In this document: positions 1 to 64,000 of the stretch, piece by piece
Layout: every line of letters starts with the position of its first letter
Position numbering within the stretch: position 1 is the stretch's first letter
NCBI GenBank assembly: GCA_965637545.1
Contig: OZ281494.1
Coordinates: 16,616,001 to 16,680,000 of the forward strand
Direction of reading: 5' to 3'
Origin: Phallusia mammillata
Taxonomy: Eukaryota
DNA: 64,000 bases
Made by a program: the position numbers and the translations under genes
The notes under the pieces: generated by a model
Database searches by the model: none
Told to the model about the DNA's origin: nothing
What the model saw: only the letters and a program-made list of their open reading frames with translations

Positions 1-25
1 CCTTGTCTATTTCGACCAGACTTAC

Positions 26-764
26 CTGTATAAAAGAAACAGTATCACTCCAGCTCCTGCAATCAGAAGAGCTGCTGCTACAATAAGACCAATGTGTAGA
101 TCACTAAGTGCTGGGCTTCGACCTTTTATTTCTTCGTCCTTGTTGGTTTCAGAAATTCCTATTTCAGGTCTTGTTGATGGTGAAACTTTCGTACTAGTTG
201 CGGTTTCGATTGTCCCTGTAAGAATATTTACATAGTATTGTCGTGCGTTTTCAGCGACCAAAGTATGTTTTAACTATACCATATAGAAAAGCTTGAATTG
301 TGAGTTTTGTGGATTGATTTACTTTAAATCTTATATTGTTCCAGTTTGGCTCATCAAACACCTCGCAAGCTGCTTCATTTTCTTTTTCTTCTGGGTAGAG
401 CACCACGCATCCAGCTAATGCTGGAATCTCGTTTGGGAGTGGAACTATTGTTCCACTTGTTATGGTAATTACAATCTTACTGTATTGATCGCCTTTTAAC
501 TTCACGCACTGACTTTCGGGGAAGTCGTATGAAGTGGGAACAGTTTCTAACATCAGTAGTTGGCAGTTGCGGTTCATACCAACTGCAATACAAATGTTTT
601 AATACGAGATTACCATACACATGTGGATTTTATCATGCAAACAAATGCCTATAGTTGGTTGACTTTTACGACAAAACGATACGTTTAGAGTTCTAATGCT
701 CACCAGTTGTGGAGATGCATTCCAACAAAATTCCTAAAGCTGTCAAGATGGCAATAAGCAACAT
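26..764 (-). CDS. R1: type-I receptor with divergent CUB-like ectodomain; 3' part runs off the left edge of the window
   Basis: Exons 704-764 (MLLIAILTALGILLECISTT, signal peptide), 280-582 (Cys-containing beta-rich domain) and 26-215 (S/T stalk plus TM IGLIVAAALLIAGAGVILFLLYR). GT-AG sites give compatible phases. Confidence 0.75.
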
Positions 765-1366
765 AATATTTGTCTATTGTAACTAAACTGCAATTGAACG
801 CTACATTCCAAATGTTTGCTTGTTTTATTTCCTGCTGCTAAACACATAAACCCGCACCTGCACACAAACGTCATCTTGTATCGTAGTGATTAAACAATGC
901 GTCACCATAACACTATTCACAACATGCGTTTTCATCACATATGAATAGCCATTAAAAGTGTTTCGTTTCTGTTTGTGATTATAATTATTCAACCTGTTTC
1001 TTTACGAGGTTCGTATACGAGTAGCTATCACTTGATGGCTAATTATTTCTCAAATCAATTACGCATTTCTTCACCTTGTTGGTAATGCAGTTTGATATTT
1101 GAGTCAACGCTAAACGCAGAACACCATTATAAGCATATGGGAGTTACAATCTTAACTTTTTAATGTAAAAGCATATAGAGCCAATAAATGATAAAGATTG
1201 TAACTATTACACAAAAACACATAGCAAACTTTTAGCAGTTGATTTGGTGCGTGGAAAAAGTTATATCAAACTAAATATTAGCCTGTATATTTGCATGTAG
1301 TTCAGTTTTTGCAGTGTCTATTACTCTATATACGAATCACAGTAAATTAGCAACATTTTAGCCAGT

Positions 1367-2843
1367 TTAGGAGTCTACTACTACAGTACGAATCAATGCG
1401 TTGTCATACTGGTTAAAATGGATGATTGTAGTTGAGTACCTGTCGCTATGTTTAGCACTTTGATATGAAGTTGTATAAGATGGCTTGGTTGCTAATGTCT
1501 CGCTTTTATCATCAATCCGCTCCAATGTGGTTGTCGAGCCTTGTTCGGACAGCAATAACTCGTCGCTCGTGGTTGCCAATTGTTTGCCAGATGATTTTGA
1601 TTGGTAGTTGTGTCTGACCAGACCGTTCCTAATGTTGATAGGATTACAAAGGTTTCCGGGTGTTTGCTGTTTAAAACTGTAGTGTTGGTAGTTAGATTTC
1701 GATTTCCATCTTTTGGGCTATTGTCCCTCTTGGTATCGTTTGTGGGAGTATTTTGGTAATTTGTGGCCACTACCGCTCCGTGTAAACTTGTGGTTGATAG
1801 ATTGTCGTTTGTTTTATTGTTGGTATTTGTTGCTTGGCTTACGATTGTGGTTACCGGTATTTGGTTTGGGGTAATCGCTGTTAAAGTGTTAGATGCGCCA
1901 ACTTCGGTAGCTAATATCAGGGAGACTATTGTTGTAGCCATTACAAAATATTGGTTGTGGTCGGGTTTTGGGTAAAGTGTCCTGCTTAGAGTAGTCAATA
2001 AACAATCATACTCTTGATGTTTTTTTTGCTGAAACGTGGCGCTAACACATCTTGTACCAAGGTCATAGAAGACTCATTGCTAATGGTCGTTGTGGCCAAT
2101 GTTACTGTGCCCCAATTCTGTGGAGCCAACTCTGCAGAACATCATTTGATGTGTCGACTGGAACCAATGTGAAGCAACCCATAGTAGCTTGGTTACCTGC
2201 CAAATACCTTTTTGCAATTTGAAACTAAATTACATTTTTCTCAGTAGTATATGATTTTTGGAACTGTTGTAAAACGTTCACGCTAATTTCTAACATGTAA
2301 ATCACAGTACGCCAGGACTAAAAGAAAGCCCTTATTTCTGCGAATTGAGTACCACAGATTTGGCAGTGTACCCGCCAAAAGACGACATAAAAATACACTG
2401 CCCTATGCAGCACGCGCATGCTTTTTTGCTCCTCTTGCAAACCAGTCGACCTATGATTTGAGTTACATATTTAAACACTTACCGTTAACGATTACATATC
2501 CAACTGTGTTGTTAACGCGAATTTTACAATATCCTGGTAGGTTTATTGTAACACAGTCGTTCTCGCGAGAGTGGAATGTCTGTAGTGTGTTTTTCAATTG
2601 TAAATCCCGACAAGACATTTTAACTACAATGAGTTTGTTTAGATTATTTATCAAAATTTTGCTAATGTCAAACCTACACATTTTTCCAATTGCACTGTCA
2701 CCTTTTAAAACGTTTGGTCTGCAGGCAAAACAAGAATGAGTGCAAACTGCGATGCATGCAAATGGCCTTACCTGCTGATGTGTTAATTGGGGTCAAAAGA
2801 AAGACGATCAAAATAAGTCTTGTCGATATACGTATTTAAACAT
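1367..2843 (-). pseudogene. R2: decayed mucin-like/receptor gene
   Basis: Signal-like exon near 2772-2843 has its ATG out of frame. A Cys-containing exon lies at about 2480-2720. A long Thr/Asn-rich exon at about 1367-2200 is broken by frameshifts (ORFs 1492-1998 and 1367-1579 continue each other in different frames). Confidence 0.55.
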
Positions 2844-3248
2844 CTGATATCAAACCAATAAATTCATTTACTATGTACAGAAATTACTTAGGTTTCACCA
2901 TATGCTTATAGATCACAATACTATGAATGCGTCACTATTTTGTTTTGTTTGCCTGCCAATTTTACTGGTCTATTTCCTTACAGCTATTACACATTTATCG
3001 GCATTTTGCGAACCCGATTTGCATTTGTTTTGATATGTTTATTTTTGTTTGCATTTCAATGAAAAACTTTTTAAATATTTACGGTTTCAATGACTTATGA
3101 GGCAGTGACGAAATTAGTTCAAGTACATTGACAAAGTCAGACGAAGGAGTACAACAATGAAAGTTGGCATAAGCTTTCATGCATCTCAATTTAAACCACC
3201 CACTTCACCAATAGACCCATAACAATTTCTTTCATATTTCAAAATAGT

Positions 3249-4718
3249 TCATTTTCCAGTAGTTTCATACAGCACGTTTACAACTGTCTCCGGCTCACAT
3301 GGTTTTTCTGCAAATCCACTTTGGCCAGCCAGCATGTAGGGCGCTGCCTTTCCGTTTGTACGGGTGCTGTACAGCTCGTTGACGACAGTTTGCTTGTCTG
3401 GGTTAAGTTGATCGTCCGTAATCAACTCATAATTGTGATCGGTAACTGCTTTTGACTGATCATCGATGATTCCAGGATGTTCTTCCGCTTTTGATTTGTT
3501 GTTGCTGTTTGAACATAGACTTTATAAACAAAACTTACATGTATTTTTTTGTAATATGGGGTAATTTTTAATCATCTTGAGAAATAAATTTACAGGTAAA
3601 GTTTAATCAGAATTTGCAACAGGTGGTAGTGTTGGCCGTAAAGGTTACAAAGAAGCTTTATACCTTCTAATGCAAACAACAATGATGACCACACTAACTA
3701 GTAGCAAAACAACCGCTACAATAATCAATGCAAGATGGGTATTGCTCAGGAGACCTGAAAAAAAAACAGTAGTGGTGATTAGTTTTACTCTTGATGGTAT
3801 TTGTGCTTAAACTGCATATTGGCAAAACCTGCGTCTGCGTCCCTCTCAATAATGTGTTGTTGGGTTGTATGTTCTATACTTTCGGCCGTTGTTGGCATAT
3901 ACGTTGTAGAATTTAACCCTTTGGTCGATATGTTTCTATTTGCGTCTGCTGTGGTAAATGCGGTCACAGGTGAAGTTGAATTTGTTGTTGTTGTTGTTGT
4001 TGTTGCTAATGATGATAATGTTGGGGGTGCTCGAGTTTGCGAATCTGAATTTAAAAAAATGCTGTAAATTGCATTAAAACTTTTTCACGCATAATGGCTT
4101 ACCTTCCGAACAAGCAAAATATTCAATCTCAAAAATCTTGATTTCACCACCCGTCAAATGGGCAAAACCGCTGGAGACTTGCGAACGGTCAGATACCATG
4201 CACCTCGTATCACAAGTATTCATTGCTGACGTCGTACCAAAAACTAGACAATCACCTTCACGAAAATCAATACATTTTGACAACAATACTCAGCACGAAG
4301 AGGCTGAATAGGGAAAACACGCTTTTTATCGAACATTTTGACACATGCCAAAAGTATTACAAAATGTTTTTTCTTGAAACAGATAAAACGTTTCGAGCCT
4401 TTGTTTTACCTGCCATGAAAATAGGGTTTACTCGCGTACCAATTCCGCCTTGTATTATGTTGATTTGTATGGCATTGTATTGTGCTGGTATGTCGAGTTG
4501 TAGTTTGCAGGTAGTATCTTTAACTGCATACAATGTATAACTTTGGTTTTCCGTCGAAACCGTCAGAGGGTTATTTGCGCAAAGACCAGTAACATCTAGG
4601 ACAAAAAAAAATTGAGTTTATAATTACCGCGTTTGGCCTTGTAACCTATAATCAATTTTGTTACCGTACCTTCAAAACTGCAAGCAATCACAAATAATAG
4701 TACAGCTGTCAACTTCAT
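3249..4718 (-). CDS. R3: CUB-like receptor, class A tail
   Basis: Exons 4670-4718 (MKLTAVLLFVIACSFE), 4410-4595 and 4103-4255, a poly-Thr stalk at about 3830-4050, TM LALIIVAVVLLLVSVVIIVVCI, and tail 3249-3504 with HNYELI, VVNELY, VVNVLY. All exons join in frame. Confidence 0.75.
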
Positions 4719-5994
4719 CTTTAAATTGTATTTTAACCTTTTTACTGCAGTTCTATAAAACCTCTTGTGAACCTATAAGCAGTTTCAGTCTGCAGAAGAG
4801 AGAAACACCGAAACAATTTATTCATAAACATAGTTTGTCACCCTGTCGTTTACACCAGCAGAGTCACAATTTACTAACGCACGCATTCATCGTCGCTTTA
4901 ACCCTAGAAACCCTTACGTGAATCGTTTGTATAAACTCACGTTACAATTAAGGGCCTTCAGTTTTTTTCGAGATAGTTAGTTTATCAAATTTAAGTATAG
5001 TTTCTAACGATTAACTTTTGTAAATCTGATTATCTGTCTACTCTTAACTTCAAATAGCTTCCAAACTTCGTCTGCACTTCCATGTGGTCTGGTATTACGA
5101 AAAAAAACTGCCACCATGTAAGTTTCATGCTGTTTTTCTTTTGACCTTTCATTAAGATTTTGCCGATTCATTTTTCAAATGCGTAGTTTGGCATTTAATC
5201 AACTTCCGCGTCCAAATCTTTCTTTATAGTTTGAACACACTAAATTACACAACTTTTGTTTGTATGTAAGGCTCTGACTTGGTTTTGTGCAAAGTCCATG
5301 CGACTTTCAGCTGCTGTGCCATTTTCAGTGATACGTGGTATTGCTCGTCCTTTTGGCGCTCGTTTTTTGCTGTGTAATAAACTCGAAATAAAGAAGACCA
5401 AATACGTTTCACGTCCCGTCGCATCTCAACTACGTGCAATGAATTCATTTTCCAACTTTGGTCCGACTATTTTCGAAGTTTGATACTGCTTTCTTCAGCG
5501 TTGCAGCAATGCATATGACACTTGTTTGTTGCTACAATTGTTTTCCTAACCAAACACGGACTTTTAAAGAAACCGACAAGTTTGCCTAAAACAATCGAAC
5601 CCTAGTGGTATTTTTCCTTATTTGGTAGTTTTTCTTTACATATAACCGAAATGACTGTTCGAATTTTGAGTTACAAAAAGAAACATAAAATGGCTGCGTT
5701 TAGTTATATGGACGCCTCCCACATAGACAATACTGTAACTTGGTTTAAAAGCATGTTAATTAACGCTTGACCACCATACATCAACAAATGTTTTGCTGCC
5801 ACAAGCCTTTTTTGTCTACAAAACAGTTTTGTGTTGCTGCCAAACAATTGTTTCGTGCACAACAATCTTTCTCTTGAAGCAATGCGAGTTTCATTAAATA
5901 TGGTAACAACTTTAAATACTAAACCAGTAACGCACGAATTTAAACAACAAAACGCTCAATGGATTCCAAATGCAGGGGTCTAGAAGTTTCTCGT

Positions 5995-8245
5995 TTAATA
6001 ACCGTTTTGTTTTGTTTCTGTATTTGACTCTCTTTTTCGTATCAGGGAAGCTGGCATTGGATCGTACAGAACGTTTTTCACCATTCCTGGATTGGACCCA
6101 GTAGTTTGGAGCTTTTCTAGCGACTTGTGCTCGTAAAGTCGATTGTCCACCATTCCATATTCATGTGGTGGTCCGCACTCAGCATATGTTTCGTCTGTCG
6201 GTGTAACATCGTTTTGTTGGGCCCGAAACGTTACATCATCTGCCACGGCGTATACACCTTCCTGTTGTCGCCTATTCAGCTGCTGTTTGTCGGGCTTTGG
6301 CGTGGCTGCAGACTTTCGCCTGTAATGCACAGCACACTCTTTATAAGCTTAAAGTTTCTACTCTACTCATATATTCGGCACATTATAGACACACCCATTC
6401 TTATCGGCACATAATTAAAACCTAGTTTAACTAGTTAAGATGAACATAAATTCATAACTGGGATCAGCCCTGAAGCGTACAGTGATTGACTAGTTTAACT
6501 AGTGACAGTATGGAAATTACATTTACCTTCGCTTCAATAAACATACAACAGCAACTGCTAAGATGATTACAAGGACAAGAACAATCACTAGTGGAATGAT
6601 CAGATCAATATTGGTTGATGACTGAGGATTACCAGTGCTTTGGTTTGTTGAATTTGTAACAGCTACGTTGGTGGTACCTTTAAACGGAAAACTATTAACT
6701 TTAACAATGCATTGTGTTTTTCAACCTTTCTGCGAAAACATGCTATGCTGCAATTCGCTGCTAAGTTACAAAGCAATAGGTGAGCATCTTGAAATGGCAA
6801 GCGGGGGGCGGAACTGGTTGCTAACGGGTAAAAATTTATTCATGCATGTGGTTGCAGAAGCCAGCAGCCAATGTTCAAAACTCACTGAAGGTTGGTCGTT
6901 TTATCAGATAAGATTTTGTGGACTGTACTGAGATAGAACTGGCTGTCGTAGAGCCGTTTGGTGGCGCCACTGTTGTGGGAGCTGTGAGATAGAAGAATAT
7001 CTAAAAATCTGTTTTTCTCCGGATGTTCGAATAGCAACAAACGGCACTTAACCAAATGAGGTGTACAAAGTTTTGACGCTCGTTTTTTTAACTGTGGCAG
7101 TAACTAAACGATTTTCATTTTATACCGTACCTACGAACGTGCAGTTGACCACGTGATAATAAAAGGCAAAACCTTTGTTTTCTTTTGCGTTGTTGGATAC
7201 AAAAGTTACATTGGGGTGCATCCACTTGTCAACAGTGGTAACGTTGGCGGCAATTCGGTGACAAAACATCTCAAGTTTCATGCAGGTCGTGGTATTTGGA
7301 CCATGATATCCGAAACACTGAAAGGGGAGATTAGAACCGCAGAGTGGTGTGCCTGTAGTATGTTAAAATTATAGCATATCAGAATTTTTAAGTTTATTAG
7401 TTTTATCTAAAAACCAAATGACCCAAATTCCGAGCCATAAAGAACAGCGTGTTCCAACGAACAAAAATTACTTGCAATAGTTTTAGTCTGGCCCTACATG
7501 GACATGTCAGTCAATTACTATTAAAAACGTTAGTAATGCTATTTGCTATTATGTACGCCTTTACTTTGGCTATCCGTTAATTTTTTTTAAAAAGCACGAA
7601 CAACTTGTACCTACTGCATGGGGCCTTAGTTTTATGTGCTGCTCGATTGCACCATTGTGCGGAACAGAAAACATTGTGTAACTTACCGTCTGGCAGAAGC
7701 AGGTAATCGTCGCATCCATTCTTACCCTGAGCGATGTTAAGTTTGTAAAACTCGATCAAAATTCCTTGGTCAATGGCTACCGGAAACTCCCACACGCAAT
7801 GCTCATTCCTTCCGTAATTTTTCTTGCCAACAGGGTGTGAAATATTTCCGTGCGGTTTGTTTAGGTATTGGGAACATGTTTGTCTGGGCTGCTTATTTGG
7901 TCCCGCCTGTGTTGGCTGCGTCGGCTGTGTTGGCTGTGTCGGCTGCGTCGGTTGCGTCGGTTGTGTTGGTTGGGTAGGCTGTATTTGTGGCGGCTGTTTG
8001 CGCTTGCGTTTCTTTGCCGATGCCAGGATAAATACTGAAAGATTTGTAAACATTTTTTTAAATCTGTTTTATTTTTCAAAAGTAAACTTAAAACAATTTT
8101 ACCTGCATTTTATTAAACATAGTAATCCTAGATATAATCAGCAGTTTTTACGTAAAATACAATCAGTTTTACTTACAATGTGATTATAATTACAAGCATC
8201 ATTACCTGCCATGAGTAAAATCCACGACAGCTTCGTTATTCTCAT
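5995..8245 (-). CDS. R4: CUB receptor with N-terminal (PTQ)8 extension, class A tail
   Basis: Signal exon MRITKLSWILLMA. Exon 7687-8034 encodes KKRKRK, (PTQ)8 and the CUB N-half TCS..HGNISHP..YGRNEHCVW..GCDDYL. The next exon gives PLCG..FVSNNAKENKGFAFYY. Stalk and TM IIPLVIVLVLVIILAVAVVCLL follow; the tail has GVYAVA, VDNRLY, VKNVLY. Confidence 0.85.
7908..7979 (-). repeat. 9-bp coding tandem repeat encoding (PTQ)8
   Basis: Eight degenerate ccN-acN-caR units read directly in the R4 CUB exon. Confidence 0.9.
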
Positions 8246-8775
8246 CCTTGTTCAGTAAACCATTACCAACCTTATTCAGTACTTAATTTGTATTTTAAAT
8301 GTTTTGTCCCTGATATGCACTAAAACTTGGGCTGAACACTGATTGAAAGCTTAATATTCGACCCATGTGTACGCTTATTATGCCCACAAGGCACTGGAAA
8401 ACCGCAAGGGCTTAAAATGCACGAAGCTGTTTCTTTTTCAATACCTGTGGCGGTAATCTGTCATCTTGGTCTGTATGCCTGTTTCCTGTATTCGTGGCAT
8501 GCGACACTTTCTATTGCTGCTCTATGTAACCTGAGTCGACCCTATTCATTGCAAGCACTACCTCGAACACCACACGTTATGACGCGTAGAGTTGGAATCA
8601 ATGTTAGGAATTAGTGCATGTAACTATAGACAACGTTTTATTAATGTACAATGGAAATGAAAAAAAGCAATTATGTGGTGTATCAAAATAATTTCGTTTT
8701 TCTTGTGTTAAAATGTCCGTTATTTTTACAAAAAAAAAACTGTCTGCTTGTTGGGAATCAAATCCGTACGTTGAT

Positions 8776-9884
8776 TCAAGTTTCGCTTAACTTCATATCT
8801 TCCATCCCGACTTCTTGACTGTGGTAAATCATGTTTTCTTTGACTTCGGCATATTCGCTTGGTCCACATACCTCATACGGATTTTCTAGTAAATTGTTGC
8901 CGTGCCTGGTTATGTCAATAGCGGTTACGTAAGTTTGTGAGTTGTTGTCATTGCCAGCATCAATCGGTCGTTTTGAAGCTTTTTCTTTTGAATATCTACA
9001 ACAATAAGTATTTTTTGTAGCCCTGTATAATCTTCCAACAGTTTCTACTAGTGTTATTGTAGTTTACCCACCTTCTGTAAAGGAGCCCAACAGCTACTAC
9101 AAACAAAACAACAGCTAAAAGACCCATGGAAACTTCGAGTGGTTTCTTTCTCTGTAAATCTAAATAACATTTGGTGTTAGCGTGTTTGTTGCCAATCTTG
9201 TTACGACATTAAGTAATGTTCATGTAGTGTTATGTTTTGCCTTTATCTTGGTTACTTCACTTACCGACTTAAAAAGATAGAGGGACAGACAAAATGCTAT
9301 GTTTCTGTCTTTGGATACGATGAAAGCAAAGTACGACGATTACTGACCTGTTTTTAAGCAAGGTATCCATGTATAGTGGAACTGTATTGGATTGTTCGAA
9401 GTATAGACAATTGTGACGTGTGACAAGACTGGCACAGGAACATTAAAGAAATTGCAGCTGTGTGATTTTTTAAATATATTTTTTCCGTTCTTCGCTTGAA
9501 ATTTCCTATCTATTGTACATAATGGATAAAGTGTGTCTTATTTTAAGGCTTATGTAGTTGTTTTCACTCACCTTGCGTTTTAAACCAAATTCCTTCTGGT
9601 ACCGATGAAAACGAAACAACAAACGCTGCCTGTCTTTTTAATCTTACAAACCAGGTGCATTGACGTGGAGCGCATTTATTTTTTTCGACCGTTACGACTC
9701 CGGAAGGTTCATCCAACATACGTGCTGTCGCGTATTGTCGTGTATTTCTCACTGCTTGTACGATATCTAATACATAGTAGAAATGATTTTTCACCAATGA
9801 AATTTCCCCTTTTTAAAAATTCATACCTGTCACGTAGAATGTCATAAGTAATATTATTGCTTTTACTATTGTCCAAAATTTCAT
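8776..9884 (-). CDS. R5: divergent CUB receptor, class A tail with canonical ITIM
   Basis: Signal MKFWTIVKAIILLMTFYVT; CUB halves ..EPSGVVTVEKNKCAPRQCTW.. and ..FHYTWIPC; short TM MGLLAVVLFVVAVGLLY; tail with ENPYEV, SEYAEV, KENMIY. The stalk-to-TM junction is unresolved, so the gene may be damaged. Confidence 0.6.
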
Positions 9885-10396
9885 CGTTCTCGTCTTTTTT
9901 TCAAACCCAGTTTAGTGTTGTTCAAAAAGTAACAATGCCTACATACTTTTAACGCTTTTATGTTGATCATAGTCGTTTAGCAGGTCATGCGTTGGGAGAC
10001 GACACGACGCACGTCACTGTCGCTTGAATTTATTAAATTTGTCTCGCTAAATACGCTTGTGTCTTGCTTTAAGTTTCTGTCCCAACTTGTACGATTTTTT
10101 TGGTTCAGTTTACGACCGACGAATACATTTCCGAACACTTTGTACTACCTCAAAAATATTTTCAAACATGATCTTTACAATTACTGACAGTGGTAATATT
10201 ATGAATATCTGGTAAAATAACCATAAATGAAAGTTAAAATGAAATTTCATTTAAAAGAATAAAAGAACTATGTTAAAATGATCAGTAAATGAATATGCCA
10301 GTGTGTTCAAGACCAGTTGCGATACCAAAGAAAGTCAGAAAACTCACAATACCTAAATACAGTGTTTACCTTGCATGAAACATGTAAAAAAGGTGA

Positions 10397-12092
10397 CTAT
10401 TTTTCATGTAATACATTATATTTCTCTTCCGCCTCTGAAATAACCGCCATACTTCTTAACCAACCACATTTTTCGGCTCACCGGCGCTTTGTATTCGGTA
10501 AATTTCATTTTCTACCACTTCTGCGAACTCACTAGGTCCACATTCGTCGTAAGAGTTTTCGAAGTCAGTAACATCTGTCATGACGTTTTCGGCGGCGGTG
10601 TAAACCACTTTGCTAAATAAACTGAATAGAACAAGAAGATGATACGAGATTAAGTACTGTTTGTTTTGCTGTAATTAAAAATGTATGTTTATAAAACGAC
10701 CTCTTTGCCAATTTAAATGAACCAACCTTCTGCATAGCAAGCCGATAGCCAATGCTAACAAGGCGATAATTAGAACTGCGCCACCTGCTGTAAGTGCAAT
10801 GAATAAAATGTTGTCGGTGAAGAGAAATTCCATGTTTTCCGTCGCTCCTGCAACACATTATTCAACATGCATAAATCGCAAACGAACAAAAGCATCAGTT
10901 AATTTTTGATGTACAAATCTACGGTTTTCCAAATATACCAACAAGATCTACCTGTCGATGTCGATCTGTTTCGGGTTGTTGATGATATTGCCATTGCTTT
11001 TTTCAGTTGTTGGCATTTTAGTTGTAACAATGGGAAAAATATTTGTACATCGTTTGGTAGGTTCGACAAGAATATGGTAATTACCGAAGTTTGAACAGGC
11101 CGTGATTTCATAATTGAAAGAGAAATCAAGGCTCGATTTGTAAACAATGTCTAGAGTTGGTGTTGAAATAGTGTCTCCATCGTTGTGAAAACAATGTTGG
11201 GATCCTCCGAAAATATTACGGCCTTGTGATGGCAATGTCTAGAGCAGGGGTCCGCAAATAGTGGGTCGCGACCCAAATTTGGGTCGCGAGACCTTCCAGT
11301 CTGGGTCGCGAAATATTTTAAATTTCCCAGGAATATAAGCATCGCATCTACAGTATTAATGAATTTCGGCTTTTTTCAACCTTTTAATTATTATTGCATT
11401 GTTACGTATGACTACGTAACTGTGACATACAGTCTATGTAACAATGCAAAAAGTTAAGCGCACCTATGCAAGCATGCGTTTTCTGATTAGCTGTGTTCTC
11501 AACACAGAGCCCACAGTTCTCATTTGTTAGTATAAATACGTTCGTTTCCCTACTGTTTTATGTGAAAATAGCAACTGACAATAGCATAATAGCAGTCTTA
11601 ATATTGATATTTAGTTGATTAGTATTTTCCACAGACTTAATGCTTGGGTCGCGAGAATTTAGAGCAATTTTTTTAGGGTCGCGCCAAAAAGTATTTGCGG
11701 ACCCCTGGTCTAGAGTACACACATAAACACGTTATAGTGGCAACCTGAAATTAAACCTTGTACAGTACAAACTTCCACCTGAAGCTTTCGGACTTAAACC
11801 CATTGGGACTGTACGAAAAGTGACAACCACAACTTGGCGGGGTTGGAGTATAAACTTCCATTTGCACGTGTCTTTGCACTCATTGGCGTCAACTGATACG
11901 GCACCCGTTGGTTTTGCTAACTTAAAAGTAATTGGCGTATCGGTCCCCCAATACGCACCACCTTTAAAATCAATACAATTTTGTTACTACTGAAATGGGG
12001 AGCATGTTAGAAAAACGACTTCTGTAAACCCAATTAATTATACCTGCAACTCCTATAATCACCACCAGAAACAGTGTACTTCGGTGATCCAT
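10397..12092 (-). pseudogene. R6: paralog of R5, disabled
   Basis: Signal MDHRSTLFLVVIIGVA. The first CUB exon has two in-frame stops (..KLY*F*RWC..). A hAT MITE sits at the 5' edge of the second CUB exon. TM IALTAGGAVLIIALLALAIGLLC and tail ENSYDECGPSEFAEVVENEIY..EKYNVL remain open. Confidence 0.65.
11245..11707. mobile_element. Non-autonomous hAT (Charlie-like) MITE, 463 bp
   Basis: 16-bp TIR caggggtccgcaaata / tatttgcggacccctg, perfect 8-bp TSD gtctagag (11237-11244 and 11708-11715), and subterminal gggtcgcg repeats. Confidence 0.95.
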
Positions 12093-12268
12093 GTATTTGA
12101 GCTCCAACGATGGGGTTTTGTTATCTGGTATAGTTCTGCTATACTGCCTATGGCTATAAGCTGGGATTCATCCAATAAATAGGCAATAATGCAACTTTTA
12201 CTTTTCAGACAAGAGTTTTGAAATTTAATAAGTGATGGTCTTTTCAAATTGCGCGATCTTTAAGATTA

Positions 12269-12740
12269 TCATCGATTTAATTTGTCTACGGTTATTTCCT
12301 TTAATGCCATACATTCGATGTGACTAGACTCAGAGGCTGTGGCGGCAATAACATAGTGGTTTTTAATATAACTTTGTGGTACAAATGTATTGTCTTTCAT
12401 TTTGCGTTGGACCTCACACATTGATATGTCAGTTTCGTTGTCGACAATCCTATACACTTCATTATCACGTGATACAGACTCGGAGCTGACGTAAGAATTG
12501 GCGTCATAAGTTTGGGTGTCTTTTGTGTAAATTGCGTCAATAATTTTTGTGGAATAAAACCGAATCACATGCCAATTTTCTGTTAATCTTTTACCTTGGG
12601 TAAATTTAAAGACCGGGTAAACATAGCATGCACAAGACTTTGCAACGAAATGTATTCCAAAGAATGTACCTACGGTATTGGACAAAAACAAGCCAATGAC
12701 AAATGTAAAGAAATCCTTTTCACTAACGATAGAAAAGGCT
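12269..12740 (-). other. R7: possible TM-plus-tail remnant or short-ectodomain gene
   Basis: Open frame with hydrophobic FFTFVIGLFLSNTVGTFFGIHFV followed by a tail-like segment (DAIYTK, NEVYRIV). No convincing signal or ectodomain exon was found. Confidence 0.3.
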
Positions 12741-13119
12741 GATGAAATATAAAAGTTTAAGACTTCGATGAAACGTACATGAATAAACTGAAATTTACAT
12801 AAAACATGGGCCCATTCCATCGCAGAACAATGGTGACGGATCTCATGCTTTGCTATTCATCTTTGCGCAAGCTACCACCACTTAAAGTTCCGGTAAGGGC
12901 CATTTTACTATTGACTTACATAGACATTCTTTACATGCATCTCAATCGAAAGCGTTTTACTGGTCAGGGTTTACGATGCAAAATCACGTTCACTTATATT
13001 AAAAATTACAACGAAAACACTAATAGGTTTCACAGTTTTTACGCATGACTTTTGCACATCAAATAAAAAGTAACATCAACAAGCTAAACCAGGCAAAATG
13101 GAAAAGAGATGTTTATTGG

Positions 13120-14519
13120 CTACATGTGGTACAAAACGTTGTCCTTTATCTCCGGTCCCGTCTCTACCGACTTGTAAAGTTCGTTGTAAACCATTTCCGT
13201 GACGCCAACTTTGGGGGCTGCTGTTTCCACATTTGGGCCGCGTGGTACATCGTCACGTGCTTCACTGAAGGAAACTGCGTACGTATTTACGTCTTCAGCA
13301 ATTGTGTATACGTCATCAGTGTGTACTTCACCGCTTTCGTAGATGACTACTGAGTCGACTCTGGTTTGGGAAAGCGTCGCAAGCTTTGCACTAAAAACAC
13401 AATAAAATGCTGGGTTATAATTTGTTGAAGGCATACAGCTTTTGACACACCAACGCTTGTTGTGTGCAAATGTAGAACTAAATCTTACCTTTTGCGCATA
13501 CAAAATTTGGTTATCAGACCAGCGGCCAAAAGAATGAGAATGCTTCCAACAACTGCACCGATTATTATTATTATCTTACCGTCGTCTAACTGCTTGATTT
13601 TTGTATTGTTGTTACCTAAACATAAAAACATCAACAGGTTAAAGTCACGTTTATGTTTATCCCAAGCCTAAAAAACCCTACCCGACTGCGTTGATAATTC
13701 CGGAAAAGATGAATTTTGCGTTTCCGCTGAAAAAATAGTTTCGGTGGTGTTCTGGGTAACGTTTAATGTCCAAGTCGTCATTTCTGTCATGTTGAGTGTA
13801 GTTTTTATTACCGAGCTAGTTGTTTCTGTTGCTGCTGTCGATACAGTTGTAGCTAGGCAAAGGAATTTGGATTTTACCAAAAACACAACACAGAAAACAC
13901 GAATCACTTTTTAGTTGGATTTCAATTTGATATGAAAACATACCTGAGCAGTTAAGTACTTCGTATCTTGCCGTCAAAGTATGTTTTGGATTATCAGCAA
14001 CAAACATTAATTGCATTTTTGGCCAACTTTCGACAGGTCGAGTTATGTTGGTACAGCCCTGTACATTGTTTTGTTCGTCACAGGATAATTGTAACGGATC
14101 AGTAAACCGATAGCAGTCGGTAATACTCTTCGTTCTTGCACTCTTTTCTGGAATAAATAAATGAAGAACTCTAGTTTTTAAAGATATGCGTATAAATTGT
14201 TGTTTGTATTGAGGATTAATTTACCATCGGGAAAAGTAATTTGTCCGAATTTGGGGTTTCCGTGTTTGTTACGAATTTGAACGTCTCGGATTGTGAGATA
14301 AGTGCCGCTCGCCATTGTAGTTATCCATATGCAGGATTGATCACATTCACTGAGTAAAAGTTCCCCATTTTGTGCAGTCACTTTTGCCCTTGTCGAATTG
14401 ATAACTAAATTCAAAGTAATGTACTATTTACAAAGCGATTTTGCTAGCTTCTAGCACCGTTTTTAACAATTAAAACACTAACCTGTCAACAGTAAAAGAA
14501 ACATCAATCTCAGTGCCAT
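13120..14519 (-). pseudogene. R8: CUB-like receptor, class A tail, single nonsense codon
   Basis: Signal MALRLMFLLLLT. In-frame TAG at 14424-14426 (..SLCK*YITL..). Second ectodomain exon, Thr stalk, TM IIIIIGAVVGSILILLAAGLI and tail (DVYTIA, MVYNELY, KDNVLYHM*) are all open. Confidence 0.65.
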
Positions 14520-15227
14520 CATCCTGGTTTAACTTAAAATTTTAATCTTGACTTCTTGAAACTGTCGCAATCACTCTACTTGTTACAGCGTTTTTTGATT
14601 TCCTTGTTCTATACGCAATGTATACATGTCATGCCATATAAGCATTGCGTTGCACATACCGTTTTCATGATTACGCATTTCATCCTGGCCTTACCACTTG
14701 GGCTTCCTCCCAACCACTTTACATTCGACAAACGCTGTATGTCGTTAATGACTAAACATCCAACAGTATTTATTGATCAAATGCATATTTTTCTTTTAAA
14801 ATGACAAACTTTACACCTGGGTAGATTTTAAAGAAGACAGCGACTGTAACTATAGCAAAATACAGCGCTTGTTGGCCTGGCCCCTGAACGCGCATGTATC
14901 CTGTTTTATGCGTGATATTACTCAGTTTGGTTTCTGTGTAAGAAACTTGTACACGGGATAATGCCTTTCACCTATTCACAACGGAGGTGATGACGTACTG
15001 GTCGGATAGTTTGATGAAACAAAACAGCTGCTTGTCATACACATTTTAGTGGACCTTTTATTTTTTTAATTTGTCCATCTGGTAAAATACACACCTAGTT
15101 GATAAAGAATGTCAAAACGGCCAAATGTAAAAAGAGATACAAGACGATTACTGTAAGATTATTTAAGGAGCTTTAAACCACTGTAAAACAGTAACACTAT
15201 ATAACTTACATGGACCACGTGCTTTAA

Positions 15228-16620
15228 TCAACAACCATACAAAATAAATAAAAAAGGGAATATCATTGCCCTTGATAAAGTACATTGTCTTTTATTTCTG
15301 GTAGCTTGACCTCTGCCGATCTGTAGAGTTGGTTTTTAACCATTACTTTTTCGTCTTTAGTTTTGGGATGTGCAGGGTTTTGAGTTGCGTCGAGGTTTCC
15401 ATCTGGTACATACAAACAGTTGACCACCATCCCTGTCTGTTGGTTGGAATCAATATCTTCGTATTGTGCTGGTTTGGAAACATTGACTGCTGCATCATGG
15501 TTGACAGGTCGCTGTCCGCTGTTTGCATACAGTGGCTGATGTGGTATGCGCTTTCTCCTGCTGTGTAAAAAAGGACGTGCGTTTTTTACAGTTAATTTGG
15601 GTAGGGCAAATGCATTGTTTTACGAAAACAAACTACTACTCTTTCTTACCTACTGAAGATGCAAATTGTAGCCACAATAGCAATGAAAAGAATAATGCTT
15701 GCTAACCCAAGCCCCACTGCTAAGCCGGTCGAATCATACTCGTTGGATTCGGTCGTATTATACTGATTAAAATCGGTCGCATTAAACGATTCCGTTGTAC
15801 TCGCGGTGTTCAATGTTTGATGGACCGTGGTTGTATCTAAAAAAATAATGAAAACTGTTGACTTGTGATTTTCTATAATTTGGCACGCATTTTACTACAT
15901 ACTTTTGGCAAAAGATACTTTTAATTAGTCATGATTATGCGATCTCATACCTATAGGTTGTGGGAAGAAGGTATAGTTTGCCCACACAGCGTCGTTGTCG
16001 TCGGAAGACAAAAAGCGAAATTCTATCCGCCCATTGCAATTTGTAAATACTTGACAGTGTCTCGGATGGGACAACGAACAACCGCGTCCATTTTGAAGTA
16101 TATAGCATTCATTTCTAGCATTCCAGTCTATTGTCTTCTGAATGTCTGGAGTTTCCACAACAAAACAACGATAAAAAAGTTTGTGATGTTTTACTACAAA
16201 CGTCCTGGTTAACTTACTTGGTCCACACGCAATATCGAAATGTCCGTTCCTTCTGTTCACAAAGTTGGTTGTCAACGAAGTTAGTTTTATTTCCTCATTA
16301 GGTTGGAGGTTAGTTGACCACTTGCATGTTCCTTTACAGTTGCCACCGCTTTCTGTTATAACCCCACTAGGTTTCACTAATTCGGGTATGGTTAGGGACC
16401 GCATTGAATTGATAAGGCGTTTCAAATATTTATCTGACTACACGTGTTAAGCGGAAAAAATATTTTCTTGTTTTATTCGTAAAACATCAAAAATATTGTT
16501 ATGTGACTTATAAACCCTACCTCAATACCACACAACACCATACTTTCCACACTGTCTAATCTACTGGGCTGTAGTGACTTCCGTGTATTAAAAATAGTGA
16601 TACCGACACTCATCATCATT
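15228..16620 (-). CDS. R9: divergent CUB receptor, class A tail
   Basis: CUB halves ..KPSGVITESGGNCKGTCKW.. and ..IEFRFLSSDDNDAVWANY; stalk/TM exon 15651-15837 (LAVGLGLASIILFIAIVATICIF); tail AQYEDI, VVNCLY, VKNQLY. The signal exon (about 16520-16620) is uncertain. Confidence 0.65.
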
Positions 16621-17085
16621 TGTGTATTTTTAGCCTCTAGTTAAGTGGTAAGCAGGCTTTAGTAACCCTTCAATATGTCCCCATTAGTCTTGTGGAGGAA
16701 AAATGCGCATGTCAGCTTTCCATGTAAGGTTTTGTCACGATACCAATTTCCGAACAAAAACATAAATGCGTTCCCAAACAAAAAACGACTTCACACATTA
16801 CCTGTGCCTTTGTTAACATTTTTGCTGCAATTAGTTGTACTGGCTGCTAATACAGAACATTTTTGCTACCATTCATTCATTGAGAGTTTTTTCCATACTA
16901 CACCAATCAATGGCCAAATGTACCAAGTTCTTGCCCTGGTCTGTCTGCCATTTGTCTTTAGACACAAGAAAAGAAAACCGGAAGAGTTTTGGTGTACTTG
17001 CCATCGTGTTTGATTCGATGTGGTGACAATTCTTTATTCAACAGAAATTCTTTTACTTTCGCTTTTGTATTGTTTACAAGCAACA

Positions 17086-19040
17086 TTACATATGATATAA
17101 AATATTGTCTTTTACTTCCGCGTGCGAACTGACTCCATGGTACAATTGATTATCAACCATCACTGGTTCGTAATCGGTCTGGCCATCAACACCTACATTG
17201 CCACCGGCACCGCCATATTGGTAAATGCTATTGTAAACCATTTCATTTCCGTCGTTTGCGTAGGTTTTAGAAGCGGCCAATACATTATTTGAAGATGGTG
17301 TGTTTTGGCTTTGGTTACTCGCTGTTATATGACAAGCTTCTTCGTAGACGTTTTCGGTCTGAAAATTGTTGTTCGTTGGTGATTCCTTTTGTTTTCTTCT
17401 GCAAATACAAATCCGCATAATGTCACTACACCTTTACGTACTGTGTTTACTTTTAGTGTACAGGAAAAGGTTGCAGAGGGTTGTAATTAAGTATAAACGG
17501 AATGAAAAGTTTAACTTACAAACACAGCCATATTTGTTCCTAAATTATGTTCTGTTTCAGTCAAATGCCAAACCAAGATTTGATAAAGCAATGGTTAAAG
17601 AAAGCTCTTCCAAATCTGCGTGTGAGATTTTTTAGCAGGTCATGATTTCATATTTATCGCCATCGGTACATACAAGCGGAAACGCTATTTTAGGTTTGTG
17701 TACTGGTTAGACGTGAAACTATTGACTGAAAACACGAACTTTTTGTTCTTGTAAAACATAATTGCCACAGCAACGAGTATGAGGAGTAACACGAAGGCAA
17801 CTGCCAATCCCGCTATTAGTCCGACACTTATTGAGTTTCCGAGTAATTTCGCGTCTGTAACAGTTGTATCTAAAAACAACACGTTGGGTTATACCAGTAA
17901 TATAACATAAATCACAAAACTACTGACTGGAAATTTCTGTAGTAATTTCATTGGTCGTATTAAAACGGGTTGAAGAGATCGGTGTAGTACTTCCCGAACT
18001 TGAAGCCGTCGTGGCTTTTAAGGTTGTTGTACTTCTTGTAGGTGCTTAAAATGAAATGAAATCGTTCTTTTTTAATACTGCGCATGACCAGTTACTGATG
18101 GCTTACAAGTTTGTATCGGCGTAGTGGTGGTGGTGGTTGACTGCAGTGTTGTACTGGTTACTTTCTTAGTCGTAGTTGACTTGGAAGTTGTGGTTGTCAC
18201 TTTTGTGGTCGTACTTGGGGTAGCTGCAAAACATGAAGCACGCGTTTGTCTTGAACATGTGCTTTTCGTACTATACATTTTTTACATATTCAATCAATGC
18301 GTAAATCATACTTCTACCTTAATTAGTACTTACGTTTTGCGCAATCGTACACTGTGTATCGAAAAGATAAGTTGTCCTTTTTATTGGTCGGTTTATACGA
18401 CAGCTTTATACTATTCCAGTTTGGGGGACGTTCGATATCCGGATTTGAGCAAAGGTCGGAATTCGGATGATTACACACTTGCTGGTTGTCGTTCACGTAA
18501 ATAGTGCATGCCCCATTCTTTTGAGTTGTGTCGACTACAAAATAGTGTGTTTAAACAATTGTTTTTCGCTGTACATTGTTTGTTCTGGTTGGCTTAAACT
18601 ACTTACGTTCTTACTCAGTTTCATTGCTAACGCGGTAAAATGGCAGGTTAGAATATACGTTCTGACACAGAGTCACACTGAACATTTCAGCTTTTTCTTA
18701 GTCAATGCTTTCCCTAATCTAAGCAATACATTTATTTAACGAAATCACAGTTCTGTTGAAACTCACTGCCAGTTTGTAGCAGCTCATCGTACAACATAAG
18801 TCGACTCCCATGTTTAGGCGACAGTGTCCAAATGCATTCATCATTACAATCTGCAGCAGAGGTTTCAATTTTTCCGTTTCCGGTGACTTCAAGGTGCTCG
18901 TTTTTCGTGCAATATTTACCTTAGTTTACAAAGTTAGTTTTGCACCCTGCCACTAGAGAGTGTGCATAACAGTATTCAAGTCAACTTACGTGTGCACCGA
19001 TAAAACAAATTGCGTCTTGTGCATTCACACGACAGCATGT
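17086..19040 (-). pseudogene. R10: CUB-like receptor with long mucin stalk, class A tail, nonsense codon
   Basis: In-frame TAA at 18921-18923 early in the first ectodomain exon (..FVN*GKYCTKNE..DECIW). There are two Thr-rich stalk exons, TM ISVGLIAGLAVAFVLLLILVAVAIMF, and tail NVYEEA, MVYNSIY, VDNQLY, KDNILYHM*. Confidence 0.6.
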
Positions 19041-19878
19041 CGTAACCTCGAGACAGAGAAACAGCTTTCTTAGTTTCTTTCCGCTTGTTCTTTTTGCCCA
19101 ACTCACAACCTTTACCAAGATACGCCACTTGTATTCACTGAACTGCGTTTTTACTTCAAATTATTAAAGACCTTTCAAAGTTCTATTCAATTGTGAATTG
19201 TGCAACTCCTGAAACGCTTTTCTGTAATGGTGCTTGTCGGCTTGTAACTTAGTGCTACTGCCCCTTGGTAGTTAGTAAAATCGTGCTTCGACGCACCGGA
19301 AAACCACCATCGGTTCATATTAAGTTGGCGAATAATTACGACCCAGTTTGCATGATTTATTGAACGACTTGTGATGATAACCTTATATTGACAATGTTAT
19401 GCAAACTGGGTAAAGTATTGGTTTCCGATTGTACTTTACAGTATTACAAGTTTGGAATCGTTTATTTCCAGGAATATACAGATCAAATATATTTAGTTTA
19501 TGCAAGCATCTTCACTGAAGATGTACGATAGCCAACTGATTTTAGCCTGGAAATAAACGTTTCCAAACTTGGGATATACGATATGAAAGGGTGAAAACTT
19601 TGCAAGAAGGGTAACAGAAAAGGAAATGTTTTCCAGAATCAATCAATTTACTAGCATTTACTTCACAGTAATTGATTTGCCACTTTCGAAAAAAACACGA
19701 AAGTGATGAAACTTGGTCGATTTAAGAATTACATTTAAACGGCGAAATAATCAACAAGGTTGTAATGGCACAAAAGTTGACACGATTGCAAAGGTATAAA
19801 CCCGATCCGGCTTATGTCGTTTTGCGAATGCGTAAACGAAACACAGCGCTTGAATTACAGCGACACAACCCAATAACG

Positions 19879-21680
19879 CTAAATGACCATAAATTTTTTT
19901 TTTACTTGAGCATACACATCAGTTACTGGAGTTTCTTCAACTAAGCTACGTTCTTGGTTGCCATGTATAGAAATGTAGTCAGGGCTTCCATTGGTGATAA
20001 TGTTCCTGGGCCTAACTTCGGCACAGCTGTAATAAATTGTCGGGTCTGATACCGCCGTTGACACAGTTGGAAGATAGTCCTTTTTAACACTGTTTTGACG
20101 CTTCCGCCTTTAAAATGAGCAAAGTTTTCAATTACGTTTTTTTTTTTGAAATAAGAACCGTGAATTTCTGCTACCCTTCAACTGGCGTTTAGTTTAACTT
20201 CCGTTAATAAAGAAAGCCAAACATAATGGTGAAAATAACGGCCCAAATAGACGTAAAAAGCGACATGCTTTATATTTTAAACGTTTAGGGCCTAAGAAAA
20301 TGCTCATGCCATCATCAGTAATATGAAGGCCACATCAGTTGAAATATATACCTTTTTTTAACGGAAGTTATACTAAACGCCAGTTGAAGGATAGCACGGA
20401 TCAGTTACACGTCTATACAACCTTGTTAGATTTTACCTAAAGCACATATATTTTTCTTTACCTTTTCAAAGTTAGAAAAGTGATACTTGCAGCCATTGCA
20501 ATTAGGATGCAACCAGTTATGGGAAGGGCCACTTTTATAGCTGTGTCATCTCCTCCTCCGCTCAAAACCGTTGAGTTAGACACGTTTAAACCTAAAAAAA
20601 TTCTAAAGTTGCTTGATTAAAATTAAGTTAGTTGATTTACTTAAATTTAATAAAAACGAACTTCAAATGAACCAAATTTTTCAGTGTTCTCAAAGCTTGG
20701 GCGCAAACTTATTTTGCTGTCTTGTATATTTTTATATCATGAGTACAAGTAATGTTTTGCCCTTAAAGAAAATTAACTTTGTCCGGTCCCAGCACTTCGC
20801 TTTTTTAGATACTAGCTTACTCGATAGCTGCAACATTCTGTAGGTCATATGAACTGATCGGAAATTAGAACCCTTCGAGTACAAAGCAATCGTGTGCAGA
20901 GGGTTTGTGATTTGTATGTACTCCAACTTGGAACACATTCCTTTCACTTTTTTCCACACTTCGGGTGTTGTGATTTGCTGCGTCGAAAGCGCGAAACACA
21001 GCATGTTGGGTCTATTACCACACAGTCGAAAAACGTCACCCTCTACAGTTTCCTCTGCAAAATGGTCAAAGATATTTACCCCTTGATATCAAAGCAATTG
21101 CGTTTGGTTGCACAAAACAACAAAAACAGTCAAAACACAACAATAAAGTTACTCCAAGCGATATATTCTCTTTTCTTTTTTCTCCAAGTTTTACTCGAAT
21201 CACTATTTAAAATATACCGTTTGGTAAAGCTAAACTACAAATCCTATTACCTTTGGTCAAACTGAGGTATCCTGTGCAAAACGTATCGCGACCAAGGCGC
21301 TTGTCAATGCAATAACCATCTGTACAGTCGTTAACTTTTAGATTCATGGTCAGGATTCTGATGACTAATACAGCACCACCAGAACTAAGATCAAATGTCC
21401 ATGAACAGGGTTCTGAATAACTCTCCCAAAATCCCACAGATATTTTTTGACGTCCGATCATCGTCTTGCTGCATGTTGTGTTTATTAGATTAGTTCCTGT
21501 AGTTTTACCACCGCATGCTGAATAAACACAAAAGGTTCATGACCTCGAAGAAAGGAAAACGTTCTTTATAAATGAAAACATTATGTTGCATGATTTTACA
21601 AATTTACCTGTCTTACCTGCAGTTATGGCAGCCAATATCAACACTAACTTTTTGTCGAAAATAAGTTTGCTTCTAGACAT
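19879..21680 (-). CDS. R11: CUB receptor with ITIM-like tail
   Basis: Signal MSRSKLIFDKKLVLILAAITA; CUB halves (..EPCSWTF.., ..RLCGNRPNMLCFA..); TM VALPITGCILIAMAASITFLTL; tail PDYISI, TDVYAQVKK. All exons are in frame. Confidence 0.8.
20169..20396. mobile_element. Small MITE-like inverted-repeat element in the R11 TM-tail intron
   Basis: About 39-bp terminal inverted repeats with 2 mismatches (tgctacccttcaactggcgtttagtttaacttccgttaa / ttaacggaagttatactaaacgccagttgaaggatagca). A TA duplication is possible (Tc1/mariner-like). Confidence 0.65.
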
Positions 21681-22477
21681 GTCTTACAAACTGTTGGTCC
21701 CCTTGTGTGCGTGTTGTTCAAAGTGGAACGATTGTCTTGTGTTGTCGTTATAGACACTTTCATGCTAATTTGTCTCGTTAGTGATGACGCTGTCTACATT
21801 ACTATTACTATTTTTCTTCCTCGAAATTGTAATCAATTAATTGTAATTTAAAAAATTATGGCATAATGAAAATAAAAGACGCAATTATCAAGAACTAATG
21901 ATTTTAAACTTAAATTATTAGTTATGTAAAGTTAATGTGTTTTTCCAATGGGATGTACAAATGGATACACTTTGGTCAATCCAAAAATTGCTTACCACCC
22001 ATTGTGCCAAATATGCCTTTTGAGATGAGCTTTACCAACATAACACGTATGTGAACAATGGGTCCTTACTTTCCAAAAGCATCATATCCGCTTAATCATG
22101 TTTCCTGTAAGGTTGACGTATTTCTACGTAATACATGTGTGTGAGGTCAAACTGCCCACACTTCAGGTTACACAATGCTCGAATGCTATTTCCAGCACCA
22201 TACCAGTTTGGATTAAAATAACTATTAGTTTCGAATACATACTCTGGCACATAATTGACTCACTTCATTATTTACACCACTTCCAATGATAATCATATAC
22301 TTTCAGTTATCGAATAATGACAAATGTATGTACAGTAAAAAAAACATAGTAAAAATATGTGAATTTTTATCATTGTAAGGAATAAAGTTGTCACTGTACA
22401 CAATTTTTTATCATTGTACACAATAAAGTTGACAATATGTCATTTAGTTCACAATGTCATTATCTGTCACTTATTTT

Positions 22478-24003
22478 TCAAGACTTGTCAACTACAGAGT
22501 AGGTAGCTTCATCTTGCGCAAGTTCCACTCCTCTGTGACTTTTTACTGTCCCACGAAAGGTATAAAGAATATTGTCAACCATTCGAGGTTTGTTTACTTC
22601 AGTATAAACGTCACCACTCGATGTTGTTGGGGTTTCTTTAGGAAATACAGGACTCTCTGGTTTTTGTGTTTCACTTGCACTCTCATTCTTTAAGTCATTT
22701 TTGCCAGCCGCTATATTGTATGTTGAGCTGTAAGCGTTTTCCTGGTCCACAGAGGATAGATTTTGATAACGCGAATCAACATAAGCAACTGCAGGTGATT
22801 CGTCAACTCTTGTTGGAGTGTTTTGGAATGGCTTGCGGCGTTGCGTAGTTTTTTGCTTTTTCCACCTGCAGACGTTAATAAACCTTTACATATATTACAA
22901 GATCTAATCAATTATACGAATTCCTACCTAACAAAACATATCACTACCACCACAATAACGAGCAACAAAACTCCGACCGATGCCCCGATTGCTGCAGCGA
23001 GTATCGTGGAATTGTCAGAATATGTTCCAGTCGTGCTTTCACCTGAAAAGGCTTTGTACACCGTTTACGGTAAAATACGTGTTTTATACAAAAGGCCAGG
23101 TTGAGCGAATTTTATTTAAATAAAGACAGTCGTTGGTTGCAAAAATCGAATCTTCATTTGTAAAAAAAACACCAAAAGTAGCTTTACCTGTTGATTTTGT
23201 AGATAACCTGGTCGTGGTGGTTGTTGCGTGAAAAGGTGAATCTAAAATAAGACTTGGTGTGGTATGTGGTAAAAATATAAATTACCTTTACTTTTTTTAA
23301 GTTACCTGTTATGTTCACAATGTAATACTTTAATCCGAATCCGAGTTGGTTTGTATCTTGTCCGTCCGAATAGAAATATACTGTCCATCGTGGTTTACTT
23401 GACCTTAGCAAAGTAGTGTTTGTGCAATTTAGTGCGTCTTTCCATTTGTCCAGTTGTTTACTTGAAATGTTTGTGCCATGAATCACGTAACACTCGCCTC
23501 CTTGCGTCTCTCCGCACAAATTTAATAAATCTGTTTCATTGTGGTCTGCAACATATTCACACATTTCGAATACAGTTTAGATGGTATTTTATTGCACTTA
23601 CCTTCTGTAAACGTTAGATGGTCTACGCATGAGCAATTGTATACGTCTTTGTTTTGACAAAAAAGTTTGTTGTTTCTCTTAATTTGCAAATAGTTGACGT
23701 GTATTATCATTAGTTCGTAAGTTACATCGATAGCAAACTTCCATTTACACGCTTGGTTAACTGGATAAGTTTTATCTGTTCCGTTTTTTTGTGGGGACCT
23801 AATGCTTCCATTCTTTTCTGTTATATATCCGTCTGTTACGTTGCATGTTAGTTGCGTCGCTTTTACATCAGCTGCAAGCACAAGAAATTGCAGTAATTTA
23901 AATGTTTGGAAATTACCCATGATATGAGTTTGCTAATAATAATAAATTTGATTTAACCTTTCTTACCAATGAGAATAGTCACGGCTGTCAATAGAAACAT
24001 CAT
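22478..24003 (-). CDS. R12: 8-Cys CUB receptor (ectodomain type X), class A multi-ITIM tail
   Basis: Signal MMFLLTAVTILI; CUB TCN..NGSIRSP..TYPVNQACKW..DHL / NLCG..YFYSDGQDTNQLGFGLKYY; stalk; TM ILAAAIGASVGVLLLVIVVVVICFV; tail SRYQNL, DVYTEV, VDNILY, ATYSVV. Confidence 0.85.
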
Positions 24004-24189
24004 TTTGAGGTTGCATGTACAACCAAACTTGTGGACCGACAAAACACTAGAAAAACTAACTGATTTTTCTGCCTAACAACTAAAGCAAGTTGGTTCCTAA
24101 AGTTTTCCTTCGGACTATTCGTTGTAACTTTAAAACTACACGCTGGCTCATGTCGCTAGCCAAACTAATAACTACACATATATTGCTCA

Positions 24190-24471
24190 TCATCTGCGTG
24201 ACGACATGTTAGGTTTCCAGGTTGCAGTGAGGTTGTATGAATCAGGTGTAAAATCTAATTGTATAGTGACAGTCTTGGTTCGAATGTAATGTGTCATTGG
24301 TTGCGACGTATTGTTTTTATTCCACACTTTCATTGACCCTGAAATCCAGTGGCTCTTAACTCGTTTTAGGCTAGTGACCACCATTTGAATCAAATGAATT
24401 TTGTAGACCAGCCCATTGTTAAATGGGGACAGAGAAAGCATCCACAACAAGCATATTGACTTGAAATACAT
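24190..24471 (-). pseudogene. Possible relic CUB C-terminal exon
   Basis: Open frame ending ..YIRTKTVTIQLDFTPDSYNLTATWK, resembling CUB C-terminal strands. No partner exons were found. Confidence 0.25.
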
Positions 24472-25365
24472 TCTTTCAAAACAGAATTCGGAGAAGTTAT
24501 ATCAAACTACTTTACACCTAACGATAAATGTTTTTTTGTACGAAACGTTGAATGAACTGTGGCCTATTTGTAATTTTTCACCAAATATACTTAACGTCCT
24601 GTGGACCACCGAAAAAATCATTATGGACCACCAGGTGGGAACCATTGTTGCAATCGTTGCAGAACCTATATTATTTTGGGGCGTTTACTGAGTTTAGGTG
24701 AGCAAAGTATTGAAAAATACGGTACAGTTTAAAAAAAAAAATCCAACTCGCATCAGTCGAGTAGTTGTGGATGACTTAGTGTTAAACTTTGTTAAGTTTT
24801 TACAGTATTATTTTTAAATATCATTTCGAAGCAGTTAATTTTTATGAACGCGTTTAAAACCTCAAAACACCATCAATGTTTGTTTTTTTGTTAACTGTTT
24901 TGTTCTGGTGTTTTAGTATCACCGTTTACACCGTTAATATGAGATGCTAAAAATGACGTAATGTTTCGATGCAACACGTACTTAGATGCTTTAATAATAA
25001 TAAAACAACTGTTTCTTCCCAAAAAGCAAAACTACAAACCCAACCGGGTTTCTCTTCTCTCTAAGACCAAACAACAATTTTTGTATTTCGGTTGAAAGAG
25101 CCTCTGATTTTGTTGAGTTTCAAGTAACTTAAAGCTTATGCAATCAACACCATCAACTAGGAATGTGCTTATGAACAGCTTTATACACAGCATATTTTCT
25201 AGCGTTTGGTGTGTAATAATATATTTTGTTGGACTGTAAGCACCTGGATTCGCACGGTAGCTTGCGCAACAAAATATTAGTTCATATGTTTTGTCCTAAA
25301 ATGATAGTGTAATGTAAAGGTTGATAGCCTACTTAAAGTATTATAGGATACTTTGCTTTTTTTAT

Positions 25366-26000
25366 TTGCCTGCAGTTACAATAACAATAAAATACCTAAC
25401 CAGAATCTAAATTGGTTCGTATCGTGACTGTCCGAATAGAAATTACCCGACCATAGTTGTTTACTAGATCAGTGTGGTCCAACTTTATTTTGTTGCGGGC
25501 CATTTAAAATCGTTAACTTACTACGCGGGCCAAGGTTTAAATTTTTGCAGGAAAAACCTTTTTCTGGGCCAACTCTAGGGTAACTATACACCTTTTTTAC
25601 CTATAGATAAGTTTATTTTTATACTTTATAGTTATTTACTCAGTAGAAGCTGTCAAAAATATTCAGTTTCCACTCTAGCGCAGAAATGCCCCTGAACGGT
25701 TTGGAGAAGCAGAACCCTTTATTACATAACAATGCCTTGTCATGCGTCACAATAGGAGATTTTATAGCATTTAGTGTGCGTTAATCCTGATATATTAAAA
25801 ACATTGAATTACTGAAGACAAAACTTATAGTTGTCATTAAAATGTTGGGACTTTCGCGGGCCAACAAAATTATCTCGCGGGCCACAATTGGCCCGCGGGC
25901 CTGCAGTTGGACCACGCTGTACTAGATCAACAAAGTTGTGCTTTTACAATTAAATTCCTCTGTCCATTTATCTCGTTGTTTTTGTAACATATGGGTGCTA
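25366..26000 (-). pseudogene. Relic type-X CUB exon interrupted by a hAT MITE
   Basis: With 25470-25927 removed, the sequence aligns by eye with R12 exon 23305-23500 (tccgaatagaaat, tccattt shared; translation ..NFYSDSHDTNQF..) but contains stops. Confidence 0.6.
25470..25919. mobile_element. Non-autonomous hAT MITE, 450 bp
   Basis: 14-bp TIR cagtgtggtccaac / gttggaccacgctg, perfect 8-bp TSD tactagat (25462-25469 and 25920-25927), and subterminal gcgggcc motifs. Confidence 0.95.
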
Positions 26001-26390
26001 TGAAGAAATCAGTTCACTTTAACACTAGTTTTAAATAGTATACGAAGTTTACTTTATACTTTCCTACCGATTAGAAAAACCAAAATTGTAAATAAAAACA
26101 TCAGTTTTCTTTTGCAGAATTTGTCGGAAACGCACTATGTAAAAAACAAGTTGGTATGTGTTGCAATTAGCTGCTTATCATGTTATTATCCTAATATATA
26201 ATGGTCGAATTGTTTGTTCCTCTTATTTTTTCTTCGACATGAAAACATACAAAAGTAAATTGAAAATTGTCTGTTGACGTGATAATATTGTACAATAACG
26301 CATGTAAAAAATAGTGATGGTATCTGTGTTGTTGACATAGGTTTCATCACTAAAAGTTTTAAACTAGAGGGTGACATTCTTTAGTTGTGA

Positions 26391-28423
26391 TTACTCGATT
26401 TCCACGTAGTCGCATTTCTGAACTGTCATTGGAATTTCGTAAAATGCGTTGTGTGAGGCGGCGTCAGGTTTAGGTTGTTTGTTGATGTTCCTTGCAACGT
26501 TTGCAGAACTACATGCGGGACTTGGTACAACGTATTCTGCTGCAACGTTGGCCATGTTGGAGTTAACGTATGTAACTTCTGTTGGATTACTCGTAACCTT
26601 AGATGAAGCGTCAATCTGTTGTTTTCGTCTGTAAAACAAAAGTCACAAAGTTTTATTTTACTTTCTTTGCCACAGCAAATTTTTAGGCTTTATGCATTAA
26701 TCGTTGTGAGAATTGGGTCACTTATGATCAAATACGTATTGGGTTCGTAAACGTAAGCCTACCTCAAACAACACAGAATCAGGATAATCAGCAGCATTAG
26801 CAGTATTCCACCCGATGTCCCAGCAGCAACAGCAATGATAGAAATTGAGTTATTAGCATCATGTTCTGGAACCGAGAAAAAATGCCCAGGAATTTTTTAT
26901 ATATGTATGATTTTGGTTAAGTTTGAGAAAGTACTCGTCGCAATTTATATTCTGTGTATTTTAACGCGGTATGTAACAGCGGGATTATTTTTATAATCCC
27001 AAACATTTCATTACCTGTTGTGAGTGTTGTATTGGTCGTCGAGGAAGTTGTTGTGTAATTAGCTGTCTCTGAGATAAATAGAATAGTAAAATGGTTATAA
27101 TTTGGTTATATACACTTGTGTCATTGTTTGTGTTACAGTAAATTTTTACCAACAATTTTGTTTGAAAGACGATGTTGTGTCGGTACTTGGTGTAACTTCT
27201 AATAAAAAGATTCGGTATAGCGCCTTCAATGGGCCTGGCGTACTGTGATTCTAATAAAAAGATTTTAAAATTCGATTGATATTTTATGATCGATACTTTA
27301 AAATTCGATCGTATTTTATGATTGATACTTTATTTAATGCTTTTACATTTTACCTACAATAACCTAAAGCATACAGCCTCCGCATAAATACGTAGACAAA
27401 ATTATTAATAAGTTTATGAAAGTGTTTGAGTGTTTATTGTCAGTCTTTGGGATGATGAAGTTGGTAGAGAAAAATTGTTGCCGAAATGACAGTACAAGTG
27501 AAAAATTTGTTGGAATTCAAAGTATCTGCCCTTTGAAAACACCAATACGCATAATCACCTGTTGACGATTTTGTAGGCAATGACTTTGTTGCAGTTGTAG
27601 CTTGAAACATATTAGGGGCAAAATCTACGCAAAATATTTTAGTGTGGTAATATATCACAATTTGGCTTTTTTTTGGTTACCTTCAGTTACATTAACAATA
27701 TAATACTTTAAACCGAATCCAAGTTGATTTGTATCTTGTCCGTCCGAATAGAAATATACTGCCCATGGTTGTTTACTTGACCTTAGCGAAGTGGTTTTTG
27801 TGCAATTTACTCCTTCTTTCCATTTGTCCAGTTGTTTACTTGAAATGTTTGTGCGATGAATCACGTAACACTCGCCTCCTTTCGTCTCTCCGCACAAATT
27901 TAATAAATCTGTTTGATATTGAGCGGGGCCTGCAACTTTAAACATTCTAATATAGTTTAAATACATCTTAGATTGTATTTTATTGCACTTACCTTCCCTA
28001 AACGTTAGATGGTCTGCACATGAGCAATTGCTTATGTATTTGTTTTGACAAAAATCATTTTTGTCCTGATGAATTTGCAAAAAGTTGATGTGTATTATCA
28101 TTAGTTCGTGAGTTACATCGATAGCAAAGTTCCATGTACACGCTTGGTTAACTGGATAAGTTTGATCTGTTTTGTTCTTTTGTGGGGAACTAATGCTTCC
28201 ATTCTTTTCAGTTATGTCTCCGTATTTTATGTTGCATGTTAATTGCGTCGCTTTTACATCAGCTGCAAGCATAAAATAGGTATCGCCGATTTTAGGCATT
28301 TGTATGTTACTCGAGATTCAAAATGCATTGATTATTTAAATATAATATACAGTGTTGGCTTAAAGCATCCTTACCGACAAGAAGAATCATGACTGTCAGT
28401 ACAAAAATCATTGTGCCCTTCAT
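26391..28423 (-). CDS. R13: type-X CUB ectodomain on a class B tail
   Basis: Signal MKGTMIFVLTVMILLV; CUB exons closely similar to R12; stalk exons; TM SIIAVAAGTSGGILLMLLIILILCCL; tail VTYVNS, AEYVVP, FYEIPMTVQKCDYVEIE*. One stalk exon (about 27110-27200) may be damaged or skipped. Confidence 0.75.
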
Positions 28424-28969
28424 AGAAAACGAAGTTGTCTGATTAACGAAGTACCTATAAAAACCAACTAACATTTGCTATCTTGCGAATAAAGAAGTCG
28501 GTAGTATGTATTACTTTTATAATGAATTTACATGTATACAATCTGTAGGTTAACACCTTGCTCACTGTCTACATGTATTTAAGCATGATACTAGCTGCTC
28601 AAACCACAAGGCGCTTATTGACGAAGTGTTCTATTTTCTCGTTGAAGTATGACTCAATTAATCAGAGCTAACACCTAATTGGAATGATACACCTACCTCG
28701 AAAGCAATGTGTCATCCTATTAGATGCATACATTGTGCTTGCATCATTGACTTATTTGATTTTTGCACTACAAAAAAACCCTCAAAATCGAAAGTGGTGT
28801 TAGTGTAAATTTGTTTAACTTTTAGAGCGAAAATACGAAACAAGGAACGCATATGTTGCAAACTTTGTACCTTTGTTATATTATCACTACTCGTGAGTCA
28901 TTTGTTTTGCAAATAACTTTTTTTAAAAACGCATTTTTTGTTGTTGTGGCTATCATCAGTCTCCACAGT

Positions 28970-29469
28970 TGTGGAAAGTCTCAATAAGCGTTGTTGTGTC
29001 AGGCTTCGTCAGATGAATGTCGTTTGGTAATCTTCCTTCCAACGTTATTATTGTAACGTGAATATTCAAATAACTTAAAAGTTACAAGAGACGTAGTCGG
29101 GGGTTGTGGTTTAATTTATTCAACTCTCAAAGCAACCGTCAGATACTAATAGCGTTCATAAATAGTCTGCAAAATAAATTATTCTTAGAACGGCCACAAA
29201 ACTTCCTTTTACCATTCTTCCTTACCATCTTAAGCTGACAAAAATCTATAGCTTTGGGCGGTACATTTTTTATGGTTATAGTTTTGTTGTTGGTTTTTCG
29301 CGCTCGCACATTCCTGTGCATTTGGAACGTCTGCTAACACTGACGTTTGGGAGACCATAATGCACTTTATTGTCCTAAATGTGTATATAAATATTACTTG
29401 ACGGGTGGTACTAAATTCCGCATGGTAACTTTTGGTAACATAGGGTATCATTCGGTGTTTTAATATCAC
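28970..29469 (-). pseudogene. Possible highly decayed receptor remnant
   Basis: Fragments ..VLADVPNAQECASAK.., ..RKFCGRSKNNLFCRL.. and a Thr-rich segment occur in family order but in broken frames. Confidence 0.25.
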
Positions 29470-31016
29470 CGTATACAGTTTGCAGCGTTATTTTGAAATG
29501 CTAAAATGGCGTTTGAAGCTTGCAAAGATATTCTTTTGTCAATAACTTTTATTAGCTTTGCATCGGTTTAGGAACTTAAGTATCAGTAATGTTTTCTTGT
29601 TTATGTTGTTTGGATAGGTAAACGCTTCGACATGAAATAAAGTCAAAGATAAACTGAAAATTCTCGCTTTTTGCGTTTGTTTTATTGTCTGTTAATGTGA
29701 AAAACATTGTAATATTGTACAATTACACATGTAAAAATGTGGTGATAGCCTTGTTGTTGATATAGGGTTCATCACCCAAAAGTTCAAATTAGAGTGACAT
29801 TCTTCAGTTGTGATTACTCGATTTCCATGTAGTTGCATTTCTGAACAGGCATTGGTATTTCGTAAAATGCGTTGTGTGAGGCGGCGCCAGGTGTAGGTTG
29901 TGTGTTGATATTTCTTGCAACGTTTGCAGAACTACATGTGGGCTGTGGTACAACGTATTCTGCGACGGCGTTTGCCATGTTTGAGTTAACGTACGTAACT
30001 TCTTTTGGATTACTCGTACCCTTAGAGGGAGAGACAATCTGTTGTTTTCGTCTGTAAAACAATGATCACAATTTTTTATTTTACCTTTTTCGCCACAGCA
30101 AATTTACAGGCCTTAGCCATTATTCGTTGTAAGAATTGGGTAATTATGATCAAATGCGTATGGGATTCGTAAACGTAAGCCTACCTCAAACAACACAGAA
30201 TCAGGATAATCAGCAGCATTAGTATTGCAGCCGATGTCCCAGCAGCAGCAGCAGCAGTGATAGAAATTGAGTTATGAGCATCTGGTCCTGGAACCGAGAC
30301 AAAAATATCCCCAAAACTTTTATTTATATGTATTATTTTAGGTACGTTTGAGAAAATACTCGTCAAAAGTTTAAGAAAATACTCGTCAAAACTCTGTGTA
30401 TTTTAAGGCGAATTGTAACAACGGAATTAGTTTTATGGTCCTAAAAATGTCATTACCTGTTGTGAGTCTTGTTCTGGTCGTCGAGGAAATTGTTGTGTAA
30501 TTAGCTTTCCCTGAGACAAATAGAAAAGTAAACTGGTTGTAATTTACACTTGTGTCATTGCTGGTGTTACAGTGGTGGTGTTCACCTTTTTGTTTGAAAG
30601 TCGACGTAGTTTCGGTGTTTCGGTGTTTGGTGTACGGACAGTATAAACAGTTATACTTATAGCACAGGGTTTTACACAACGTTTATTGACGTTGAATTTT
30701 ACCAGCCTTTTTAACCCACTTTTAAGGGAAGGATACAAAATAAATTGCCATAAGATCAGTGTAAAAGTTTACTATCCTTTTACTATAATAATAAATGCAA
30801 GTATTTGACTGCTTCAAAAATTTCTAACATGAAAAACTTCCTCAAAAAATAGATAAGCACGTGAAGGACTGCGGTGTACTTACCTGACGTGATAGATTTA
30901 AAAAAGTGCAGTTGAAATCCAGCCTGGTTGTTTGTAGAACTCGAATAAAACTTGATGTCATATATGGATAAACTTGTTTTTAACTGCGACATCGTACTGC
31001 AACGGTAATAATTTTT

Positions 31017-32672
31017 ATGGGTCCCCTTCCCTGAAGGGGACACATATTGATTTTACTCGATTTATTTGTTTTTTTTTTCTTTTTTTCTTTTTTTTTCTTT
31101 TTTTTTTCTTGTTTTTTTTTCTGCCCAAAGTTTGTCCACCTCGTTTTGCCTTGAAATGTTTGATGGATTTGGATGAAATTTTCACAGAAGGTAGATATAG
31201 TTATGTAGATGTGCCATTTGTTTTGTTTGACTCGATAGCCCCAGTGTTTACCCCACTAGCCCCCTAAAATGGGTAAATTTTGAACAATGTCCGAATTGGA
31301 TGAAATTTGAAAAGTTTGTTCATTGTGCCATTTTAGGGCATCGTTTGTTGTGTTTTACACTGTAGCCCCAATATTTACCCCAGTAGACCCCTAAAATGGG
31401 TGATTTTTTTAAACAATGTCCGATTCGGATGAAATTTGGACAGTTTGTTCATTATGCTTTTTTAGGGCGTCGTTTGTTGTGTTTTACACTGTAGCCCCAA
31501 TATTTACCCCAGTAGACCCCTAAAATGGGTGATTTTTTTAAACAATGTCCGATTCGGATGAAATTTGGACAGTTTGTTCATTGTGCTTTTTTAGGGCATC
31601 GTTTGTTGTGTTTTACACTGTAGCCCCAATATTTACCCCAGTAGACCCCTAAAATGGGTGATTTTTTTAAACAATGGCCGATTCGGATGAAATTTGGACA
31701 GTTTCTTCATTATGCCATTTTAGGGCGTCGTTTGTTGTGTTTTACACTGTAGCCCCAATATTTACCCCAGTAGACCCCTAAAATGGGTGATTTTTTTAAA
31801 CAATGTCCGATTTGGATGAACTTTGGACAGTTTGTTCATTATGCTTTTTTAGGGCGTCGTTTGTTGTGTTTTACACTGTAGCCCCAATATTTACCCCAGT
31901 AGACCCCTAAAATGGGTGATTTTTTTAAACAATGTCCGATTCGGATGAAATTTGGACAGTTTGTTCATTGTGCTTTTTTAGGGCATCGTTTGTTGTGTTT
32001 TACACTGTAGCCCCAATATTTACCCCAGTAGACCCCTAAAATGGGTGATTTTTTTAAACAATGGCCGATTCGGATGAAATTTGGACAGTTTCTTCATTAT
32101 GCCATTTTAGGGCGTCGATTATTGTGTTTCACCATGTAGCCCAATATTTACTGCTTAAGCCACCTATTTTTTAAAAAACGTCCGATTTGGATGAATTTTT
32201 GATAGTTTTATGAATTTGGCATTTGTAGCTGTCGAATATTGTGTTTCACCCTGCAGCCCTATTATTTACCCTACCAACCCCCAAAAATGTGTGAATTAAT
32301 CAACAATACATTTTGACAGTTTGTATAATATGCCATTTTGAGATGTCAGTGTTTTATGCTATTTAGGCACACAAACTTATAACAATGTCTCAATTGCATG
32401 AGATTTAGACAGTTTGTACTTTACATAACTTTTTTTTTAGGAACACTACCAATCACTGTGTTTGACTTTATAGCACCGTTTCTTATGGTTGTCTGTTTAC
32501 AACTTTGCGGTTTTGGGGACCCATGAGTTTCTGCCTGCAGAAACAAATCAAGATTATAAAAAATGTTGGCTAATATAGGACCCAATATAAATAAATATAG
32601 AGAATATATTACAGTTTGCAGAATAGGTTGTAGTGTATATGCTATAGTAAAATGTGCTAAGCCACCCTTCTA
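31017..32672 (+). mobile_element. Helentron-associated non-autonomous element (HINE/DINE-1-like) carrying a satellite array
   Basis: Subterminal IR atgggtcccc (31017-31026) / ggggacccat (32515-32524); 5' hairpin gtcccctt-aaggggac; 3' hairpin gtttctg-cagaaac (32527-32544); T-rich microsatellite near the 5' end; insertion into a T-run. The last ~125 bp are of unclear origin. Confidence 0.7.
31261..32160. repeat. 129-bp tandem satellite, about 7 copies plus degenerate flanking units
   Basis: cccctaaaatggg recurs at 31261, 31388, 31517, 31646, 31775, 31904 and 32033 (129-bp period after the first unit). Confidence 0.95.
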
Positions 32673-34120
32673 GTTCCATTTTGTTTGATTCTGTGGACTG
32701 TTTGGTGATCCCAACACAAAGCATGTTGTGTTTTTTGTTTTTCCACACATGTACAGTCGGTTTTCCTGGTCGTCTAAATACATCGTGTCACGAAAAAGAT
32801 GTACAAACATTGTTTTAATAAACTTGGAAACTTACCGCCAAGTATAGTTAGGTAATCTTCGCATTTACAATGGTCCAAACTTCCAATGCAAAACTGATTT
32901 TTCTTATCTTTAACGATTTCCAAATAGGTTATCACAATGATCAAAACTTGCTTATCGGGGCTCATTGGAAATTTCCATGTACACGATTGATTAGCAGGGT
33001 ACGTTTTGTTATAACGAAAGTCAAAGCCAGGTGAGGTAATTGTTCCATATGTGCTGTTACCTACATCTACACTCACATTGCAATTTTGACTGTTTGTTAC
33101 ACCTGAACAAACAAAACAAATTTGCATAAAAACATCCCGATTTTCAATCATAGAAATGCTTACTTGTAAGAAGTCCCATAATCAAGAACCCTTTTAGGTG
33201 AACTTTGTTTTCCGGAACAAAAAGTCTCCAAATTTTGTCCACGATCGTCATAGCTTCTGTGATATTTTTTTGCAATAGCTCGAACAACTAATTCCTGTTA
33301 TTGGTCATTGCTGAATTGCCTCCAAAACTTCAGTAATTATGAGAAGTAGGCGTTTCGGGATGACAGTATTTGCAGCTTCTGCAAATTGTCTAAACTATTT
33401 TTGATTGTAGATATTTCTGTAAACGACTAGGGTCGAACTAATTTAGTCTGTTTAATTTCCCACTATTTTTCGTCACAACTGCTTTTAACCTACTGATAGC
33501 TAACTGCTAAAACATTTATACGGAAATAACGCGTAACTGCAGACAGTTCTGTGTAAGGGTCAACTTCCGAACAATTCATAGAAAGAAAAGCCTTAAAATT
33601 TGCCAAACCGCTTCATGGAAAATGAGTTGGTAAACACATGATTATTCTCCTAATGTCACAGAAAAATTGCTCTGTTGATTTTTTCATGTTGCAACACATC
33701 ACACATTCCAATCTTATGAACCGCTGAATAAAAAGTACGAAGTTAACACAAATCGTTGTGAACAACGAGTGTTTTGTATGTCAAGTAGGACAACATTTTT
33801 TTCTAAATGCAAGAAACATTTGAGAAAAAGTTAATCTCGCGCTTACTTCCTTGGTGATTTATGTCATTACTGTCTTGTGTGGACGTCGCGTGCGAAGATA
33901 CAATTTGATATTAAATTTTGTCACTGAAGAGGACATTTGTGAAGCGATGGCCAGCCGCAATTAAAATAAAACAGTTGAATTGATGATCATGAAAAAATCG
34001 TGCACATATTCATTGCTTGGATTTGCTCTGAATTCCGAATTGTCTGCCCGGTTTGATATCTCACATCTTGTAGTCCTGACATTATTTGAATCAGGCTATT
34101 CGTTTTTGTATCTCGTGTTC

Positions 34121-35800
34121 TCATTTCATTCCCGCGTACAAAACATTGTCCACATGCATACTTTCACTTTCTCCGTACAAAACATTGTCCACATGCATAC
34201 TTTCACTTCCTCCGTACAAAACATTGTCCACATGCATACTTTCACTTCCTCCGTACAAAACATTGTCCACATGCATACTTTCACTTCCTCCGTGCAAAAT
34301 ATTGTCCACTTGCAAACTTTCGCTACCAGTTGCTTCTTGTTGCCCTTGAACTGTGTCGTGTCCGTTCCGGGAATGCGAAACTTCGTGGGGCAGGTCTACT
34401 GTATTTGGCTTGTGTACCACAGCATACATTTCACCATCTCCTTGGGCCAAATCAGACATTACGATGTCGTGCTCTGAAGCCGTTCTGGGCGTTTGTTGCG
34501 GTTCTTTACTTTTGCCTTCTGGCAATGTTCCTACAGTCTTCGTTTTTCTTGCATGCTTTCTTCTGCAAAATGTTAAAGCACAGTGACACGTGTTTTTTAG
34601 GCAACTTGAATGTAAAGTAACAAACGCACCTGAGAATACATATTACAAACACGATAACAGCTATTCCCACAGCGCCTCCAGCCGATGCAATGGCAATTAT
34701 TGTGAGTTGATTGCTGGATGTTTTCTGTGGAATTGACGTTGTAGATTCCGTTAAAGTCAGTTTTTGATCTTCTGATTCTGTGTATAGTTACGTATAAGTT
34801 TGTTACTTGCACTGTGCGGCTTTAACAATACAAGTTTTGTTTGTTTTTACTTCGTATGTAAAACAAGAACACATATAATACTTGGTACTAACCCTCTGAA
34901 GTCGACCGTGAAGTTGTAGCGGCAGGTCCATGCGACGTTGGACGGATATCCGGCTTTAAATCTTATTAGTCGAAACATAATTATTGAGATAGAAACCTTT
35001 TTAAAAATAAGAGAGACAACCTAATGTTTTGTAGAGACACTTACCAGATATGTTAACTCTTTGATAATCCAAACGAAACCCGTCCCCATGAGGTTTTGCG
35101 GAGCTGGAGTAAAACCAAATTGCGTATTGTGTTTTGTTTGTGGTCAACAAAATTGGGAAATCGCAAAATTGTTGTTTTCCCAAATCGATTACAGGAGATT
35201 CTGATTCGATTTTTGGTTTCAACACAAGGCACATTTTGCTCGTCATTTCTCCACACAGGTAAAATTTATTTACCTTGTCATCTTGCGTACCAAAAAATGA
35301 ATTTCAGCATATGCATATAAGTTTATTTTATAGCGATCACTTTCAACCTACCGCTAAGTATGGTGAGATGATCATTGCATTGGCAAGTTGCCAACGTTCC
35401 ATTACAAAAACTTGATCCGTTACTTTTGGCTAGTTTTATATAATTGACCGTAATAAACAGAACTTCATGGTAGATAACTGGAAGCTGCCATTGACACGAT
35501 TGTGCCTGGGATATATTTGAGGGTGAAGAGATCGTTCCTGACATGTTAGAAATCAAACCTGAACTCACATCACAAGGTAGAGTTGAACCTAAAATATAAA
35601 ATGGACAATGAGTGCTTATGTATTCTGGGAGCTTCTAAATATTCAAAATGGCATAAACATCAGCAAAATGTTTACTGCTTCTACATAAAGTAATGTTATG
35701 ACTAACCTTGACTGAGTCCAATGCAACCAGCACAGCATAATACGAGAACTATATAAACCAATGTCCTCTGTTGAGATTCTTTTGAAGTATATCGACACAT
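34121..35800 (-). CDS. R15: 8-Cys CUB receptor, class A tail with amplified VDNVLY motif
   Basis: Signal exon MCRYTSKESQQRTLVYIVLVLCCAGCIGLSQ; CUB halves LPCD..SGTISSP..QSCQW..CQCNDHL / YLCG..WFYSSSAKPHGDGFRLDY; stalk; TM LTIIAIASAGGAVGIAVIVFVICIL; tail EMYAVV plus repeats. All exons are in frame. Confidence 0.85.
34131..34322 (-). repeat. 39-bp coding tandem repeat (about 5 units) encoding GGSESMHVDNVLY
   Basis: gtacaaaacattgtccacatgcatactttcactt recurs every 39 bp. Four units end in Y; the most 5' unit has H. Confidence 0.95.
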
Positions 35801-38800
35801 TCCGTCAGAGACTTTAAACAAACCCAAGAGAAATTCAAAATTGTTCTACAGACTTCTAAATCCCAGTCAGTCAGTTGACACGATTGATCTTCAGTAAGTG
35901 CTGTATTTGTAAACCTTATTTCTGCAACATCCTGGAAACAAACAAAAATAATGTTGCCAGCAACATAGTTCAACTGTTTAAACTCCATATGCCCCTGACT
36001 GACACAAAAAGTGACAAAAATACTCTGGTAAAAAACGTTTCTTGGAACTGACGTCCAGGAAGCCTTGTGCCATGACCGGCCTTGTACATTAGGTTTAAAT
36101 AAACTTACACACATATGAACGTCAGTAAAGTTAAACACAACTAACTCAAGGGTTACGAAACTTATTATTGCACTATATGTTCCATGTCATCGTTTTGAAA
36201 CATAGATTTACATGCAACACGATACGAAAAACGTAGCAGAACGTCACTCATCTCACGCGTGCAGAGGATCAGATCCGCATGTGTGAGTGACGCCAGCGTC
36301 AATGGATATTCATCACGGCACTTCGAAGTTCCTTTACTATTTGTTTACCTTCTATGGCTTTGGTGGGTTGGCCACTTTACCATTTTCGTTTAAGGTTTGG
36401 TGAAAACAAAGTATAGCTCTTTCCATGAGTTTAAACCATGGCGATTACTTTGTTTTGTATTTGTACTTACCCTAGCTTTTTACAATGTTTGTTTTTAACA
36501 TCTTGAATATTTTTTTGTATTTCAAAGTTGTATCCATCTCCAGAATACAGGGTAAGGTTGATGCTGTGTAGTTGGTTCTACACATATTCTGAAAATATGC
36601 TACTTTCGAAGCGCCACACGGAAACTCTGATGCGGTCTAGTCAAATAAAGCATTCTATCATTATAGCTGTTGCGTAGTCTTTCTTGATGTTTCTTCCGTA
36701 AATACCTTAAAAGTCAAACACTGTATCAAGCTTCTGGGTCGTTTAAATCAGCTTTTGTTTCGCAACGTTTTTTTGATAATCGTCTAAAACTCAACTAATT
36801 GTGACAACCTTGGTATGTATTGGGTAAGCGGGAAAAAACCGCACAACAAAAATGATATTTTTTTATATTTTAATACTTTTATGTACCTTTGCCAAATAAT
36901 AAATGTTTGTGGTTGAGGCGAAATACGCAAGTTTATGACTTAAAACAATGTTTATGAGATGAAGAATTTAAAGATGTTACAGGGACAAGCCATGTCAAAA
37001 CACGCTTCATGTGTTTCTTTACTCCCTTTCGATGTATAAAATGTTGTCAACTTGTATTCTTTCGCTTGCAGATTGGGGCAAATTTACTTCATTTGTACCG
37101 ATTTCGGAATACACAAGTGTTTCAATAGTTTTATCTCTTTTCGGTTTATGTACTTCAGCGTATTCCGAGCTGTCGCCTTGCTCAGTATCAGTTGATACAG
37201 TGACAGGTCTTGAAAATGTTGAGGTTTCTTGTTGTGTTTCTACTTTCTTGTTGGTTGAAATTTGTCCTGTTTGTCTCTTTTTTCTTGTAAGCTTACATCT
37301 GCGCAAAATCACAAACGTGTAACATACAGCGTGTATACGACATAGTGGTAAAAACAACAAATGATTAAAGTACCTTAATAATATGACAATTATCACGGCT
37401 AGTGCAGTTATTCCTACTGCACCTGCTGTGGCTGCAGCTATGATGATTACTGTGATTTTTCTGGCATGTTTGCTTGAAGTTGCGGATATAGGTGTCGTTT
37501 CAGTCTGGCTGTCACTTTTGGTCGAATTATAGGTGTTCTTTGATTCTGTATTAGCGAAAGGATGTGTTACTGGTCGTATCATCTTAGTCCAGTATTTACG
37601 GCAACAAATAGGCTTGCGCTATAAATTAAACCGACGCCAAAACGGTTGTTTCTGCCATCGTTGTCAGGTTGTAAACTTGTAATGAATTTTTGATCTTTAA
37701 ATTTAAACAAAAATCTTGTGGGGTAACCTGAGTGTGGTTTAAAAAAAATAGGCATGCAAAATGTATTTCACAGACCCTTCTGACAAGATGACCATGCAGG
37801 AGTGATGGACCGACTGTAAACTTGCTGCAAACTTTTGACAATTAACTTTTAAACATTAATGTACTATTGAGACTGGGATGGAAAGGCAATTGCCAAAAGA
37901 TTGGGGTAAATCTTTACAACTGTTTTCCTAAATAATAAATATACCGATTATGAAGTTTGTGCCAGTATTTGATTGCTTCAATAGGCTTTGCTACATAAAC
38001 AACGCTAGATTAAAAGATAAAAAGCATATGAGAGCACTGCAGAGTGCTTACCTGACTTTGATTTAACAAAATTCAGTCGAAACCCGGCCTGGTTGTTTGT
38101 AGCACTCGAAGAAAACTTGATGTCGTATGTAGATAAATTAGTTTTTAACAGCGATACCGTACTGCACTTAAAATAATTTTTTCGTCTGGTTTGATTCTGT
38201 GAGGTGTTTGGTGATCCCAATACAAAGCATGTTGTCTGTTTTGTTTTTCCACACATGTACATTCGGTTTTCTTGGTCGTCTAAAAACACGTCACAAAAAG
38301 GTGTACAAACATTTTTTTAATAAACTTGGAAACTTACCGCCTAGTATAGTTAGATAATCCTCGCATTCACAATGTTCCGAACTTCCATTGCAAAACTGAT
38401 TTTTCTCATCTTTTACAACTTCGAAATGGGTTATTACAATCATCCTTACCAGGGTTCATCGGAAATTTCCATGTACACGATTGATTGGAGGGGTATGTTT
38501 TGTTATTTAGTAAGTTAAAACCAGGCGAAGTAATTTCTCCATATGTGTCGTTTCTTACCTTCACACTCATATTGCAATTCTTGGCTGTTACACCTGAACA
38601 AACAAAACAAATTTGCGTGAAAACATCCCGATTTTCAGTCATAGAAATGCTTACTTGTAAGAACTACCGTAATCACTAATACTTTCAGGTGAGCTTCGGT
38701 TTCTAGAACGAAATATTTCCACGTTTTGTCAACAACCGTCATTGCTTTAGTGGTTTTTGCTTTTATACTTTCACCTTGTTGGTCACTGCTGAAACGCCAC

Positions 38801-39788
38801 TAAAAACTTAAGTATTTGACAATTATAAAGTTAAGGAAGATAGGTTTTGTTATTTTATCACATTGTCAAAATTATTTCCGATTAAAAATGCTTCTACAAA
38901 CGATTCATATTTGATCTGTTTAACCTCACCATATTTTTCGTTACAACTGCTATTTAACCTACTGATAGCTGACTGCTGGAACATTTATGCGGAAATAACG
39001 TGTAACTGCAGACAGTTCTGTGTAGGGGTCAACTTCCGAACAATTCACAGAAACTTTGGGCATACGTGTGCCAAACCGCTTCATAGAAAGGGGTTGGTAA
39101 ACATGTTTATTCTTCTAATGTCGTAGAAACATAGCTCTGTTTTACAGAAACAAATTTGTTTTGTTGCAAACATCGTAGATTCCACTGCTAAAAATGGTGT
39201 CAAGTCAGCACGGATTGTTGTAAATAACATGAATGTTTTGTATGTCAAGTAGGACAACCTTTTTTCAAATTTCTTTAGTGTTCTTAATGCAAGAAGCGTC
39301 CGAACAAAAGTTAATATCACGCTCACATTCTTCGTGATCTAACTCATTACTGCTGTCTTGTGTCTGCAACACCAAGCACTACTAGCTTTGCATACCTTGC
39401 TTAAATGCTTTGTGGTCGTGTTGGGATTTGAAGGTAATGTCCCAGATAAGTTTTGTAAAACGTGTATTAATACATTTTTTTTCACAGCACGAACCAAAAA
39501 AATAGATATACCGAAACGCATTTGAATCGGAAAATGCAGTACATGAACAAAAACTACAAGTGGTATGATGTATCTAAAAAACAGCTTCGTAATACTTGAT
39601 CACTCCAAGTCCATGTATCCATAGTTTTTTAGGGGTATTGGAGTTTCGTAAACGTCGACTTCTGGCTGTGTTTGCTGCGTAACATTGTTGTTTTGTGGGG
39701 CAGATTGTTCTGTTCCTGACAATGTAACTACGTTTTTGAACTTGTTATTGTTAGCCACAAAATAATTTACCTGGGTTGGATATTACTT
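35277..39788 (+). repeat. Segmental duplication block 1, copy A (copy B at 55882-60751)
   Basis: Colinear near-identity in exons, introns and intergenic DNA, e.g. 36350-37000 vs 57345-58000 and 38750-39500 vs 59680-60480. Confidence 0.9.
37019..38742 (-). pseudogene. R16: type-Y CUB receptor with tandem ITIMs; 8-nt deletion in CUB exon 1
   Basis: Signal exon MTVVDKTWKYFVLETEAHLKVLVITVVLT. The aagttttg present in R23 is missing near 38447, causing a frameshift. TM ITVIIIAAATAGAVGITALAVIIVILL and tail SEYAEV, LVYSEI, VDNILY are open. Confidence 0.7.
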
Positions 39789-41050
39789 CCCACTCTTTGT
39801 CAATATCTTGCAATTCCTTACGGAGTCTTTTTCTGTCAGCAGCTGTTTTTCTAAATTAGCAAAAAAAATTCGGGATATCATTGAAGTAAACAAAACGCAA
39901 TTTTAATATCTGCAAAGTTTTTTAAACCGCTTTTGCCCAAGGTATTATGTAATCATTCGATGAATAAGATTACTTTTATAAAATGTTATTCTTTAACTTA
40001 CCTCAGAAACACTAGCGCCACGATAAGACCAATCACCAATAAACCTATCACTGAACCCATCACTATTGGCAACACGATGTTTTCATCATTTGCATCAATT
40101 TGCCCTGGTTGTAATGGTGTTGGCGGATTAAGCATACCTGAAGTAAAACAATTTTTTTGCAACTAACAATAATTTACGTTTAATGGTCTTTAACTTTAGC
40201 AATATAATTGTACGTCTTAAACACATTACACTAAAAAATTATGTTGCAAGTTTCAGTATTTTTTACTAAGAGGACCTTTTGCTTGCTTGTTCATATTTGG
40301 CTTTGACGTGTACGTTCCATATGCATCGGTTGCGGCTTTTTGTGATGGTGAAGTTGCGTTTATGACTGAAAACGAATAAACGCTCAAAACATCAAAAAAT
40401 ATGGTAAAGGGTAAAGAGATTATCGAAGTCACTTAAAAGTTAACCTACATTGTGTACACATGTTGTAATGGAAATGAACGCGGTTTTTGATTTGGCTGGA
40501 GGATGGAGTCACAACTATGTTCGACCAGTTTGGAATTTGTAACAGCTCGCAGTTTTGGTCGCACGACGATTGAGATGGGGAAAAAGTTTGACCATCTTTC
40601 GTCAGTAGAACACAGGTTCCTACACCACAAAAAAACAAAGTCTTGTATGCATCTAAAAAGGAATAAAGGTATTTGGATACTAACCAGAAGTATATGAATT
40701 TCTAAAATAAGACGGCACGGTAGCTGGTCTGACCGTTCCAGCTAAAACATGGATTTGTACCGCGCTGTTCTGTGTATTAGCTTGTAACTTAATGTCGCAT
40801 GTGAAGTAATTAGATGATGACAAGTTAATTGTTGATGACGTGGATGAGACTTCCAAAGGTTTTGTGGGACAAATATCAAATTGTCCGAATGTTCCTGCAA
40901 ACAATAACAACTTAAATACCATTAATATTGTAATGTTGTATCAATCTGTGTAAATTTAAACTGCTATTTGATAAGAATACCTGTCCAAAATCCATAAGGG
41001 TATGTGAATGGTTGCCACGCAGTAGTCGCCGCTGTCGTGGTAAGTCCTGT
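39600..41050 (-). CDS. R17: divergent CUB-like receptor, class B tail
   Basis: Ectodomain exons at about 40685-40890 and 40450-40615 are related to R1/R3. TM IVLPIVMGSVIGLLVIGLIVALVFL; tail exons 39771-39850 and 39600-39715 (DVYETPIPLKNYGYMDLE*). The signal exon is unresolved. Confidence 0.7.
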
Positions 41051-42273
41051 TTGAAAAACCAAAACACACACCTTTTTTAGTAAAGAAACTTTTGAAACCT
41101 AACAATTTTTAGTCGCATTGAAAAAAACTGTCTTTGAACAAAAAACTAAAAATGTCAAAAAGCACAAGAACACTGCAAAAACTGGAAAACTGTACATTGT
41201 CATTGACCACGTTTGAAGACCTTTAAAAGATCGTGGGCGATAACACTGTTTTGAAGTACTTACCTAAACCAACTATATTGAAAGTGTTTGTGCTGAAAAT
41301 GCATCACTAATATTTGTACAACAAAGAGACTTTTTCAAAACAATGATTCAATTTTTGTTTTAAAATTTACTAACCGCTTTTAATTTGAAGCCTAATTTAG
41401 CACCTTGTCCTTACCTTTTATTGTATTTGATGATACTAATAATAAGCTTATCATGTAAACACTTTTTACGTTCATGGTTGAAAAGCAGCTAGCGCACATC
41501 GTCTTAAAATCAAGCTAATAACAACAATGACAACACTGAACCCGAATTCTTTATTCAGCATGTTAAATAACGTCTACAAGACTTGAGTTACATAACGGGG
41601 TGTGCTAAGTTGGGCGATTGCCTTTATTGTCAGGGAATGGGATTTGTGTGAAGTATTTTGGTCGCACTCCGTTGTTTTGTGTTCCGTTTTTGTCGTGATG
41701 TAATTAATGCACCAACTCTACGTGGCAGAGAACTTCAATGCCCCGAACCTGTCTTCCGCAACACGTTACATGAATAAGCGAATTAGATTAGTCATGCTCT
41801 ACTTTCCAAATTGTATTTTCGGGCACGTTGACAACCAACAGTTGAATGAAACATATTTCCTCAGACTAAACCATATGTAGCCTTTTAACATGGATTGAGT
41901 CAAAACTACATGCCAGCCAATTGATTAAGGTTAGCAAAACCGCCTTTGTCATGTCCCGAGTCCTTGTGACCATATTTGGAAGTGAAGCAAATAAGGCTAA
42001 CCAATCACTTAGCTAAAACCAGATTTTTGAGCTATTTGTAATCGACTTTAGACCCAGCAGACCACAATTACACCGCCAGCGTGCGTTGATTAGTTGCTAG
42101 GCACGATTTGCTTTCCTGTCACAGCATCGGACTGTGAATCATCGATCGTTGTGCCGTTTGGTAGTCGACAGCGAAACATTGTTTATACTGCTAGTTGTTA
42201 AGCAGCCTTATTTAAACGTAATACATGTTACAAGATTAGATTAATAATATGACAAACACAAGTTTGGTTTGCG

Positions 42274-43207
42274 CTACTCCCGAAAAGTCGTGGTTGAGTG
42301 TATGCTTGCAGTTTCGGGGTCAACTTGTGACGAAAGATACATGACATTGTCCAAAATGACGCGTTGCGATTTAGAGTCTTCGTCTTCGCTTTCCTCTTGA
42401 ATTTCCTGCATTCCAGAGTCCTGGATCAATCTAGATCTACCGCGTCGGGCACGCCTCCCGGGTTCCTTAATTTGATTGGTGAATGCCATGTTGGCTGACC
42501 CAATCAGTGGGCTTCTTGCAGGCGAAGGTGCCAGGCTCCATGAGGAGCTTGCTGCTGACGATGGCATACTGTCCAATCCTTTGTCTATGCTCCCATACGT
42601 AAACTCCACAGGTGTGTAGGTATTGGGTTGCGGCTTTTCAGTGCGGTGAGTTTTTTTCTTGAACCTGAAAAAGTAAAAAAGCACTTTGAATCATTTTTCG
42701 GGGAAACTGTGGGAATATTTTGGGGAAAGTGTGCACAATAACTGTTGTTATTTGCCCCAGCACACTACTATACATGGTTACTGTACAGTACAGATTACAC
42801 TCACCTAGTCCTGACAAAACATGAAATTGCCACTATTGCACCAGCTATCACAATTGCAGAACCCACAGCAATGCCAATGATTAGGTAAAGATTCTCGGAG
42901 TCGGTATCGTTAGAATCTGGTTTAGTGAAAACTTTTGCTACATCGTCAGGCGGTGGCGTTTTAGTTGTATTTTGACTCCGCACACAGACAAAAACTGAAA
43001 CGTGATACATTGGATTTAACATTTTAATTTATTTCAACAATTCTCTACCACTTTGATGGCACAATTAAGTTGTTTGGAAGGTTATTTTACCTTATTTTAA
43101 TAATAGCAGTTTTAATTAAACCGATTTGATCTTAACCGGCTTACACACCAAAATATCATCTCACCTGCACATATTCCTAACAACTTCCTACTAAATGATC
43201 TAACCAT
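42274..43207 (-). CDS. R18: membrane adaptor-like member with a ~30-aa ectodomain
   Basis: Signal exon 43165-43207 (MVRSFSRKLLGICA) splices in phase 1 to VFVCVRS|QNTTKTPPP..ENLYLIIGIAVGSAIVIAGAIVAISCFV, then in phase 2 to a ~130-aa tail (FTYGSI, Ser-rich and acidic stretches, LDNVMY). Confidence 0.7.
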
Positions 43208-43705
43208 AATTATCTTGAATAAATGACATTTCAAACACTAAACTTAAACAACGTGCATATTGTTTTAACAGCTGGTCCAGTAGTCAGTCATATACTGCCT
43301 GCTGTATTACTGAATCTCGAAACATCGTTATGACGACTAAATCGTATAAGCCTATTTGTCATCACGGAGCTAATTCGTCCTGCGGTTAGATCAGTCCATT
43401 GTTATCGATTTGTGTGCACAGAAACGTCTGGTAGATATAGCTTTGGAAAATAATATTTGACAAAAGTATTGCTTTGCCCTAGAAAAAGACTTTCTTTTTT
43501 TTGAATGTTTATTAGCCTTGCACAAAAATCAATGGCATTATAATTTAAAAATACGAATACAAATGCTTGTGTTTTTCATCACGCAAATAAATAATAGTGT
43601 TGCAATTTCGTTAAAACAGTTTCATGATACGACCACTTTTTCTCAGAGCACGTGCACGACAACAAATATTAGAAGTCAGTATCCAGTACCAGGGGTTGTT
43701 GCTTG

Positions 43706-45569
43706 TTATTGATTTGGTCGCACATTCACATAAAAACTGGTCTGATTGTGGCGAGGGCTCATAACCTCGTATTCGCTTCCGGTGCTGGTGACTGATGGTC
43801 TCATTGTAGCGTATTTTGATTGCGCTTTAATTTCTTCGTACGGGCATTCCACTACTGTTGCTGATACTTCAGAGTAATGGTTAGCAGCAACAGGATCTGT
43901 TTTTAAATTAAAACATCACGAGAATTATTTTTTGTAGCCTAATTGTTTCTGTAAAGCCCTGTTACTAACTACTGTTTAGCGAGGTCGCCGATCTGTTTAT
44001 GGTTTTTAATAGTGACAACCAAGGGCATTAAAAGGGCAATTCAACATGGTGGACACACTTTATAGCCGAGATAGTTGTAATATTTGTCCATTTTTTCATT
44101 TTAGTTTTATGTGGGTTAAAATCTGAGTAAACACATACAAATTCTTTAGAAAAAATTACCTGTTTGCGTGTCAAGGTTGCCAATATATTCAAGGGTTTTC
44201 TTCTTTTTCCTGTTAAAAAATCAAAGCTTCAATTGCAAACGGTTTACCTTAAAAATCTTGTTAAACAATTTTTACATTCGATGCCTTTTTATATTCGATG
44301 CGAGTGTTTTTTCTCACCTTAATTTCACAGCAAGGCAGATAATCATGAATATAGCCAACGGTCCCAAAACACCGACAATAGCAACGACCTTTAAATTAAA
44401 TCCACCAGGGTTCTTATCTAGAAAAAAATACGAGCCAGTAGATAGATTCATAATAGTCAAAACATCCTGTGCAAAATAGAAACTCACAGATTTTTGCGTC
44501 GATTTTGAATAAAGTTGTGGTTGGTTCCATTGACGATTGGTTAAAAATAAACGGCGTTGGTCGTTCGACATGTGGTACTGCAATTTAAACATAGTACATA
44601 ATTTTAAAAAATAAATAAATAAAGAATAAATACTAATATGGCTTTAAGATTTTAAAATTTTATTTTTGAATCATGTTTTTTGCGGTTAAATTGTATGTTT
44701 CGTGGCAAGAGAAATATTGCACAAAAATGCCAACTACACTGTTTACATTTTCCGTAAATACCTCCACAGTCAATCACGTGATACGATAAGTTGAAGCCAC
44801 GACCCTCATATTTTTCATCCGAGCGAAATGAAATTTGATATCCAGCATCGTTTATTCTTACTGCTCGAATGAACTTTGAATTACAAACTTTTTGGCGTCT
44901 TGCTTCTCTTGCGCAATTCCATGCTGATAAGTGGTTGCTCACCAGAGCGTAACAAACCGGAAATGTCGTAGCACTTCCACAGCGAAAATATGGTACCGCT
45001 TAATTAACAAAAAGAAACGATTTTTAGTTACACAGTTGTGCATCATCACACATTTTGTAATTTAAATTTTACACAATATATTATTTTCGATTTTGGTTTT
45101 AGGAATTTTTATTCAAAATTATACTTTTTTAAAAATTTATGCGTTATATTTGCCTTTTACAATAAAATATAGAAAATATCATAAGTGTTCCCTGAACAAA
45201 ACATATTTGGTTATACCTATCATAACTATATTTATCTACTTGCCTTGTCGTAGTAACACTTGATCAGCACATAGCACATCCATATAATTGAAATCAATCA
45301 CCACTGCCTGATGCTTGACAACCGCATTTATTTTCCATTTGCACTTTTGGTTCTTTGGGTAAGTTCCATGATTGTCAAAGTTGGGCGAGGTCACGAAACC
45401 CGACCGATTATGAAGAAATCTTTGTGATTGTGGCACATCACAACTTGATCGAGCATAGTTTACGAAGCCTAACAAAGCGTTTTAAACGTTAGGACCCGAT
45501 TGTGTTGTTGCCTTAAACAACAAACTTACCCAAAAACGTCAGAAAATACAATATTGAATTTATTTCCAT
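43706..45569 (-). CDS. R19: canonical-looking CUB receptor with a five-tyrosine class B tail
   Basis: Signal MEINSILYFLTFL; CUB SCD..SGFVTSPNF..YPKNQKCKW / FRCG..FRSDEKYEGRGFNLSY; stalk; TM VVAIVGVLGPLAIFMIICLAV; short exon RKKKKTLEYIGNLDTQT; last exon 43706-43896 with YSEV, YEEI, YATM, YEVM, YVNV. Confidence 0.85.
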
Positions 45570-46114
45570 TTTGAAAAATCAATTAGTAATATCTGGTATG
45601 AACTTCAAGATATTGCTTCTTTCCTCTTACACCAATCCTCTACGTCTTCTTTTTTAACGATTGCAGATTTTTCTATACCTTACACTCAACCCTAAGGGCC
45701 GAATTTCTTTTCTCGCTTAGAAAAGCTAACCAGAAGAACAAAGTTGGAATGATGGAAAACAGATGTATTGGGCGATGTACAGTTTGCTTCATGGCATGAA
45801 TCACAATAGATGTCACGAGTGAAATCTAGGTGCCAACCTAATTTCATTTGTAATATCAGACGTCTACAGCCATTGAAAATTTTTGACAATACAAAAGCCT
45901 CAAACTAATATGTCTAGATTTCGGTTGTAGCAAAATGAGGTATTGAAGTCTTTAGCACTTCATAGACATTTCAAATGAAAAAACATTGCTTGAGATTGTT
46001 TGCTGCAGTTTGAGGAATAATTTTGAGACGCAAATAGAAACATATAAAACAATGCATGTTCAGTGTCAACATTTACCATCGTCAATGTGTTTTTTGTGTA
46101 AGTGACATTAGCAG

Positions 46115-48523
46115 TCAAACATTAGACGTATTTGATTCTGCTGGAGGAGTTGGTAGGCTTCTTTTTTCCATATTGTTGTTGTAACTTCCAGTCCTGCGAG
46201 CAGAAATCTCGGCGCTTTCATACAAAATATTGTTTACGATTTGTTTCTCGCTTTCCGGTTTGTCCGTCACTGACACGCAACAGTATACGTCACGATCAGT
46301 GATCACCCTTCCCCTTTCAAAAACCGTTACGTCATTCGCTGCGACATAACTCCTTGAGTGACTGTTGAAACTTTCCTCGCTTTTAATTTGTCTAAATGTT
46401 GTCGTTGTTGTTTGACTGTTAGCCATGAGCGGAACAGGATCAGACATAGTATAGGGGTTAAGGTTTTCACTTTCTTCGTTATTATTTTGGGGTTGAGCTG
46501 AACTCTTGTTGGAATTTCTGTAAAGTAACTTTATTGAAATGCTGCAATAAATCGAAACGAGGTAAGAGTGTATCGCTTTGCAAGTTGGTATGTTTGATCA
46601 TGGATCTTAGTTTCTAATCACAAGCCTTGTTATTACTTTTCCAAGAACAACTTCGACACTGTCTGTGCTAAAGTTAATTAAAGACCGCTCGCAAGTTTTT
46701 CTAGGAAAGTTGACATCGTCATTATACTGCTAGCGATGACGTGTTACATGGTTTTACTGTCTGGCATATGTTTATTTTTTTGCCTAAATTTAAATATGTT
46801 CACAGTAGCCTATTTTTGTTTAGTCGTTTCGTTTGCCTTTTTTCATGATTAGCACTACAATTTTATGTTAGAATATATTAGAAGAAAAAGGGGTATGTTT
46901 GATTAATCCTTACCTGCGTACACACAGTATAACCACAGCTAGTGTAGTGCCCACCATTAGAAATGCTACCACTCCTGCCATAACATATAATATCTCCCTT
47001 CCTGAAAACACAAGTTTTTATAAATATAGATATGATCTAAAAATAGTATGATGAAAATGTTTTTCACTACAATACCAAACCGTTTAGTTCAGATTAAACG
47101 TAGTGGAAAAAGCGTATTTTGTTTCGTTTGGTAAAACTGTTCAAATTACACCAACCTACGGAGGCTTGAACCTCCATTGCTGTTGTTGAGAATGTTGTTG
47201 TTGTTGTTTTGATTGTGGTTGTTTTTGTTGGCTCGTGCGAAAAAGTCGTTGATGTTGACAAGGTGTTGATCTGTGTTAACGTTTTCAAGGTCGATGAAAT
47301 TGTGGATTGCGTTGTTGGCAAGGGAATCGGTGGAGCTTGGGTTGGATCAAACATTGGTTCCGTTGGTTCCATTTGTATTCCTAAAGTAGACAACACTTAA
47401 ATCTTCTGTAAACCCGACTTCGGTCGCGGCCATAAGTCCTATAGATTTTCACCTTTCGTGATGTTTTCAATGTTGAATGCCAAAGCAAAGCCCTCTCTTT
47501 GGTTTATGCTGTCGGTGTAGAATCTAATCCTAAATTCATTGTTGCTGCTGATCAGATTTCCATTAACTGAACTGCAGATACGTCGGGCAGCGGATCCACT
47601 AAAGGCAGATGTCGCGGATGTTCCTATTACGTAACAGAGCTGCGTGTTTGTGGTTCCACAAAGAATTTTTGCATCTTTTTCTCCTGAACGACACGTAATT
47701 TTTTAGAAGGCTGCTACATGTTATGAAAAAAATATATTGTCTGACTTCCGCAGTAAAATAGTCATATAGTTAAACAGTACTTTAAAATACTAAAGCACTC
47801 ACCAGGTAGGAGCTCAAGCTGATCAACACAATTTCTTTGGTCACAAAATCCGTTTTGCTTGCAGAGATTAGAGTCGCTCTCTAAATCCAACTTCAAAATC
47901 CTAACTACAAGGATTTCTTGTTCCGGATTTACTTGGAAGATCCAGTCGCATCTTTGGTTAGCTGAATACCGGCCGTCGATAACTGGAGCAACTAACACTC
48001 CTGTTTTCTGAGTGATAGCGCGGTTGGCGTCTGGCACATTACAAGACAGTGTTGCAGTTTGCGACGCTGCCGTGTGTACTGCAAGGTAGAAACGTATTCT
48101 GATTAGAAGTACTGCCACGATTCAATATACAAGTTTGCTATTAAAAATCGCACAGAATGTCTGCAAAAGTGTACATTACTCATTGTATAGATCCAAACAG
48201 CAACATACAAATTAAAAAAAACACAACTTTCAAGTAAGTTATATATTTGCACATTTGGAAAATTGTACAGTGCTTGGCCGCATTAATCAACCAAATCAGG
48301 ATGTTAAAACTGTTTCAACCTTACAAAAAGTAGAGGTATAAAATCCAACTCTCACAACTCTTCCAAGTTCGACTTATGCCATGACACAACATAGGTTTGT
48401 AATTTAGTAAAATAATAACTATTTGGACTCAAATTTACGCATACTGTAAGTTTTAATGTATAAATTACCTGCTAAAAAAAGCCACAACAATTTATTTCGA
48501 AAATCAGGAGACTTCGCAAACAT
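46115..48523 (-). CDS. R20: 8-Cys CUB receptor with long mucin stalk, class A tail
   Basis: Signal MFAKSPDFRNKLLWLFLA; CUB LSCN..YSANQRCDW..CVDQL / ILCG..RFYTDSINQREGFAL; Thr stalk; TM ILYVMAGVVAFLMVGTTLAVVILCV; tail NPYTM, DVYCCV, IVNNILY. Confidence 0.85.
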
Positions 48524-49932
48524 TTTTCCCTGTTATTAGTGAAAACAAATTTATTTAATTTACAGTTCTGCAAAAAAATAATAACTGACATACTGACAGT
48601 CAATGTACTCAATCAAAGTTTCTGATGCCTCTGAGCTATTTTTTGTTGAAACCAACACCGTTTCCCGATAACATAAAAGCGACTAAATTCAAATTTTAGC
48701 AAAGAGGATTATTGGTCACTTGTTTTCACTGGTAAAGTAGCGTCATCCCATGAGCGCACCGAAATTTACCCGAGCTACATAAAATAAGCTTTCAAAGCAA
48801 CGTGAGGTGATTCCAATCACGTTGTACTGTTAATCGTTTCTGCTTTATATATCCCGGGTACATTTTATTGTTTCAAAGATAATTGCTTTACTGCCTTTAA
48901 CCCGAGTTTAGATAATAACAACGCTAGTTTAGTATACAAACAATGTTCGTTTAAAATATGAGTAATAAAATTTTACTCTGAATCACATATATTACACCCG
49001 ATAACACAACAACACACAGTTTAGCGCAGTTCTAACTAAAAACGCAATTAGGTTTTGAATTAAAGAAATACTTTTTTGGAACTATTGGTCCAAGTCACAA
49101 CATATTTCATGTTTTGGCACTTGAAATTTAGCAACAAATTAAAATCCCTTGTCATTTTGGCAAGAAGTTGGCAGTCAACGCACTCATTTAGGTTTGCTTA
49201 ATACGGAAATAGTATGAGCAGGACTTTGGTCCCAACGCCATTCATTAATGCAAGGAAGTTGCGTTCTCCGTGTCAAATATAATTTTTAAACAGTTCTCTT
49301 TGTCCCTGTGTTTAAATTATATAGCTAAACTGGGCAATTATATAGCTAAACTCGTTTAAAATTGCCACGGGAGTCTTACACATATATTTACAGTTTACAT
49401 GTTTTAAGGTTTTTTTCTGTAAGTTACATATTTTGGCGTCGTATCTTCAAAAAACTTATGTGGGTTTATTATTGTTTATTTTTTATATTTAGTTTGATTG
49501 GCAATGAAACAAGAGTAGAACAAAATTTCACAAAAAAATACGATCAAAAGCAACAAAATCAGTGTTGGCAAACGTTGGTGAATCAGTGGTAACACCATAT
49601 TTGGCTGCGATGCAGACTGAATATAACTGGCACCCTCTTCTTGCTAACTTGGGTTTCGAATGGCAGAGCGTCGTCGCATGAATTGTACAAAAAAAGTTCA
49701 AGCGAATAATCACACGGCACGCCATACTGAACAAATTATTTCAAGCATGCTTTACAATATAAAACATAAAGTTACAGAAACTTATTATTGGCGTGTTTCA
49801 GCAATTGATTAGACTTTTAGTCTGGGAACGATGACTGCAGCAAACATGTGATTTTCACGTTTGGTCATTTGAAGGCGCGCTTCTATATATACGGACTAGT
49901 ACTAGTATGTACTAATCTACTCGGAAAGTTTG

Positions 49933-51716
49933 TCACATGTTCATGTACGTAGCATCATAGGAAACTCGGCGAGCAGGTATCGGCGCCTCATAGAAGTCCT
50001 CGGTGGTTGTTTCGTTCACATATATGCTGTTATGATCGGCCTTTTGCTGCTTAGAACCCTCTCCTTGCGTGCCAACATTGATGTACATTGGTTGCTCACC
50101 AGTAGGTTGTGATTTTTCGGTCGCTGTTTCTTGCGTATCAGCTTCAGGTACTTGCTCCTGAACTGAAAGTGGATGTTCGCTACCTATAAAATCATGCAAA
50201 AACACAGAAAATTAAGAATAAAAAATGCGTGTTAAACAAGTCATATTGAAGTGAACAAAGTTATATTTAAACTAAAATGGTTTAGTGTTGTTAGTTGCGT
50301 TGTCAATTAAAACTTCGTTGTTTTTTAGCCAAACACAGTGATTTTTGGATGCACAATTTATTGCCAACATAGTTTGATCATAGGACGAAATTAATTTGCT
50401 TTTTTGTACCTACGTCGTTTTGTTCGTGCTGGCTTGTCGTTGCCCCTAAAACAGAATAACATGAACAAAAGTTGTACTAGATAAAATATTATTAGCTCCG
50501 ACTTCCAAAAGTATATTTATTACATATTAGCAATCAATGCTGCAGCCTCGAAATTACGTTTTAAAATTAGGTGACTTACCTTATCATGCAACACACTAAT
50601 ATTACGATGGCTGCAATCGCCACTAATCCTCCCGCAACGATTCCAATTATTGCTTCCGTTCGTAATGAAGTTGCTTCTGGATTGGGAGCCAGCACTGAAA
50701 CACACAAACATCACTTTGTTCTCATGACCGTTGTGTGCGTATTGAGTAATGTGGTTAGTGCAATATGAACTATTTTGTTGAATAAGGAGGAAGTAAAGAA
50801 GCGCTTTTTAAGAAGTTGGGGGTTCGATTGCTGTTTGCGAGCAAGTTTTGTCATGATAAACTTTCGACTTAGTGACTATAATATAAATCTGTCACAATGG
50901 AAACTCGTGCATTATGTGAAAAAAAAAAAACAAATAAAAAAACGCTTACCAGGACAGTCGGTCAAAGTGTAGTTCATTTTTAACACGACACCAGCCGGAG
51001 CGCTGGAGTTAATTGCTAGTGTGAACCAAGGGTAATTTCCACTAAAGTTTTTCACGTTCATCCCCGGCAAGTGGCAAGTACTGTCTGTGGATTGAAGGAC
51101 AAAGCACTCGGTGTTGTTTATGCTCATAGGCCCCATGTAGGTCATTCCTTCAAACAAATGTATATTCTTTATACTGTAGTTTTTAAATTTAAAATTCAAC
51201 ATTATTATGTTTAACGTAAAAACATTCTTTGTTTATATTGTTACTACGTAACTTCGATTTGAAAATAATAATCCTTAATCAATGACTCAACTACCAGCAC
51301 CTTTTAAAGTAATATTACAAAAATACAACTGTTACGGATAAGTTGTATACTCAAATATAATAATCAAACTTCAGGAAACTGACAAAATAAAGCCAGAAAA
51401 CCAACCTGATGGGAACTGAATTTTTGTGTTCTCATTTAGCAGTTCAATTTTGCCGATGAACACTAACTTAACGGACGGAAATGGGATATCTTGTGTTCTA
51501 GTTAAGTTATATTGAGCATTGGTGTAGCTATACTCTTGGTCAAGGTTAAAGTCGCCGCATTGAAGTTGGGCTTGAGTTGTTCTTTGAAATAGAACCACTA
51601 CACATAGAAATAGTTAGTATGTTAATTACACTGCAGAATTTATCTCATTTGTTTGATTACTTACCTTCTACGATAAGAAGATAAAACTTGAATGATTTAA
51701 TGTAGCAGAAATTCAT
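49933..51716 (-). CDS. R21: divergent CUB-like receptor, class B tail ending YMNM
   Basis: Exons 51665-51716, 51406-51597, 50950-51147, 50580-50694 (TM AIIGIVAGGLVAIAAIVILVCCMI), 50414-50445 and 49933-50183 (MYINV, IYVNE, FYEAP, TYMNM*). Phases are 1-1-1-2-1. Confidence 0.8.
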
Positions 51717-53756
51717 GATTGTAACAAATGCTGTAGCAAAAACCTGTCAAAAATTTTATGATATTGTATTATGTTCACCTGCACCTTGACACAACATACG
51801 TAGTAACACATTATAGTCATATTATATATTTTCAAAACAATTTAGGGTAATACAAGTATAAACTTAAATTGGTGACTAAATTATTAACGTAACTGATAAA
51901 CTTGAAAAGCAAGGTTCAAGTAAAACAAATATACGTAAAAATTAAACATTCGTAAAAGTGCGAAGTACTTATCCTCCCTTTCCTCCCATGTCTGCTAATA
52001 TAGATTGGCCACCAGAACGTGACCCTGGGTTCTTAAGTTGTTTCTTTGTGACGTAGGGCATGCGTACGCTATTCTGTTGCGGGTCTCTCAGGAAGTCGGG
52101 ATATGACATAATGTATTGTAGAATTACCCAAGTCTGGCCCGGTCACCTCAACTATGTCGAATATACTGTAATGCTCTGCAGTCCTCAAAATAATGCTAAA
52201 ACAATATTTAAGTGGCTGGTTACACATTTTCACAATTCTGTAAAAATGAACCATTATCATTGGTTTTTAATGCATCATAAGCGCTGCTTGTTGACTGCTT
52301 AACTCTCTTTGTTTTAAAGTCCTATTCGCTCTGTGATCTGGGTTGTTCATACATTTATATGTAAACAAATTCGCGTTGTGTTTTTTTTATCAACTGCACT
52401 TGCTGCTTTTATAAACTTCAAAAGTAATCGACTTTCTAAAGGCGTGCTTATGAGATAAACAAATTTCGTGCAACAACAGCTGAAGACGCAATCCCGGAAA
52501 AGCTTCGCAACTTTTTTATTGTTGGTCACAACATGCGTAATGAGGTCACACACGGGGTCAATAGATAATGATACAGTGTGGTTGCCGTAGTTTGATCGCG
52601 CCAACAAACATGCAGTCACTGCGGTTTCGGCCTCAATCCGGGTGTTTCTTTTTTGTTTCTTGTTACAGTCAGAGAAACTACTTTGACTTAAATTTATTAA
52701 AGCACTGTAACGACGTATTGCTCGGATTTTTCAAACTCATAAGGAATAGGAAGATTTTGTGAAATTGTTTTTGTCGGTTGTAATTGGGCGACTACAATTC
52801 ATCCTTTAAAAATAATGAACGAGAAAGAAACGTTTGTAATATTACTGTTGATCGCTTTGGTTTTGGATATTTTATGACATGCTTAAAAACTGTACCTTAT
52901 GTTTGACCATCTATTTGCATTTGCTTTTGGATGTAAAATTAAACTGCACTTTTATGGCGTTTGTAGGGGTAACGAAACTTACGGCACAATTTTTGACCTA
53001 TTAGGTCTCATGTACTTTAGTATCAGTTGTTAAAAACCCTCAATCGACCGTTGTGCGAAATAAAAAAAAACACTGCAACTTTTGAATCTGAAAACTCTGT
53101 TTCAACCTCTATGTTTTTCAGCATGCCTTGATCAGTGAAAGCGAAAACCACTTTGAAGTCGGGCTTCGGTTAGGCATTGTTTGCGCAAAATGACACATAC
53201 AGTATTATCACTGCAGCTCTACGTACACAGGTTTATGACAAATCGGTTTTTCGTACTGGTTCTTTTCGCTTGACACTGGGTCAATGTAGTCGTAATGAGT
53301 AGATCCTGTTTCGGTTGTTGTCGGGGAATTTACGTACGATGTGTTGTTTGTGCCTGAAGTGCCCAATGGCGCTGCTGGCGGATTTTCTTTGGGCGCTTGT
53401 CTGACTTTAGGTGTCGCTGATGATTTTGTTGTTGGTAGTCTTTTACGCATTGCACGATTCCGACTGTTAATAAAGTTTTATGCACATTGACATTAGGATT
53501 AAGTTGCCACACCAAATGTATGCAGACACACATATGGTATTTAAGTAAAGTGGTTGTTTGGGAAGTGTTAAGGTGCTACAAAACTGGAACTGTTTACAAA
53601 ACTGTGCAAAAGCCCCTTTAAACCATTTTTTGTTGTGTTGAATGTTGACGTTTGTATTACATGTACCTTATTACGTACCTTTTCAATTGGATAATGATGA
53701 TGATCAAGATAAATACTAACACCAGGAGAATTCCAGATAATATTGATGTTGCCGTG
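50259..53756 (+). repeat. Segmental duplication block 2, copy A (copy B at 60762-64000)
   Basis: Colinear near-identity from agttatatttaaactaaaatgg to gatgttgccgtg, with small indels. Confidence 0.9.
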
Positions 53757-55412
53757 AATGCAGTCAATTCAACGCGATCTAATCATATAATAACAGTTAT
53801 TTTTTTTGTGTACCCTGACATATATAGTTAAATTTTACCCAGATATCGAGAAACAAAAATACCTGTTTCTGTGACTTCCTGTTCTATCGTGCTGCTTGGA
53901 ATCATCTCTGTATCTATGTGTAAAGCAGAAGTATTACTTTACTTTGGGTTAAAATCGTGTGGAAAAAACAAACAAATATTTTTTACTGCTTGTATATTTA
54001 TTAATCGTGTTATGCGTATCAGTTATATCAGTGGTTCCCAACCTATGGGTCGCGACCCAAAGTTGGGTCGCCTGAAGATTCTGTTTGGTCGCCTGTTTTT
54101 GTGACAATAAGAGATTTACTCTTTGACTTCGTTTCGTGGCGTTTTTCCCCAAGGCTTTAAATCAGGATTCTTCAACTGGGGCGAGTTCAACATTACTGAT
54201 TGTATGAATATGTAAGCTTACAAGAACTGTGAAACTCAGCTAACTTTATCTTACAAGCAGATGAAGTGTTTGAATTTATTGTGTTGACTGGCGATTGTTT
54301 GTGCTTTTTGTGATCTCGAGAGCAAGGTTGGGCATCTAATTAGCCACAGGAACTTGTTTCGGTTTCACATTTCCTATACAGGCTTAATAGTGCTTCCCAA
54401 ACTGCGTATTTGTATCATTCAATTTGGTAAATGTAGTGTAATTTGATGTTGAATGTATGATTCTCCTCTACCGAGTAATGCCCTATTGTTTCAACAAAAA
54501 AGGGCATTGTTTGCGCATAATTGTAATATTATTTTTTCTATGATGTAACAAACTGTTTTAAATTGTTGCTCCAAAATAATGTCAAGACAACTTGGCGTAA
54601 TAATGGTTAATTCTGTTTGTGACGTCATATTGGCTGATGATGCTTTGAGCCGACTCAAAGGTTCGCGCTTAATGGAAATGTTTTGTCGAAAAAACGAATA
54701 GTGTTTGTTTGATTTTTAAATTTTCCAAACTGGCGTAATAATTTTCGAAAAGCATACCTGATATATAGGCAAAATTTCAACCGAAATAATAAGAATGCGT
54801 ATCCATGGGTCGCGAGAATCCACAAAACAAAATTTTGGGAAGGATTTGGGTCGCATCAAAAAAAGGTTGGGAACCACTGAGTTATATAATATGGAACTGT
54901 GCCCAATTTTGACAACAAGACTATGACAGACGTCACGAAATTGGCATGATATATGTGTTTTGTACTAAACGCAGGGAACACCATCGCTAAACATGGGCGC
55001 AGCCTGTCACACCCACAATAGGCTAATTTTTTTCAAATTTAATCAAGGGTTGGAGTTGGAAACCTAAAACGAGAGACATACTCGATGCAGACAAACCTAT
55101 TTATATATTACAGTTTAACTTGCATTAAACGCAGATTCATACATGACACTTTTTACTACTTATAAAACAATAATGACGTCATTGTTTTTTGGTTCATTAC
55201 GTATATGGGTACCAATAAATAGTAAATTCATATTTACCTTTCGGACATTTAATAAAGGTATAATTAATTGCAGCGCCTCTGTAGTTTTGCCTCCTGTCAG
55301 ACCGGAAAAGCGCAATTCGGCATGCGCTGCGAAACACACCCGCTAAGCATCATGTTTTCCGAGGCAAAGGCGTAGCAGTTTTTTGGTTTGCTGTTTCCAC
55401 AGATACGCAAAC
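53208..55412 (-). pseudogene. R22: 3' half of a CUB receptor with class B tail; frameshifted CUB exon 2; native 5' exons absent
   Basis: CUB exon 55238-55412 is 175 nt, not a multiple of 3 (LRICGNSKPKNCYAF.. then ..FRSDRRQNYRGAAINY in another frame). Stalk at about 53870-53930; TM SILSGILLVLVFILIIIII; tail SYVNS, HYDYID, QYEKPICHKPVYVELQ*. Confidence 0.65.
54029..54879. mobile_element. Non-autonomous hAT element, 851 bp, in an R22 intron
   Basis: TIR cagtggttcccaacc / ggttgggaaccactg, perfect 8-bp TSD agttatat (54021-54028 and 54880-54887), and gggtcgc subterminal motifs shared with the 11245 element. Confidence 0.95.
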
Positions 55413-55571
55413 CTGTAAGTAAGTCAGTGTAAACAAAAAATAACAAACGTTTTTCATCATAAAATATGATTTGTTTCTGAATTTATTATTTCTATTATTG
55501 TATCAAAATGTTTGACCTTTAAGGTCTCTTTGGTGCAGATAGTTACATTGACCGTTTTGATTAGTGTATAT

Positions 55572-55881
55572 CAGAGTTGTAAACGGGCCGAAAAGTGGAG
55601 CCCGAACCCGAAAGTACAAGCCCGAAACCGGCCCTAACCCGAATCGTTTTATAAAGCCTGTTTAAGCCCAAAAGTTTATTTGACAAGCCTATAAATTGAA
55701 ACCTCAGGAAAGACTAAGACAACAAACACCACAGACATTTGGTCCTGTATGAACAAGGCAGGTTCAGCAACTTGCTACTTAGCTAGATAAATTTATATGA
55801 AAAAAAATACTGACACAGAGTGTAAAGTCAGGCCCGCTTTTTTGAAGAAACCTAAGCCCGAACCCGGCCCAAACCCGGCCC
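55572..55881. mobile_element. Truncated DNA-transposon end (hAT-like) with gcccgaacccg subterminal repeats
   Basis: Starts cagagttgtaaacgggccg and carries clustered cccgaacccg/ccggccc repeats at both ends. The matching right TIR is absent; the sequence abuts the first 5 nt of an R15-type exon. Confidence 0.6.
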
Positions 55882-56340
55882 GTCATCTTCTTATCAAAAA
55901 TGATTTTTAGTGTATGTGTATAGGTTTATAGCAATCACTTATTACCTACCGCTAAGTAGGGTGAGATGGTCAACGCATTGGCAAGTTGCCAACGTTCCAT
56001 TACAAAAACTTGGTCCATTCATTCTGGCTAGTTTTATGCAGTTGACAGTAATAAACAGAACGTCATGGTTGATAACTGGAAACTGCCAGTAACATGATTG
56101 TGCCTGGGATATAGTTACGGGTGAAGAGATCTTTCCTGACATGTTAGAAATCAAACCTGAACTCACATCACAAGGTAGAGTTGAACCTAAACCATAAAAT
56201 TGGACAATGTGTGCCGTCTTAAATATTCTGGGAACTGGTAAATGACAAAGTGTTTACTGCTTCTACATGAAGTAATTTTATGACTTACCTTGACTAAGTC
56301 CAATGCAACCAGCACAGCATAATACGAGAACTATATAAAC
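55882..56340 (-). pseudogene. R15b: 5' fragment of an R15 duplicate (partial signal exon, CUB exon 1, 5 nt of CUB exon 2)
   Basis: Aligns with 35277-35758. The start codon is replaced by the hAT element at 56341, and everything 3' of aag|atgac is missing. Confidence 0.8.
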
Positions 56341-57344
56341 CAGGGATGGGCAAACTTTTCAGTGCAAGGGCCGCATTCAAAAGTTTATAATCTTACCGGG
56401 CCGCATAGTATTTCACCGACGACCAATTGCTTGCTTGTTGTTTTGTTTTAAAACAACTGATGCAAAGAATAAGGTTTGTATCATATATATACCATTTAAA
56501 GTCGCCTAAAATGCTCTGATTAACAATTTCTGACTAGTGCATAAATTTAGCTCAACGGAGCTAACTGTTTATGACGTCATAAACTGTATTGTGACGATTG
56601 CAGTGCCTGTTTTTTCGCATTGTTTGCACGTAATAAGCGGATAAAAAGCCTGGCACATATGGTTACTAGACTGCTAATCTTTTTTTCCAGTCACACGAAA
56701 TCTGTTTTAGCAGTTTAAAAATCAAAATATTTAGCAAAATAGATTGCGGCCGCAGGTTGTGCACCCCTGCGCAAAATTATTACATAGTATATTTTCAGCT
56801 TTATGCAAATACGTTTGTTCATGACTGTACAAACATTGGTTGAAACGCTACAATTGTAATTGTTTCAAAAAAAAACAAGCGTTTGTTGCAACAAAGGCTG
56901 AACCACGTTTTTTGTTAATAAAATCCGAGTGCCAACATTAAACAAAAAGTACTGCAACGACCTAAACATGATCCAAAGTGACCAAAGTTTGGGCGTCAAC
57001 AGTGCAAAGTAGGCTGTTTTTGAAAACGTGAATCGCTTTTACTTTTATCGAACGAAGAAATTGTGTCAAGTGACGATTTGCATAATAACGTGGCAGAAAC
57101 AACAAGCTAAAGCACGTGAAAAGTATCTGTGTTCAGTTCCAAAGTATCGAACGGGTACAGATACTGCATATGGCATTGGTATCGGCAAGTCGCACCCCCG
57201 GTATTTATCGGCAAGTCGCACCCCCGGTAACTCTGCGCCTGTGCTCATAGTACTATTCAGCGTTACTGGGAAACATTTGGCGGGCCGCATAAACTCCTTT
57301 GGCGGGCCGCATGCGGCCCGCGGGCCGTAGTTTGCCCACCCCTG
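56341..57344. mobile_element. Non-autonomous hAT element, 1004 bp, without a matching TSD
   Basis: TIR cagggatgggcaaact / agtttgcccacccctg with gcggcccgcgggccg subterminal motif. The flanks differ (atataaac vs ttctatgg), and about 590 bp present in the paralog (35759-36350) are missing. Confidence 0.9.
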
Positions 57345-58012
57345 TTCTATGGCTTTGGTGGGTTGGTCACTTTACCATTTTCATTTAAGGTTTGGTGAAC
57401 ACAAAGTATCGCTATTGCCATGAGTTTAAACCATGGCGATTACTTTGTTTTGTATTTATACTTACCCTAGTATTTTACAATGTTTGTTTTTAACATCTTG
57501 CATATTTTTTTGTATTTAAAAGTTGTATCCATCTCCAGCATACAGGGTAAGGTTGAGGCTGTAGTTGGTTATACACATATCCTGAAAATATGCTACTTTC
57601 GAAGCGCCACACGGAAACTCTAATGCGGTCTAGTCAAATAAAGCATTCTATCATTATAGCTGTTGCGTAGTGTTTCTTGATGTTTCTTCCGTAGATACCT
57701 TAAAAGTTAAACACTGTATCAAGCTTCTGGGTCGCTTAAATCAGCTATTGTGTCGCAACGTTTTTTTGATAATCGTCTAAAACGCAACTAATTGTGACAA
57801 CCTTGGTATGTATTGGGTAAGCGAAAAAAAAACCGCACAACAAAAATTATATTTTTTTACATTTTAATATTTTTATGTACCTTTGCCAAATAATAAATGT
57901 TTGTGGTTGAGGCGAAATACGCAAGTTTATGACTTAAAACAATGTTTATGAGATGAAGAATTTAAAGATGTTACAGGGACAAGCCATGTCAAAACACACT
58001 TCATGTGTTTCT

Positions 58013-59669
58013 TTACTTCTTTTCCATGTATAGAATGTTGTCAACTTGTATTCTTTCGCTTGCAGATGGGGGCGAATTTTCTTCAGTCTCACCGATTTCG
58101 GAATACACAAGCGTTTCATCTCTTTTCGGTTTATGTATTTCAGCGTATTCCGAACTGTCACCTTGCTCAGTATCAGTTGACACAGTGACGGGCCTAGAAA
58201 ACGTCGAGGTTTCTTGTTGTGTTTCTACTTTCTTGTTGCTTGGAATTTGACCTGTTTGTCTCTTTTTTCTTGTGTGCTTACATCTGCACAAATTTGAAAA
58301 CGTGTAACATAGTGTACGACATAGTGGCAAGAAGTAAAAGACAACAAATGATTAAAGTACCTTAATAACATGATAATTATCACGACAAGCGCAGTTATTC
58401 CTACTGCAGCTGTGATGATTACGGTGATTTTTCTCGCATGTTTGCTAGAAGTTGCGGACATAGGTGTCGTTTCAGTCTGGCTGTCACTTTTGGTCGAATT
58501 ATAGGTGTACTTTGATGCTGCATTAGCGAAAGGATGTGTTACTGGTCGTATCATCTTAGTCCCGTATTTACGGCAACAAATAGGCCTGCGTTATAAATTA
58601 AACCAACGCCAAAGCGGTTGTTTAATGCTATTAAACAAAAAACCTTTTGGGTAACCTGGGTGTGAGTATTAAAAAATAGGTATGCAAAATGTATGACTTT
58701 ACAGAAATGATCAACCGACTGTAAACTTGATTTAAACTTTTGACAATTGAATTTTAAATATCGCCTGTACTTTTGAGAGTAGGATGGAAAGGCAACTGTC
58801 AAAAGATTAGGGTAAATATTTACAACCCTTTCCTAAATAATAAATACACTAATACTAAAATTTGTGCCAGTATTTAATTGATTTAATAGGCTTGGCCACC
58901 TAAAAAAACACGAGAATAAAAAAATAAAAAAAAGCATATAAGAATTACACTGCGGAATGCTTACCTGACTTTAATTTGAAATAATTCAGTTCAAATCCTG
59001 GTTGGTTGTTTGTAGCACTCGACAAAAACTTGATGTCATATGTAGATAAATTGGTTTTTAACAGCGATACCGTACTGCACTTATATTTATTTTTTCGTTT
59101 GGTTTGATTATGTGGGGTGTTTGGTGATCCCAATACAAAGCATATTTTGTTTTTTGTTTTCCCACACATGTACAGTCGGTTTTCTTTGTCGTCTAGAAAC
59201 ATAGCGTCTCACAAAAGGTGCACAAGTATCTTTTAATAATGTGGGAAACGTACCTCCTAGTATAGTAAAGTAATCTTCGCATTTACAAAAATTCAAACTT
59301 CCATTGCAAAACTGATTTTTCTCATCTTTTACAACTTCGAAATGGGTTATTACAATCATCAAAACTTCCTTATCAGGGTTCATCGGAAATTTCCATGTAC
59401 ACGATTGATTGGCAGGGTATGTCTTGTTTTCAAGTGCGTTAAAACCAGGTGAAGTAATTCGTCCATGTATGTTGTTTTCTACCTTCGCACTCACATTGCA
59501 ATTCTGACTGTTTGTTACACCTGAACAAACAAAACAAATTTGCGTGAAAACATCCCGATTTTCAGTCATAGAAACGCTTACTTGTAAGAACTACCATAAT
59601 CACTAATACTTTCAGGTGAGCTTTGTTTTCTCGAACGAAAAGTTTCCACGTTTTGTCAACAACCGTCAT
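58013..59669 (-). CDS. R23: duplicate of R16 with intact CUB exons and tandem-ITIM tail
   Basis: CUB exons are open (..MNPDKEVLMIVITHFEVV..). The TM is 5 aa shorter than in R16; tail SEYAEI, LVYSEI, VDNILY. The first stalk exon is partly deleted, so the reading frame across the stalk is uncertain. Confidence 0.65.
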
Positions 59670-60562
59670 TGCTTTAGTGGTCTTTGTTTTTGCTTTTATA
59701 CTTTCACCTTGTTGCTCACTGCTGAAACGCCGCTAAAAACAAGTATTTGACAATTATAAAGTTAAGGAAGACAAGTTTTGTAGTTTCATCACATTGTCAA
59801 AATTATTTCCGATTAGAGATGTTTCTACAAACGATTCATATTTAATCTGTTTAACCTCACCGTATTTTTCGTTACAACTGCTATTTAACCTACTGATAGC
59901 TGACTGCTGGAACATTTATGCGGAAACAGTGTGTAACTGCAGACAGTTCTGTGTAGGGTCAACTTCCGAACAATTCATTGAAATTTTGGACATAAGTTTG
60001 CCAAACCGCTTCATGGAAAGGGGTTGGTAAACATGTTTATTCTTCTAATGTCGTAGGAACATAGCTCTGTTTTACAGAAACAAATTTGTTTTGTTGCAAA
60101 CATCGTAGATTCCACTGCTAAAAATGGTGTCAAGTCAGCACGGATTGTTGTAAATAACATGAATGTTTTGTATGTCAAGTAGGGCAACCCTTTTTCAATT
60201 TTCCTCATTGTTATTAATGCAAGAAGCTTCTGAACAAAAGTTAATCTCACGATCACATTCTTCGTGATCTAACTCATTACTGCTGTCTTGTGTCTGCAAT
60301 ACCAATACACGCTGCTAACATGATACTGTTGGGTTACTGCTAACTTTGCATACCTTGCTTAAAATGCTTTGTGGTCGTGTAAGGATTTAAAGATAAAGTC
60401 CTTTATTAGTTTTGTAAAACGTGTATTGTAATACAATTTTTTTCACAGCACGAACCAAAACATAAATACACCGAAACGCATTTAAATCGAAAAATGCAGT
60501 ACATGAACAAAAACTACAAGTGGTACGATGTACCTAAAAAAAAACAGCTTTATAATACTTGA

Positions 60563-62217
60563 TCACTCCAAGTCCATGTATCCATAGTTTTTTAGGGGTA
60601 TTGGAATTTCGTAATCGCCGACTTTAGGCAATGTTTGCTGCGTAACATTGTTCTTTTGCGTGGCGGGTTGTTCGGTTCCTGACAATGTAACAACGTTTTT
60701 GAACTTGTTATTGTTAGCCACAAAATAATTTACCTGGGTTGGATATTACTTTTATAGTTATAGTTATATTTAAACTAAAATGGTTTAGTGTTGTTAGTTG
60801 CGTTGTCAGTTAAAACTTCGTTGTTTTTTAGCCAAACACAGTGATTTTTGGATGCACAATTTATTGCCAACATAGTTTGATCATAGGACGAAATTAATTT
60901 GCTTTTTTGTACCTACGTCGTTTTGTTCGTGCTGGCTTGTCGTTGCCCCTAAAACAGAATAACATGAACAAAAGTTGTACTAGATAAAATATTATTAGCT
61001 CCGACTTCCAAAAGTATATTTATTACATATTAGCAATCAATGCTGCAGCCTCGAAATTACGTTTTAAAATTAGGTGACTTACCTTATCATGCAACACACT
61101 AATATTACGATGGCTGCAATCGCCACTAATCCTCCCGCAACGATTCCAATTATTGCTTCCGTTCGTAATGAAGTTGCTTCTGGATTGGGAGCCAGCACTG
61201 AAACACACAAACATCACTTTGTTCTCATGACCGTTGTGTGCGTATTGAGTAATGTGGTTAGTGCAATATGAACTATTTTGTTGAATAAGGAGGAAGTAAA
61301 GAAGCGCTTTTTAAGAAGTTGGGGGTTTGATTGCTGTTTGCGAGCAAGTTTTGGCATGATAAACTTTCGACTTAGTGACTATAATATAAATCTGTCACAA
61401 TGGAAACTCGTGCATTTTGTGAAAAAAAAAACAAATAAAAAAACGCTTACCAGGACAGTCGGTCAAAGTGTAGTTCATTTTTAACACGACACCAGCCGGA
61501 GCGTTGGAGTAAATTGCTAGTGTGAACCAAGGATAATTTCCACTAAAGTTTTTCACGTTCATCCCCGGCAAGTGGCAAATACTGTTTGTGGATTGAAGGA
61601 CAAAGCACTCGGTGTTGTTTATGCTCATAGGCCCCATGTATGTCATTCTTTCAAACAAATGTATATTCTTTATACTGTAGTTTTTAAATTTAAAATTCAA
61701 CATTATTATGTTTAACGTAAAAACATTCTTTGTTTATATTGTTACTACGTAACTTCGATTTGAAAATAATAATCCTTAATCAATGACTCAACTACCAGCA
61801 CCTTTTAAAGTAATATTACAAAAATACAACTGTTACGGATAAGTTGTATACTCAAATATAATAATCAAACTTCAGGAAACTGACAAAATAAAGCCAGAAA
61901 ACCAACCTGATGGGAACTGAATTTTTGTGTTCTCATTTAGCAGTTCAATTTTGCCGATGAACACTAACTTAACGGACGGAAATGGGATATCTTGTATTCT
62001 AGTTAAGTTATATTGAGCATTGGTGTAGCTATACTCTTGGTCAAGGTTAAAGTCGCCGCATTGAAGTTGGGCTTGAGTTGTTCTTTGAAATAGAACCACT
62101 ACACATAGAAATAGTTAGTATGTTAATTACACTGCAGAGTTTACCTCATTTGCTTGATTACTTACCTTCTGCGATAAGAAGATAAAACTTGAGTGATTTA
62201 ATGTAACAGAAATTCAT
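60563..62217 (-). CDS. R24: chimera of R21-type ectodomain/TM with the R17-type terminal tail exon
   Basis: Exons 62166-62217, 61907-62098, about 61451-61648, 61081-61195 and 60917-60948 copy R21. The next downstream exon, 60563-60678, copies R17 and is in phase 1. The acceptor of the third exon has changed from aag to aaa, so function is uncertain. Confidence 0.6.
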
Positions 62218-63455
62218 GATTGTAACAAATTCTGTAGCATAACCTGTCAAAAATTGTATGATATTGTATTATGTTCACCTGCACCATGACACAACAAACG
62301 TAGTAACACATTATAGTAAAATTATACATTTTCAAAACAATTTAGGGTAAGATAAGTATAAACTTAAATTGGTGACTAAATTATTAACGTATAACCGATA
62401 AACTTGAAAAGCAAGATTCAAGTAAAACAAATATACGTAAAAATTAAACATTCGTAAAAGTGCGAAGTACTTATCCTCCCTTTTCACCCGTGTCTACTAA
62501 TATAGATTGGCCACCAGAACGTGACCATGGGTTCTTAAGTTGTTTCTTTGTGACGTAGGGCATGCGTACGCTATTCTGTTGCGGGTCGCTCAGGAAGTCG
62601 GGATATGACACAATGTATTAGAATTACCCAAGTCTGACCTGATCACCTCAACTATGCATTCCTCAAAATAATGCTAAAACAATATTTAAGTGGCTGGTTA
62701 CACATTTTCACAATTCTGTAAAAATGAACCATCATCATTGGTTATTAATGCATCATAAGCGCTGCTCTTTGACTGCTTAACTCTCTTTGTTTTAAAGTCC
62801 TATTCGCTCTGTGATCTGGGTTGTTCATACGTTTATATGTAAACAAATTCGCGTTATGTTTTTTTTTATCAACTGCACTTGCTGCTGTTATAAACTTCAA
62901 AAGTAATGGACTTTCTAAAGGCGTGCTTATGAGATAAACAAATTTCGTGCAACAACAGCTGAAGACGCAATCCCGGAAAAGCTTCGCGATTTTTTTTTAC
63001 AAAAAAGGAAGGATTTGTAAAATTGTTTTTGTCAGCTATAACTGAGTGACTTACAATTCATCCTTTAAAAATAATGAACGAGAAAAAAAGTTTGTAATAT
63101 TACTGTCAATCGCTTTGCTTTGGGATATTTTATGGCACGCTTAAACACTGTACCTTATGTTTTACCATTTATTTGCATTTGTTTTTGAATGTAAAATTAA
63201 ACTACACTTTTATTGTGTTTGTAGGGGTAACAAAACTTATGGCACAATTTTTGACCTATTAGGTCTCATGTACTTTAGTACCAGTTGTAAAAAAACCTCA
63301 ATCGACCGTCGTACGAAATACAAAAACTTTTGAATCTGAAAACTCAGTTTCAACTTCTGAGTTTTTCGGCATGCCTCATTCAGTGAAAGCAAAAACCACT
63401 TTGAATTCGGGCTATGGCTGAGCGTTGTTTGTGTAACATGACACATACAGTATTA

Positions 63456-64000
63456 TCACTGCAGCTCTACGTACACAGGTTTATGACAAATCGGTTTTTC
63501 GTATTGGTTCTTTTCGCTTGACACTGGGTCAATGTAGTCGTAATGGATGGATCCTGTTTCGGTGTTTGTCGGGGAATTTACGTACGATGTGTTGTTTGTT
63601 CCTGAAGTGCCCAAGGGCGTTGCTGGCGGATGTTCTTTGGGCGCTTGTCTGACGTTAGGTGTCGCTGATGATTTTGTAGTTGGCAATCTTCGACGCATTG
63701 CACGATTCCGACTGTTAATAAAGTTTTATGCAAAACAAAATTTAAGTTAATTGTCACGTAAAGATATTCAGACACACAAGTAGTATCGAAGTAAAGTGAT
63801 TGTTTGGGAGTGTTAAGGTGATACAAACCTGGAACTGTTTACAAAACTTTGCTAAACTCCTTTAAGCCATTTTTTGTTGTGTTGGATGTTGACGTTTGTA
63901 TTACGTGTAACTTATTACGTACCTTTTTAGTTGTATAATGATGATCATCAAAATAAATACCAACACCAGTAAAATTCCAGATAATATTGATGTTGCCGTG
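63456..64000 (-). CDS. R25: duplicate of R22 (tail and TM; remainder beyond the right edge)
   Basis: Tail ..SYVNSPTNTETGSIHYDYIDPVSSEKNQYEKPICHKPVYVELQ*; TM exon from about 63920 to the window end. Confidence 0.75.

Follow-up and report, generated by a model that had tools for sequence, protein, structure and literature searches.

A single array of about 24 co-oriented small genes for type I membrane proteins, all on the minus strand, fills the whole of the 64-kb stretch of Phallusia mammillata DNA that we analysed (the window), as found from a listing of open reading frames (ORFs) and a splice-aware model search. In the best overall explanation, which taken as a whole we consider fairly probable, the array is a lineage-specific multigene family with fast turnover that encodes small type I cell-surface receptors, each gene being modular, and ectodomains have been shuffled between two kinds of tail that would act as docking modules. 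A first-pass annotation had described about 25 co-oriented genes sharing a layout of signal peptide, ectodomain, stalk, transmembrane segment (TM) and Tyr-containing tail, and it was right about this arrangement. The typical exon order is signal peptide, N-half of the ectodomain, C-half, Ser/Thr stalk with TM, and a Tyr-rich last exon. Genes have 4 to 7 exons (5 or 6 in confirmed models), and the shortest introns are about 60 nt. The model search gave complete gene models for at least 10 units, and found no signal exons for P and Q. The units, which we labelled A to X starting from the highest coordinate (the R1-R25 numbering runs the opposite way), are as follows, with tail classes as defined below.

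Unit A (R25), partial: 63456..64000, minus; TM and class-2 tail with YVN, YEKP and C-terminal YVEL, from ORFs and motifs; the ectodomain falls beyond the window, and the TM/tail block is 88% identical to that of D
Unit B (R24): 60563..62243, minus; two-exon ectodomain, TM and I-type class-2 tail (YEIP, YGYMDLE); a chimera where two segmental duplications meet (60751/60762); intactness uncertain because the model search gave no in-frame path through the homologous small exon
Unit C (R23): 58013..59669, minus; intact 5-exon gene matching the CUB profile, on which hand splicing and the model search agree; signal peptide 59669-59582, CUB N-half 59520-59254, CUB C-half 59192-58965, stalk and TM 58541-58361, tail 58283-58013 (SEYAEI, the ITIM LVYSEI, VDNILY)
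Unit D (R22): 53208..56330, minus; CUB N-half, two-frame C-half, TM and A-type class-2 tail, with about 1.4 kb of extra DNA between C-half and TM
Unit E (R21): 49933..51730, minus; ectodomain, TM and class-2 tail (YINV, YVNE, YEAP, C-terminal YMNM); apparently intact
Unit F (R20): 46058..48523, minus; expressed 6-exon CUB receptor with class-1 tail (DVYCCV, VNNILY)
Unit G (R19): 43706..45569, minus; CUB receptor with a full model and a YxxM-type tail (YATM, YEVM, YVNV, YEEI)
Unit H (R18): 42274..43358, minus; expressed gene without an ectodomain domain; signal peptide, about 30 extracellular residues, TM and an acidic 136-aa tail with ILDNVMY
Unit I (R17): 39600..40922, minus; Cys-containing V/I/X-type ectodomain, TM and class-2 tail (YETP, YGYMDLE); apparently intact
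Unit J (R16): 37019..38788, minus; paralogue of C (87% nucleotide identity over 3.5 kb)
Unit K (R15): 34121..35800, minus; CUB receptor; a 39-bp repeat (34124-34321, 5.1 copies) has expanded its class-1 tail to four VDNVLY and one VDNILH
Unit L (R14): 29814..33294, minus; C/J-type CUB; shares 81% identity with M over stalk, TM and class-2 tail
Unit M (R13): 26391..28438, minus; N-like ectodomain and L-like class-2 tail (YVNS, YEIP, YVEIE); CUB exons 28262-27993 and 27929-27681 flank an in-frame 63-nt intron; apparently intact
Unit N (R12): 22478..24068, minus; CUB receptor with class-1 tail (DVYTEV, MVDNILY), partner of M; apparently intact
Unit O (R11): 19879..21680, minus; divergent CUB-group member, tail with DVYAQV and without NxLY
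Unit P (R10): 17086..18919, minus; probable divergent CUB, Thr-rich stalk, TM and class-1 tail (MVDNQLY, KDNILY)
Unit Q (R9): 15263..16619, minus; probable divergent CUB in one exon (15951-16437), class-1 tail with three NxLY
Unit R (R8): 13120..14522, minus; probable divergent CUB, class-1 tail (YNELY, KDNVLY)
Remnant R7: 12272..12856, minus; one ORF with a hydrophobic stretch and Tyr-rich end, without an ectodomain exon
Unit S (R6): 10456..12092, minus; probable divergent CUB, tail with SEFAEV (Tyr lost) and VENEIY
Unit T (R5): 8776..9884, minus; probable divergent CUB, tail with SEYAEV (ITIM) and KENMIY
Unit U (R4): 5995..8053, minus; CUB with an N-terminal (PTQ)n repeat, class-1 tail (MVDNRLY, VKNVLY)
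Unit V (R3): 3249..4718, minus; V/I/X-type ectodomain, Thr-rich stalk, TM and class-1 tail (VVNELY, VVNVLY); apparently intact, with a good signal peptide
Unit W (R2): 1370..2792, minus; Cys-rich ORF and Thr/Asn-rich stalk-like ORF; a remnant or of uncertain nature, because the ORF search found neither TM nor tail
Unit X (R1), partial: 1..598, minus; single-exon ectodomain (254-598) and TM exon (25-273), the tail lying beyond the window

RNA, which the first-pass annotation had proposed as a check on its gene models, reproduces the introns of two units. Contigs with GT..AG joints match the predicted introns of H and F: in F the joints are at 46518-46913, 47001-47154 and 47380-47451, with a 5' exon at about 48469-48523, and in H the introns 42663-42802 and 42995-43164 are present in contigs from 4 runs, identical to the model. 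No RNA from unit G was found in the four runs examined.

The description of every gene as a single-CUB receptor was too broad. On sequence grounds a CUB ectodomain is proven for 11 units (C, D, F, G, J, K, L, M, N, O and U), whose combined profile matches a profile of 104 bona fide CUB domains over its full length (98.5% probability, E = 2.5e-15). An HMM built from the same 104 domains matches U, F, G, M, C, N, L, K and D; for example, G matches positions 5-111 of 114 (E = 1.8e-11) and F matches in both halves. Five further units (Q, S, T, P and R) probably have a very divergent CUB, judging from their combined profile (89.7%, E = 1.8e-6 against CUB), and Q has CUB neighbours by language-model features. 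Profile comparisons detected no link to CUB for the ectodomains of V, I, X, B and E, and H has no ectodomain at all; A and W stand outside these groups. Pfam and structure-prediction checks had also been suggested. Pfam PF00431 exceeds its cut-off on three exons, the window's best CUB match being U (32.7 bits). An AlphaFold model of M reached pLDDT 80 and all 50 of its 50 best PDB matches are CUB domains, which is not an independent test because the alignment was seeded with generic CUB domains; the model of Q is unusable (pLDDT 43). The CUB domains of the array carry extra cysteines and two insertions, and the three acidic positions of the CUB Ca2+ site are all retained only in F. Ectodomain identity between groups is below 30%, as divergent as the first-pass annotation had made them out to be. 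It had also failed to recognise the family, and in an exhaustive search of 1.84 billion proteins we found no relative closer than generic CUB proteins, nor did we find a paper in the literature describing this array's receptors; the CUB/Tyr-tail family looks undescribed.

The tails sort into two classes, and the gene lists previously drawn up for them were reproduced except for O. Class-1 tails (module 1) combine an acidic Y-x-x-V/I site with, after it, between one and four hydrophobic-V-D-N-x-L-Y motifs. The latter motif was counted 23 times where 0.56 would be expected, and V stands at position -5 in 18 of the 23. This motif had been taken for an ITIM. It cannot be one, because nothing is conserved after the Tyr and some of the proteins stop 2-4 residues past it; canonical ITIMs are present in only 3 of the 14 class-1 genes (C, J and T). 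From its sequence, the motif fits the NxxY type read by PTB domains, as in CD200R, one of the clusters cited by the first-pass annotation, or the LDL receptor, where such a motif also directs endocytosis. The Pro of NPxY is missing from every copy; CD200R inhibits through NPxY/NxxY and Dok2, and outside mammals Val replaces this Pro (PMC8007030). Class-2 tails (module 2) instead carry YxN, YExP-hydrophobic-P, sometimes YxxM, and a C-terminal Y-hydrophobic-acidic-hydrophobic site, G being the only YxxM-rich gene. The TM helices of the array have no charged residues, and the motif table shows neither hallmark of classical activating partners, a charged TM residue or a short tail, in any class-2 gene.

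Closely related ectodomains occur on different tail modules in four pairs identified from blastn similarity blocks: N (class 1) with M (class 2), at 86% nucleotide identity in the CUB exons; K (class 1) with D (class 2), at 83% (CUB N-half); C/J (class 1) with L (class 2), at 76%; and E with B, whose ectodomain and TM are 96% identical on two different class-2 tails. The blocks stop in introns or at duplication junctions. The pairs support the paired-receptor arrangement claimed earlier, the layout of vertebrate paired immune receptors, and they arose through block duplication and recombination. The similarity blocks show that tandem duplication and intron recombination shift ectodomain and tail blocks independently, so that like ectodomains reach different outputs. 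Both genes look intact only in the pair M/N, the partners D, L and J being broken (D probably so). In comparisons of about 80 codons per pair, partly from pseudogenes, dN/dS is 0.23-0.41 in tails and up to 0.88 in CUB N-halves.

In the shuffled-module explanation, each receptor would consist of a signal peptide, one ligand-binding ectodomain (CUB in at least 11, probably 16), a glycosylated stalk, a TM and a docking module. Ligand binding would cluster the receptors and lead to phosphorylation of the tail by a Src-type kinase. Module 2 would then signal positively by recruiting Grb2-, Crk/Nck- and PI3K-p85-type SH2 adaptors, and module 1 would be read N-terminal of its Tyr by a PTB-domain adaptor, giving either CD200R-like damping of the Dok type or internalisation as in the LDL receptor, with a true ITIM added only by C, J and T. 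As to the role, the most natural guess, and no more than that, would be self/non-self or microbe recognition.

A true inhibitory/activating paired immune or allorecognition complex, in which class 1 damps haemocyte activation, class 2 triggers it, and recognition of polymorphic self or microbial ligands falls to the variable CUB domains, is possible but somewhat unlikely. It would account for the four pairs, the ITIMs of C, J and T, the birth-and-death turnover with pseudogenes, the near-neutral CUB N-halves beside constrained tails, the resemblance of class-2 motifs to co-stimulatory and adaptor docking sites, and the NxxY motif, which is the inhibitory motif of CD200R (PMC8007030). Against it, in 11 of the 14 class-1 genes the tail motif is something other than an ITIM, class 2 lacks both the charged TM residue and the short tail expected of activating partners, and a solitary ascidian such as P. 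mammillata has no colony fusion to police.

We regard as unlikely that these are endocytic, scavenger or engulfment receptors like the LDL receptor, LRP1 or CED-1/Draper/MEGF10, with the NPxY-like and YxxV/I sites of class 1 serving as clathrin-adaptor sorting signals for ARH/Dab2/GULP-type PTB proteins and AP-2, and the CUB domain capturing cargo as in cubilin. V-D-N-(V/I)-L-Y differs by one substitution pattern from the F-D-N-P-V-Y of the LDL receptor (PMC8007030), often lies near the C-terminus and does not depend on residues following the Tyr, and the cubilin structure 3kq4, in which CUB is the cargo binder, is among the PDB fold matches. However, the Pro of NPxY is always absent, and neither the existence of class-2 tails, which bear typical SH2 docking sites, nor the shuffling of ectodomains between tails is explained.

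At least 4 to 6 units are broken. J has an 8-bp deletion in its CUB N-half exon and is a pseudogene in this assembly, and in L, also a pseudogene, about 1.1 kb of inserted DNA that includes a 129-bp tandem array (31217-32151) interrupts the C-half exon. D is probably a pseudogene, with a frame break in its C-half and a long insert, and S is probably broken because its TM frame could not be joined; R7, W and CUB C-half fragments at about 25.4-26.0 kb are further remnants. These losses, the silence of G in the four runs and the missing signal exons of P and Q would suit a mostly dead array of decaying copies of one or two functional genes, their motifs inherited rather than selected. We consider this very unlikely, however: hydrophobic-V-D-N-x-L-Y is retained in 13 tails whose remaining sequence has diverged past alignment, the dN/dS of the tails is low, at least 10 models are complete, and two units are transcribed and correctly spliced. 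The least probable reading, a remote one, is of gamete-recognition or self-sterility receptors on eggs or sperm, which would fit the rapidly diverging tandem ectodomains, the presence of CUB domains in sperm-egg proteins, for instance spermadhesins and ascidian sperm proteases, and the frequent egg or embryo origin of public ascidian RNA runs (two genes are present in coded runs, tissue not given), but known gamete-recognition proteins lack long SH2/PTB-docking signalling tails, and no ZP, PKD or fibrinogen partner gene lies within the 64-kb window.

Among known systems, the LDL receptor and CED-1/Draper/MEGF10 share a hydrophobic-x-N-x-x-Y motif near the C-terminus and YxxV/I/L sites with the array, but the array lacks the Pro of NPxY, their ectodomains are unrelated, and their genes are not paired arrays. 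The KIR, LILR, CD300, Siglec and Ly49 clusters resemble it in their tandem organisation, birth-and-death evolution, pseudogenes and recombination that places related ectodomains on alternative tails. In contrast to them, the array has canonical ITIMs in just 3 of 14 class-1 genes and no short-tail forms dependent on ITAM adaptors, and its fold differs from both Ig and C-type lectin. DCBLD1/DCBLD2 (ESDN) and CDCP1 are, like the array's products, type I proteins with a CUB-type ectodomain and a tail that is a phosphotyrosine scaffold; YxxP motifs of DCBLD1/2 bind the CRKL SH2 domain (PMC6029619), comparable to the conserved YExP of class 2. However, in DCBLD proteins CUB is accompanied by LCCL and discoidin domains, in CDCP1 there are three CUB-like domains, and these are single conserved genes rather than variable arrays; the exhaustive search, with its generic CUB matches, found no specific sequence relation to them. 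In another tunicate, Botryllus, the fester/FcoR genes form multigene clusters with variable ectodomains and tails bearing ITIM, hemITAM and "core" Tyr motifs (PMC12582321). The FcoR "core-2" motif [A/D]VYxxV occurs in units N, O and F, but the Botryllus genes belong to the Ig superfamily, have many exons and work as two-gene pairs, whereas those of the array are one-domain CUB genes with no adjoining partner gene. In vertebrates, the CD200R/CD200R-like receptors have an Ig ectodomain rather than CUB, no homology to them was detected, and their alternative members pair a charged TM with DAP12, whereas those of the array have long tails with SH2 docking sites. Yet they too are tandem single-pass receptors with related ectodomains on different signalling ends, and their inhibitory member recruits the PTB adaptor Dok2 through NPxY, or N-V/S/T-x-Y outside mammals (PMC8007030); class-1 tails of the array have N-(V/I)-L-Y, preceded at -5 by a hydrophobic residue.

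The window is AT-rich (GC 0.34-0.42), and its minus strand carries nearly all of the long reading frames. By scoring stop-to-stop frames for hydrophobic stretches and tyrosine motifs, we found a repeated series of exons: a pair coding for the ectodomain (the N-half and C-half), a Ser/Thr-rich stalk, a transmembrane (TM) exon and a Tyr-rich last exon. We name the approximately 24 receptor genes units A to X in order of falling coordinate, opposite to R1 to R25 of the first-pass annotation (R25 is A, R18 is H and R1 is X; R7 corresponds to a remnant ORF at 12272-12856). All units in the window are co-oriented and of one type, and the ORFs left unexplained there have no Pfam match.

Hand splicing of unit C (58013-59669) gave an intact gene of five exons, with introns of 61, 61, 423 and 77 nt in phases 1, 1, 1 and 2. 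Models for all units were made with a custom, segment-guided dynamic-programming gene finder and a scan for signal-peptide exons. The gene finder returned exactly the hand-spliced model of C, and the combined procedure gave complete models for C, E, F, G, H, I, K, M, N, O, R, T, U and V. For P and Q the scan identified no signal exon, and the rest of each gene was modelled. In unit U, an 18-bp repeat at 7907-7982 codes for (PTQ)n directly after the signal peptide.

We compared the stretch 42270-48269 with RNA contigs from four runs of the same organism. The contigs skip five intervals with GT..AG bounds on the minus strand, and therefore come from spliced RNA. Unit H (42274-43358, introns 42663-42802 and 42995-43164) was seen in all four runs and unit F (introns 46518-46913, 47001-47154 and 47380-47451) in one of them; unit G, which lies between H and F, had zero coverage in the four runs. 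The gene finder recovered both introns of H exactly and the joints of F at 47001-47154 and 47380-47451, placing the last-exon acceptor of F 24 nt off, in frame, and a loose end of the F contig fits an upstream signal exon near 48469-48523. In this stretch, spliced transcripts follow the expected gene structure for H and F. In unit H, a signal peptide is followed by some 30 residues outside the cell, one TM helix and a 136-residue acidic tail containing ILDNVMY. Because this relative has no ectodomain and appears in every RNA run, it could be an adaptor or a decoy.

The first-pass annotation described the whole array as single-CUB receptors. On single exons, the Pfam CUB model (PF00431) gave weak matches, and three of them exceeded its gathering score (32.7 bits for U, 24.7 for F and 24 for M). 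Since a phase-1 intron divides the CUB domain, we tested spliced models. Word-indexed protein searches with the M ectodomain ORF, the J TM-and-tail ORF and the H tail gave no match, and an exhaustive phmmer search of the M ORF against 1.84 billion representatives returned only 7 weak matches, all of them generic multi-CUB proteins. By these searches the family appears to have no relative on record at family level. With a CUB HMM made from 104 CUB domains, taken from the seven proteins that this exhaustive search returned, the spliced models of U, F, G, M, C, N, L, K and D were all significant. Unit G aligned to positions 5-111 of the 114 in the HMM, and in F, U, K, L and N both halves of the domain matched in the correct order. 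Seven ectodomains of group 1 (the CUB units) compared with a generic CUB alignment by hhalign gave a probability of 98.5% and E = 2.5e-15 over 110 columns (positions 2-114 of 116).

The conserved CUB cysteine positions (the C-x-W strand, C-x-D-Y and C-G) are present in our alignment, where C42, W44 and C82 of M hardly vary. The CUB domains of these receptors also have extra cysteines and two insertions, and only F retains all three acidic positions of the canonical Ca2+ site. For the M ectodomain, AlphaFold gave a model with a mean pLDDT of 80.1, from an alignment that was seeded with generic CUB domains, so the model is not independent. The 50 PDB structures closest to it are CUB domains throughout (PCPE-1, neuropilin, C1s, C1r, MASP, TSG-6, cubilin, Kremen and Neto2), with TM-scores by target of up to 0.75, again from the CUB-seeded alignment. 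The 21 residues coded by an in-frame 63-nt intron of M (27930-27992) fall within the sole segment of the model below 50 pLDDT.

By pairwise BLAST, the other units form the small groups Q-S-T, P-R, V-I-X and B-E. A Q/S/T profile matched CUB at a probability of 83.6% in the N-half only, and a joint Q/S/T/P/R profile at 89.7% (E = 1.8e-6, 98 columns). Language-model features of Q placed 37 of 60 matches in CUB clusters (best 0.90), which is a lead only, and the AlphaFold model of its single-exon ectodomain, made from a 5-row alignment, has a pLDDT of 42.7 and is not usable for fold. Profile and Pfam comparisons linked V/I/X and B/E neither to CUB nor to each other; what they have in common with U, P, R, S and T is an organisation in two exons and an aromatic-x-aromatic...Cys strand at the end. 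The resulting assignments are as follows.

Ectodomains of the receptor units (all on the minus strand)
Proven CUB: 11 units (C, D, F, G, J, K, L, M, N, O, U)
Probable divergent CUB: 5 units (Q, S, T, P, R)
Ectodomain without a CUB match: 5 units (V, I, X, B, E)
Without an ectodomain: 1 unit (H) and one remnant
Ectodomain not judged: 2 units (A, W)

The description as single-CUB receptors therefore holds by profile for 11 units (98.5%) and probably for five more (89.7%). As a statement about all 25 units we reject it, because V/I/X and B/E give no profile match.

Several units are broken. Unit J has an 8-bp deletion in its CUB N-half exon relative to C and L; the C-half exon of L is split by about 1.1-1.6 kb of inserted DNA with a tandem array; in D the C-half is spread over two frames and some 1.4 kb of additional DNA precedes the TM exon; and the gene finder could not join the TM frame of S. 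The insert in L (31217-32269) contains a 129-bp tandem array of 7.3 copies with 93% matches, plus a related 117-bp unit, and looks like a repeat-bearing insertion. In the tail of S (10459-10674), the otherwise conserved SEYAEV reads SEFAEV, and this loss of the tyrosine fits S as a decaying copy. Besides R7 and W, the remnants include CUB C-half fragments at 25358-25468 and 25928-26005, between M and N, which have 46-50% identity to M and are what is left of a lost copy. Given the breaks in J, L, D and S and these remnants, it was fair to speak of many pseudogenes, yet some ten to fourteen units appear intact.

The cytoplasmic tails were said to sort into two classes, the first of them an NxLY/ITIM class. 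A motif table recovered both sets apart from O (R11). Class 1 (C, F, H, J, K, N, P, Q, R, S, T, U and V) has N-x-(L/I/M)-Y in every member, and class 2 consists of A, B, D, E, G, I, L and M. The tail of O has neither NxLY nor class 2 motifs. We aligned all 23 copies of the class 1 motif: M or I stands at -6, V at -5 in 18 copies (V or L in 19), D at -4 in 13, N at -3 in all 23, V or I at -2, and L at -1 in 19, followed by the tyrosine. Positions +1 to +4 show no conservation among these copies. Shuffled tails contained a mean of 0.56 copies (maximum 4 in 2000 shuffles) compared to the 23 observed, and ORFs on the minus strand contain 20, compared to 2 on the plus strand. In the tail of K (34124-34321), a 39-bp in-frame repeat (5.1 copies, 94%) codes for four VDNVLY and one VDNILH.

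An ITIM has the form (S/I/V/L)-x-Y-x-x-(I/V/L), with a hydrophobic residue required at +3. Copies of the class 1 motif have S, R, Q, K or A at +3 or lie in a protein that stops short of that position; in P, Q and R it stops 2-3 residues past the motif tyrosine. Because no hydrophobic residue is conserved at +3, the class 1 motif is not an ITIM, and we reject class 1 as an ITIM class; canonical ITIMs occur only in C and J (SEYAEI/V, LVYSEI) and T (SEYAEV). The motif is instead the hydrophobic-x-N-x-x-Y pattern of ligands of phosphotyrosine-binding (PTB) domains: counted from the Tyr as 0, it has Asn at -3 and a hydrophobic residue at -5, and its conservation lies N-terminal to the tyrosine. Proline at -2 is absent, so it is an NxxY variant and not NPxY. 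CD200R inhibits via its NPxY tyrosine through Dok2 and RasGAP, outside mammals Val, Ser or Thr takes the place of its proline to give an NxxY PTB motif, and internalisation of the LDL receptor uses the same motif class (PMC8007030). Most class 1 tails also have an acidic Y-x-x-V/I site upstream of the NxxY motif, and it is this site that forms the canonical ITIM in C, J and T alone. The tails of N (22478-22885), O (19879-20109) and F (46115-46517) carry DVYxxV, which is the 'core-2' motif ([A/D]VYxxV) of the Botryllus fester co-receptors (PMC12582321), here as one copy and not in pairs.

Class 2 tails are 66-98 residues long and have motifs of their own: YxN, a conserved Y-E-x-P-hydrophobic-P, and a C-terminal Y-(V/M)-(E/D)-(I/L), with YxxM in G and E. 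The tail of E (49933-50211) ends in YMNM and also contains YINV and YVNE; YMNM is the motif of CD28, and YINM that of DAP10, which bind p85 and Grb2. By SH2 specificity, the class 2 sites are of Grb2, Crk/Nck, p85 and Src-family types. In the CUB-bearing receptors DCBLD1/2, YxxP binds CRKL (PMC6029619). No charged residue lies within the TM helices of the class 2 units (A, B, D, E, G, I, L and M). Activating members that pair with ITAM adaptors are rejected, since the TM helices lack charged residues.

A self-comparison of the window revealed six blocks of similarity.

Similarity blocks within the window (units on the minus strand)
36350-39788 and 57345-60751, 86.8%: I tail and J with B tail and C
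50259-52517 and 60762-62996, 96.4%: E with B
52745-53756 and 63003-64000, 88%: D TM/tail with A
23291-23883 and 27666-28274, 86%: N CUB with M CUB
26266-27193 and 29684-30626, 81%: M stalk/TM/tail with L
35277-35760 and 55882-56342, 83%: K with D N-half

These blocks show a mixed make-up of four units. M combines an N-type ectodomain with an L-type class 2 tail, D a K-type N-half with an A-type class 2 tail, and L a C/J-type ectodomain with a class 2 tail; B is a chimera, an E-type gene that acquired an I-type tail. Two segmental duplications (the 86.8% and 96.4% blocks) meet at 60751-60762, where the chimeric B arose; the reading frame of B could not be followed cleanly through its homologous small exon. 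BLAST groups and blocks together place four sets of related ectodomains on different tails in one cluster (M/N, D/K, L with C and J, and B/E), which bears out the paired layout proposed from the sequence. In the CUB N-halves dN/dS is 0.88 (M-N) and 0.84 (D-K), from small counts with some partners being pseudogenes, and so suggestive only; the C-halves (0.35-0.66) and tails (0.23-0.41) are subject to the same reservations.

The initial reading was largely right, with two corrections: a CUB ectodomain is shown for only part of the units, and the motif that defines the first tail class is NxxY, not ITIM. Both the structure of the genes and their evolution support a paired-receptor layout. The two tail classes may act in opposition, and the receptors may serve in immunity, allorecognition or gamete recognition. 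Arrays of paired receptors whose signalling tails can be exchanged are characteristic of innate immunity in vertebrates and, to our knowledge, have so far been built on Ig or C-type lectin folds. A broader proposal, which we offer tentatively and consider rather unlikely as a whole, is that this is a CUB-scaffold paired-receptor system in a non-vertebrate chordate, with several clusters on one chromosome and with interchangeable tail exons, inhibitory (NxxY/Dok-type, sometimes ITIM) or activating (YxN/YExP/YxxM), convergent with KIR/LILR/CD200R and used by haemocytes to discriminate self from non-self or to recognize microbes. A CUB-based array in a tunicate would mean that the coupling of variable sensors to alternative outputs arises repeatedly on unrelated scaffolds. 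The hydrophobic-V-D-N-x-L-Y motif may tie invertebrate-chordate receptors to Dok-type PTB adaptors, the route of CD200R, and the block structure offers natural tail swaps in M versus N and E versus B.

In the literature searched we found no description of a single-CUB Tyr-tail receptor family in tunicates, or of CUB combined with ITIM. DCBLD proteins have LCCL and discoidin domains, whereas there is a single ectodomain per gene here, with no such Pfam matches; similarly, CDCP1 has three CUB-like domains of its own and these genes one ectodomain each. The Botryllus FF and FcoR genes (PMC12582321) code for Ig-superfamily proteins and form adjacent, co-expressed FF-FcoR pairs, whereas this array has no Ig matches and one type of gene. 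The likeness to KIR, LILR and CD300 lies in having close ectodomains on different signalling ends within one cluster, as in the four sets of units described here. The difference lies in the activating partner, which in those families is short-tailed with a charged TM helix, and in class 2 is long-tailed with an uncharged one.

Follow-up and report, generated by a model that had tools for sequence, protein, structure and literature searches.

Siglec-5/-14, KIR and Ly49 are paired inhibitory and activating receptors, and the mixing of heads and tails is a route of rapid diversification in vertebrate NK, myeloid and CEACAM receptor clusters. In the mammalian CEACAM1-related receptors (e.g., CEACAM1/CEACAM3), conversion and recombination keep the ligand-binding N-domain exons alike (PMC2832619). 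In the tunicate Botryllus schlosseri, ectodomains and intracellular regions of the Fester family and the fester co-receptors (FF/FcoR) are mixed by intergenic recombination; between fester and uncle fester, identity is 91% in the C-terminal region and 37% in the ectodomain (PMC12582321).

The Phallusia mammillata locus described here lies in a window of 64,000 nt, the whole stretch of DNA analyzed (OZ281494.1, assembly GCA_965637545.1), and all coordinates are positions in that window. Like the CEACAM genes, it is a tandem birth-and-death cluster having a high-identity block confined to the exons of the ligand-binding domain and hardly entering the flanking introns, with one head carried on both ITIM-type and non-ITIM tyrosine-motif tails. 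It differs from CEACAM in having a CUB rather than an Ig-V head, in belonging to an invertebrate chordate, and in its non-ITIM tail without a canonical ITAM. Shared with the Botryllus FF/FcoR genes are the tunicate host, clustered single-pass receptors with incongruent head and TM/tail trees, variable copy number with many diverged copies, and tails with ITIM and other Yxx[ILV] motifs, including DVYTEV of gene R12, which fits the 'core-2' pattern [A/D]VYxxV (PMC12582321). However, the FF/FcoR heads are Ig-like and Sushi domains, an allorecognition phenotype is linked to those genes but not to the CUB receptor genes here, and no sequence relationship to FF/FcoR was found, with phmmer returning only generic CUB proteins. 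The latter (neuropilins, PCPE-1, MASP/C1r/C1s, TSG-6, cubilin, DMBT1) share the fold (TM-score up to 0.70) and the hallmark pattern, but in the receptors here one lone CUB domain is joined directly to stalk, TM and tyrosine-motif tail, and this CUB has extra cysteines and, in the model, an inserted helix (residues 154-164 of the R13 ORF). No paper on such a CUB receptor family was found. CEACAM, Siglec and Botryllus fester genes already provide examples of the exchange process; what sets the present genes apart is the CUB head.

The gene array and its CUB head

The genes very probably encode lineage-restricted type I membrane receptors and stand in tandem on the same strand. Each encodes a signal peptide (SP) and one CUB domain, the latter split between two exons; then come short stalk exons rich in Ser and Thr, a TM exon and a single tail exon with tyrosine motifs.

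22478..24003, minus strand: R12, intact 367-aa type I receptor, head X, tail A, spliced ORF open; exons SP 24003-23967, CUB1 23871-23602, CUB2 23545-23306, mini-stalk 23241-23188, TM 23042-22928, tail 22865-22478
23291..23883, minus strand: CUB-X cassette, R12 copy (CUB1 exon, intron 2, CUB2 exon), common to R13 27666-28274
25351..26116, minus strand: decayed remnant of a third head-X gene; SP-like exon ~26030-26116, CUB2 pieces 25931-26004 and 25351-25468
26236..27200, minus strand: tail-B cassette, R13 copy (stalk1b-like piece, stalk2, TM, tail, ~155 nt of 3' flank); R14 counterpart 29630-30633
26391..28411, minus strand: R13, intact 330-aa mosaic receptor, head X, tail B, spliced ORF open; exons SP 28411-28375, CUB1 28262-27993, CUB2 27929-27681, mini-stalk 27600-27559, stalk2 27068-27015, TM 26865-26763, tail 26628-26391
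27200..27558, minus strand: R13 switch interval, repeat-bearing intron similar to neither R12 nor R14
28993..29046, minus strand: isolated tail-B-like fragment between R14 and R13, 78% identical to 26448-26501
29814..33251, minus strand: R14, broken reading frame, head Y with tail B; exons SP 33251-33164, CUB1 33102-32836, CUB2 left 32773-32679, CUB2 right 31016-30884, stalk2 30510-30457, TM 30287-30185, tail 30051-29814
31017..32678, no strand: repeat insertion in the R14 CUB2 exon, 1.66 kb, high-copy, seen by alignment to R16/R23
34121..35800, minus strand: R15, intact, 408 aa, head Z, the comparator in trees; a 39-bp repeat in the tail encodes four VDNVLY motifs
37019..38742, minus strand: R16, head Y, tandem-ITIM tail (SEYAEV, LVYSEI), frame broken
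58013..59669, minus strand: R23, intact, 336 aa, head Y, tandem-ITIM tail (SEYAEI, LVYSEI), outside 22478-38742

Four genes (R12, R13, R15 and R23) are intact and two (R14 and R16) are broken in this assembly; the splice sites of R12 are all GT-AG. The head and tail combinations are X-A in R12, X-B in R13, Y-B in R14 and Y-ITIM in R16/R23, with R23 being the only intact form of the last. Head and stalk exons are without exception phase 1-1; TM exons run 1-2 and are followed by tail exons entered in phase 2. These phases are consistent in R12, R13, R14, R15 and R23, and R16 has the same exon layout with phases shifted only by a deletion; exchanges with breakpoints in introns therefore stay in frame. 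The array evolves by birth and death, with decayed remnants sitting between genes. The head-X remnant retains 72-79% DNA identity to the CUB2 exons of R12/R13 and has stops in all frames.

Assignment of the heads as CUB domains held up by profile and by fold. The R13 ORF scored 24.0 bits against Pfam CUB PF00431 (cut-off 21.4, E 5e-5), matching only profile positions 3-60 of 110, and the first-half exons of R12 and R14 scored just under the cut-off (18.7 and 20.9 bits). An AlphaFold2 model of the R13 ORF gave a pLDDT of 65.8 and pTM of 0.67, with the core at 70-84 and the intron-encoded loop 107-128 scoring low, as expected. The best 48 Foldseek matches in the PDB were all CUB domains, with TM-scores by target of 0.66-0.70 on the single-domain entries 2wno, 3pof and 4gza_H. 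The hallmark pattern reads C-x-V ... G-x-I-x-SP ... YP-x-NQ-x-C-x-W-x-F ... D-x-L-T-I ... CG ... F-x-S-x ... GF-x-L-x-Y, and both CUB peptides quoted by the sequence-only reading were found in the spliced translations of the modeled genes. The best phmmer matches were to the CUB domains of DMBT1-like and tolloid-like proteins (best E 6e-10, N-terminal half only). An exhaustive phmmer search gave seven weak matches, all to generic CUB proteins, none below 1e-10 and none an orthologue; a word-indexed protein search with the R13 CUB ORF gave no matches, and relatives outside the lineage were not detectable among 1.84 billion representative proteins.

Shared blocks and the exchange of heads and tails

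R12 and R13 had been noted for closely similar CUB exons, and self-BLASTN bore this out with a block of 86.0% identity over 609 columns (E ~0). Sharing is limited to the pair of CUB exons with their intervening intron, about 0.6 kb, and the two heads are 78% identical in protein and 89% in nucleotide sequence. By MAFFT global alignment the CUB-X exons are 86-87% identical and the flanking introns 51-54%, which is background; intron 2 is 84% identical (47/56) when aligned alone and 70% in the global alignment (Fisher p 0.02 versus the flanking introns), the intron-2 argument for the block resting on ~60 nt. The CUB dS is 0.17, and adjacent segments are saturated or unalignable. Purifying selection on exons could account for part of this contrast between block and flanks. 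As the block is bounded on both sides, R13 is a mosaic of at least three parts. The TM and tails of R12 and R13 had been called unrelated, and no DNA match between them was found by self-BLASTN, with a forced alignment giving 36% amino acid identity; the term is slightly too strong for the TM exons, which tblastx shows to be distantly homologous (34% over 35 aa).

It had also been proposed that R13 and R14 have a common stalk, TM, tail and 3' flank with different CUB types, and the self-BLASTN blocks agree, with sharing limited to these parts (26266-27193 versus 29684-30626, 81.3% over 961 columns, E ~0). By segment, the tail-B cassette is 81-86% identical in introns, 89-92% in exons and 84% in the 3' flank; it spans ~0.96 kb, sequence just outside it is unalignable, and the tail dS is 0.24. 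Given block introns as similar as exons and a dS of 0.17-0.24, the blocks are best described as copied cassettes, not merely conserved domains. The 49-nt stalk1b-like piece (R13 27198-27150, conserved with R14) was rejected as an exon because of its degraded donor and the break in frame that it causes.

The type-Y CUB of R14 does occur on a tail with two canonical ITIMs in R16 and R23, at ~76% DNA identity. R14 matches R16 at 30796-31016 versus 37960-38181 (76.5%, E ~0) and, in the CUB-Y and 5' flank, at 32683-33880 versus 38189-39363 (75.8%, E ~0); the latter segment of R14 matches R23 at 59098-60293 (76.4%, E ~0). This head similarity takes in 0.6 kb of 5' flank, and the R14 and R23 heads are 67-84% identical in protein by exon.

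Trees of heads and tails were built as the sequence-only reading had suggested, and AU tests showed that each rejects the groupings of the other. The DNA head tree has (R12,R13) at 100/100 and (R14,(R16,R23)), and the DNA tail tree has (R13,R14) at 100/99 and (R16,R23) at 100/100. With head DNA, R13+R14 was rejected (lnL difference 325, p 6e-5), and with tail DNA, both R12+R13 (p 2.5e-4) and R14+R16+R23 (p 1.5e-5) were rejected. Protein heads likewise rejected R13+R14 (p 1.7e-66) and protein tails R14+R16+R23 (p 0.0017); R12+R13, rejected with DNA, was not rejected with protein tails (p 0.07) because the R13 terminal branch is zero. It is highly improbable that these genes are old whole-gene duplicates that never exchanged sequence, the block pattern reflecting constraint that differs on heads and tails from pair to pair. 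Such a history would accommodate exons somewhat more similar than introns within the blocks and the weak old homology of the R12/R13 SP (73%) and mini-stalk (64%) exons, but not R13/R14 block introns and 3' flank at 81-86% beside unalignable sequence, nor the dS values inside the blocks, and the rejection of a single tree already disfavored it. The homology blocks and incongruent trees bear out the mixing of heads and tails between paralogues. Together with non-coding sequence in the blocks, sharp block ends within introns and symmetrical phases, they make it highly likely that CUB head and TM/tail modules were exchanged between neighboring genes as cassettes.

An identity scan along R13 showed R12-like similarity stopping at ~27535-27666 and R14-like similarity beginning at 27193-27200, matching the crossover placed earlier at ~27200-27550. 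The two blocks are separated by ~0.4 kb of unrelated intron, which contains a 32-bp tandem repeat (27264-27332) and, at 27209-27250, a 36-42-mer that is high-copy throughout the genome and lies between copies of a 16-bp direct repeat; depth at the high-copy repeat was ~41,500 versus ~15 (run X2). Very high-copy repeats, here and in the R14 insertion, are where short-read contigs break, and heterozygosity is seen at 29549-29804, where alternative contigs differ by 13 letters and 11 gap positions. It would nevertheless be a very great surprise if R13 or R14 were an assembler's chimeric join of paralogous or allelic sequence in this repeat-rich region. At 81-86% identity the shared blocks are too diverged for collapse or mis-join, the R13 ORF is clean with consensus splice sites across the junction, and the unique sequence flanking each junction recurs in independent short-read contigs of two other studies. 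These contigs match R13/R14 sequence to either side of the switch without a mismatch (X2 contigs 26824-27238 and 27225-27616; X4 contigs 26824-27213 and 27307-27616) and cross the R14 insertion boundary at 31016 by ~22 nt in both X2 and X4. No contig bridged the whole repeat 27209-27330, the two X2 contigs overlapping by just 14 nt. Contig joints from 27250 to ~31015 were not trusted, their sides being only 24-27 nt. Two RNA-labeled runs over 26000-31999 covered high-copy repeats only and no R13 or R14 exon.

The CUB cassette common to R12 and R13 sits between flanks that are otherwise old and diverged, and the R14 head with its 5' flank is a segmental copy of the R16/R23 type. Non-reciprocal ectopic recombination between neighboring paralogues, by interlocus gene conversion or double unequal crossover, may have been responsible, possibly aided by repeats at the breakpoints. 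Gene conversion normally requires flanking homology, which is not seen where the R13 tail cassette ends, and the exchange at that boundary may in reality have been non-homologous or mediated by repeats. Tandem duplication of a unit comprising the tail-B cassette and the 5' half of the next gene could possibly have produced R13 in one step and would fit the remnant head-X gene downstream of R13, but leaves the two-sided bounds of both R13 blocks unexplained.

Cassette exchange was followed by decay, with a repeat inserted into the R14 CUB2 exon and 8 bp lost from R16. The insertion combines a T-rich tract with 7.3 tandem copies of a 129-bp unit (31217-32151, by TRF) and a 14-nt terminal hairpin (31016-31046), and its depth is 1e4-1e5 times the unique level; no tRNA, Rfam family or second copy in the window was found for it or for the 27209-27250 repeat. 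An in-frame TAG directly follows the insertion point, and the frame would be rescued only by splicing from a weak cryptic donor at 32699 (ACA|GTCCAC) to the acceptor at 31030. R14, the sole head-Y/tail-B gene in the window, is probably dead. DNA alignment of R16 with R14 and R23 placed the 8-bp deletion at ~38445 in the CUB1 exon, where it shifts the frame and translation meets stops. The R14 insertion, the R16 frameshift and the two-sided bounds of the R12/R13 block had been overlooked earlier.

Tail motifs and the paired-receptor reading

Canonical ITIMs were scored as motif matches to [ILVS]xYxx[ILV]. The R12 tail has one (SRYQNL) together with DVYTEV and ATYSVV, and the R16 and R23 tails have two each. 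Tail B has four tyrosine motifs, YVNS, YVVP and YEIP-x7-Y[VM]EI, of which YVNS is a Grb2-type YxN and YEIP-x7-YVEI has ITAM-like spacing but Pro at +3 in the first half; canonical ITAM, hemITAM and ITIM were looked for in tail B of R13/R14 and are absent. A charged TM residue is a means of recruiting an ITAM adaptor, and none occurs in any of the six modeled TM segments, with those of R13 and R14 lacking Lys, Arg, Asp and Glu. Tail B fits its earlier description as activating-looking only loosely and, judged by its motifs and the uncharged TM segments, the label 'activating' is unsupported. The R23 ITIM pair also matches a broad ITAM pattern, so that motifs alone do not give the sign of signaling.

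The locus had further been said to bear the hallmark of paired receptors. Similar ectodomains were indeed found in R12/R13 and R14/R23, and ITIM-bearing members in R12, R16 and R23, with head X intact in both ITIM-bearing R12 and tail-B R13; support for the claim is nevertheless partial, as R14 and R16 are broken and tail B lacks a canonical activation signature. R12/R13 is the only pair with two intact genes, the Y pair being incomplete with R14 broken. Working paired receptors, each CUB head having an inhibitory (ITIM) and an activating (tail B) version and gene conversion keeping heads alike for the same ligand in the manner of CEACAM1/CEACAM3 or Siglec-5/-14, are an unlikely reading. The intact state of R12 and R13 and the similarity of their heads argue for it, as do the four tyrosines of tail B with YVNS and the ITAM-like spacing of YEIP-x7-YVEI, and the shared block scarcely enters flanking introns, as described for CEACAM paired receptors (PMC2832619). 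Set against this are the uncharged TM segments, the missing canonical ITAM/hemITAM, the broken Y-type genes, the ambiguous R23 motifs, and an R12/R13 head dN/dS of 0.66 (CUB1 0.85), which gives no clear sign of homogenization or of positive selection.

As for function, the CUB head would bind an extracellular ligand, phosphorylated tail tyrosines would be read by SH2 proteins, and a tail swap would alter the signal given for the same ligand. A sea-squirt system of paired inhibitory/activating recognition, built on a CUB and not an Ig or C-type-lectin head, with conversion matching the R12 and R13 heads as their tails differ, and serving self/non-self or pathogen recognition, is improbable.

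In summary, the same genomic logic known from vertebrate clusters is found on a CUB head, with phase-1 exon cassettes, conversion-sized patches, birth and death, and ITIM tails. Should R12 and R13 not be an opposing pair, the locus would still be a compact, well-delimited case of exon-cassette exchange with mapped breakpoints. Should the two be co-expressed and signal in opposite directions, it would follow that chordates reinvent paired receptors with tyrosine motifs on binding folds that are unrelated to one another; a CUB paired system, if true, would mean that chordates have solved the paired-receptor problem in a third, structurally independent way.

Architecture of the array and its heads

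The window is AT-rich (36.7% GC) and free of N; between 22478 and 38742 it carries five genes of one family, all on the minus strand, and a hydrophobic-exon scan found about 22 transmembrane (TM)-like exons across its length, every one on the minus strand. Splice models, made by reading the sequence and then tested by translation, gave the same exon order for each gene: signal peptide (SP), two CUB exons (the head) over which a single CUB domain is split, one or two short, Ser/Thr-rich stalk exons, TM, and a single tail exon. Introns are GT-AG and short (about 60-200 nt). CUB and stalk exons are uniformly of phase 1-1, the TM exon of phase 1-2, and entry into the tail is in phase 2.

Receptor genes compared (minus strand): head type, tail and condition
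R12: head X; tail A; intact, 367 aa
R13: head X; tail B; intact, 330 aa
R14: head Y; tail B; broken
R15: head Z; 39-bp-repeat tail; intact, 408 aa
R16: head Y; tandem ITIM tail; broken
R23: head Y; tandem ITIM tail; intact, 336 aa

The head is one divergent CUB domain, on which Pfam, phmmer, and AlphaFold2 with Foldseek agree. The Pfam CUB profile matched the R13 ORF over its first half only, at 24.0 bits against a curated cut-off of 21.4. A phmmer search of 1.84 billion representative proteins returned seven matches (best E 6e-10, none below 1e-10), and the four of these that were looked up all contain CUB domains (DMBT1-like, tolloid-like). When the R13 ORF was modelled with AlphaFold2 on an alignment of paralogues from the window, the model reached pLDDT 65.8 and pTM 0.67, its intron-encoded loop being disordered as expected; the best 48 Foldseek matches to it in the PDB were all CUB domains (PCPE-1, neuropilin a-domains, MASP, C1r/C1s, TSG-6, cubilin, spermadhesin), with TM-scores of at most 0.70 on single-domain targets. 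A word-indexed protein search with the head gave no match, and close relatives of the receptor family were not detectable in the protein libraries searched.

Conflict between heads and tails

The shared blocks described in the sequence-only reading were reproduced exactly by self-BLASTN and by a more sensitive BLASTN run.

Homology blocks
23291-23883 vs 27666-28274, minus strand: R12/R13 head, 86% (self-BLASTN)
26266-27193 vs 29684-30626, minus strand: R13/R14 stalk, TM, tail and 3' flank, 81% (self-BLASTN), with MAFFT carrying the match to ~26236/29630

The R12/R13 block takes in 12 nt lying upstream of CUB1 and runs on for 15 nt past the end of CUB2. Within it, the CUB1 and CUB2 exons are 87% and 86% identical (dS 0.17) and intron 2 is 70% identical in the global alignment, or 47/56 (84%) when aligned alone; outside it, introns 1 and 3 are at background (54% and 51%), and the SP exon (73%) and mini-stalk exon (64%) reflect older homology. 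Across the R13/R14 block, identity is 81-86% in introns, 89-92% in exons and 84% in the 3' flank, with a dS of 0.24 for TM plus tail. R14 matches R16 and R23 at ~76% over 0.6 kb of 5' flank, both CUB exons, and ~90 nt of the next intron. An identity scan of R13 in 100-nt windows found it R12-like from 28311 to 27712 (0.73-0.96), like neither gene from 27711 to 27212, and R14-like from 27211 to 26212 (0.58-0.92), so that the crossover had been correctly placed at 27200-27550.

Separate trees for heads and tails, as the earlier reading had proposed, were in conflict, with AU support. Head DNA joined R12 with R13 (100/100) and gave (R14,(R16,R23)), and a grouping of R13 with R14 was rejected (lnL difference 325, p 6e-5). 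TM/tail DNA joined R13 with R14 (100/99) and R16 with R23 (100/100), with rejection of R12+R13 (p 2.5e-4) and of R14+R16+R23 (p 1.5e-5). Protein trees concurred, the head rejecting R13+R14 (p 1.7e-66) and the tail R14+R16+R23 (p 0.0017); the protein tail test of R12+R13 was not significant (p 0.07), since the terminal branch of R13 is zero. Values of dN/dS were 0.85, 0.43 and 0.66 for R12/R13 CUB1, CUB2 and both CUB exons, 0.31 for R14/R23 CUB1, and 0.57 and 0.27 for TM plus tail of R13/R14 and R16/R23; all six are below 1, and each type offers two or three sequences, too few for site tests.

Tails and the paired-receptor reading

The observation of head/tail mixing was confirmed and sharpened, and its functional reading is only partly supported: the same head does occur on different tyrosine-motif tails, whereas a split of those tails into inhibitory and activating is a rather improbable hypothesis. 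For paired inhibitory and activating receptors speak the intact R12 and R13, which present one head (78% amino acid identity) on two different tails, the canonical ITIMs in the tails of R12, R16 and R23, and a similarity patch that hugs the ligand-binding exons, as it does in CEACAM paired receptors, where it is confined near those exons (PMC2832619). However, tail B lacks any canonical ITAM, hemITAM or ITIM and offers only YVNS, YVVP and YEIP-x7-Y[VM]EI; charged residues are absent from all six TM segments; the sole gene with head Y and tail B, R14, is broken; and over 26000-31999 two RNA-labelled runs gave coverage of high-copy repeats only, with R13 and R14 exons uncovered. The ITIM pair of R23 (SEYAEI ... 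LVYSEI; tail 58013-58283) also matches the broad ITAM pattern Yxx[LI]-x10-Yxx[LI], and in R16 a 9-nt insertion stretches the spacing past the broad ITAM range.

The motifs Yx[EV]V[NH]KP and VDNILY are common to R12, R15, R16 and R23, so that tail A and the tandem-ITIM tails, separated in the sequence-only reading, form one broad class. Tails resembling tail B may likewise form a wider class in the array. A tail ORF at 53208-53450, with SYVNS and a C-terminal VYVELQ-stop, has a layout like that of tail B (TYVNS ... DYVEIE-stop) and no BLAST link to it.

Origin of the mosaics within a birth-and-death array

Cassette exchange within a birth-and-death array is well supported as the origin of the mosaics. 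Both R13 blocks have two bounded ends and a size expected of conversion (0.6 and 0.96 kb); similarity in their non-coding parts matches that in the exons, and at synonymous sites they have diverged far less than the sequence next to them, all of which argues for non-reciprocal transfer. Exon cassettes would have moved between tandem paralogues by interlocus gene conversion or double unequal crossover, and uniform phase-1 exons make such transfer harmless to the reading frame. The upstream edge of the R13 tail cassette adjoins a genome-wide high-copy 36-42-mer between 16-bp direct repeats (27197-27264; a 36-nt segment at 27213-27248, with ~3,000-fold the unique depth in public contigs and with the perfect repeat AATCTTTTTATTAGAA on both sides), which may be the footprint of a repeat-mediated event or a coincidence. 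A stalk-like coding piece common to R13 (27150-27198, …TDTTSSFKQN; its phase does not fit and its donor is degraded) and R14 (about 30583-30640, …TETTSTFKQK; without a clear acceptor) is probably a dead stalk exon brought along inside the cassette.

That the R13/R14 mosaics were instead created by the assembly is very improbable. Contigs from public sequencing runs of two other studies, X2 (26824-27238, 27225-27616) and X4 (26824-27213, 27307-27616), match the unique sequence flanking the R13 switch (the intron interval 27200-27558) with zero mismatches, and pass the R14 insertion boundary at 31016 by about 22 nt; the high-copy stretch 27209-27330 interrupts them, which leaves the bridge across the switch incomplete. 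The blocks, at just 81-86% identity, are too diverged for assembler confusion, and R13 is a clean ORF. At 29549-29804 X2 and X4 each have two alternative contigs, one equal to the window and the other 13 letters and 11 gap positions off; the sampled animals are heterozygous at this locus.

The array as a whole undergoes birth and death, as its decayed and duplicated pieces show.

Decayed and duplicated pieces
25351-26116: decayed third head-X gene just downstream of R13; SP-like exon and two CUB2 pieces, stops in all frames
28993-29046: stray 54-nt tail-B fragment between R14 and R13
55882-56342: copy of the R15 5' end (SP exon, intron, first CUB exon), 83% to 35277-35760 (self-BLASTN); a second CUB exon looked for downstream was not found
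36350-39788 vs 57345-60751: segmental copy (self-BLASTN)
50259-52517 vs 60762-62996: segmental copy (self-BLASTN)

In alignment with R16 and R23 the second CUB exon of R14 stops after 32679 and restarts at 31016, split by a 1.66 kb insert with an in-frame TAG directly after the insertion point; the sole route to frame rescue is a poor cryptic donor at 32699 (ACA|GTCCAC) with an acceptor at 31030. The insert (31017-32678) holds a T-rich tract (31061-31120), 7.3 copies of a 129-bp tandem repeat (31217-32151) and a 14-nt terminal hairpin (31016-31046). It is very high-copy in the genome (1e4-1e5 times the unique level in public runs), and searches for a tRNA, an Rfam family and a further copy within the window were all negative. 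The first CUB exon of R16 has lost 8 bp relative to R14 and R23, and its translation meets stops; at the deletion site (38440-38450) the sequence CTG|GTAAGG resembles a consensus splice donor, one that R14 and R23 lack. At its far end (57345-64000, 6.6 kb) the window repeats two separate earlier stretches, 36350-39788 and 50259-53756, at 87%, 96% and 88%, with a junction at ~60751/60762; a recent duplication could account for the 96% part, as could a second haplotype set in tandem by the assembly.

Head/tail mixing is a well-known process in vertebrate immune-receptor clusters. Full-text searches found no paper on an ITIM receptor family with CUB heads, whether in tunicates or in other invertebrates. 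In Botryllus, likewise a tunicate, the ectodomains and intracellular regions of FF and FcoR likewise "mix and match", via intergenic recombination (PMC12582321), although their heads are built of Ig-like and Sushi domains and those of the present genes of CUB.

Follow-up and report, generated by a model that had tools for sequence, protein, structure and literature searches.

A young in-frame minisatellite repeats a family tyrosine motif in the cytoplasmic tail of a predicted CUB-like receptor of Phallusia mammillata

The last coding exon of a receptor gene of Phallusia mammillata, here called R15, contains a 39-bp minisatellite that repeats a tyrosine motif in frame. The gene lies within a 64,000-nucleotide stretch of contig OZ281494.1 (positions 16,616,001 to 16,680,000 of assembly GCA_965637545.1), which we refer to as the window. 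The array is a real and recent coding minisatellite, and the receptor gene that carries it is intact. Comparison of the tails encoded in the window indicates that the array multiplies the best-conserved tail element of the family. We give about even chances to the explanation that a recent in-frame expansion of 39 bp in this gene amplified a PTB-type motif of the family and thereby raised the number or occupancy of bound adaptors. Of this explanation, the repeat and its reading frame are directly established, as are the gene model and the motif with its pattern of conservation across the family.

The R15 gene model consists of five exons on the minus strand, 1158 nt in all, which are listed together with other features of the tail in Table 1. 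A script check found 385 codons with no internal stop, and GT-AG borders in every intron. The encoded protein has the layout of a type I receptor, with a signal peptide, one membrane span and, beyond it, a cytoplasmic tail; between leader and span lie one predicted CUB-like domain and a stalk. The leader and the span were recognized by eye. The span is a run of 25 hydrophobic residues (34632–34706) and is followed by the residues R-R-K-H-A-R-K. Paralogues of exon 3 were found by tblastn at 23304, 27685, 38068 and 58981. The acceptor TTTTGCAG stands 5' of exon 5 and provides an in-frame join to exon 4. The intron between span and tail splits an arginine codon after its second base (phase 2), and both its position and its phase are common to R12, R16 and R16'. 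It follows from the conservation of this intron that exon 5 of R15 is the regular last exon of the family. An exact look-up of the ATG-started open reading frame of the R15 tail returned no record. A preliminary description of this DNA had held that a tail motif conserved in the family is multiplied here in frame, and this was correct; the exon concerned is cytoplasmic, and the gene that it closes is intact.

Table 1. Exons of R15, units of the tandem array and tyrosine-motif positions in the tail (numbering of the window)
Feature	Position	Strand	Description and basis
R15 exon 1	35707-35800	minus	ATG and hydrophobic signal peptide, phase-1 donor; read from sequence
R15 exon 2	35352-35588	minus	N-terminal half of CUB-like domain; profile of six paralogous exons
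R15 exon 3	35045-35281	minus	C-terminal half of CUB-like domain; tblastn paralogues; AG/GT borders
R15 exon 4	34630-34777	minus	Ser/Thr-rich stalk and membrane span; ends in split Arg codon
R15 exon 5	34121-34562	minus	cytoplasmic tail, about 146-147 residues, and stop
EMYAVV	34415-34432	minus	(D/E)xYAxV-type membrane-proximal motif kept in R15; aligns with SEYAEV (R16, R16') and DVYTEV (R12)
EVSHSRN	34364-34384	minus	decayed match to the ITIM-like LVYSEI of R16, Tyr to His; alignment
U0, older unit	34283-34321	minus	ESLQVDNILH and GGS; tyrosine lost (CAC, not TAC); unit alignment
U1-U3	34166-34282	minus	ESMHVDNVLY and linker; sole difference is one G-to-A in the U3 linker (GGS to GES)
U4	34127-34165	minus	ESMHVDNVLY, then AGM, K and stop; Tyr 4 residues from the C-terminus

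The nature of the ectodomain was examined at the level of the family. A profile built from six paralogous first-half exons was compared with the sequences in the PDB and matched cubilin best (5.4e-6), as well as neuropilin-2 (2.5e-4) and MASP. Four of the six paralogous exons match the Pfam CUB family, the best at 3e-5, and the R14 exon reaches 20.9 bits, just below the cut-off of 21.4. Exon 2 of R15, which has a deletion of seven residues, gives no Pfam hit when searched alone. Profile and Pfam matches taken together, the ectodomain of the family is predicted to be CUB-like.

TRF identifies a single tandem array at 34124–34321, with a period of 39, 5.1 copies, 94% matches and no indels. Its coding strand is the minus strand, on which the frame is open through the array as far as the stop codon at 34121–34123, and this is the sole frame that joins the upstream exon. 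In this frame the array is translated as TGSESLQVDNILH, then GGSESMHVDNVLY three times, then GESESMHVDNVLY, then AGMK and the stop; that is, one older unit ending in VDNILH precedes four units ending in VDNVLY. Both the array found by TRF and its translation on the minus strand agree with the earlier claim of a 39-bp in-frame repeat that gives R15 four VDNVLY motifs. A core of 30 nt is present in four exact copies at intervals of 39 nt. The window contains no further copy, and the number of matches expected by chance is 0 (100 shuffles). With head-to-tail units in the range of 10–100 bp, a period divisible by three and a reading frame that is kept, the array is a coding minisatellite. On the opposite strand there is an antisense open reading frame of 165 codons (33980–34477, plus strand), which was set aside because the paralogue-conserved splice sites and the homologous tail are found in the minus frame alone.

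The units fall into two age classes. The four younger units differ from each other only by a single linker G-to-A and by the junction between the last unit and the C-terminus, and this near-identity implies that their expansion was recent. The preliminary description had given the unit as a fourfold repeat; the number of VDNVLY units stands, of which three are exact with GGS and one has GES. It had also noted a Y-to-H unit, which is indeed present and is both the first and the oldest, with CAC instead of TAC. This older unit differs from U1 at four positions, every one of which changes an amino acid. When aligned with the homologous segments of R16 and R16', it shares the Q and I codons with them, and the tails of R15 and R16 are 38% identical over 89 residues (tblastn E 2e-10), so the proposed relationship of the unit to the single motif of R16 is well founded. 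The array appears from these differences to have been built in at least two rounds, namely an older duplication and a later, very recent multiplication.

The window is itself a tandem array of paralogous receptors. The segment that contains R16 (36350–39788) is duplicated at 57345–60751 with 87% identity, and a copy of the leader and first CUB exon of R15, called R15', lies at 55882–56342 with 83% identity. No counterpart of the second CUB exon, the membrane span or the tail was found for R15', which is probably a relic. The tails of R16 and R16' differ with a pN of 0.062 and a pS of 0.23 and have both retained all three tyrosine motifs, a pattern that fits purifying selection on this class of tail.

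A search of all open tail frames in the window for N-x-[L/I/M]-Y found 23 sites (one with His for Tyr) in 12 tails, with one to three per tail outside R15. The stricter pattern VDN[IV]LY occurs outside R15 only once each in three other tails. The statement that the motif is present one to three times in other tails is thus true of the loose pattern but not of the strict one. Counting positions from the tyrosine of the 22 distinct sites, V is found at −5 in 18, D at −4 in 13, M or I at −6 in 12 and L at −1 in 19, and position −2 is V or I in 14 sites and P in none; from +1 to +7 the family sites have no residue preference. All four young units of R15 read N-V-L-Y, with N at −3 and Y at 0, and the older unit reads N-I-L-H, its tyrosine having been lost. 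When the R15 repeat is collapsed to one unit and R16' is dropped, there are 18 sites against an expected 0.94, and the maximum in 20000 residue shuffles is 6; this enrichment has to be read with the caveats that the tails were chosen for carrying the motif and that they are paralogues. The 12 tails are otherwise hard to align, and most have no significant similarity to the R15 tail. The last motif tyrosine lies 2–5 residues before the end of the protein in 7 of the 12 tails, with only two residues following it in two tails and three in a third. The tails at 13123, 15266 and 17089 have two or three motifs, of which the last two are 15–16 residues apart. Multiple motifs at close spacing are therefore a pre-existing design of the family, which the 13-residue spacing of R15 exaggerates.

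The pattern of conservation suggests what kind of domain might read the motif. SH2 domains read the residues after a phosphotyrosine, and PTB domains those before it, namely N at −3 and, near −5, a hydrophobic residue. Because conservation is restricted to the upstream side and the C-terminal remainder is short, a PTB-type reader is likelier than an SH2, ITIM or ITAM partner, and the motif would be best described as a PTB-type (NPxY-like) docking or sorting site. The canonical NPxY proline at −2 is absent, which places the motif in the relaxed NxxY class at most. Several known patterns resemble the V-D-N-V-L-Y-G of R15: the context of RET Y1062 is I-E-N-K-L-Y-G, the optimum for Dok PTB domains is Y/M-x-x-N-x-L-pY, the LDL-receptor signal is F-D-N-P-V-Y, and a context suited to Src-family kinases has L at −1 and G at +1. 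PTB domains of the Dok family bind directly to RET Y1062, which is a consensus site for such domains (PMC2150770), and the typical PTB ligand, NPxY, can be bound whether or not it is phosphorylated (PMC2901200). Two mechanisms would be compatible with such a site, namely phosphotyrosine docking of Dok/Shc-type adaptors and phosphorylation-independent sorting by Dab/ARH/GULP-type adaptors; a cubilin-like ectodomain would suit the second. The adaptor docking that had originally been proposed can in this way be narrowed to an N-x-x-Y site of the PTB type, as opposed to an SH2 site, and the same site might equally serve phosphorylation-independent endocytic sorting.

Two other readings of the tyrosines were weighed against this one. 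The tyrosines could be SH2 docking sites that are read C-terminally (YGGS, YGES, and YAGM as a possible YxxM), or they could form ITIM- or ITAM-like pairs. V or I at −2 does resemble half an ITIM, YAGM in the last unit fits YxxM, and the regular 13-residue spacing is superficially like that of an ITAM, but the four units have S, S, S and M at +3, a position that is unconserved across the family, and the two or three residues that follow the tyrosine in the three tails mentioned above fall short of what an SH2 site usually needs. The ITIM definition ([S/I/V/L]-x-Y-x-x-[I/V/L]) agrees with the R15 units at −2, where they have V, but not at +3. The LVYSEI of R16 does conform to it, and its counterpart in R15 reads VSHSRN. 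An ITAM consists of two Y-x-x-[L/I] sites 6–12 residues apart; the R15 spacing is 13, and no unit has L or I at +3. We consider a C-terminally read SH2 site or an ITIM/ITAM pair to be very unlikely. A better candidate, though still an unlikely one, is an FxNPxY-like signal (LDL-receptor/CED-1 type) that directs endocytic or phagocytic sorting independently of phosphorylation, in which case more copies would speed internalisation rather than signalling. The layout hydrophobic-D-N-x-x-Y is that of the LDL-receptor signal, conservation is confined to the N-terminal side of the tyrosine, receptors for endocytosis and scavenging, cubilin among them, typically have CUB ectodomains, and PTB domains are able to bind NPxY without phosphate (PMC2901200). 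The absence of the proline speaks against such a signal, as do the ITIM-like and (D/E)xYAxV motifs in the tails, which point to phosphotyrosine signalling.

For the origin and effect of the array we propose the following course of events. Replication slippage or unequal exchange would have expanded a 39-bp (13-codon) unit in the last coding exon of R15. This unit carries what appears to be the signature motif of the family, roughly [M/I/hydrophobic]-V-D-N-x-L-Y, which normally lies 2–5 residues from the C-terminus. An ancestral single copy, as in R16, may first have been duplicated, after which the older copy would have lost its tyrosine by the change of Y to H and the younger copy would very recently have been multiplied to four. 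Compared with the tail of R16, that of R15 has lost the ITIM-like tyrosine and then rebuilt tyrosines through the repeat. The most likely reader of the motif is a PTB-type domain that recognizes the residues N-terminal to the tyrosine; the motif would then be a proline-less NPxY-like site, either phosphorylated, for docking of the Dok/Shc/IRS/FRS-like kind, or unphosphorylated, for sorting of the Dab/ARH/GULP/Numb-like kind. Four copies, 13 residues apart, may then raise the number or occupancy of bound adaptors. Translation of the repeat, its phosphorylation, its reading by a PTB domain and its effect on dosage are what we infer here, and a tuning of valency by variation in the number of R15 repeats is plausible.

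It is also possible, if on the whole improbable, that the minisatellite is neutral or degenerative, R15 being a fast-evolving or decaying paralogue and the repeat a by-product of slippage that has no effect on signalling. Two other tyrosines of the tail have been lost by Y-to-H changes (in the oldest unit of the array and at the counterpart of the ITIM-like site that R16 has kept), and the CUB exon compared with the truncated R15' has a pN/pS of about 0.84; these losses and this ratio fit relaxed constraint. No RNA run was found that contains the gene, and the same-species RNA runs that were listed have practically none of its words, which falls short of proving it silent. No AATAAA is present within 660 nt past the stop codon. 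The array is moreover very young, so that selection has had little time to act, and its in-frame period is weak evidence, since a third of minisatellites would have a period divisible by three by chance and a change of frame so near the C-terminus would cost little. Against this stand the intact gene model, with canonical splice sites and an uninterrupted frame of 385 codons, the fact that the amplified piece is exactly the most conserved tail element of the family, and the recurrence of multi-copy motifs in other tails. A 3-bp insertion after 34346, which accounts for about half of the depth in three animals, keeps the frame and gives a weak hint that the frame has been maintained. There is much less to be said for the idea that the copy number is an artefact of assembly, with the repeat expanded or collapsed. 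Short-read contigs cannot span the array: in four animals (four DNA runs from three studies) the contigs end at 34152 or 34164 and restart at 34264, and none crosses it. However, contigs from all four animals run into the array from either flank without a single difference, and the units carry distinguishing substitutions whose order is consistent. In run X1 the word depth is 43.2 in the repeat and 9.2 in the flank, a ratio of about 4.7, which is compatible with four to five units, with the reservations that depth is not copy number and that the other runs give lower ratios. An assembly artefact is accordingly the most improbable of the explanations considered here.

The same runs contain a second sequence form just downstream of the array, with 15 differences in 198 nt (33955–34152). 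The two forms could be alleles, or one could come from a paralogue. The divergence between them is much greater than that among the repeat units; should they be alleles, the latest expansion would be younger than both, and haplotypes would be expected to differ in copy number.

A more far-reaching proposal combines the family motif with such variation. In this proposal [M/I]-V-D-N-x-L-Y, placed 2–5 residues from the C-terminus, is the putative site at which a dedicated PTB-type adaptor (Dok/Shc-like or GULP/kindlin-like) docks, in an ascidian signalling module that has so far escaped description, and the R15 minisatellite is a segregating valency series of, for example, 1 to 4+ sites. We regard this as speculative and, as a whole, quite unlikely. 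Were the reading as PTB adaptor and allelic series true, the dose-response of signalling would be directly testable in wild animals, and natural alleles could form a valency series if the array is polymorphic in length. The preferred explanation, that of a recent in-frame expansion of a PTB-type motif, would mean that this locus shows receptor tails gaining docking sites by way of one slippage-prone 39-bp unit, from one to four in very few steps, and that the gain of sites in R15 coincided with the loss of older inhibitory-type tyrosines in the same tail. If R15 is silent, the array is only an ordinary coding minisatellite. The C-terminal V-D-N-x-L-Y common to the family is in our view a more useful result than the repeat, and offers a concrete and cheap bait for the adaptor of these lineage-specific ascidian receptors.

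Coding repeats that alter the number of a binding module are known from other systems. DRD4 has a 48-bp repeat in its third cytoplasmic loop whose module binds SH3 domains, GP1BA has a 39-bp repeat that is extracellular, and the bacterial effector CagA of Helicobacter has repeats of its EPIYA segments. Copy number in all three is polymorphic and alters the strength of binding. The R15 array is comparable to these in that tandem repetition in frame alters how many copies of a short, putative protein-binding module the protein has; polymorphism and function are documented for DRD4, GP1BA and CagA, whereas the R15 repeat is known here from its sequence.

Functionally, the closest analogues of the motif are the NPxY/NxxY ligands of PTB domains, such as RET Y1062, the NPQY of Trk, the FxNPxY of the LDL receptor and the membrane-distal NxxY of integrin beta. 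Like these, the R15 motif combines Asn at −3 with Tyr at 0 and is hydrophobic at −5 and acidic at −4; its specificity would lie solely on the N-terminal side, and like many of them it is cytoplasmic and near the C-terminus. Unlike the NPxY ligands it has V or I at −2 and not Pro, belongs to a predicted CUB-type receptor with no kinase domain, and is arranged as a perfect tandem repeat.

The closest biological context is provided by the fester co-receptors (FcoR) of Botryllus, to which we liken the present family by description only. According to the accessible part of their description, these are clustered type I receptors of an ascidian, which are encoded in tandem multigene clusters and change in copy number, and their tails carry ITIM, hemITAM and [A/D]VYxxV "core-2" motifs, with alleles and paralogues differing in the tyrosine motifs that they have kept (PMC12582321). 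Core-2 as given there is comparable to the DVYTEV, SEYAEV and EMYAVV of the present family. The ectodomains reported in the same part for FcoR are of the Ig and Sushi types, whereas the ectodomain exons of the R15 family match CUB and neither Ig nor Sushi. An N-x-L-Y motif and a tail built by a minisatellite do not feature in this part of the FcoR description (PMC12582321). A literature search found no paper on ascidian CUB receptors with an ITIM, and a limited search found no earlier case of a host receptor in which an NxxY site has been multiplied by a young minisatellite.

Relatives of the tails were sought by several routes. An exact 30-mer of the unit has no match in JGI metagenome contigs. 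The 199-residue open frame of R16, which comprises stalk, span, read-through intron and tail, was used for a word search that returned nothing in the range of 109–348 residues. An exhaustive phmmer search with the R15 tail against 1.84 billion representative proteins gave 19 hits, of which 8 were inspected; these match only through tandem repeats within their own sequences, such as GGSVWIGVDSVIA or GDQTLYGGQMTFN, and were rejected as relatives and attributed to chance. These protein searches found no relative of the R15 or R16 tail outside this genome. The two tails score only 35–39 bits against each other, which is near the listing threshold of the large protein search, so the lack of hits says little about distant relatives. 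One of the inspected hits, a 146-residue metagenome ORF whose remainder has no match in the window, contains [K/R]SKTFHVDNV[I/M]Y four times, with the same period of 13 residues.

Compared with its paralogue R16, the tail of the receptor R15 shows two separate replacements of tyrosine by histidine, one of which destroys an ITIM-like motif that R16 has in the form LVYSEI, and the other the tyrosine of the oldest unit of the 39-bp repeat, as listed in the table. Elsewhere in the family, three tails have a common architecture: a first motif M-V-x-N-x-[L/I]-Y is followed 15–16 residues on by a second, [I/V]-K-D-N-[V/I]-L-Y, and the stop comes only 2–3 residues (HM or QGQ) after the second motif.

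Coordinates of R15 tail features, R15' and the related tails
Feature	Window position	Strand	Description
Tyr-to-His, R15 tail	34364-34384	minus	LVYSEI (R16 form) destroyed
Tyr-to-His, R15 tail	34292-34309	minus	tyrosine of oldest repeat unit destroyed
Second form, differences	33955-34152		downstream of R15 stop; 15 in 198 nt
Second form, TGG insertion (3 bp)	after 34346		within R15 tail exon
R15'	55882-56342	minus	83% identical to R15 leader and first CUB exon
Tails of common architecture	13123-13575, 15266-15619, 17089-17433	minus	three tails

A repeat similar to that of R15 occurs in protein P0004, a 146-residue ORF on a 12.3-kb contig of the ENA metagenome assembly ERZ26222911. It contains four [K/R]SKTFHVDNV[I/M]Y repeats with the same 13-residue period as the R15 array, to which it is 58% identical, followed by what look like frame-shifted copies. 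Outside its repeats, P0004 has no match to the window.

Three of the four animals show, at about equal depth, a second form of the sequence in and just downstream of the R15 tail exon; this form could be an unplaced paralogue or else an allele that has diverged strongly. Within the window, the partial copy R15' is 98% identical to R15 in the leader part and 81–86% identical in the introns. Because neither the second CUB exon nor the membrane span nor the tail has a matching copy downstream of it, R15' is probably a truncated relic of an old segmental duplication.

A plus-strand ORF of 165 codons (33980-34477) crosses the R15 repeat in antisense, where the units read VQNIVHMHTFT. Neither splice sites nor paralogues lend this ORF support, and it was set aside as a by-product of the repeat. 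Between the receptor genes lies a 129-bp satellite (31217-32151, extending to about 32297) of 7.3 copies with 93% matches, adjoined by a T-rich low-complexity run (31061-31122).

What the first reader, a model, noticed from the sequence alone, without database searches (positions are those of the whole stretch)
60563..62217. A 10.5-kb deletion joins the R21 receptor in frame to the R17 tail
The duplicate block jumps from the homolog of 39788 to the homolog of 50259, removing R21's own YINV/YVNE/YMNM exon plus R18-R20 and most of R17. R24's 32-nt juxtamembrane exon (60917-60948) ends in phase 1, and the next exon (60563-60678) is a phase-1 open copy of R17's last exon. The product reads ..RTKR-RTEQPATQKNNVTQQTLPKVGDYEIPIPLKNYGYMDLE*. 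This appears to be a tail swap caught in the act. Caveat: the acceptor of R24's third exon is mutated (tttgaag|g to tttgaaag), so that exon would be frameshifted or skipped; skipping keeps the frame.
Basis: seen in the sequence. Interest (0 to 1): 0.85.

Follow-up and report, generated by a model that had tools for sequence, protein, structure and literature searches.

The report
Hybrid receptor gene made by deletion
In a row of sea-squirt-type surface-receptor genes, a 10.5-kb deletion in one copy of an old duplication joined the front of one receptor gene in frame to the signalling tail of another, but this hybrid has a broken splice site here and no RNA was seen, so it is a clear but ordinary case of gene shuffling.

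Summary
Block B (55882-64000) is a diverged tandem copy of block A (35277-53756) and lacks 10,470 bp of A (39789-50258). That interval holds the R17 body, R18-R20 and R21's own tail exon.

- **Junction (60751/60762):** it joins two unrelated introns through a 10-nt templated filler. This points to non-homologous end joining, not unequal homologous crossover or misassembly.
- **Frame:** R24 exons 1-5 (R21-type) continue in phase 1 into an R17-type tail exon. R17 and R21 share the same exon phases, so the frame is kept.
- **Age:** "caught in the act" is not shown. The duplication is old (flanks 81-96% identical). The near-identity of R24 to R21 is a 1.38-kb gene-conversion tract (60762-62138) that stops at the junction, with a divergence island in exon 3.
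- **Expression:** R24's exon-3 acceptor is AA in the window. Two RNA contig sets hold only spliced R21 mRNA with R21's own tail.
- **Other individuals:** contigs of two DNA runs break exactly at 60762 and 62138. This supports the junction indirectly. They show only the intact acceptor.

Best reading: a real hybrid gene, probably disabled or silent in this haplotype. It is a new member of a known kind (KIR/FCGR-type hybrid genes).

The parts
60563..60678 (-). R24 exon 6: R17-type cytoplasmic tail exon (phase 1, 37 codons plus TGA), with motifs YEIP, YGYM and YMDL
   Evidence: Searches give the translation. tblastn shows 78% aa identity to the R17 tail at 39603-39713. All 13 nt differences lie in the first 72 nt; the last 44 nt are identical.
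60679..60751 (-). Remnant of the R17-type last intron, including the 3' half of a possible 36-nt R17 mini-exon that the breakpoint cuts
   Evidence: 1 mismatch in 73 nt against 39716-39788. The mini-exon (39806-39771 in R17) is open in phase 1 with AG/GT, but no RNA evidence was obtained for it.
60752..60761 (-). 10-nt junction filler ATAACTATAA (minus strand), a slipped re-copy of the adjacent ATAACT
   Evidence: It is absent from both parental sequences. The junction string is unique in the window.
60762..60916 (-). R21-type intron 5 remnant, 1 difference from 50259-50413
60917..60948 (-). R24 exon 5, the 32-nt juxtamembrane exon (phase 2 to 1), identical to R21's
   Evidence: In R21 this donor is used in RNA (run X9).
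61083..61197 (-). R24 exon 4, stalk plus transmembrane segment, identical to R21's
61451..61648 (-). R24 exon 3, second half of the ectodomain. Its acceptor at 61650-61649 reads AA instead of AG. It has 6 substitutions against R21 (4 change the amino acid).
61907..62098 (-). R24 exon 2, first half of the ectodomain, 1 substitution against R21
62166..62217 (-). R24 exon 1 (start codon and signal peptide). Its 3 substitutions against R21 tell the two mRNAs apart.
60762..62138 (.). Gene-conversion tract shared with R21 (50259-51637): 12 differences in 1377 nt, 7 of them in an island at 61504-61649
   Evidence: Fisher p = 3.7e-5 for the island. Contigs of DNA runs X2 and X5 end at exactly these two coordinates.
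39789..50258 (-). Interval of block A that has no counterpart in block B (10,470 bp): R17 exons 1-7, R18, R19, R20 and the R21 tail exon
49933..51716 (-). Parent gene R21: 6 exons, 279 aa, own tail with YINV, YVNE, YEAP, YDAT and YMNM
   Evidence: The model is confirmed by spliced RNA contigs.
39600..41475 (-). Parent gene R17: 8 exons, 292 aa, intact ORF, all sites AG/GT
55882..64000 (.). Block B, the distal copy of the roughly 21-kb tandem unit: R23 = R16', R24, R25 = R22'. It runs off the window.

Best explanation
R24 is a real hybrid gene.

1. A tandem unit of about 21 kb carrying receptor genes R16-R22 was duplicated long ago.
2. In the distal copy, a 10.47-kb piece running from the last intron of the R17 copy to intron 5 of the R21 copy was lost. 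The two unrelated ends were sealed by non-homologous, probably polymerase-slippage-assisted, end joining, which left a 10-nt filler.
3. R17 and R21 are built on the same exon-phase plan, with a phase-1 intron before the tail exon. The join therefore places R21-type exons 1-5 (signal peptide, two-exon ectodomain, membrane span, juxtamembrane piece) in frame with the R17-type tail exon.
4. Later, and still ongoing in the population, gene conversion from R21 homogenised 1.38 kb of R24 right up to the junction, leaving an island of differences in exon 3.
5. In the haplotype of this window, the exon-3 acceptor is AA, so the normal mRNA cannot be made. No R24 RNA was found. The hybrid is most likely a silent or disabled copy here, not a working tail-swapped receptor.

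Shown: the architecture, the junction, the frame, the acceptor change, the conversion tract and the expression of R21.

Inferred: the direction of the event (deletion), the repair pathway, the presence of the junction in other individuals and the loss of function.
For: **Architecture and breakpoints**
- Block structure and breakpoints.
- There is no homology between the two parental breakpoints, and neither flank is repeated elsewhere in the window. The filler is a re-copy of the neighbouring ATAACT.
- The junction string is unique in the window.

**Direction of the event**
- R17 and R21 are complete genes with canonical splice sites. The missing interval supplies exactly their missing halves plus three whole genes.
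- R21's exon 5-to-own-tail splice is seen in RNA.

**Frame**
- The phases are identical in R17 and R21.
- The R24 reading frame is open over 234 codons if the old exon-3 boundary is used.

**Conversion**
- Non-coding divergence between 60762 and 62098 is 5 in about 800 nt, against 4-19% in the flanks. One run of 518 nt is identical.
- There is a sharp step to about 6% divergence right of 62138.
- Exon 3 plus its acceptor hold 7 differences in 146 nt (p = 3.7e-5).

**Disabled or silent**
- The acceptor is AA.
- No in-frame rescue AG was found on reading the intron.
- RNA runs X9 and X13 show only R21 letters in exon 1. X9 continues into the R21 tail. RNA depth over 60359-60811 is 0.

**Junction in other individuals**
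- In DNA runs X2 and X5 (two studies), the shared contig ends exactly at 60762 and at 62138.
- R24-type contigs start at 62109, an overlap of 30 letters, as a 31-letter word graph would give at a branch.
- Only one loose end leaves 60762, and it is R21's intron. The second branch must therefore lie on the reference.
Against: - No listed contig was shown to bridge 60751-60762, because 72 rows were hidden. Support for the junction outside the assembly is therefore indirect.
- All runs were contigs, not reads. Contigs drop minor variants and cannot show absence of RNA or of the AA allele.
- Both DNA runs show only the intact AG at 61649. R24 may therefore be intact in other individuals, which weakens the reading that it is disabled.
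- The tail exon keeps an open frame and an unchanged C-terminal motif (dN/dS about 0.4 on 13 changes). That fits past or present function.
- The age of the deletion cannot be placed between the duplication and the last conversion.
Confidence: 0.7

Rival explanations
1. One reading: R24 is a working, newly tail-swapped receptor. It has R21's binding part and signals through an R17-type tail, either from AG alleles or from an exon-3-skipped mRNA.
For: - The frame is open across the join.
- The promoter side is 94-97% like that of the expressed R21.
- The tail's C-terminal motif is unchanged.
- Both independent DNA runs show only the intact acceptor over R24/R21.
Against: - No R24-type RNA appeared in two RNA contig sets that do hold R21 mRNA.
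- The acceptor is AA in the window.
- Skipping exon 3 removes half of a two-exon, cysteine-bearing ectodomain.
- Body dN/dS is about 0.66 on 10 changes, which does not differ from neutral.
Confidence: 0.2
2. One-step origin. The deletion and the R21-identical tract arose together and recently. A large gap in block B was repaired by copying R21 from block A, starting from the homologous right side, and the copied end was then joined to the R17' intron. In that case the swap really is young.
For: - Identity to R21 is highest next to the junction, with 1 difference in 566 nt.
- The filler is typical of synthesis-dependent end joining.
Against: - A single copying event should leave uniform identity. 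Instead there is a 4.8% island in exon 3 and about 6% divergence from 62139 on.
- The junction seems to be present in the reference and in two further individuals (indirect), so it is not a rare new allele.
- A conversion tract would stop at the junction anyway, because homology ends there.
Confidence: 0.1
3. Assembly artefact. Either block B is the other haplotype of block A placed in tandem, or the junction is a misjoin.
For: The cluster is repetitive, and no bridging contig was listed.
Against: - Divergence between A and B is 4-19% with many indels, against under 1% between individuals.
- There are no N runs in the window, and 2.1 kb of unique DNA separates A from B.
- A-type and B-type contigs occur together in both X2 and X5.
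- A misjoin needs shared sequence. These breakpoints share none and carry a filler.
- Contigs break exactly at 60762 in two runs.
Confidence: 0.04
4. Reverse direction. The R24 arrangement is ancestral, and block A gained 10.5 kb by insertion.
For: None directly. The two-copy comparison alone has no polarity.
Against: - The insert would have to begin with a tail exon and end with the first seven exons of another gene, completing two genes at once.
- The filler exists only in block B.
- The B junction cuts a sequence that is continuous in R17.
Confidence: 0.03

Closest known systems
Hybrid KIR genes on contracted human KIR haplotypes (Traherne et al. 2010, PMC2816608)
   Same: Both lie in a tandem cluster of single-pass surface receptors. 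An intrachromosomal deletion removes the genes in between. The 5' part of one gene, with its promoter and ectodomain, is fused to the 3' part of a neighbour, with its tail. Copy number and sequence exchange vary among individuals.
   Different: According to that paper's abstract and section headings, the KIR events are recombination at transposon (Alu) sites. Here the ends share no homology and carry a filler. The KIR hybrids were screened for in many populations, and that paper has an expression-analysis section. For R24 no RNA was seen. The ectodomain here is not an Ig domain and has no detectable relatives.
Chimeric FCGR genes formed by recombination across the human FCGR locus (PMC8183472, abstract only). 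FCGR2C and the SIGLEC14/5 fusion are cited from my own knowledge.
   Same: The ectodomain of one paralog is joined to the membrane and tail part of another inside a segmental duplication. This changes the signalling motif.
   Different: That paper's abstract attributes the FCGR events to recurrent non-allelic homologous recombination.
Haemoglobin Lepore (delta-beta fusion by deletion), from textbook knowledge
   Same: A deletion between two tandem paralogs leaves an in-frame 5'-A/3'-B hybrid under A's promoter.
   Different: Lepore arises by homologous unequal crossover within exons or introns of near-identical genes. R17 and R21 are unalignable at the breakpoints and share only their exon-phase plan.
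Conversion-homogenised paralogs with exon divergence islands
   Same: R21 and R24 are nearly identical in their introns but keep a cluster of differences in one exon.
   Different: Here the island also holds a splice-site lesion. The tract is bounded on one side by a structural junction.

Membership tests
Hybrid gene by intergenic deletion in a tandem receptor cluster | Two parental genes lie in tandem in the same orientation. The hybrid has the 5' part of the upstream gene and the 3' part of the downstream gene, and the DNA between them is missing. | tested here: met
Hybrid gene by intergenic deletion in a tandem receptor cluster | The reading frame is preserved across the join. | tested here: met
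   phase 1 on both sides
Hybrid gene by intergenic deletion in a tandem receptor cluster | The hybrid transcript is made. | tested here: inconclusive
   only R21 mRNA in the contigs of X9 and X13. Contigs cannot show absence.
NAHR (unequal homologous crossover) product | The breakpoints lie in a stretch of shared homology, and the junction has no extra letters. | tested here: not met
   no homology and a 10-nt filler
Gene conversion between paralogs | A tract of near-identity with sharp ends sits inside more diverged flanks, introns included. | tested here: met
Unitary or young pseudogene | There is a disabling lesion in an otherwise open gene. | tested here: met
   The acceptor is AA at 61650-61649 in the window. 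It was not seen in X2 or X5, so it may be polymorphic.
   Pfam gave nothing on the exon-sized pieces of R21 and R17 at E up to 10. There was no relative among 1.84 billion representatives and no atlas hit above 0.85. The whole spliced domain has no reference, so it was not searched or folded.
ITAM- or ITIM-bearing paired immune receptor | A canonical ITAM (YxxL/I, then 6-8 residues, then YxxL/I) or ITIM ((S/I/V/L)xYxx(I/V/L)) in the tail. | tested here: not met
   Read. The R24 tail has YEIP (P at +3), then YGYMDL. Only one YxxL is present, and position -2 is Y. The R21 tail has YxN and YMxM type sites instead. Binding partners are untested.

The most novel reading that the evidence does not exclude
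R24 is a segregating, functional hybrid. Haplotypes with the intact acceptor, as the contigs of X2 and X5 suggest, would express a receptor with R21's ligand-binding part and an R17-type tail. R21 and R24 would then form a pair with the same ectodomain, kept identical by conversion, and different signalling tails. That would make paired-receptor evolution directly observable in a non-vertebrate chordate, in a receptor family with no known relatives.
Probability: 0.15. Interest if true: 0.6.

Novelty: new member of a known kind. Interest (0 to 1): 0.3.

Why it matters
The locus shows, with both parents and the exact junction still readable, how a shared exon-phase plan lets a random intron-to-intron deletion produce an in-frame exchange of signalling tails between unrelated ectodomains. 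That is the raw step behind paired or mosaic receptor families.

It matters mainly as a clean example. It is also a marker for population work on this cluster: the junction, the acceptor allele and the state of the conversion tract can all be genotyped.

It does not yet show a new function.

Tried and rejected
- **Pfam on exon-sized pieces of R21 and R17:** only noise.
- **Exhaustive HMMER search with R21 exon 3:** six weak multi-stretch hits. Pfam shows Ig-like repeat domains in three of them and unrelated or no families in the rest. I rejected them as compositional matches.
- **Protein-atlas feature search:** nothing above 0.85.
- **Whole spliced proteins:** they have no reference, so I did not send them to the homology, Pfam, structure or contig look-up tools. 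The fold of the ectodomain is therefore unassigned.
- **Tandem-repeat search around the gene:** none.
- **Homology or repeat elements at the two parental breakpoints:** none, so NAHR or a transposon-mediated event is rejected.
- **In-frame rescue acceptors upstream of exon 3, read:** the AG 27 nt upstream gives TAA at once, and the others are out of frame.
- **Paper searches for an ascidian receptor family with these features:** nothing relevant.
- **Loose-end sequence of an X5 contig at 61167:** not in the window.
- **R17's 36-nt candidate mini-exon:** could not be checked. The tails of the two other genes with the same C-terminal motif have no such exon.

Full report
**1. What is in the sequence**

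The window is AT-rich animal DNA (35-40% GC) with no N runs. I did not verify the species.

The gene in question, R24, lies on the minus strand. Reading searches gives six exons:
- E1 62217-62166: start codon and signal peptide.
- E2 62098-61907 and E3 61648-61451: two halves of an ectodomain of about 130 aa with four cysteines.
- E4 61197-61083: stalk and membrane span.
- E5 60948-60917: 32 nt.
- E6 60678-60563: tail, ending in TGA.

Every splice site is AG/GT except the E3 acceptor, which reads AA. With the old exon boundary the frame is open for 234 codons. With the next AG, 1 nt downstream, a stop follows at once. Skipping the 198-nt exon keeps the frame.

**2. The duplication and the missing interval**

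Self-BLAST shows:
- 57345-60751 matches 36350-39788 at 86.8%.
- 60762-62996 matches 50259-52517 at 96.4%.
- 63003-64000 matches 52745-53756 at 88%.
- 55882-56342 matches 35277-35760.

A scan for membrane-span exons puts minus-strand genes at:

| Gene | TM exon position |
|---|---|
| R16 | 37435 |
| R17 | 40066 |
| R18 | 42884 |
| R19 | 44388 |
| R20 | 46978 |
| R21 | 50641 |
| R22 | 53743 |
| R23 | 58422 |
| R24 | 61144 |
| R25 | 63987 |

So a unit of about 21 kb holding R16-R22 was duplicated in tandem. The copy holds only R23 (= R16'), R24 and R25 (= R22').

The copy lacks 39789-50258 (10,470 bp). That interval holds R17's exons 1-7, R18, R19, R20 and R21's tail exon.

I rebuilt both parents:
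- R21 (51716-49933) has six exons and 279 aa. Its tail carries YINV, YVNE, YEAP, YDAT and YMNM.
- R17 (41475-39600) has eight exons and 292 aa, all AG/GT, and ends in the same C-terminal motif as R24.

**3. The junction**

A three-way alignment and a direct comparison give the following.
- R24 follows R21's intron 5 up to the letters ATATAACT.
- Ten letters absent from both parents come next (ATAACTATAA, 60761-60752 on the minus strand). They re-copy the neighbouring ATAACT.
- R24 then follows R17's last intron, starting 73 nt before the tail exon.
- The two parental breakpoints share no homology within 400 nt on either side. Neither flank is repeated elsewhere in the window.
- The junction string is unique.

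This is the signature of non-homologous end joining with a templated insertion. It is not an unequal homologous crossover. It also argues against a misassembly, which needs shared sequence.

On the R17 side the breakpoint falls inside a 36-nt stretch (39806-39771). This stretch has AG and GT at its ends and is open in phase 1. It may be a small R17 exon, but I could not check it.

**4. Why the join is in frame**

R17 and R21 have unalignable ectodomains but the same plan:
- phase-1 introns through the ectodomain;
- a membrane exon that ends in phase 2;
- a 29- or 32-nt juxtamembrane exon that restores phase 1;
- then the tail exon.

Any intron-to-intron deletion between these two introns is therefore in frame. 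Other genes of the cluster join the membrane exon straight to the tail in phase 2.

**5. Direction and age**

Deletion, rather than insertion into block A, is the economical reading.
- The interval completes two genes and holds three more.
- R21's exon 5-to-own-tail splice is used in RNA.
- The filler exists only in the copy.

The duplication is old. Window-by-window identity of the flanks is 81-96%. Other individuals hold 75-84% of the stretch's 31-letter words, which means under 1% difference between individuals.

The 96.4% figure is not uniform.
- From the junction to 62138 there are 12 differences in 1377 nt.
- Only 5 of these are in about 800 nt of intron.
- One run of 518 nt is identical.
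- Right of 62138 divergence steps up to about 6%.

This is a gene-conversion tract between R21 and R24 whose left end is the junction, where homology stops.

Inside the tract, 7 differences cluster in 146 nt (61504-61649). That is exon 3 plus the acceptor lesion (Fisher p = 3.7e-5 against the rest of the tract).

The deletion can only be dated between the duplication and the last conversion. A one-step origin, in which the gap was repaired by copying R21 and then end-joined, is not excluded. It does not explain the island or the step at 62138.

**6. The coding changes**

- R24 and R21, exons 1-5: 3 synonymous and 7 non-synonymous differences, dN/dS about 0.66. This does not differ from neutral.
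- R24 and R17 tails: 13 differences (5 synonymous, 8 non-synonymous, ratio about 0.4). All lie in the first 72 nt. The last 44 nt, encoding the C-terminal tyrosine motif, are identical, although the 3' flank just beyond differs. This is weak evidence that the tail was under constraint for much of its history.

**7. Public reads**

All runs offered were stored as contigs. I laid two DNA runs from different studies (X2, X5) and two transcriptome-sized runs (X9, X13) on 59000-63500.

*RNA*
- X9 holds a 927-nt spliced contig covering exons 1-5. X13 holds two shorter ones (exon 4 with part of exon 3, and part of exon 2 with exon 1).
- They carry R21's letters at the diagnostic sites they cover in exons 1-3.
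- The X9 contig runs on from exon 5 into R21's own tail exon.
- No RNA contig lies on 60359-60811, the R24 tail and its flank.
- So R21 is expressed and its model is confirmed. R24 RNA was not seen. Contigs drop minor forms, so this is not proof of silence.

*DNA*
- In both runs the contig shared by R21 and R24 ends exactly at 60762 and at 62138.
- R24-type contigs begin at 62109, a 30-letter overlap, as a 31-letter word graph gives at a branch.
- R17-type and R21-type contigs leave the stretch at 60751 and 60762 as loose ends.
- Only one loose end leaves 60762. The second branch there must therefore lie on the reference, that is, on the junction.
- This is indirect support that both individuals carry the junction. 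No bridging contig was among the rows shown.
- At 61649 both runs show only the intact acceptor. At the other diagnostic sites X5 shows R21's letters and X2 shows a mosaic that is neither reference type.
- Either R24 is more fully converted and intact in those animals, or the assembler kept one path. Contigs cannot tell which.

**8. What the proteins are**

- Pfam finds nothing on the exon-sized pieces.
- An exhaustive search of 1.84 billion representatives with R21 exon 3 finds only weak multi-stretch hits. Pfam shows Ig-like repeat domains in three of them and nothing related in the others.
- The atlas gives nothing useful.
- The spliced proteins have no reference, so I did not send them to the search or folding tools.
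That is untested here.
- The tails hold tyrosine motifs but no canonical ITAM or ITIM. R21's are YxN and YMxM types. R24 and R17 have one YxxL. What they bind is inference only.

**9. Comparison and verdict**

The closest known cases are hybrid receptor genes produced by deletions in tandem clusters.
- KIR (PMC2816608) and FCGR (PMC8183472).
- From general knowledge, SIGLEC14/5 and haemoglobin Lepore.

R24 shares their architecture but not their homologous-recombination mechanism, and it lacks evidence of expression.

The finding is real and cleanly documented. It is a new member of a known kind, of modest interest. It becomes more interesting only if intact, expressed alleles exist.

Noticed in passing
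window 35277-64000: A tandem unit of about 21 kb carrying seven receptor genes (R16-R22) is duplicated. The copy (R23, R24, R25) runs off the window's end, so its full extent and any third copy are unknown.
   Followed up: partly
window 61504-61649: There is an island of 7 differences (4 change the amino acid, plus the acceptor lesion) inside an otherwise near-identical R21/R24 conversion tract. DNA run X2 carries a third combination of letters there (T at 61504 with T at 61511).
   Followed up: partly
window 60762-61167 (run X5): One X5 contig matches the R21/R24 juxtamembrane and membrane exons up to 61167 and then continues into sequence that is not in the window. This is another copy or a structural variant with the same 3' exons.
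   Followed up: partly
window 26394-26489 and 29817-29912: Two other genes end in the same C-terminal pattern as R17 and R24: Y-E-I-P, then 6-7 residues, then Y-M/V-E/D-I/L-E-stop. In these genes it sits in a long single tail exon joined in phase 2.
   Followed up: no
window 39771-39806: This is a candidate 36-nt phase-1 mini-exon in R17's last intron (AG/GT, open frame). The B-copy junction cuts it in half.
   Followed up: no
window 60665-60669 (run X5): The R24 tail exon is polymorphic in X5. Two letters are R17-like and one is new, changing two residues near the start of the tail.
   Followed up: no
window 31166-32297: Self-BLAST shows a tandem array with a period of about 128 nt and 75-90% identity between copies.
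   Followed up: no
window 52518-52744: A 228-bp piece is present upstream of R21 but absent from the R24 copy (62996/63003). It lies where identity between the two blocks drops to the 85-95% of the right flank.
   Followed up: no
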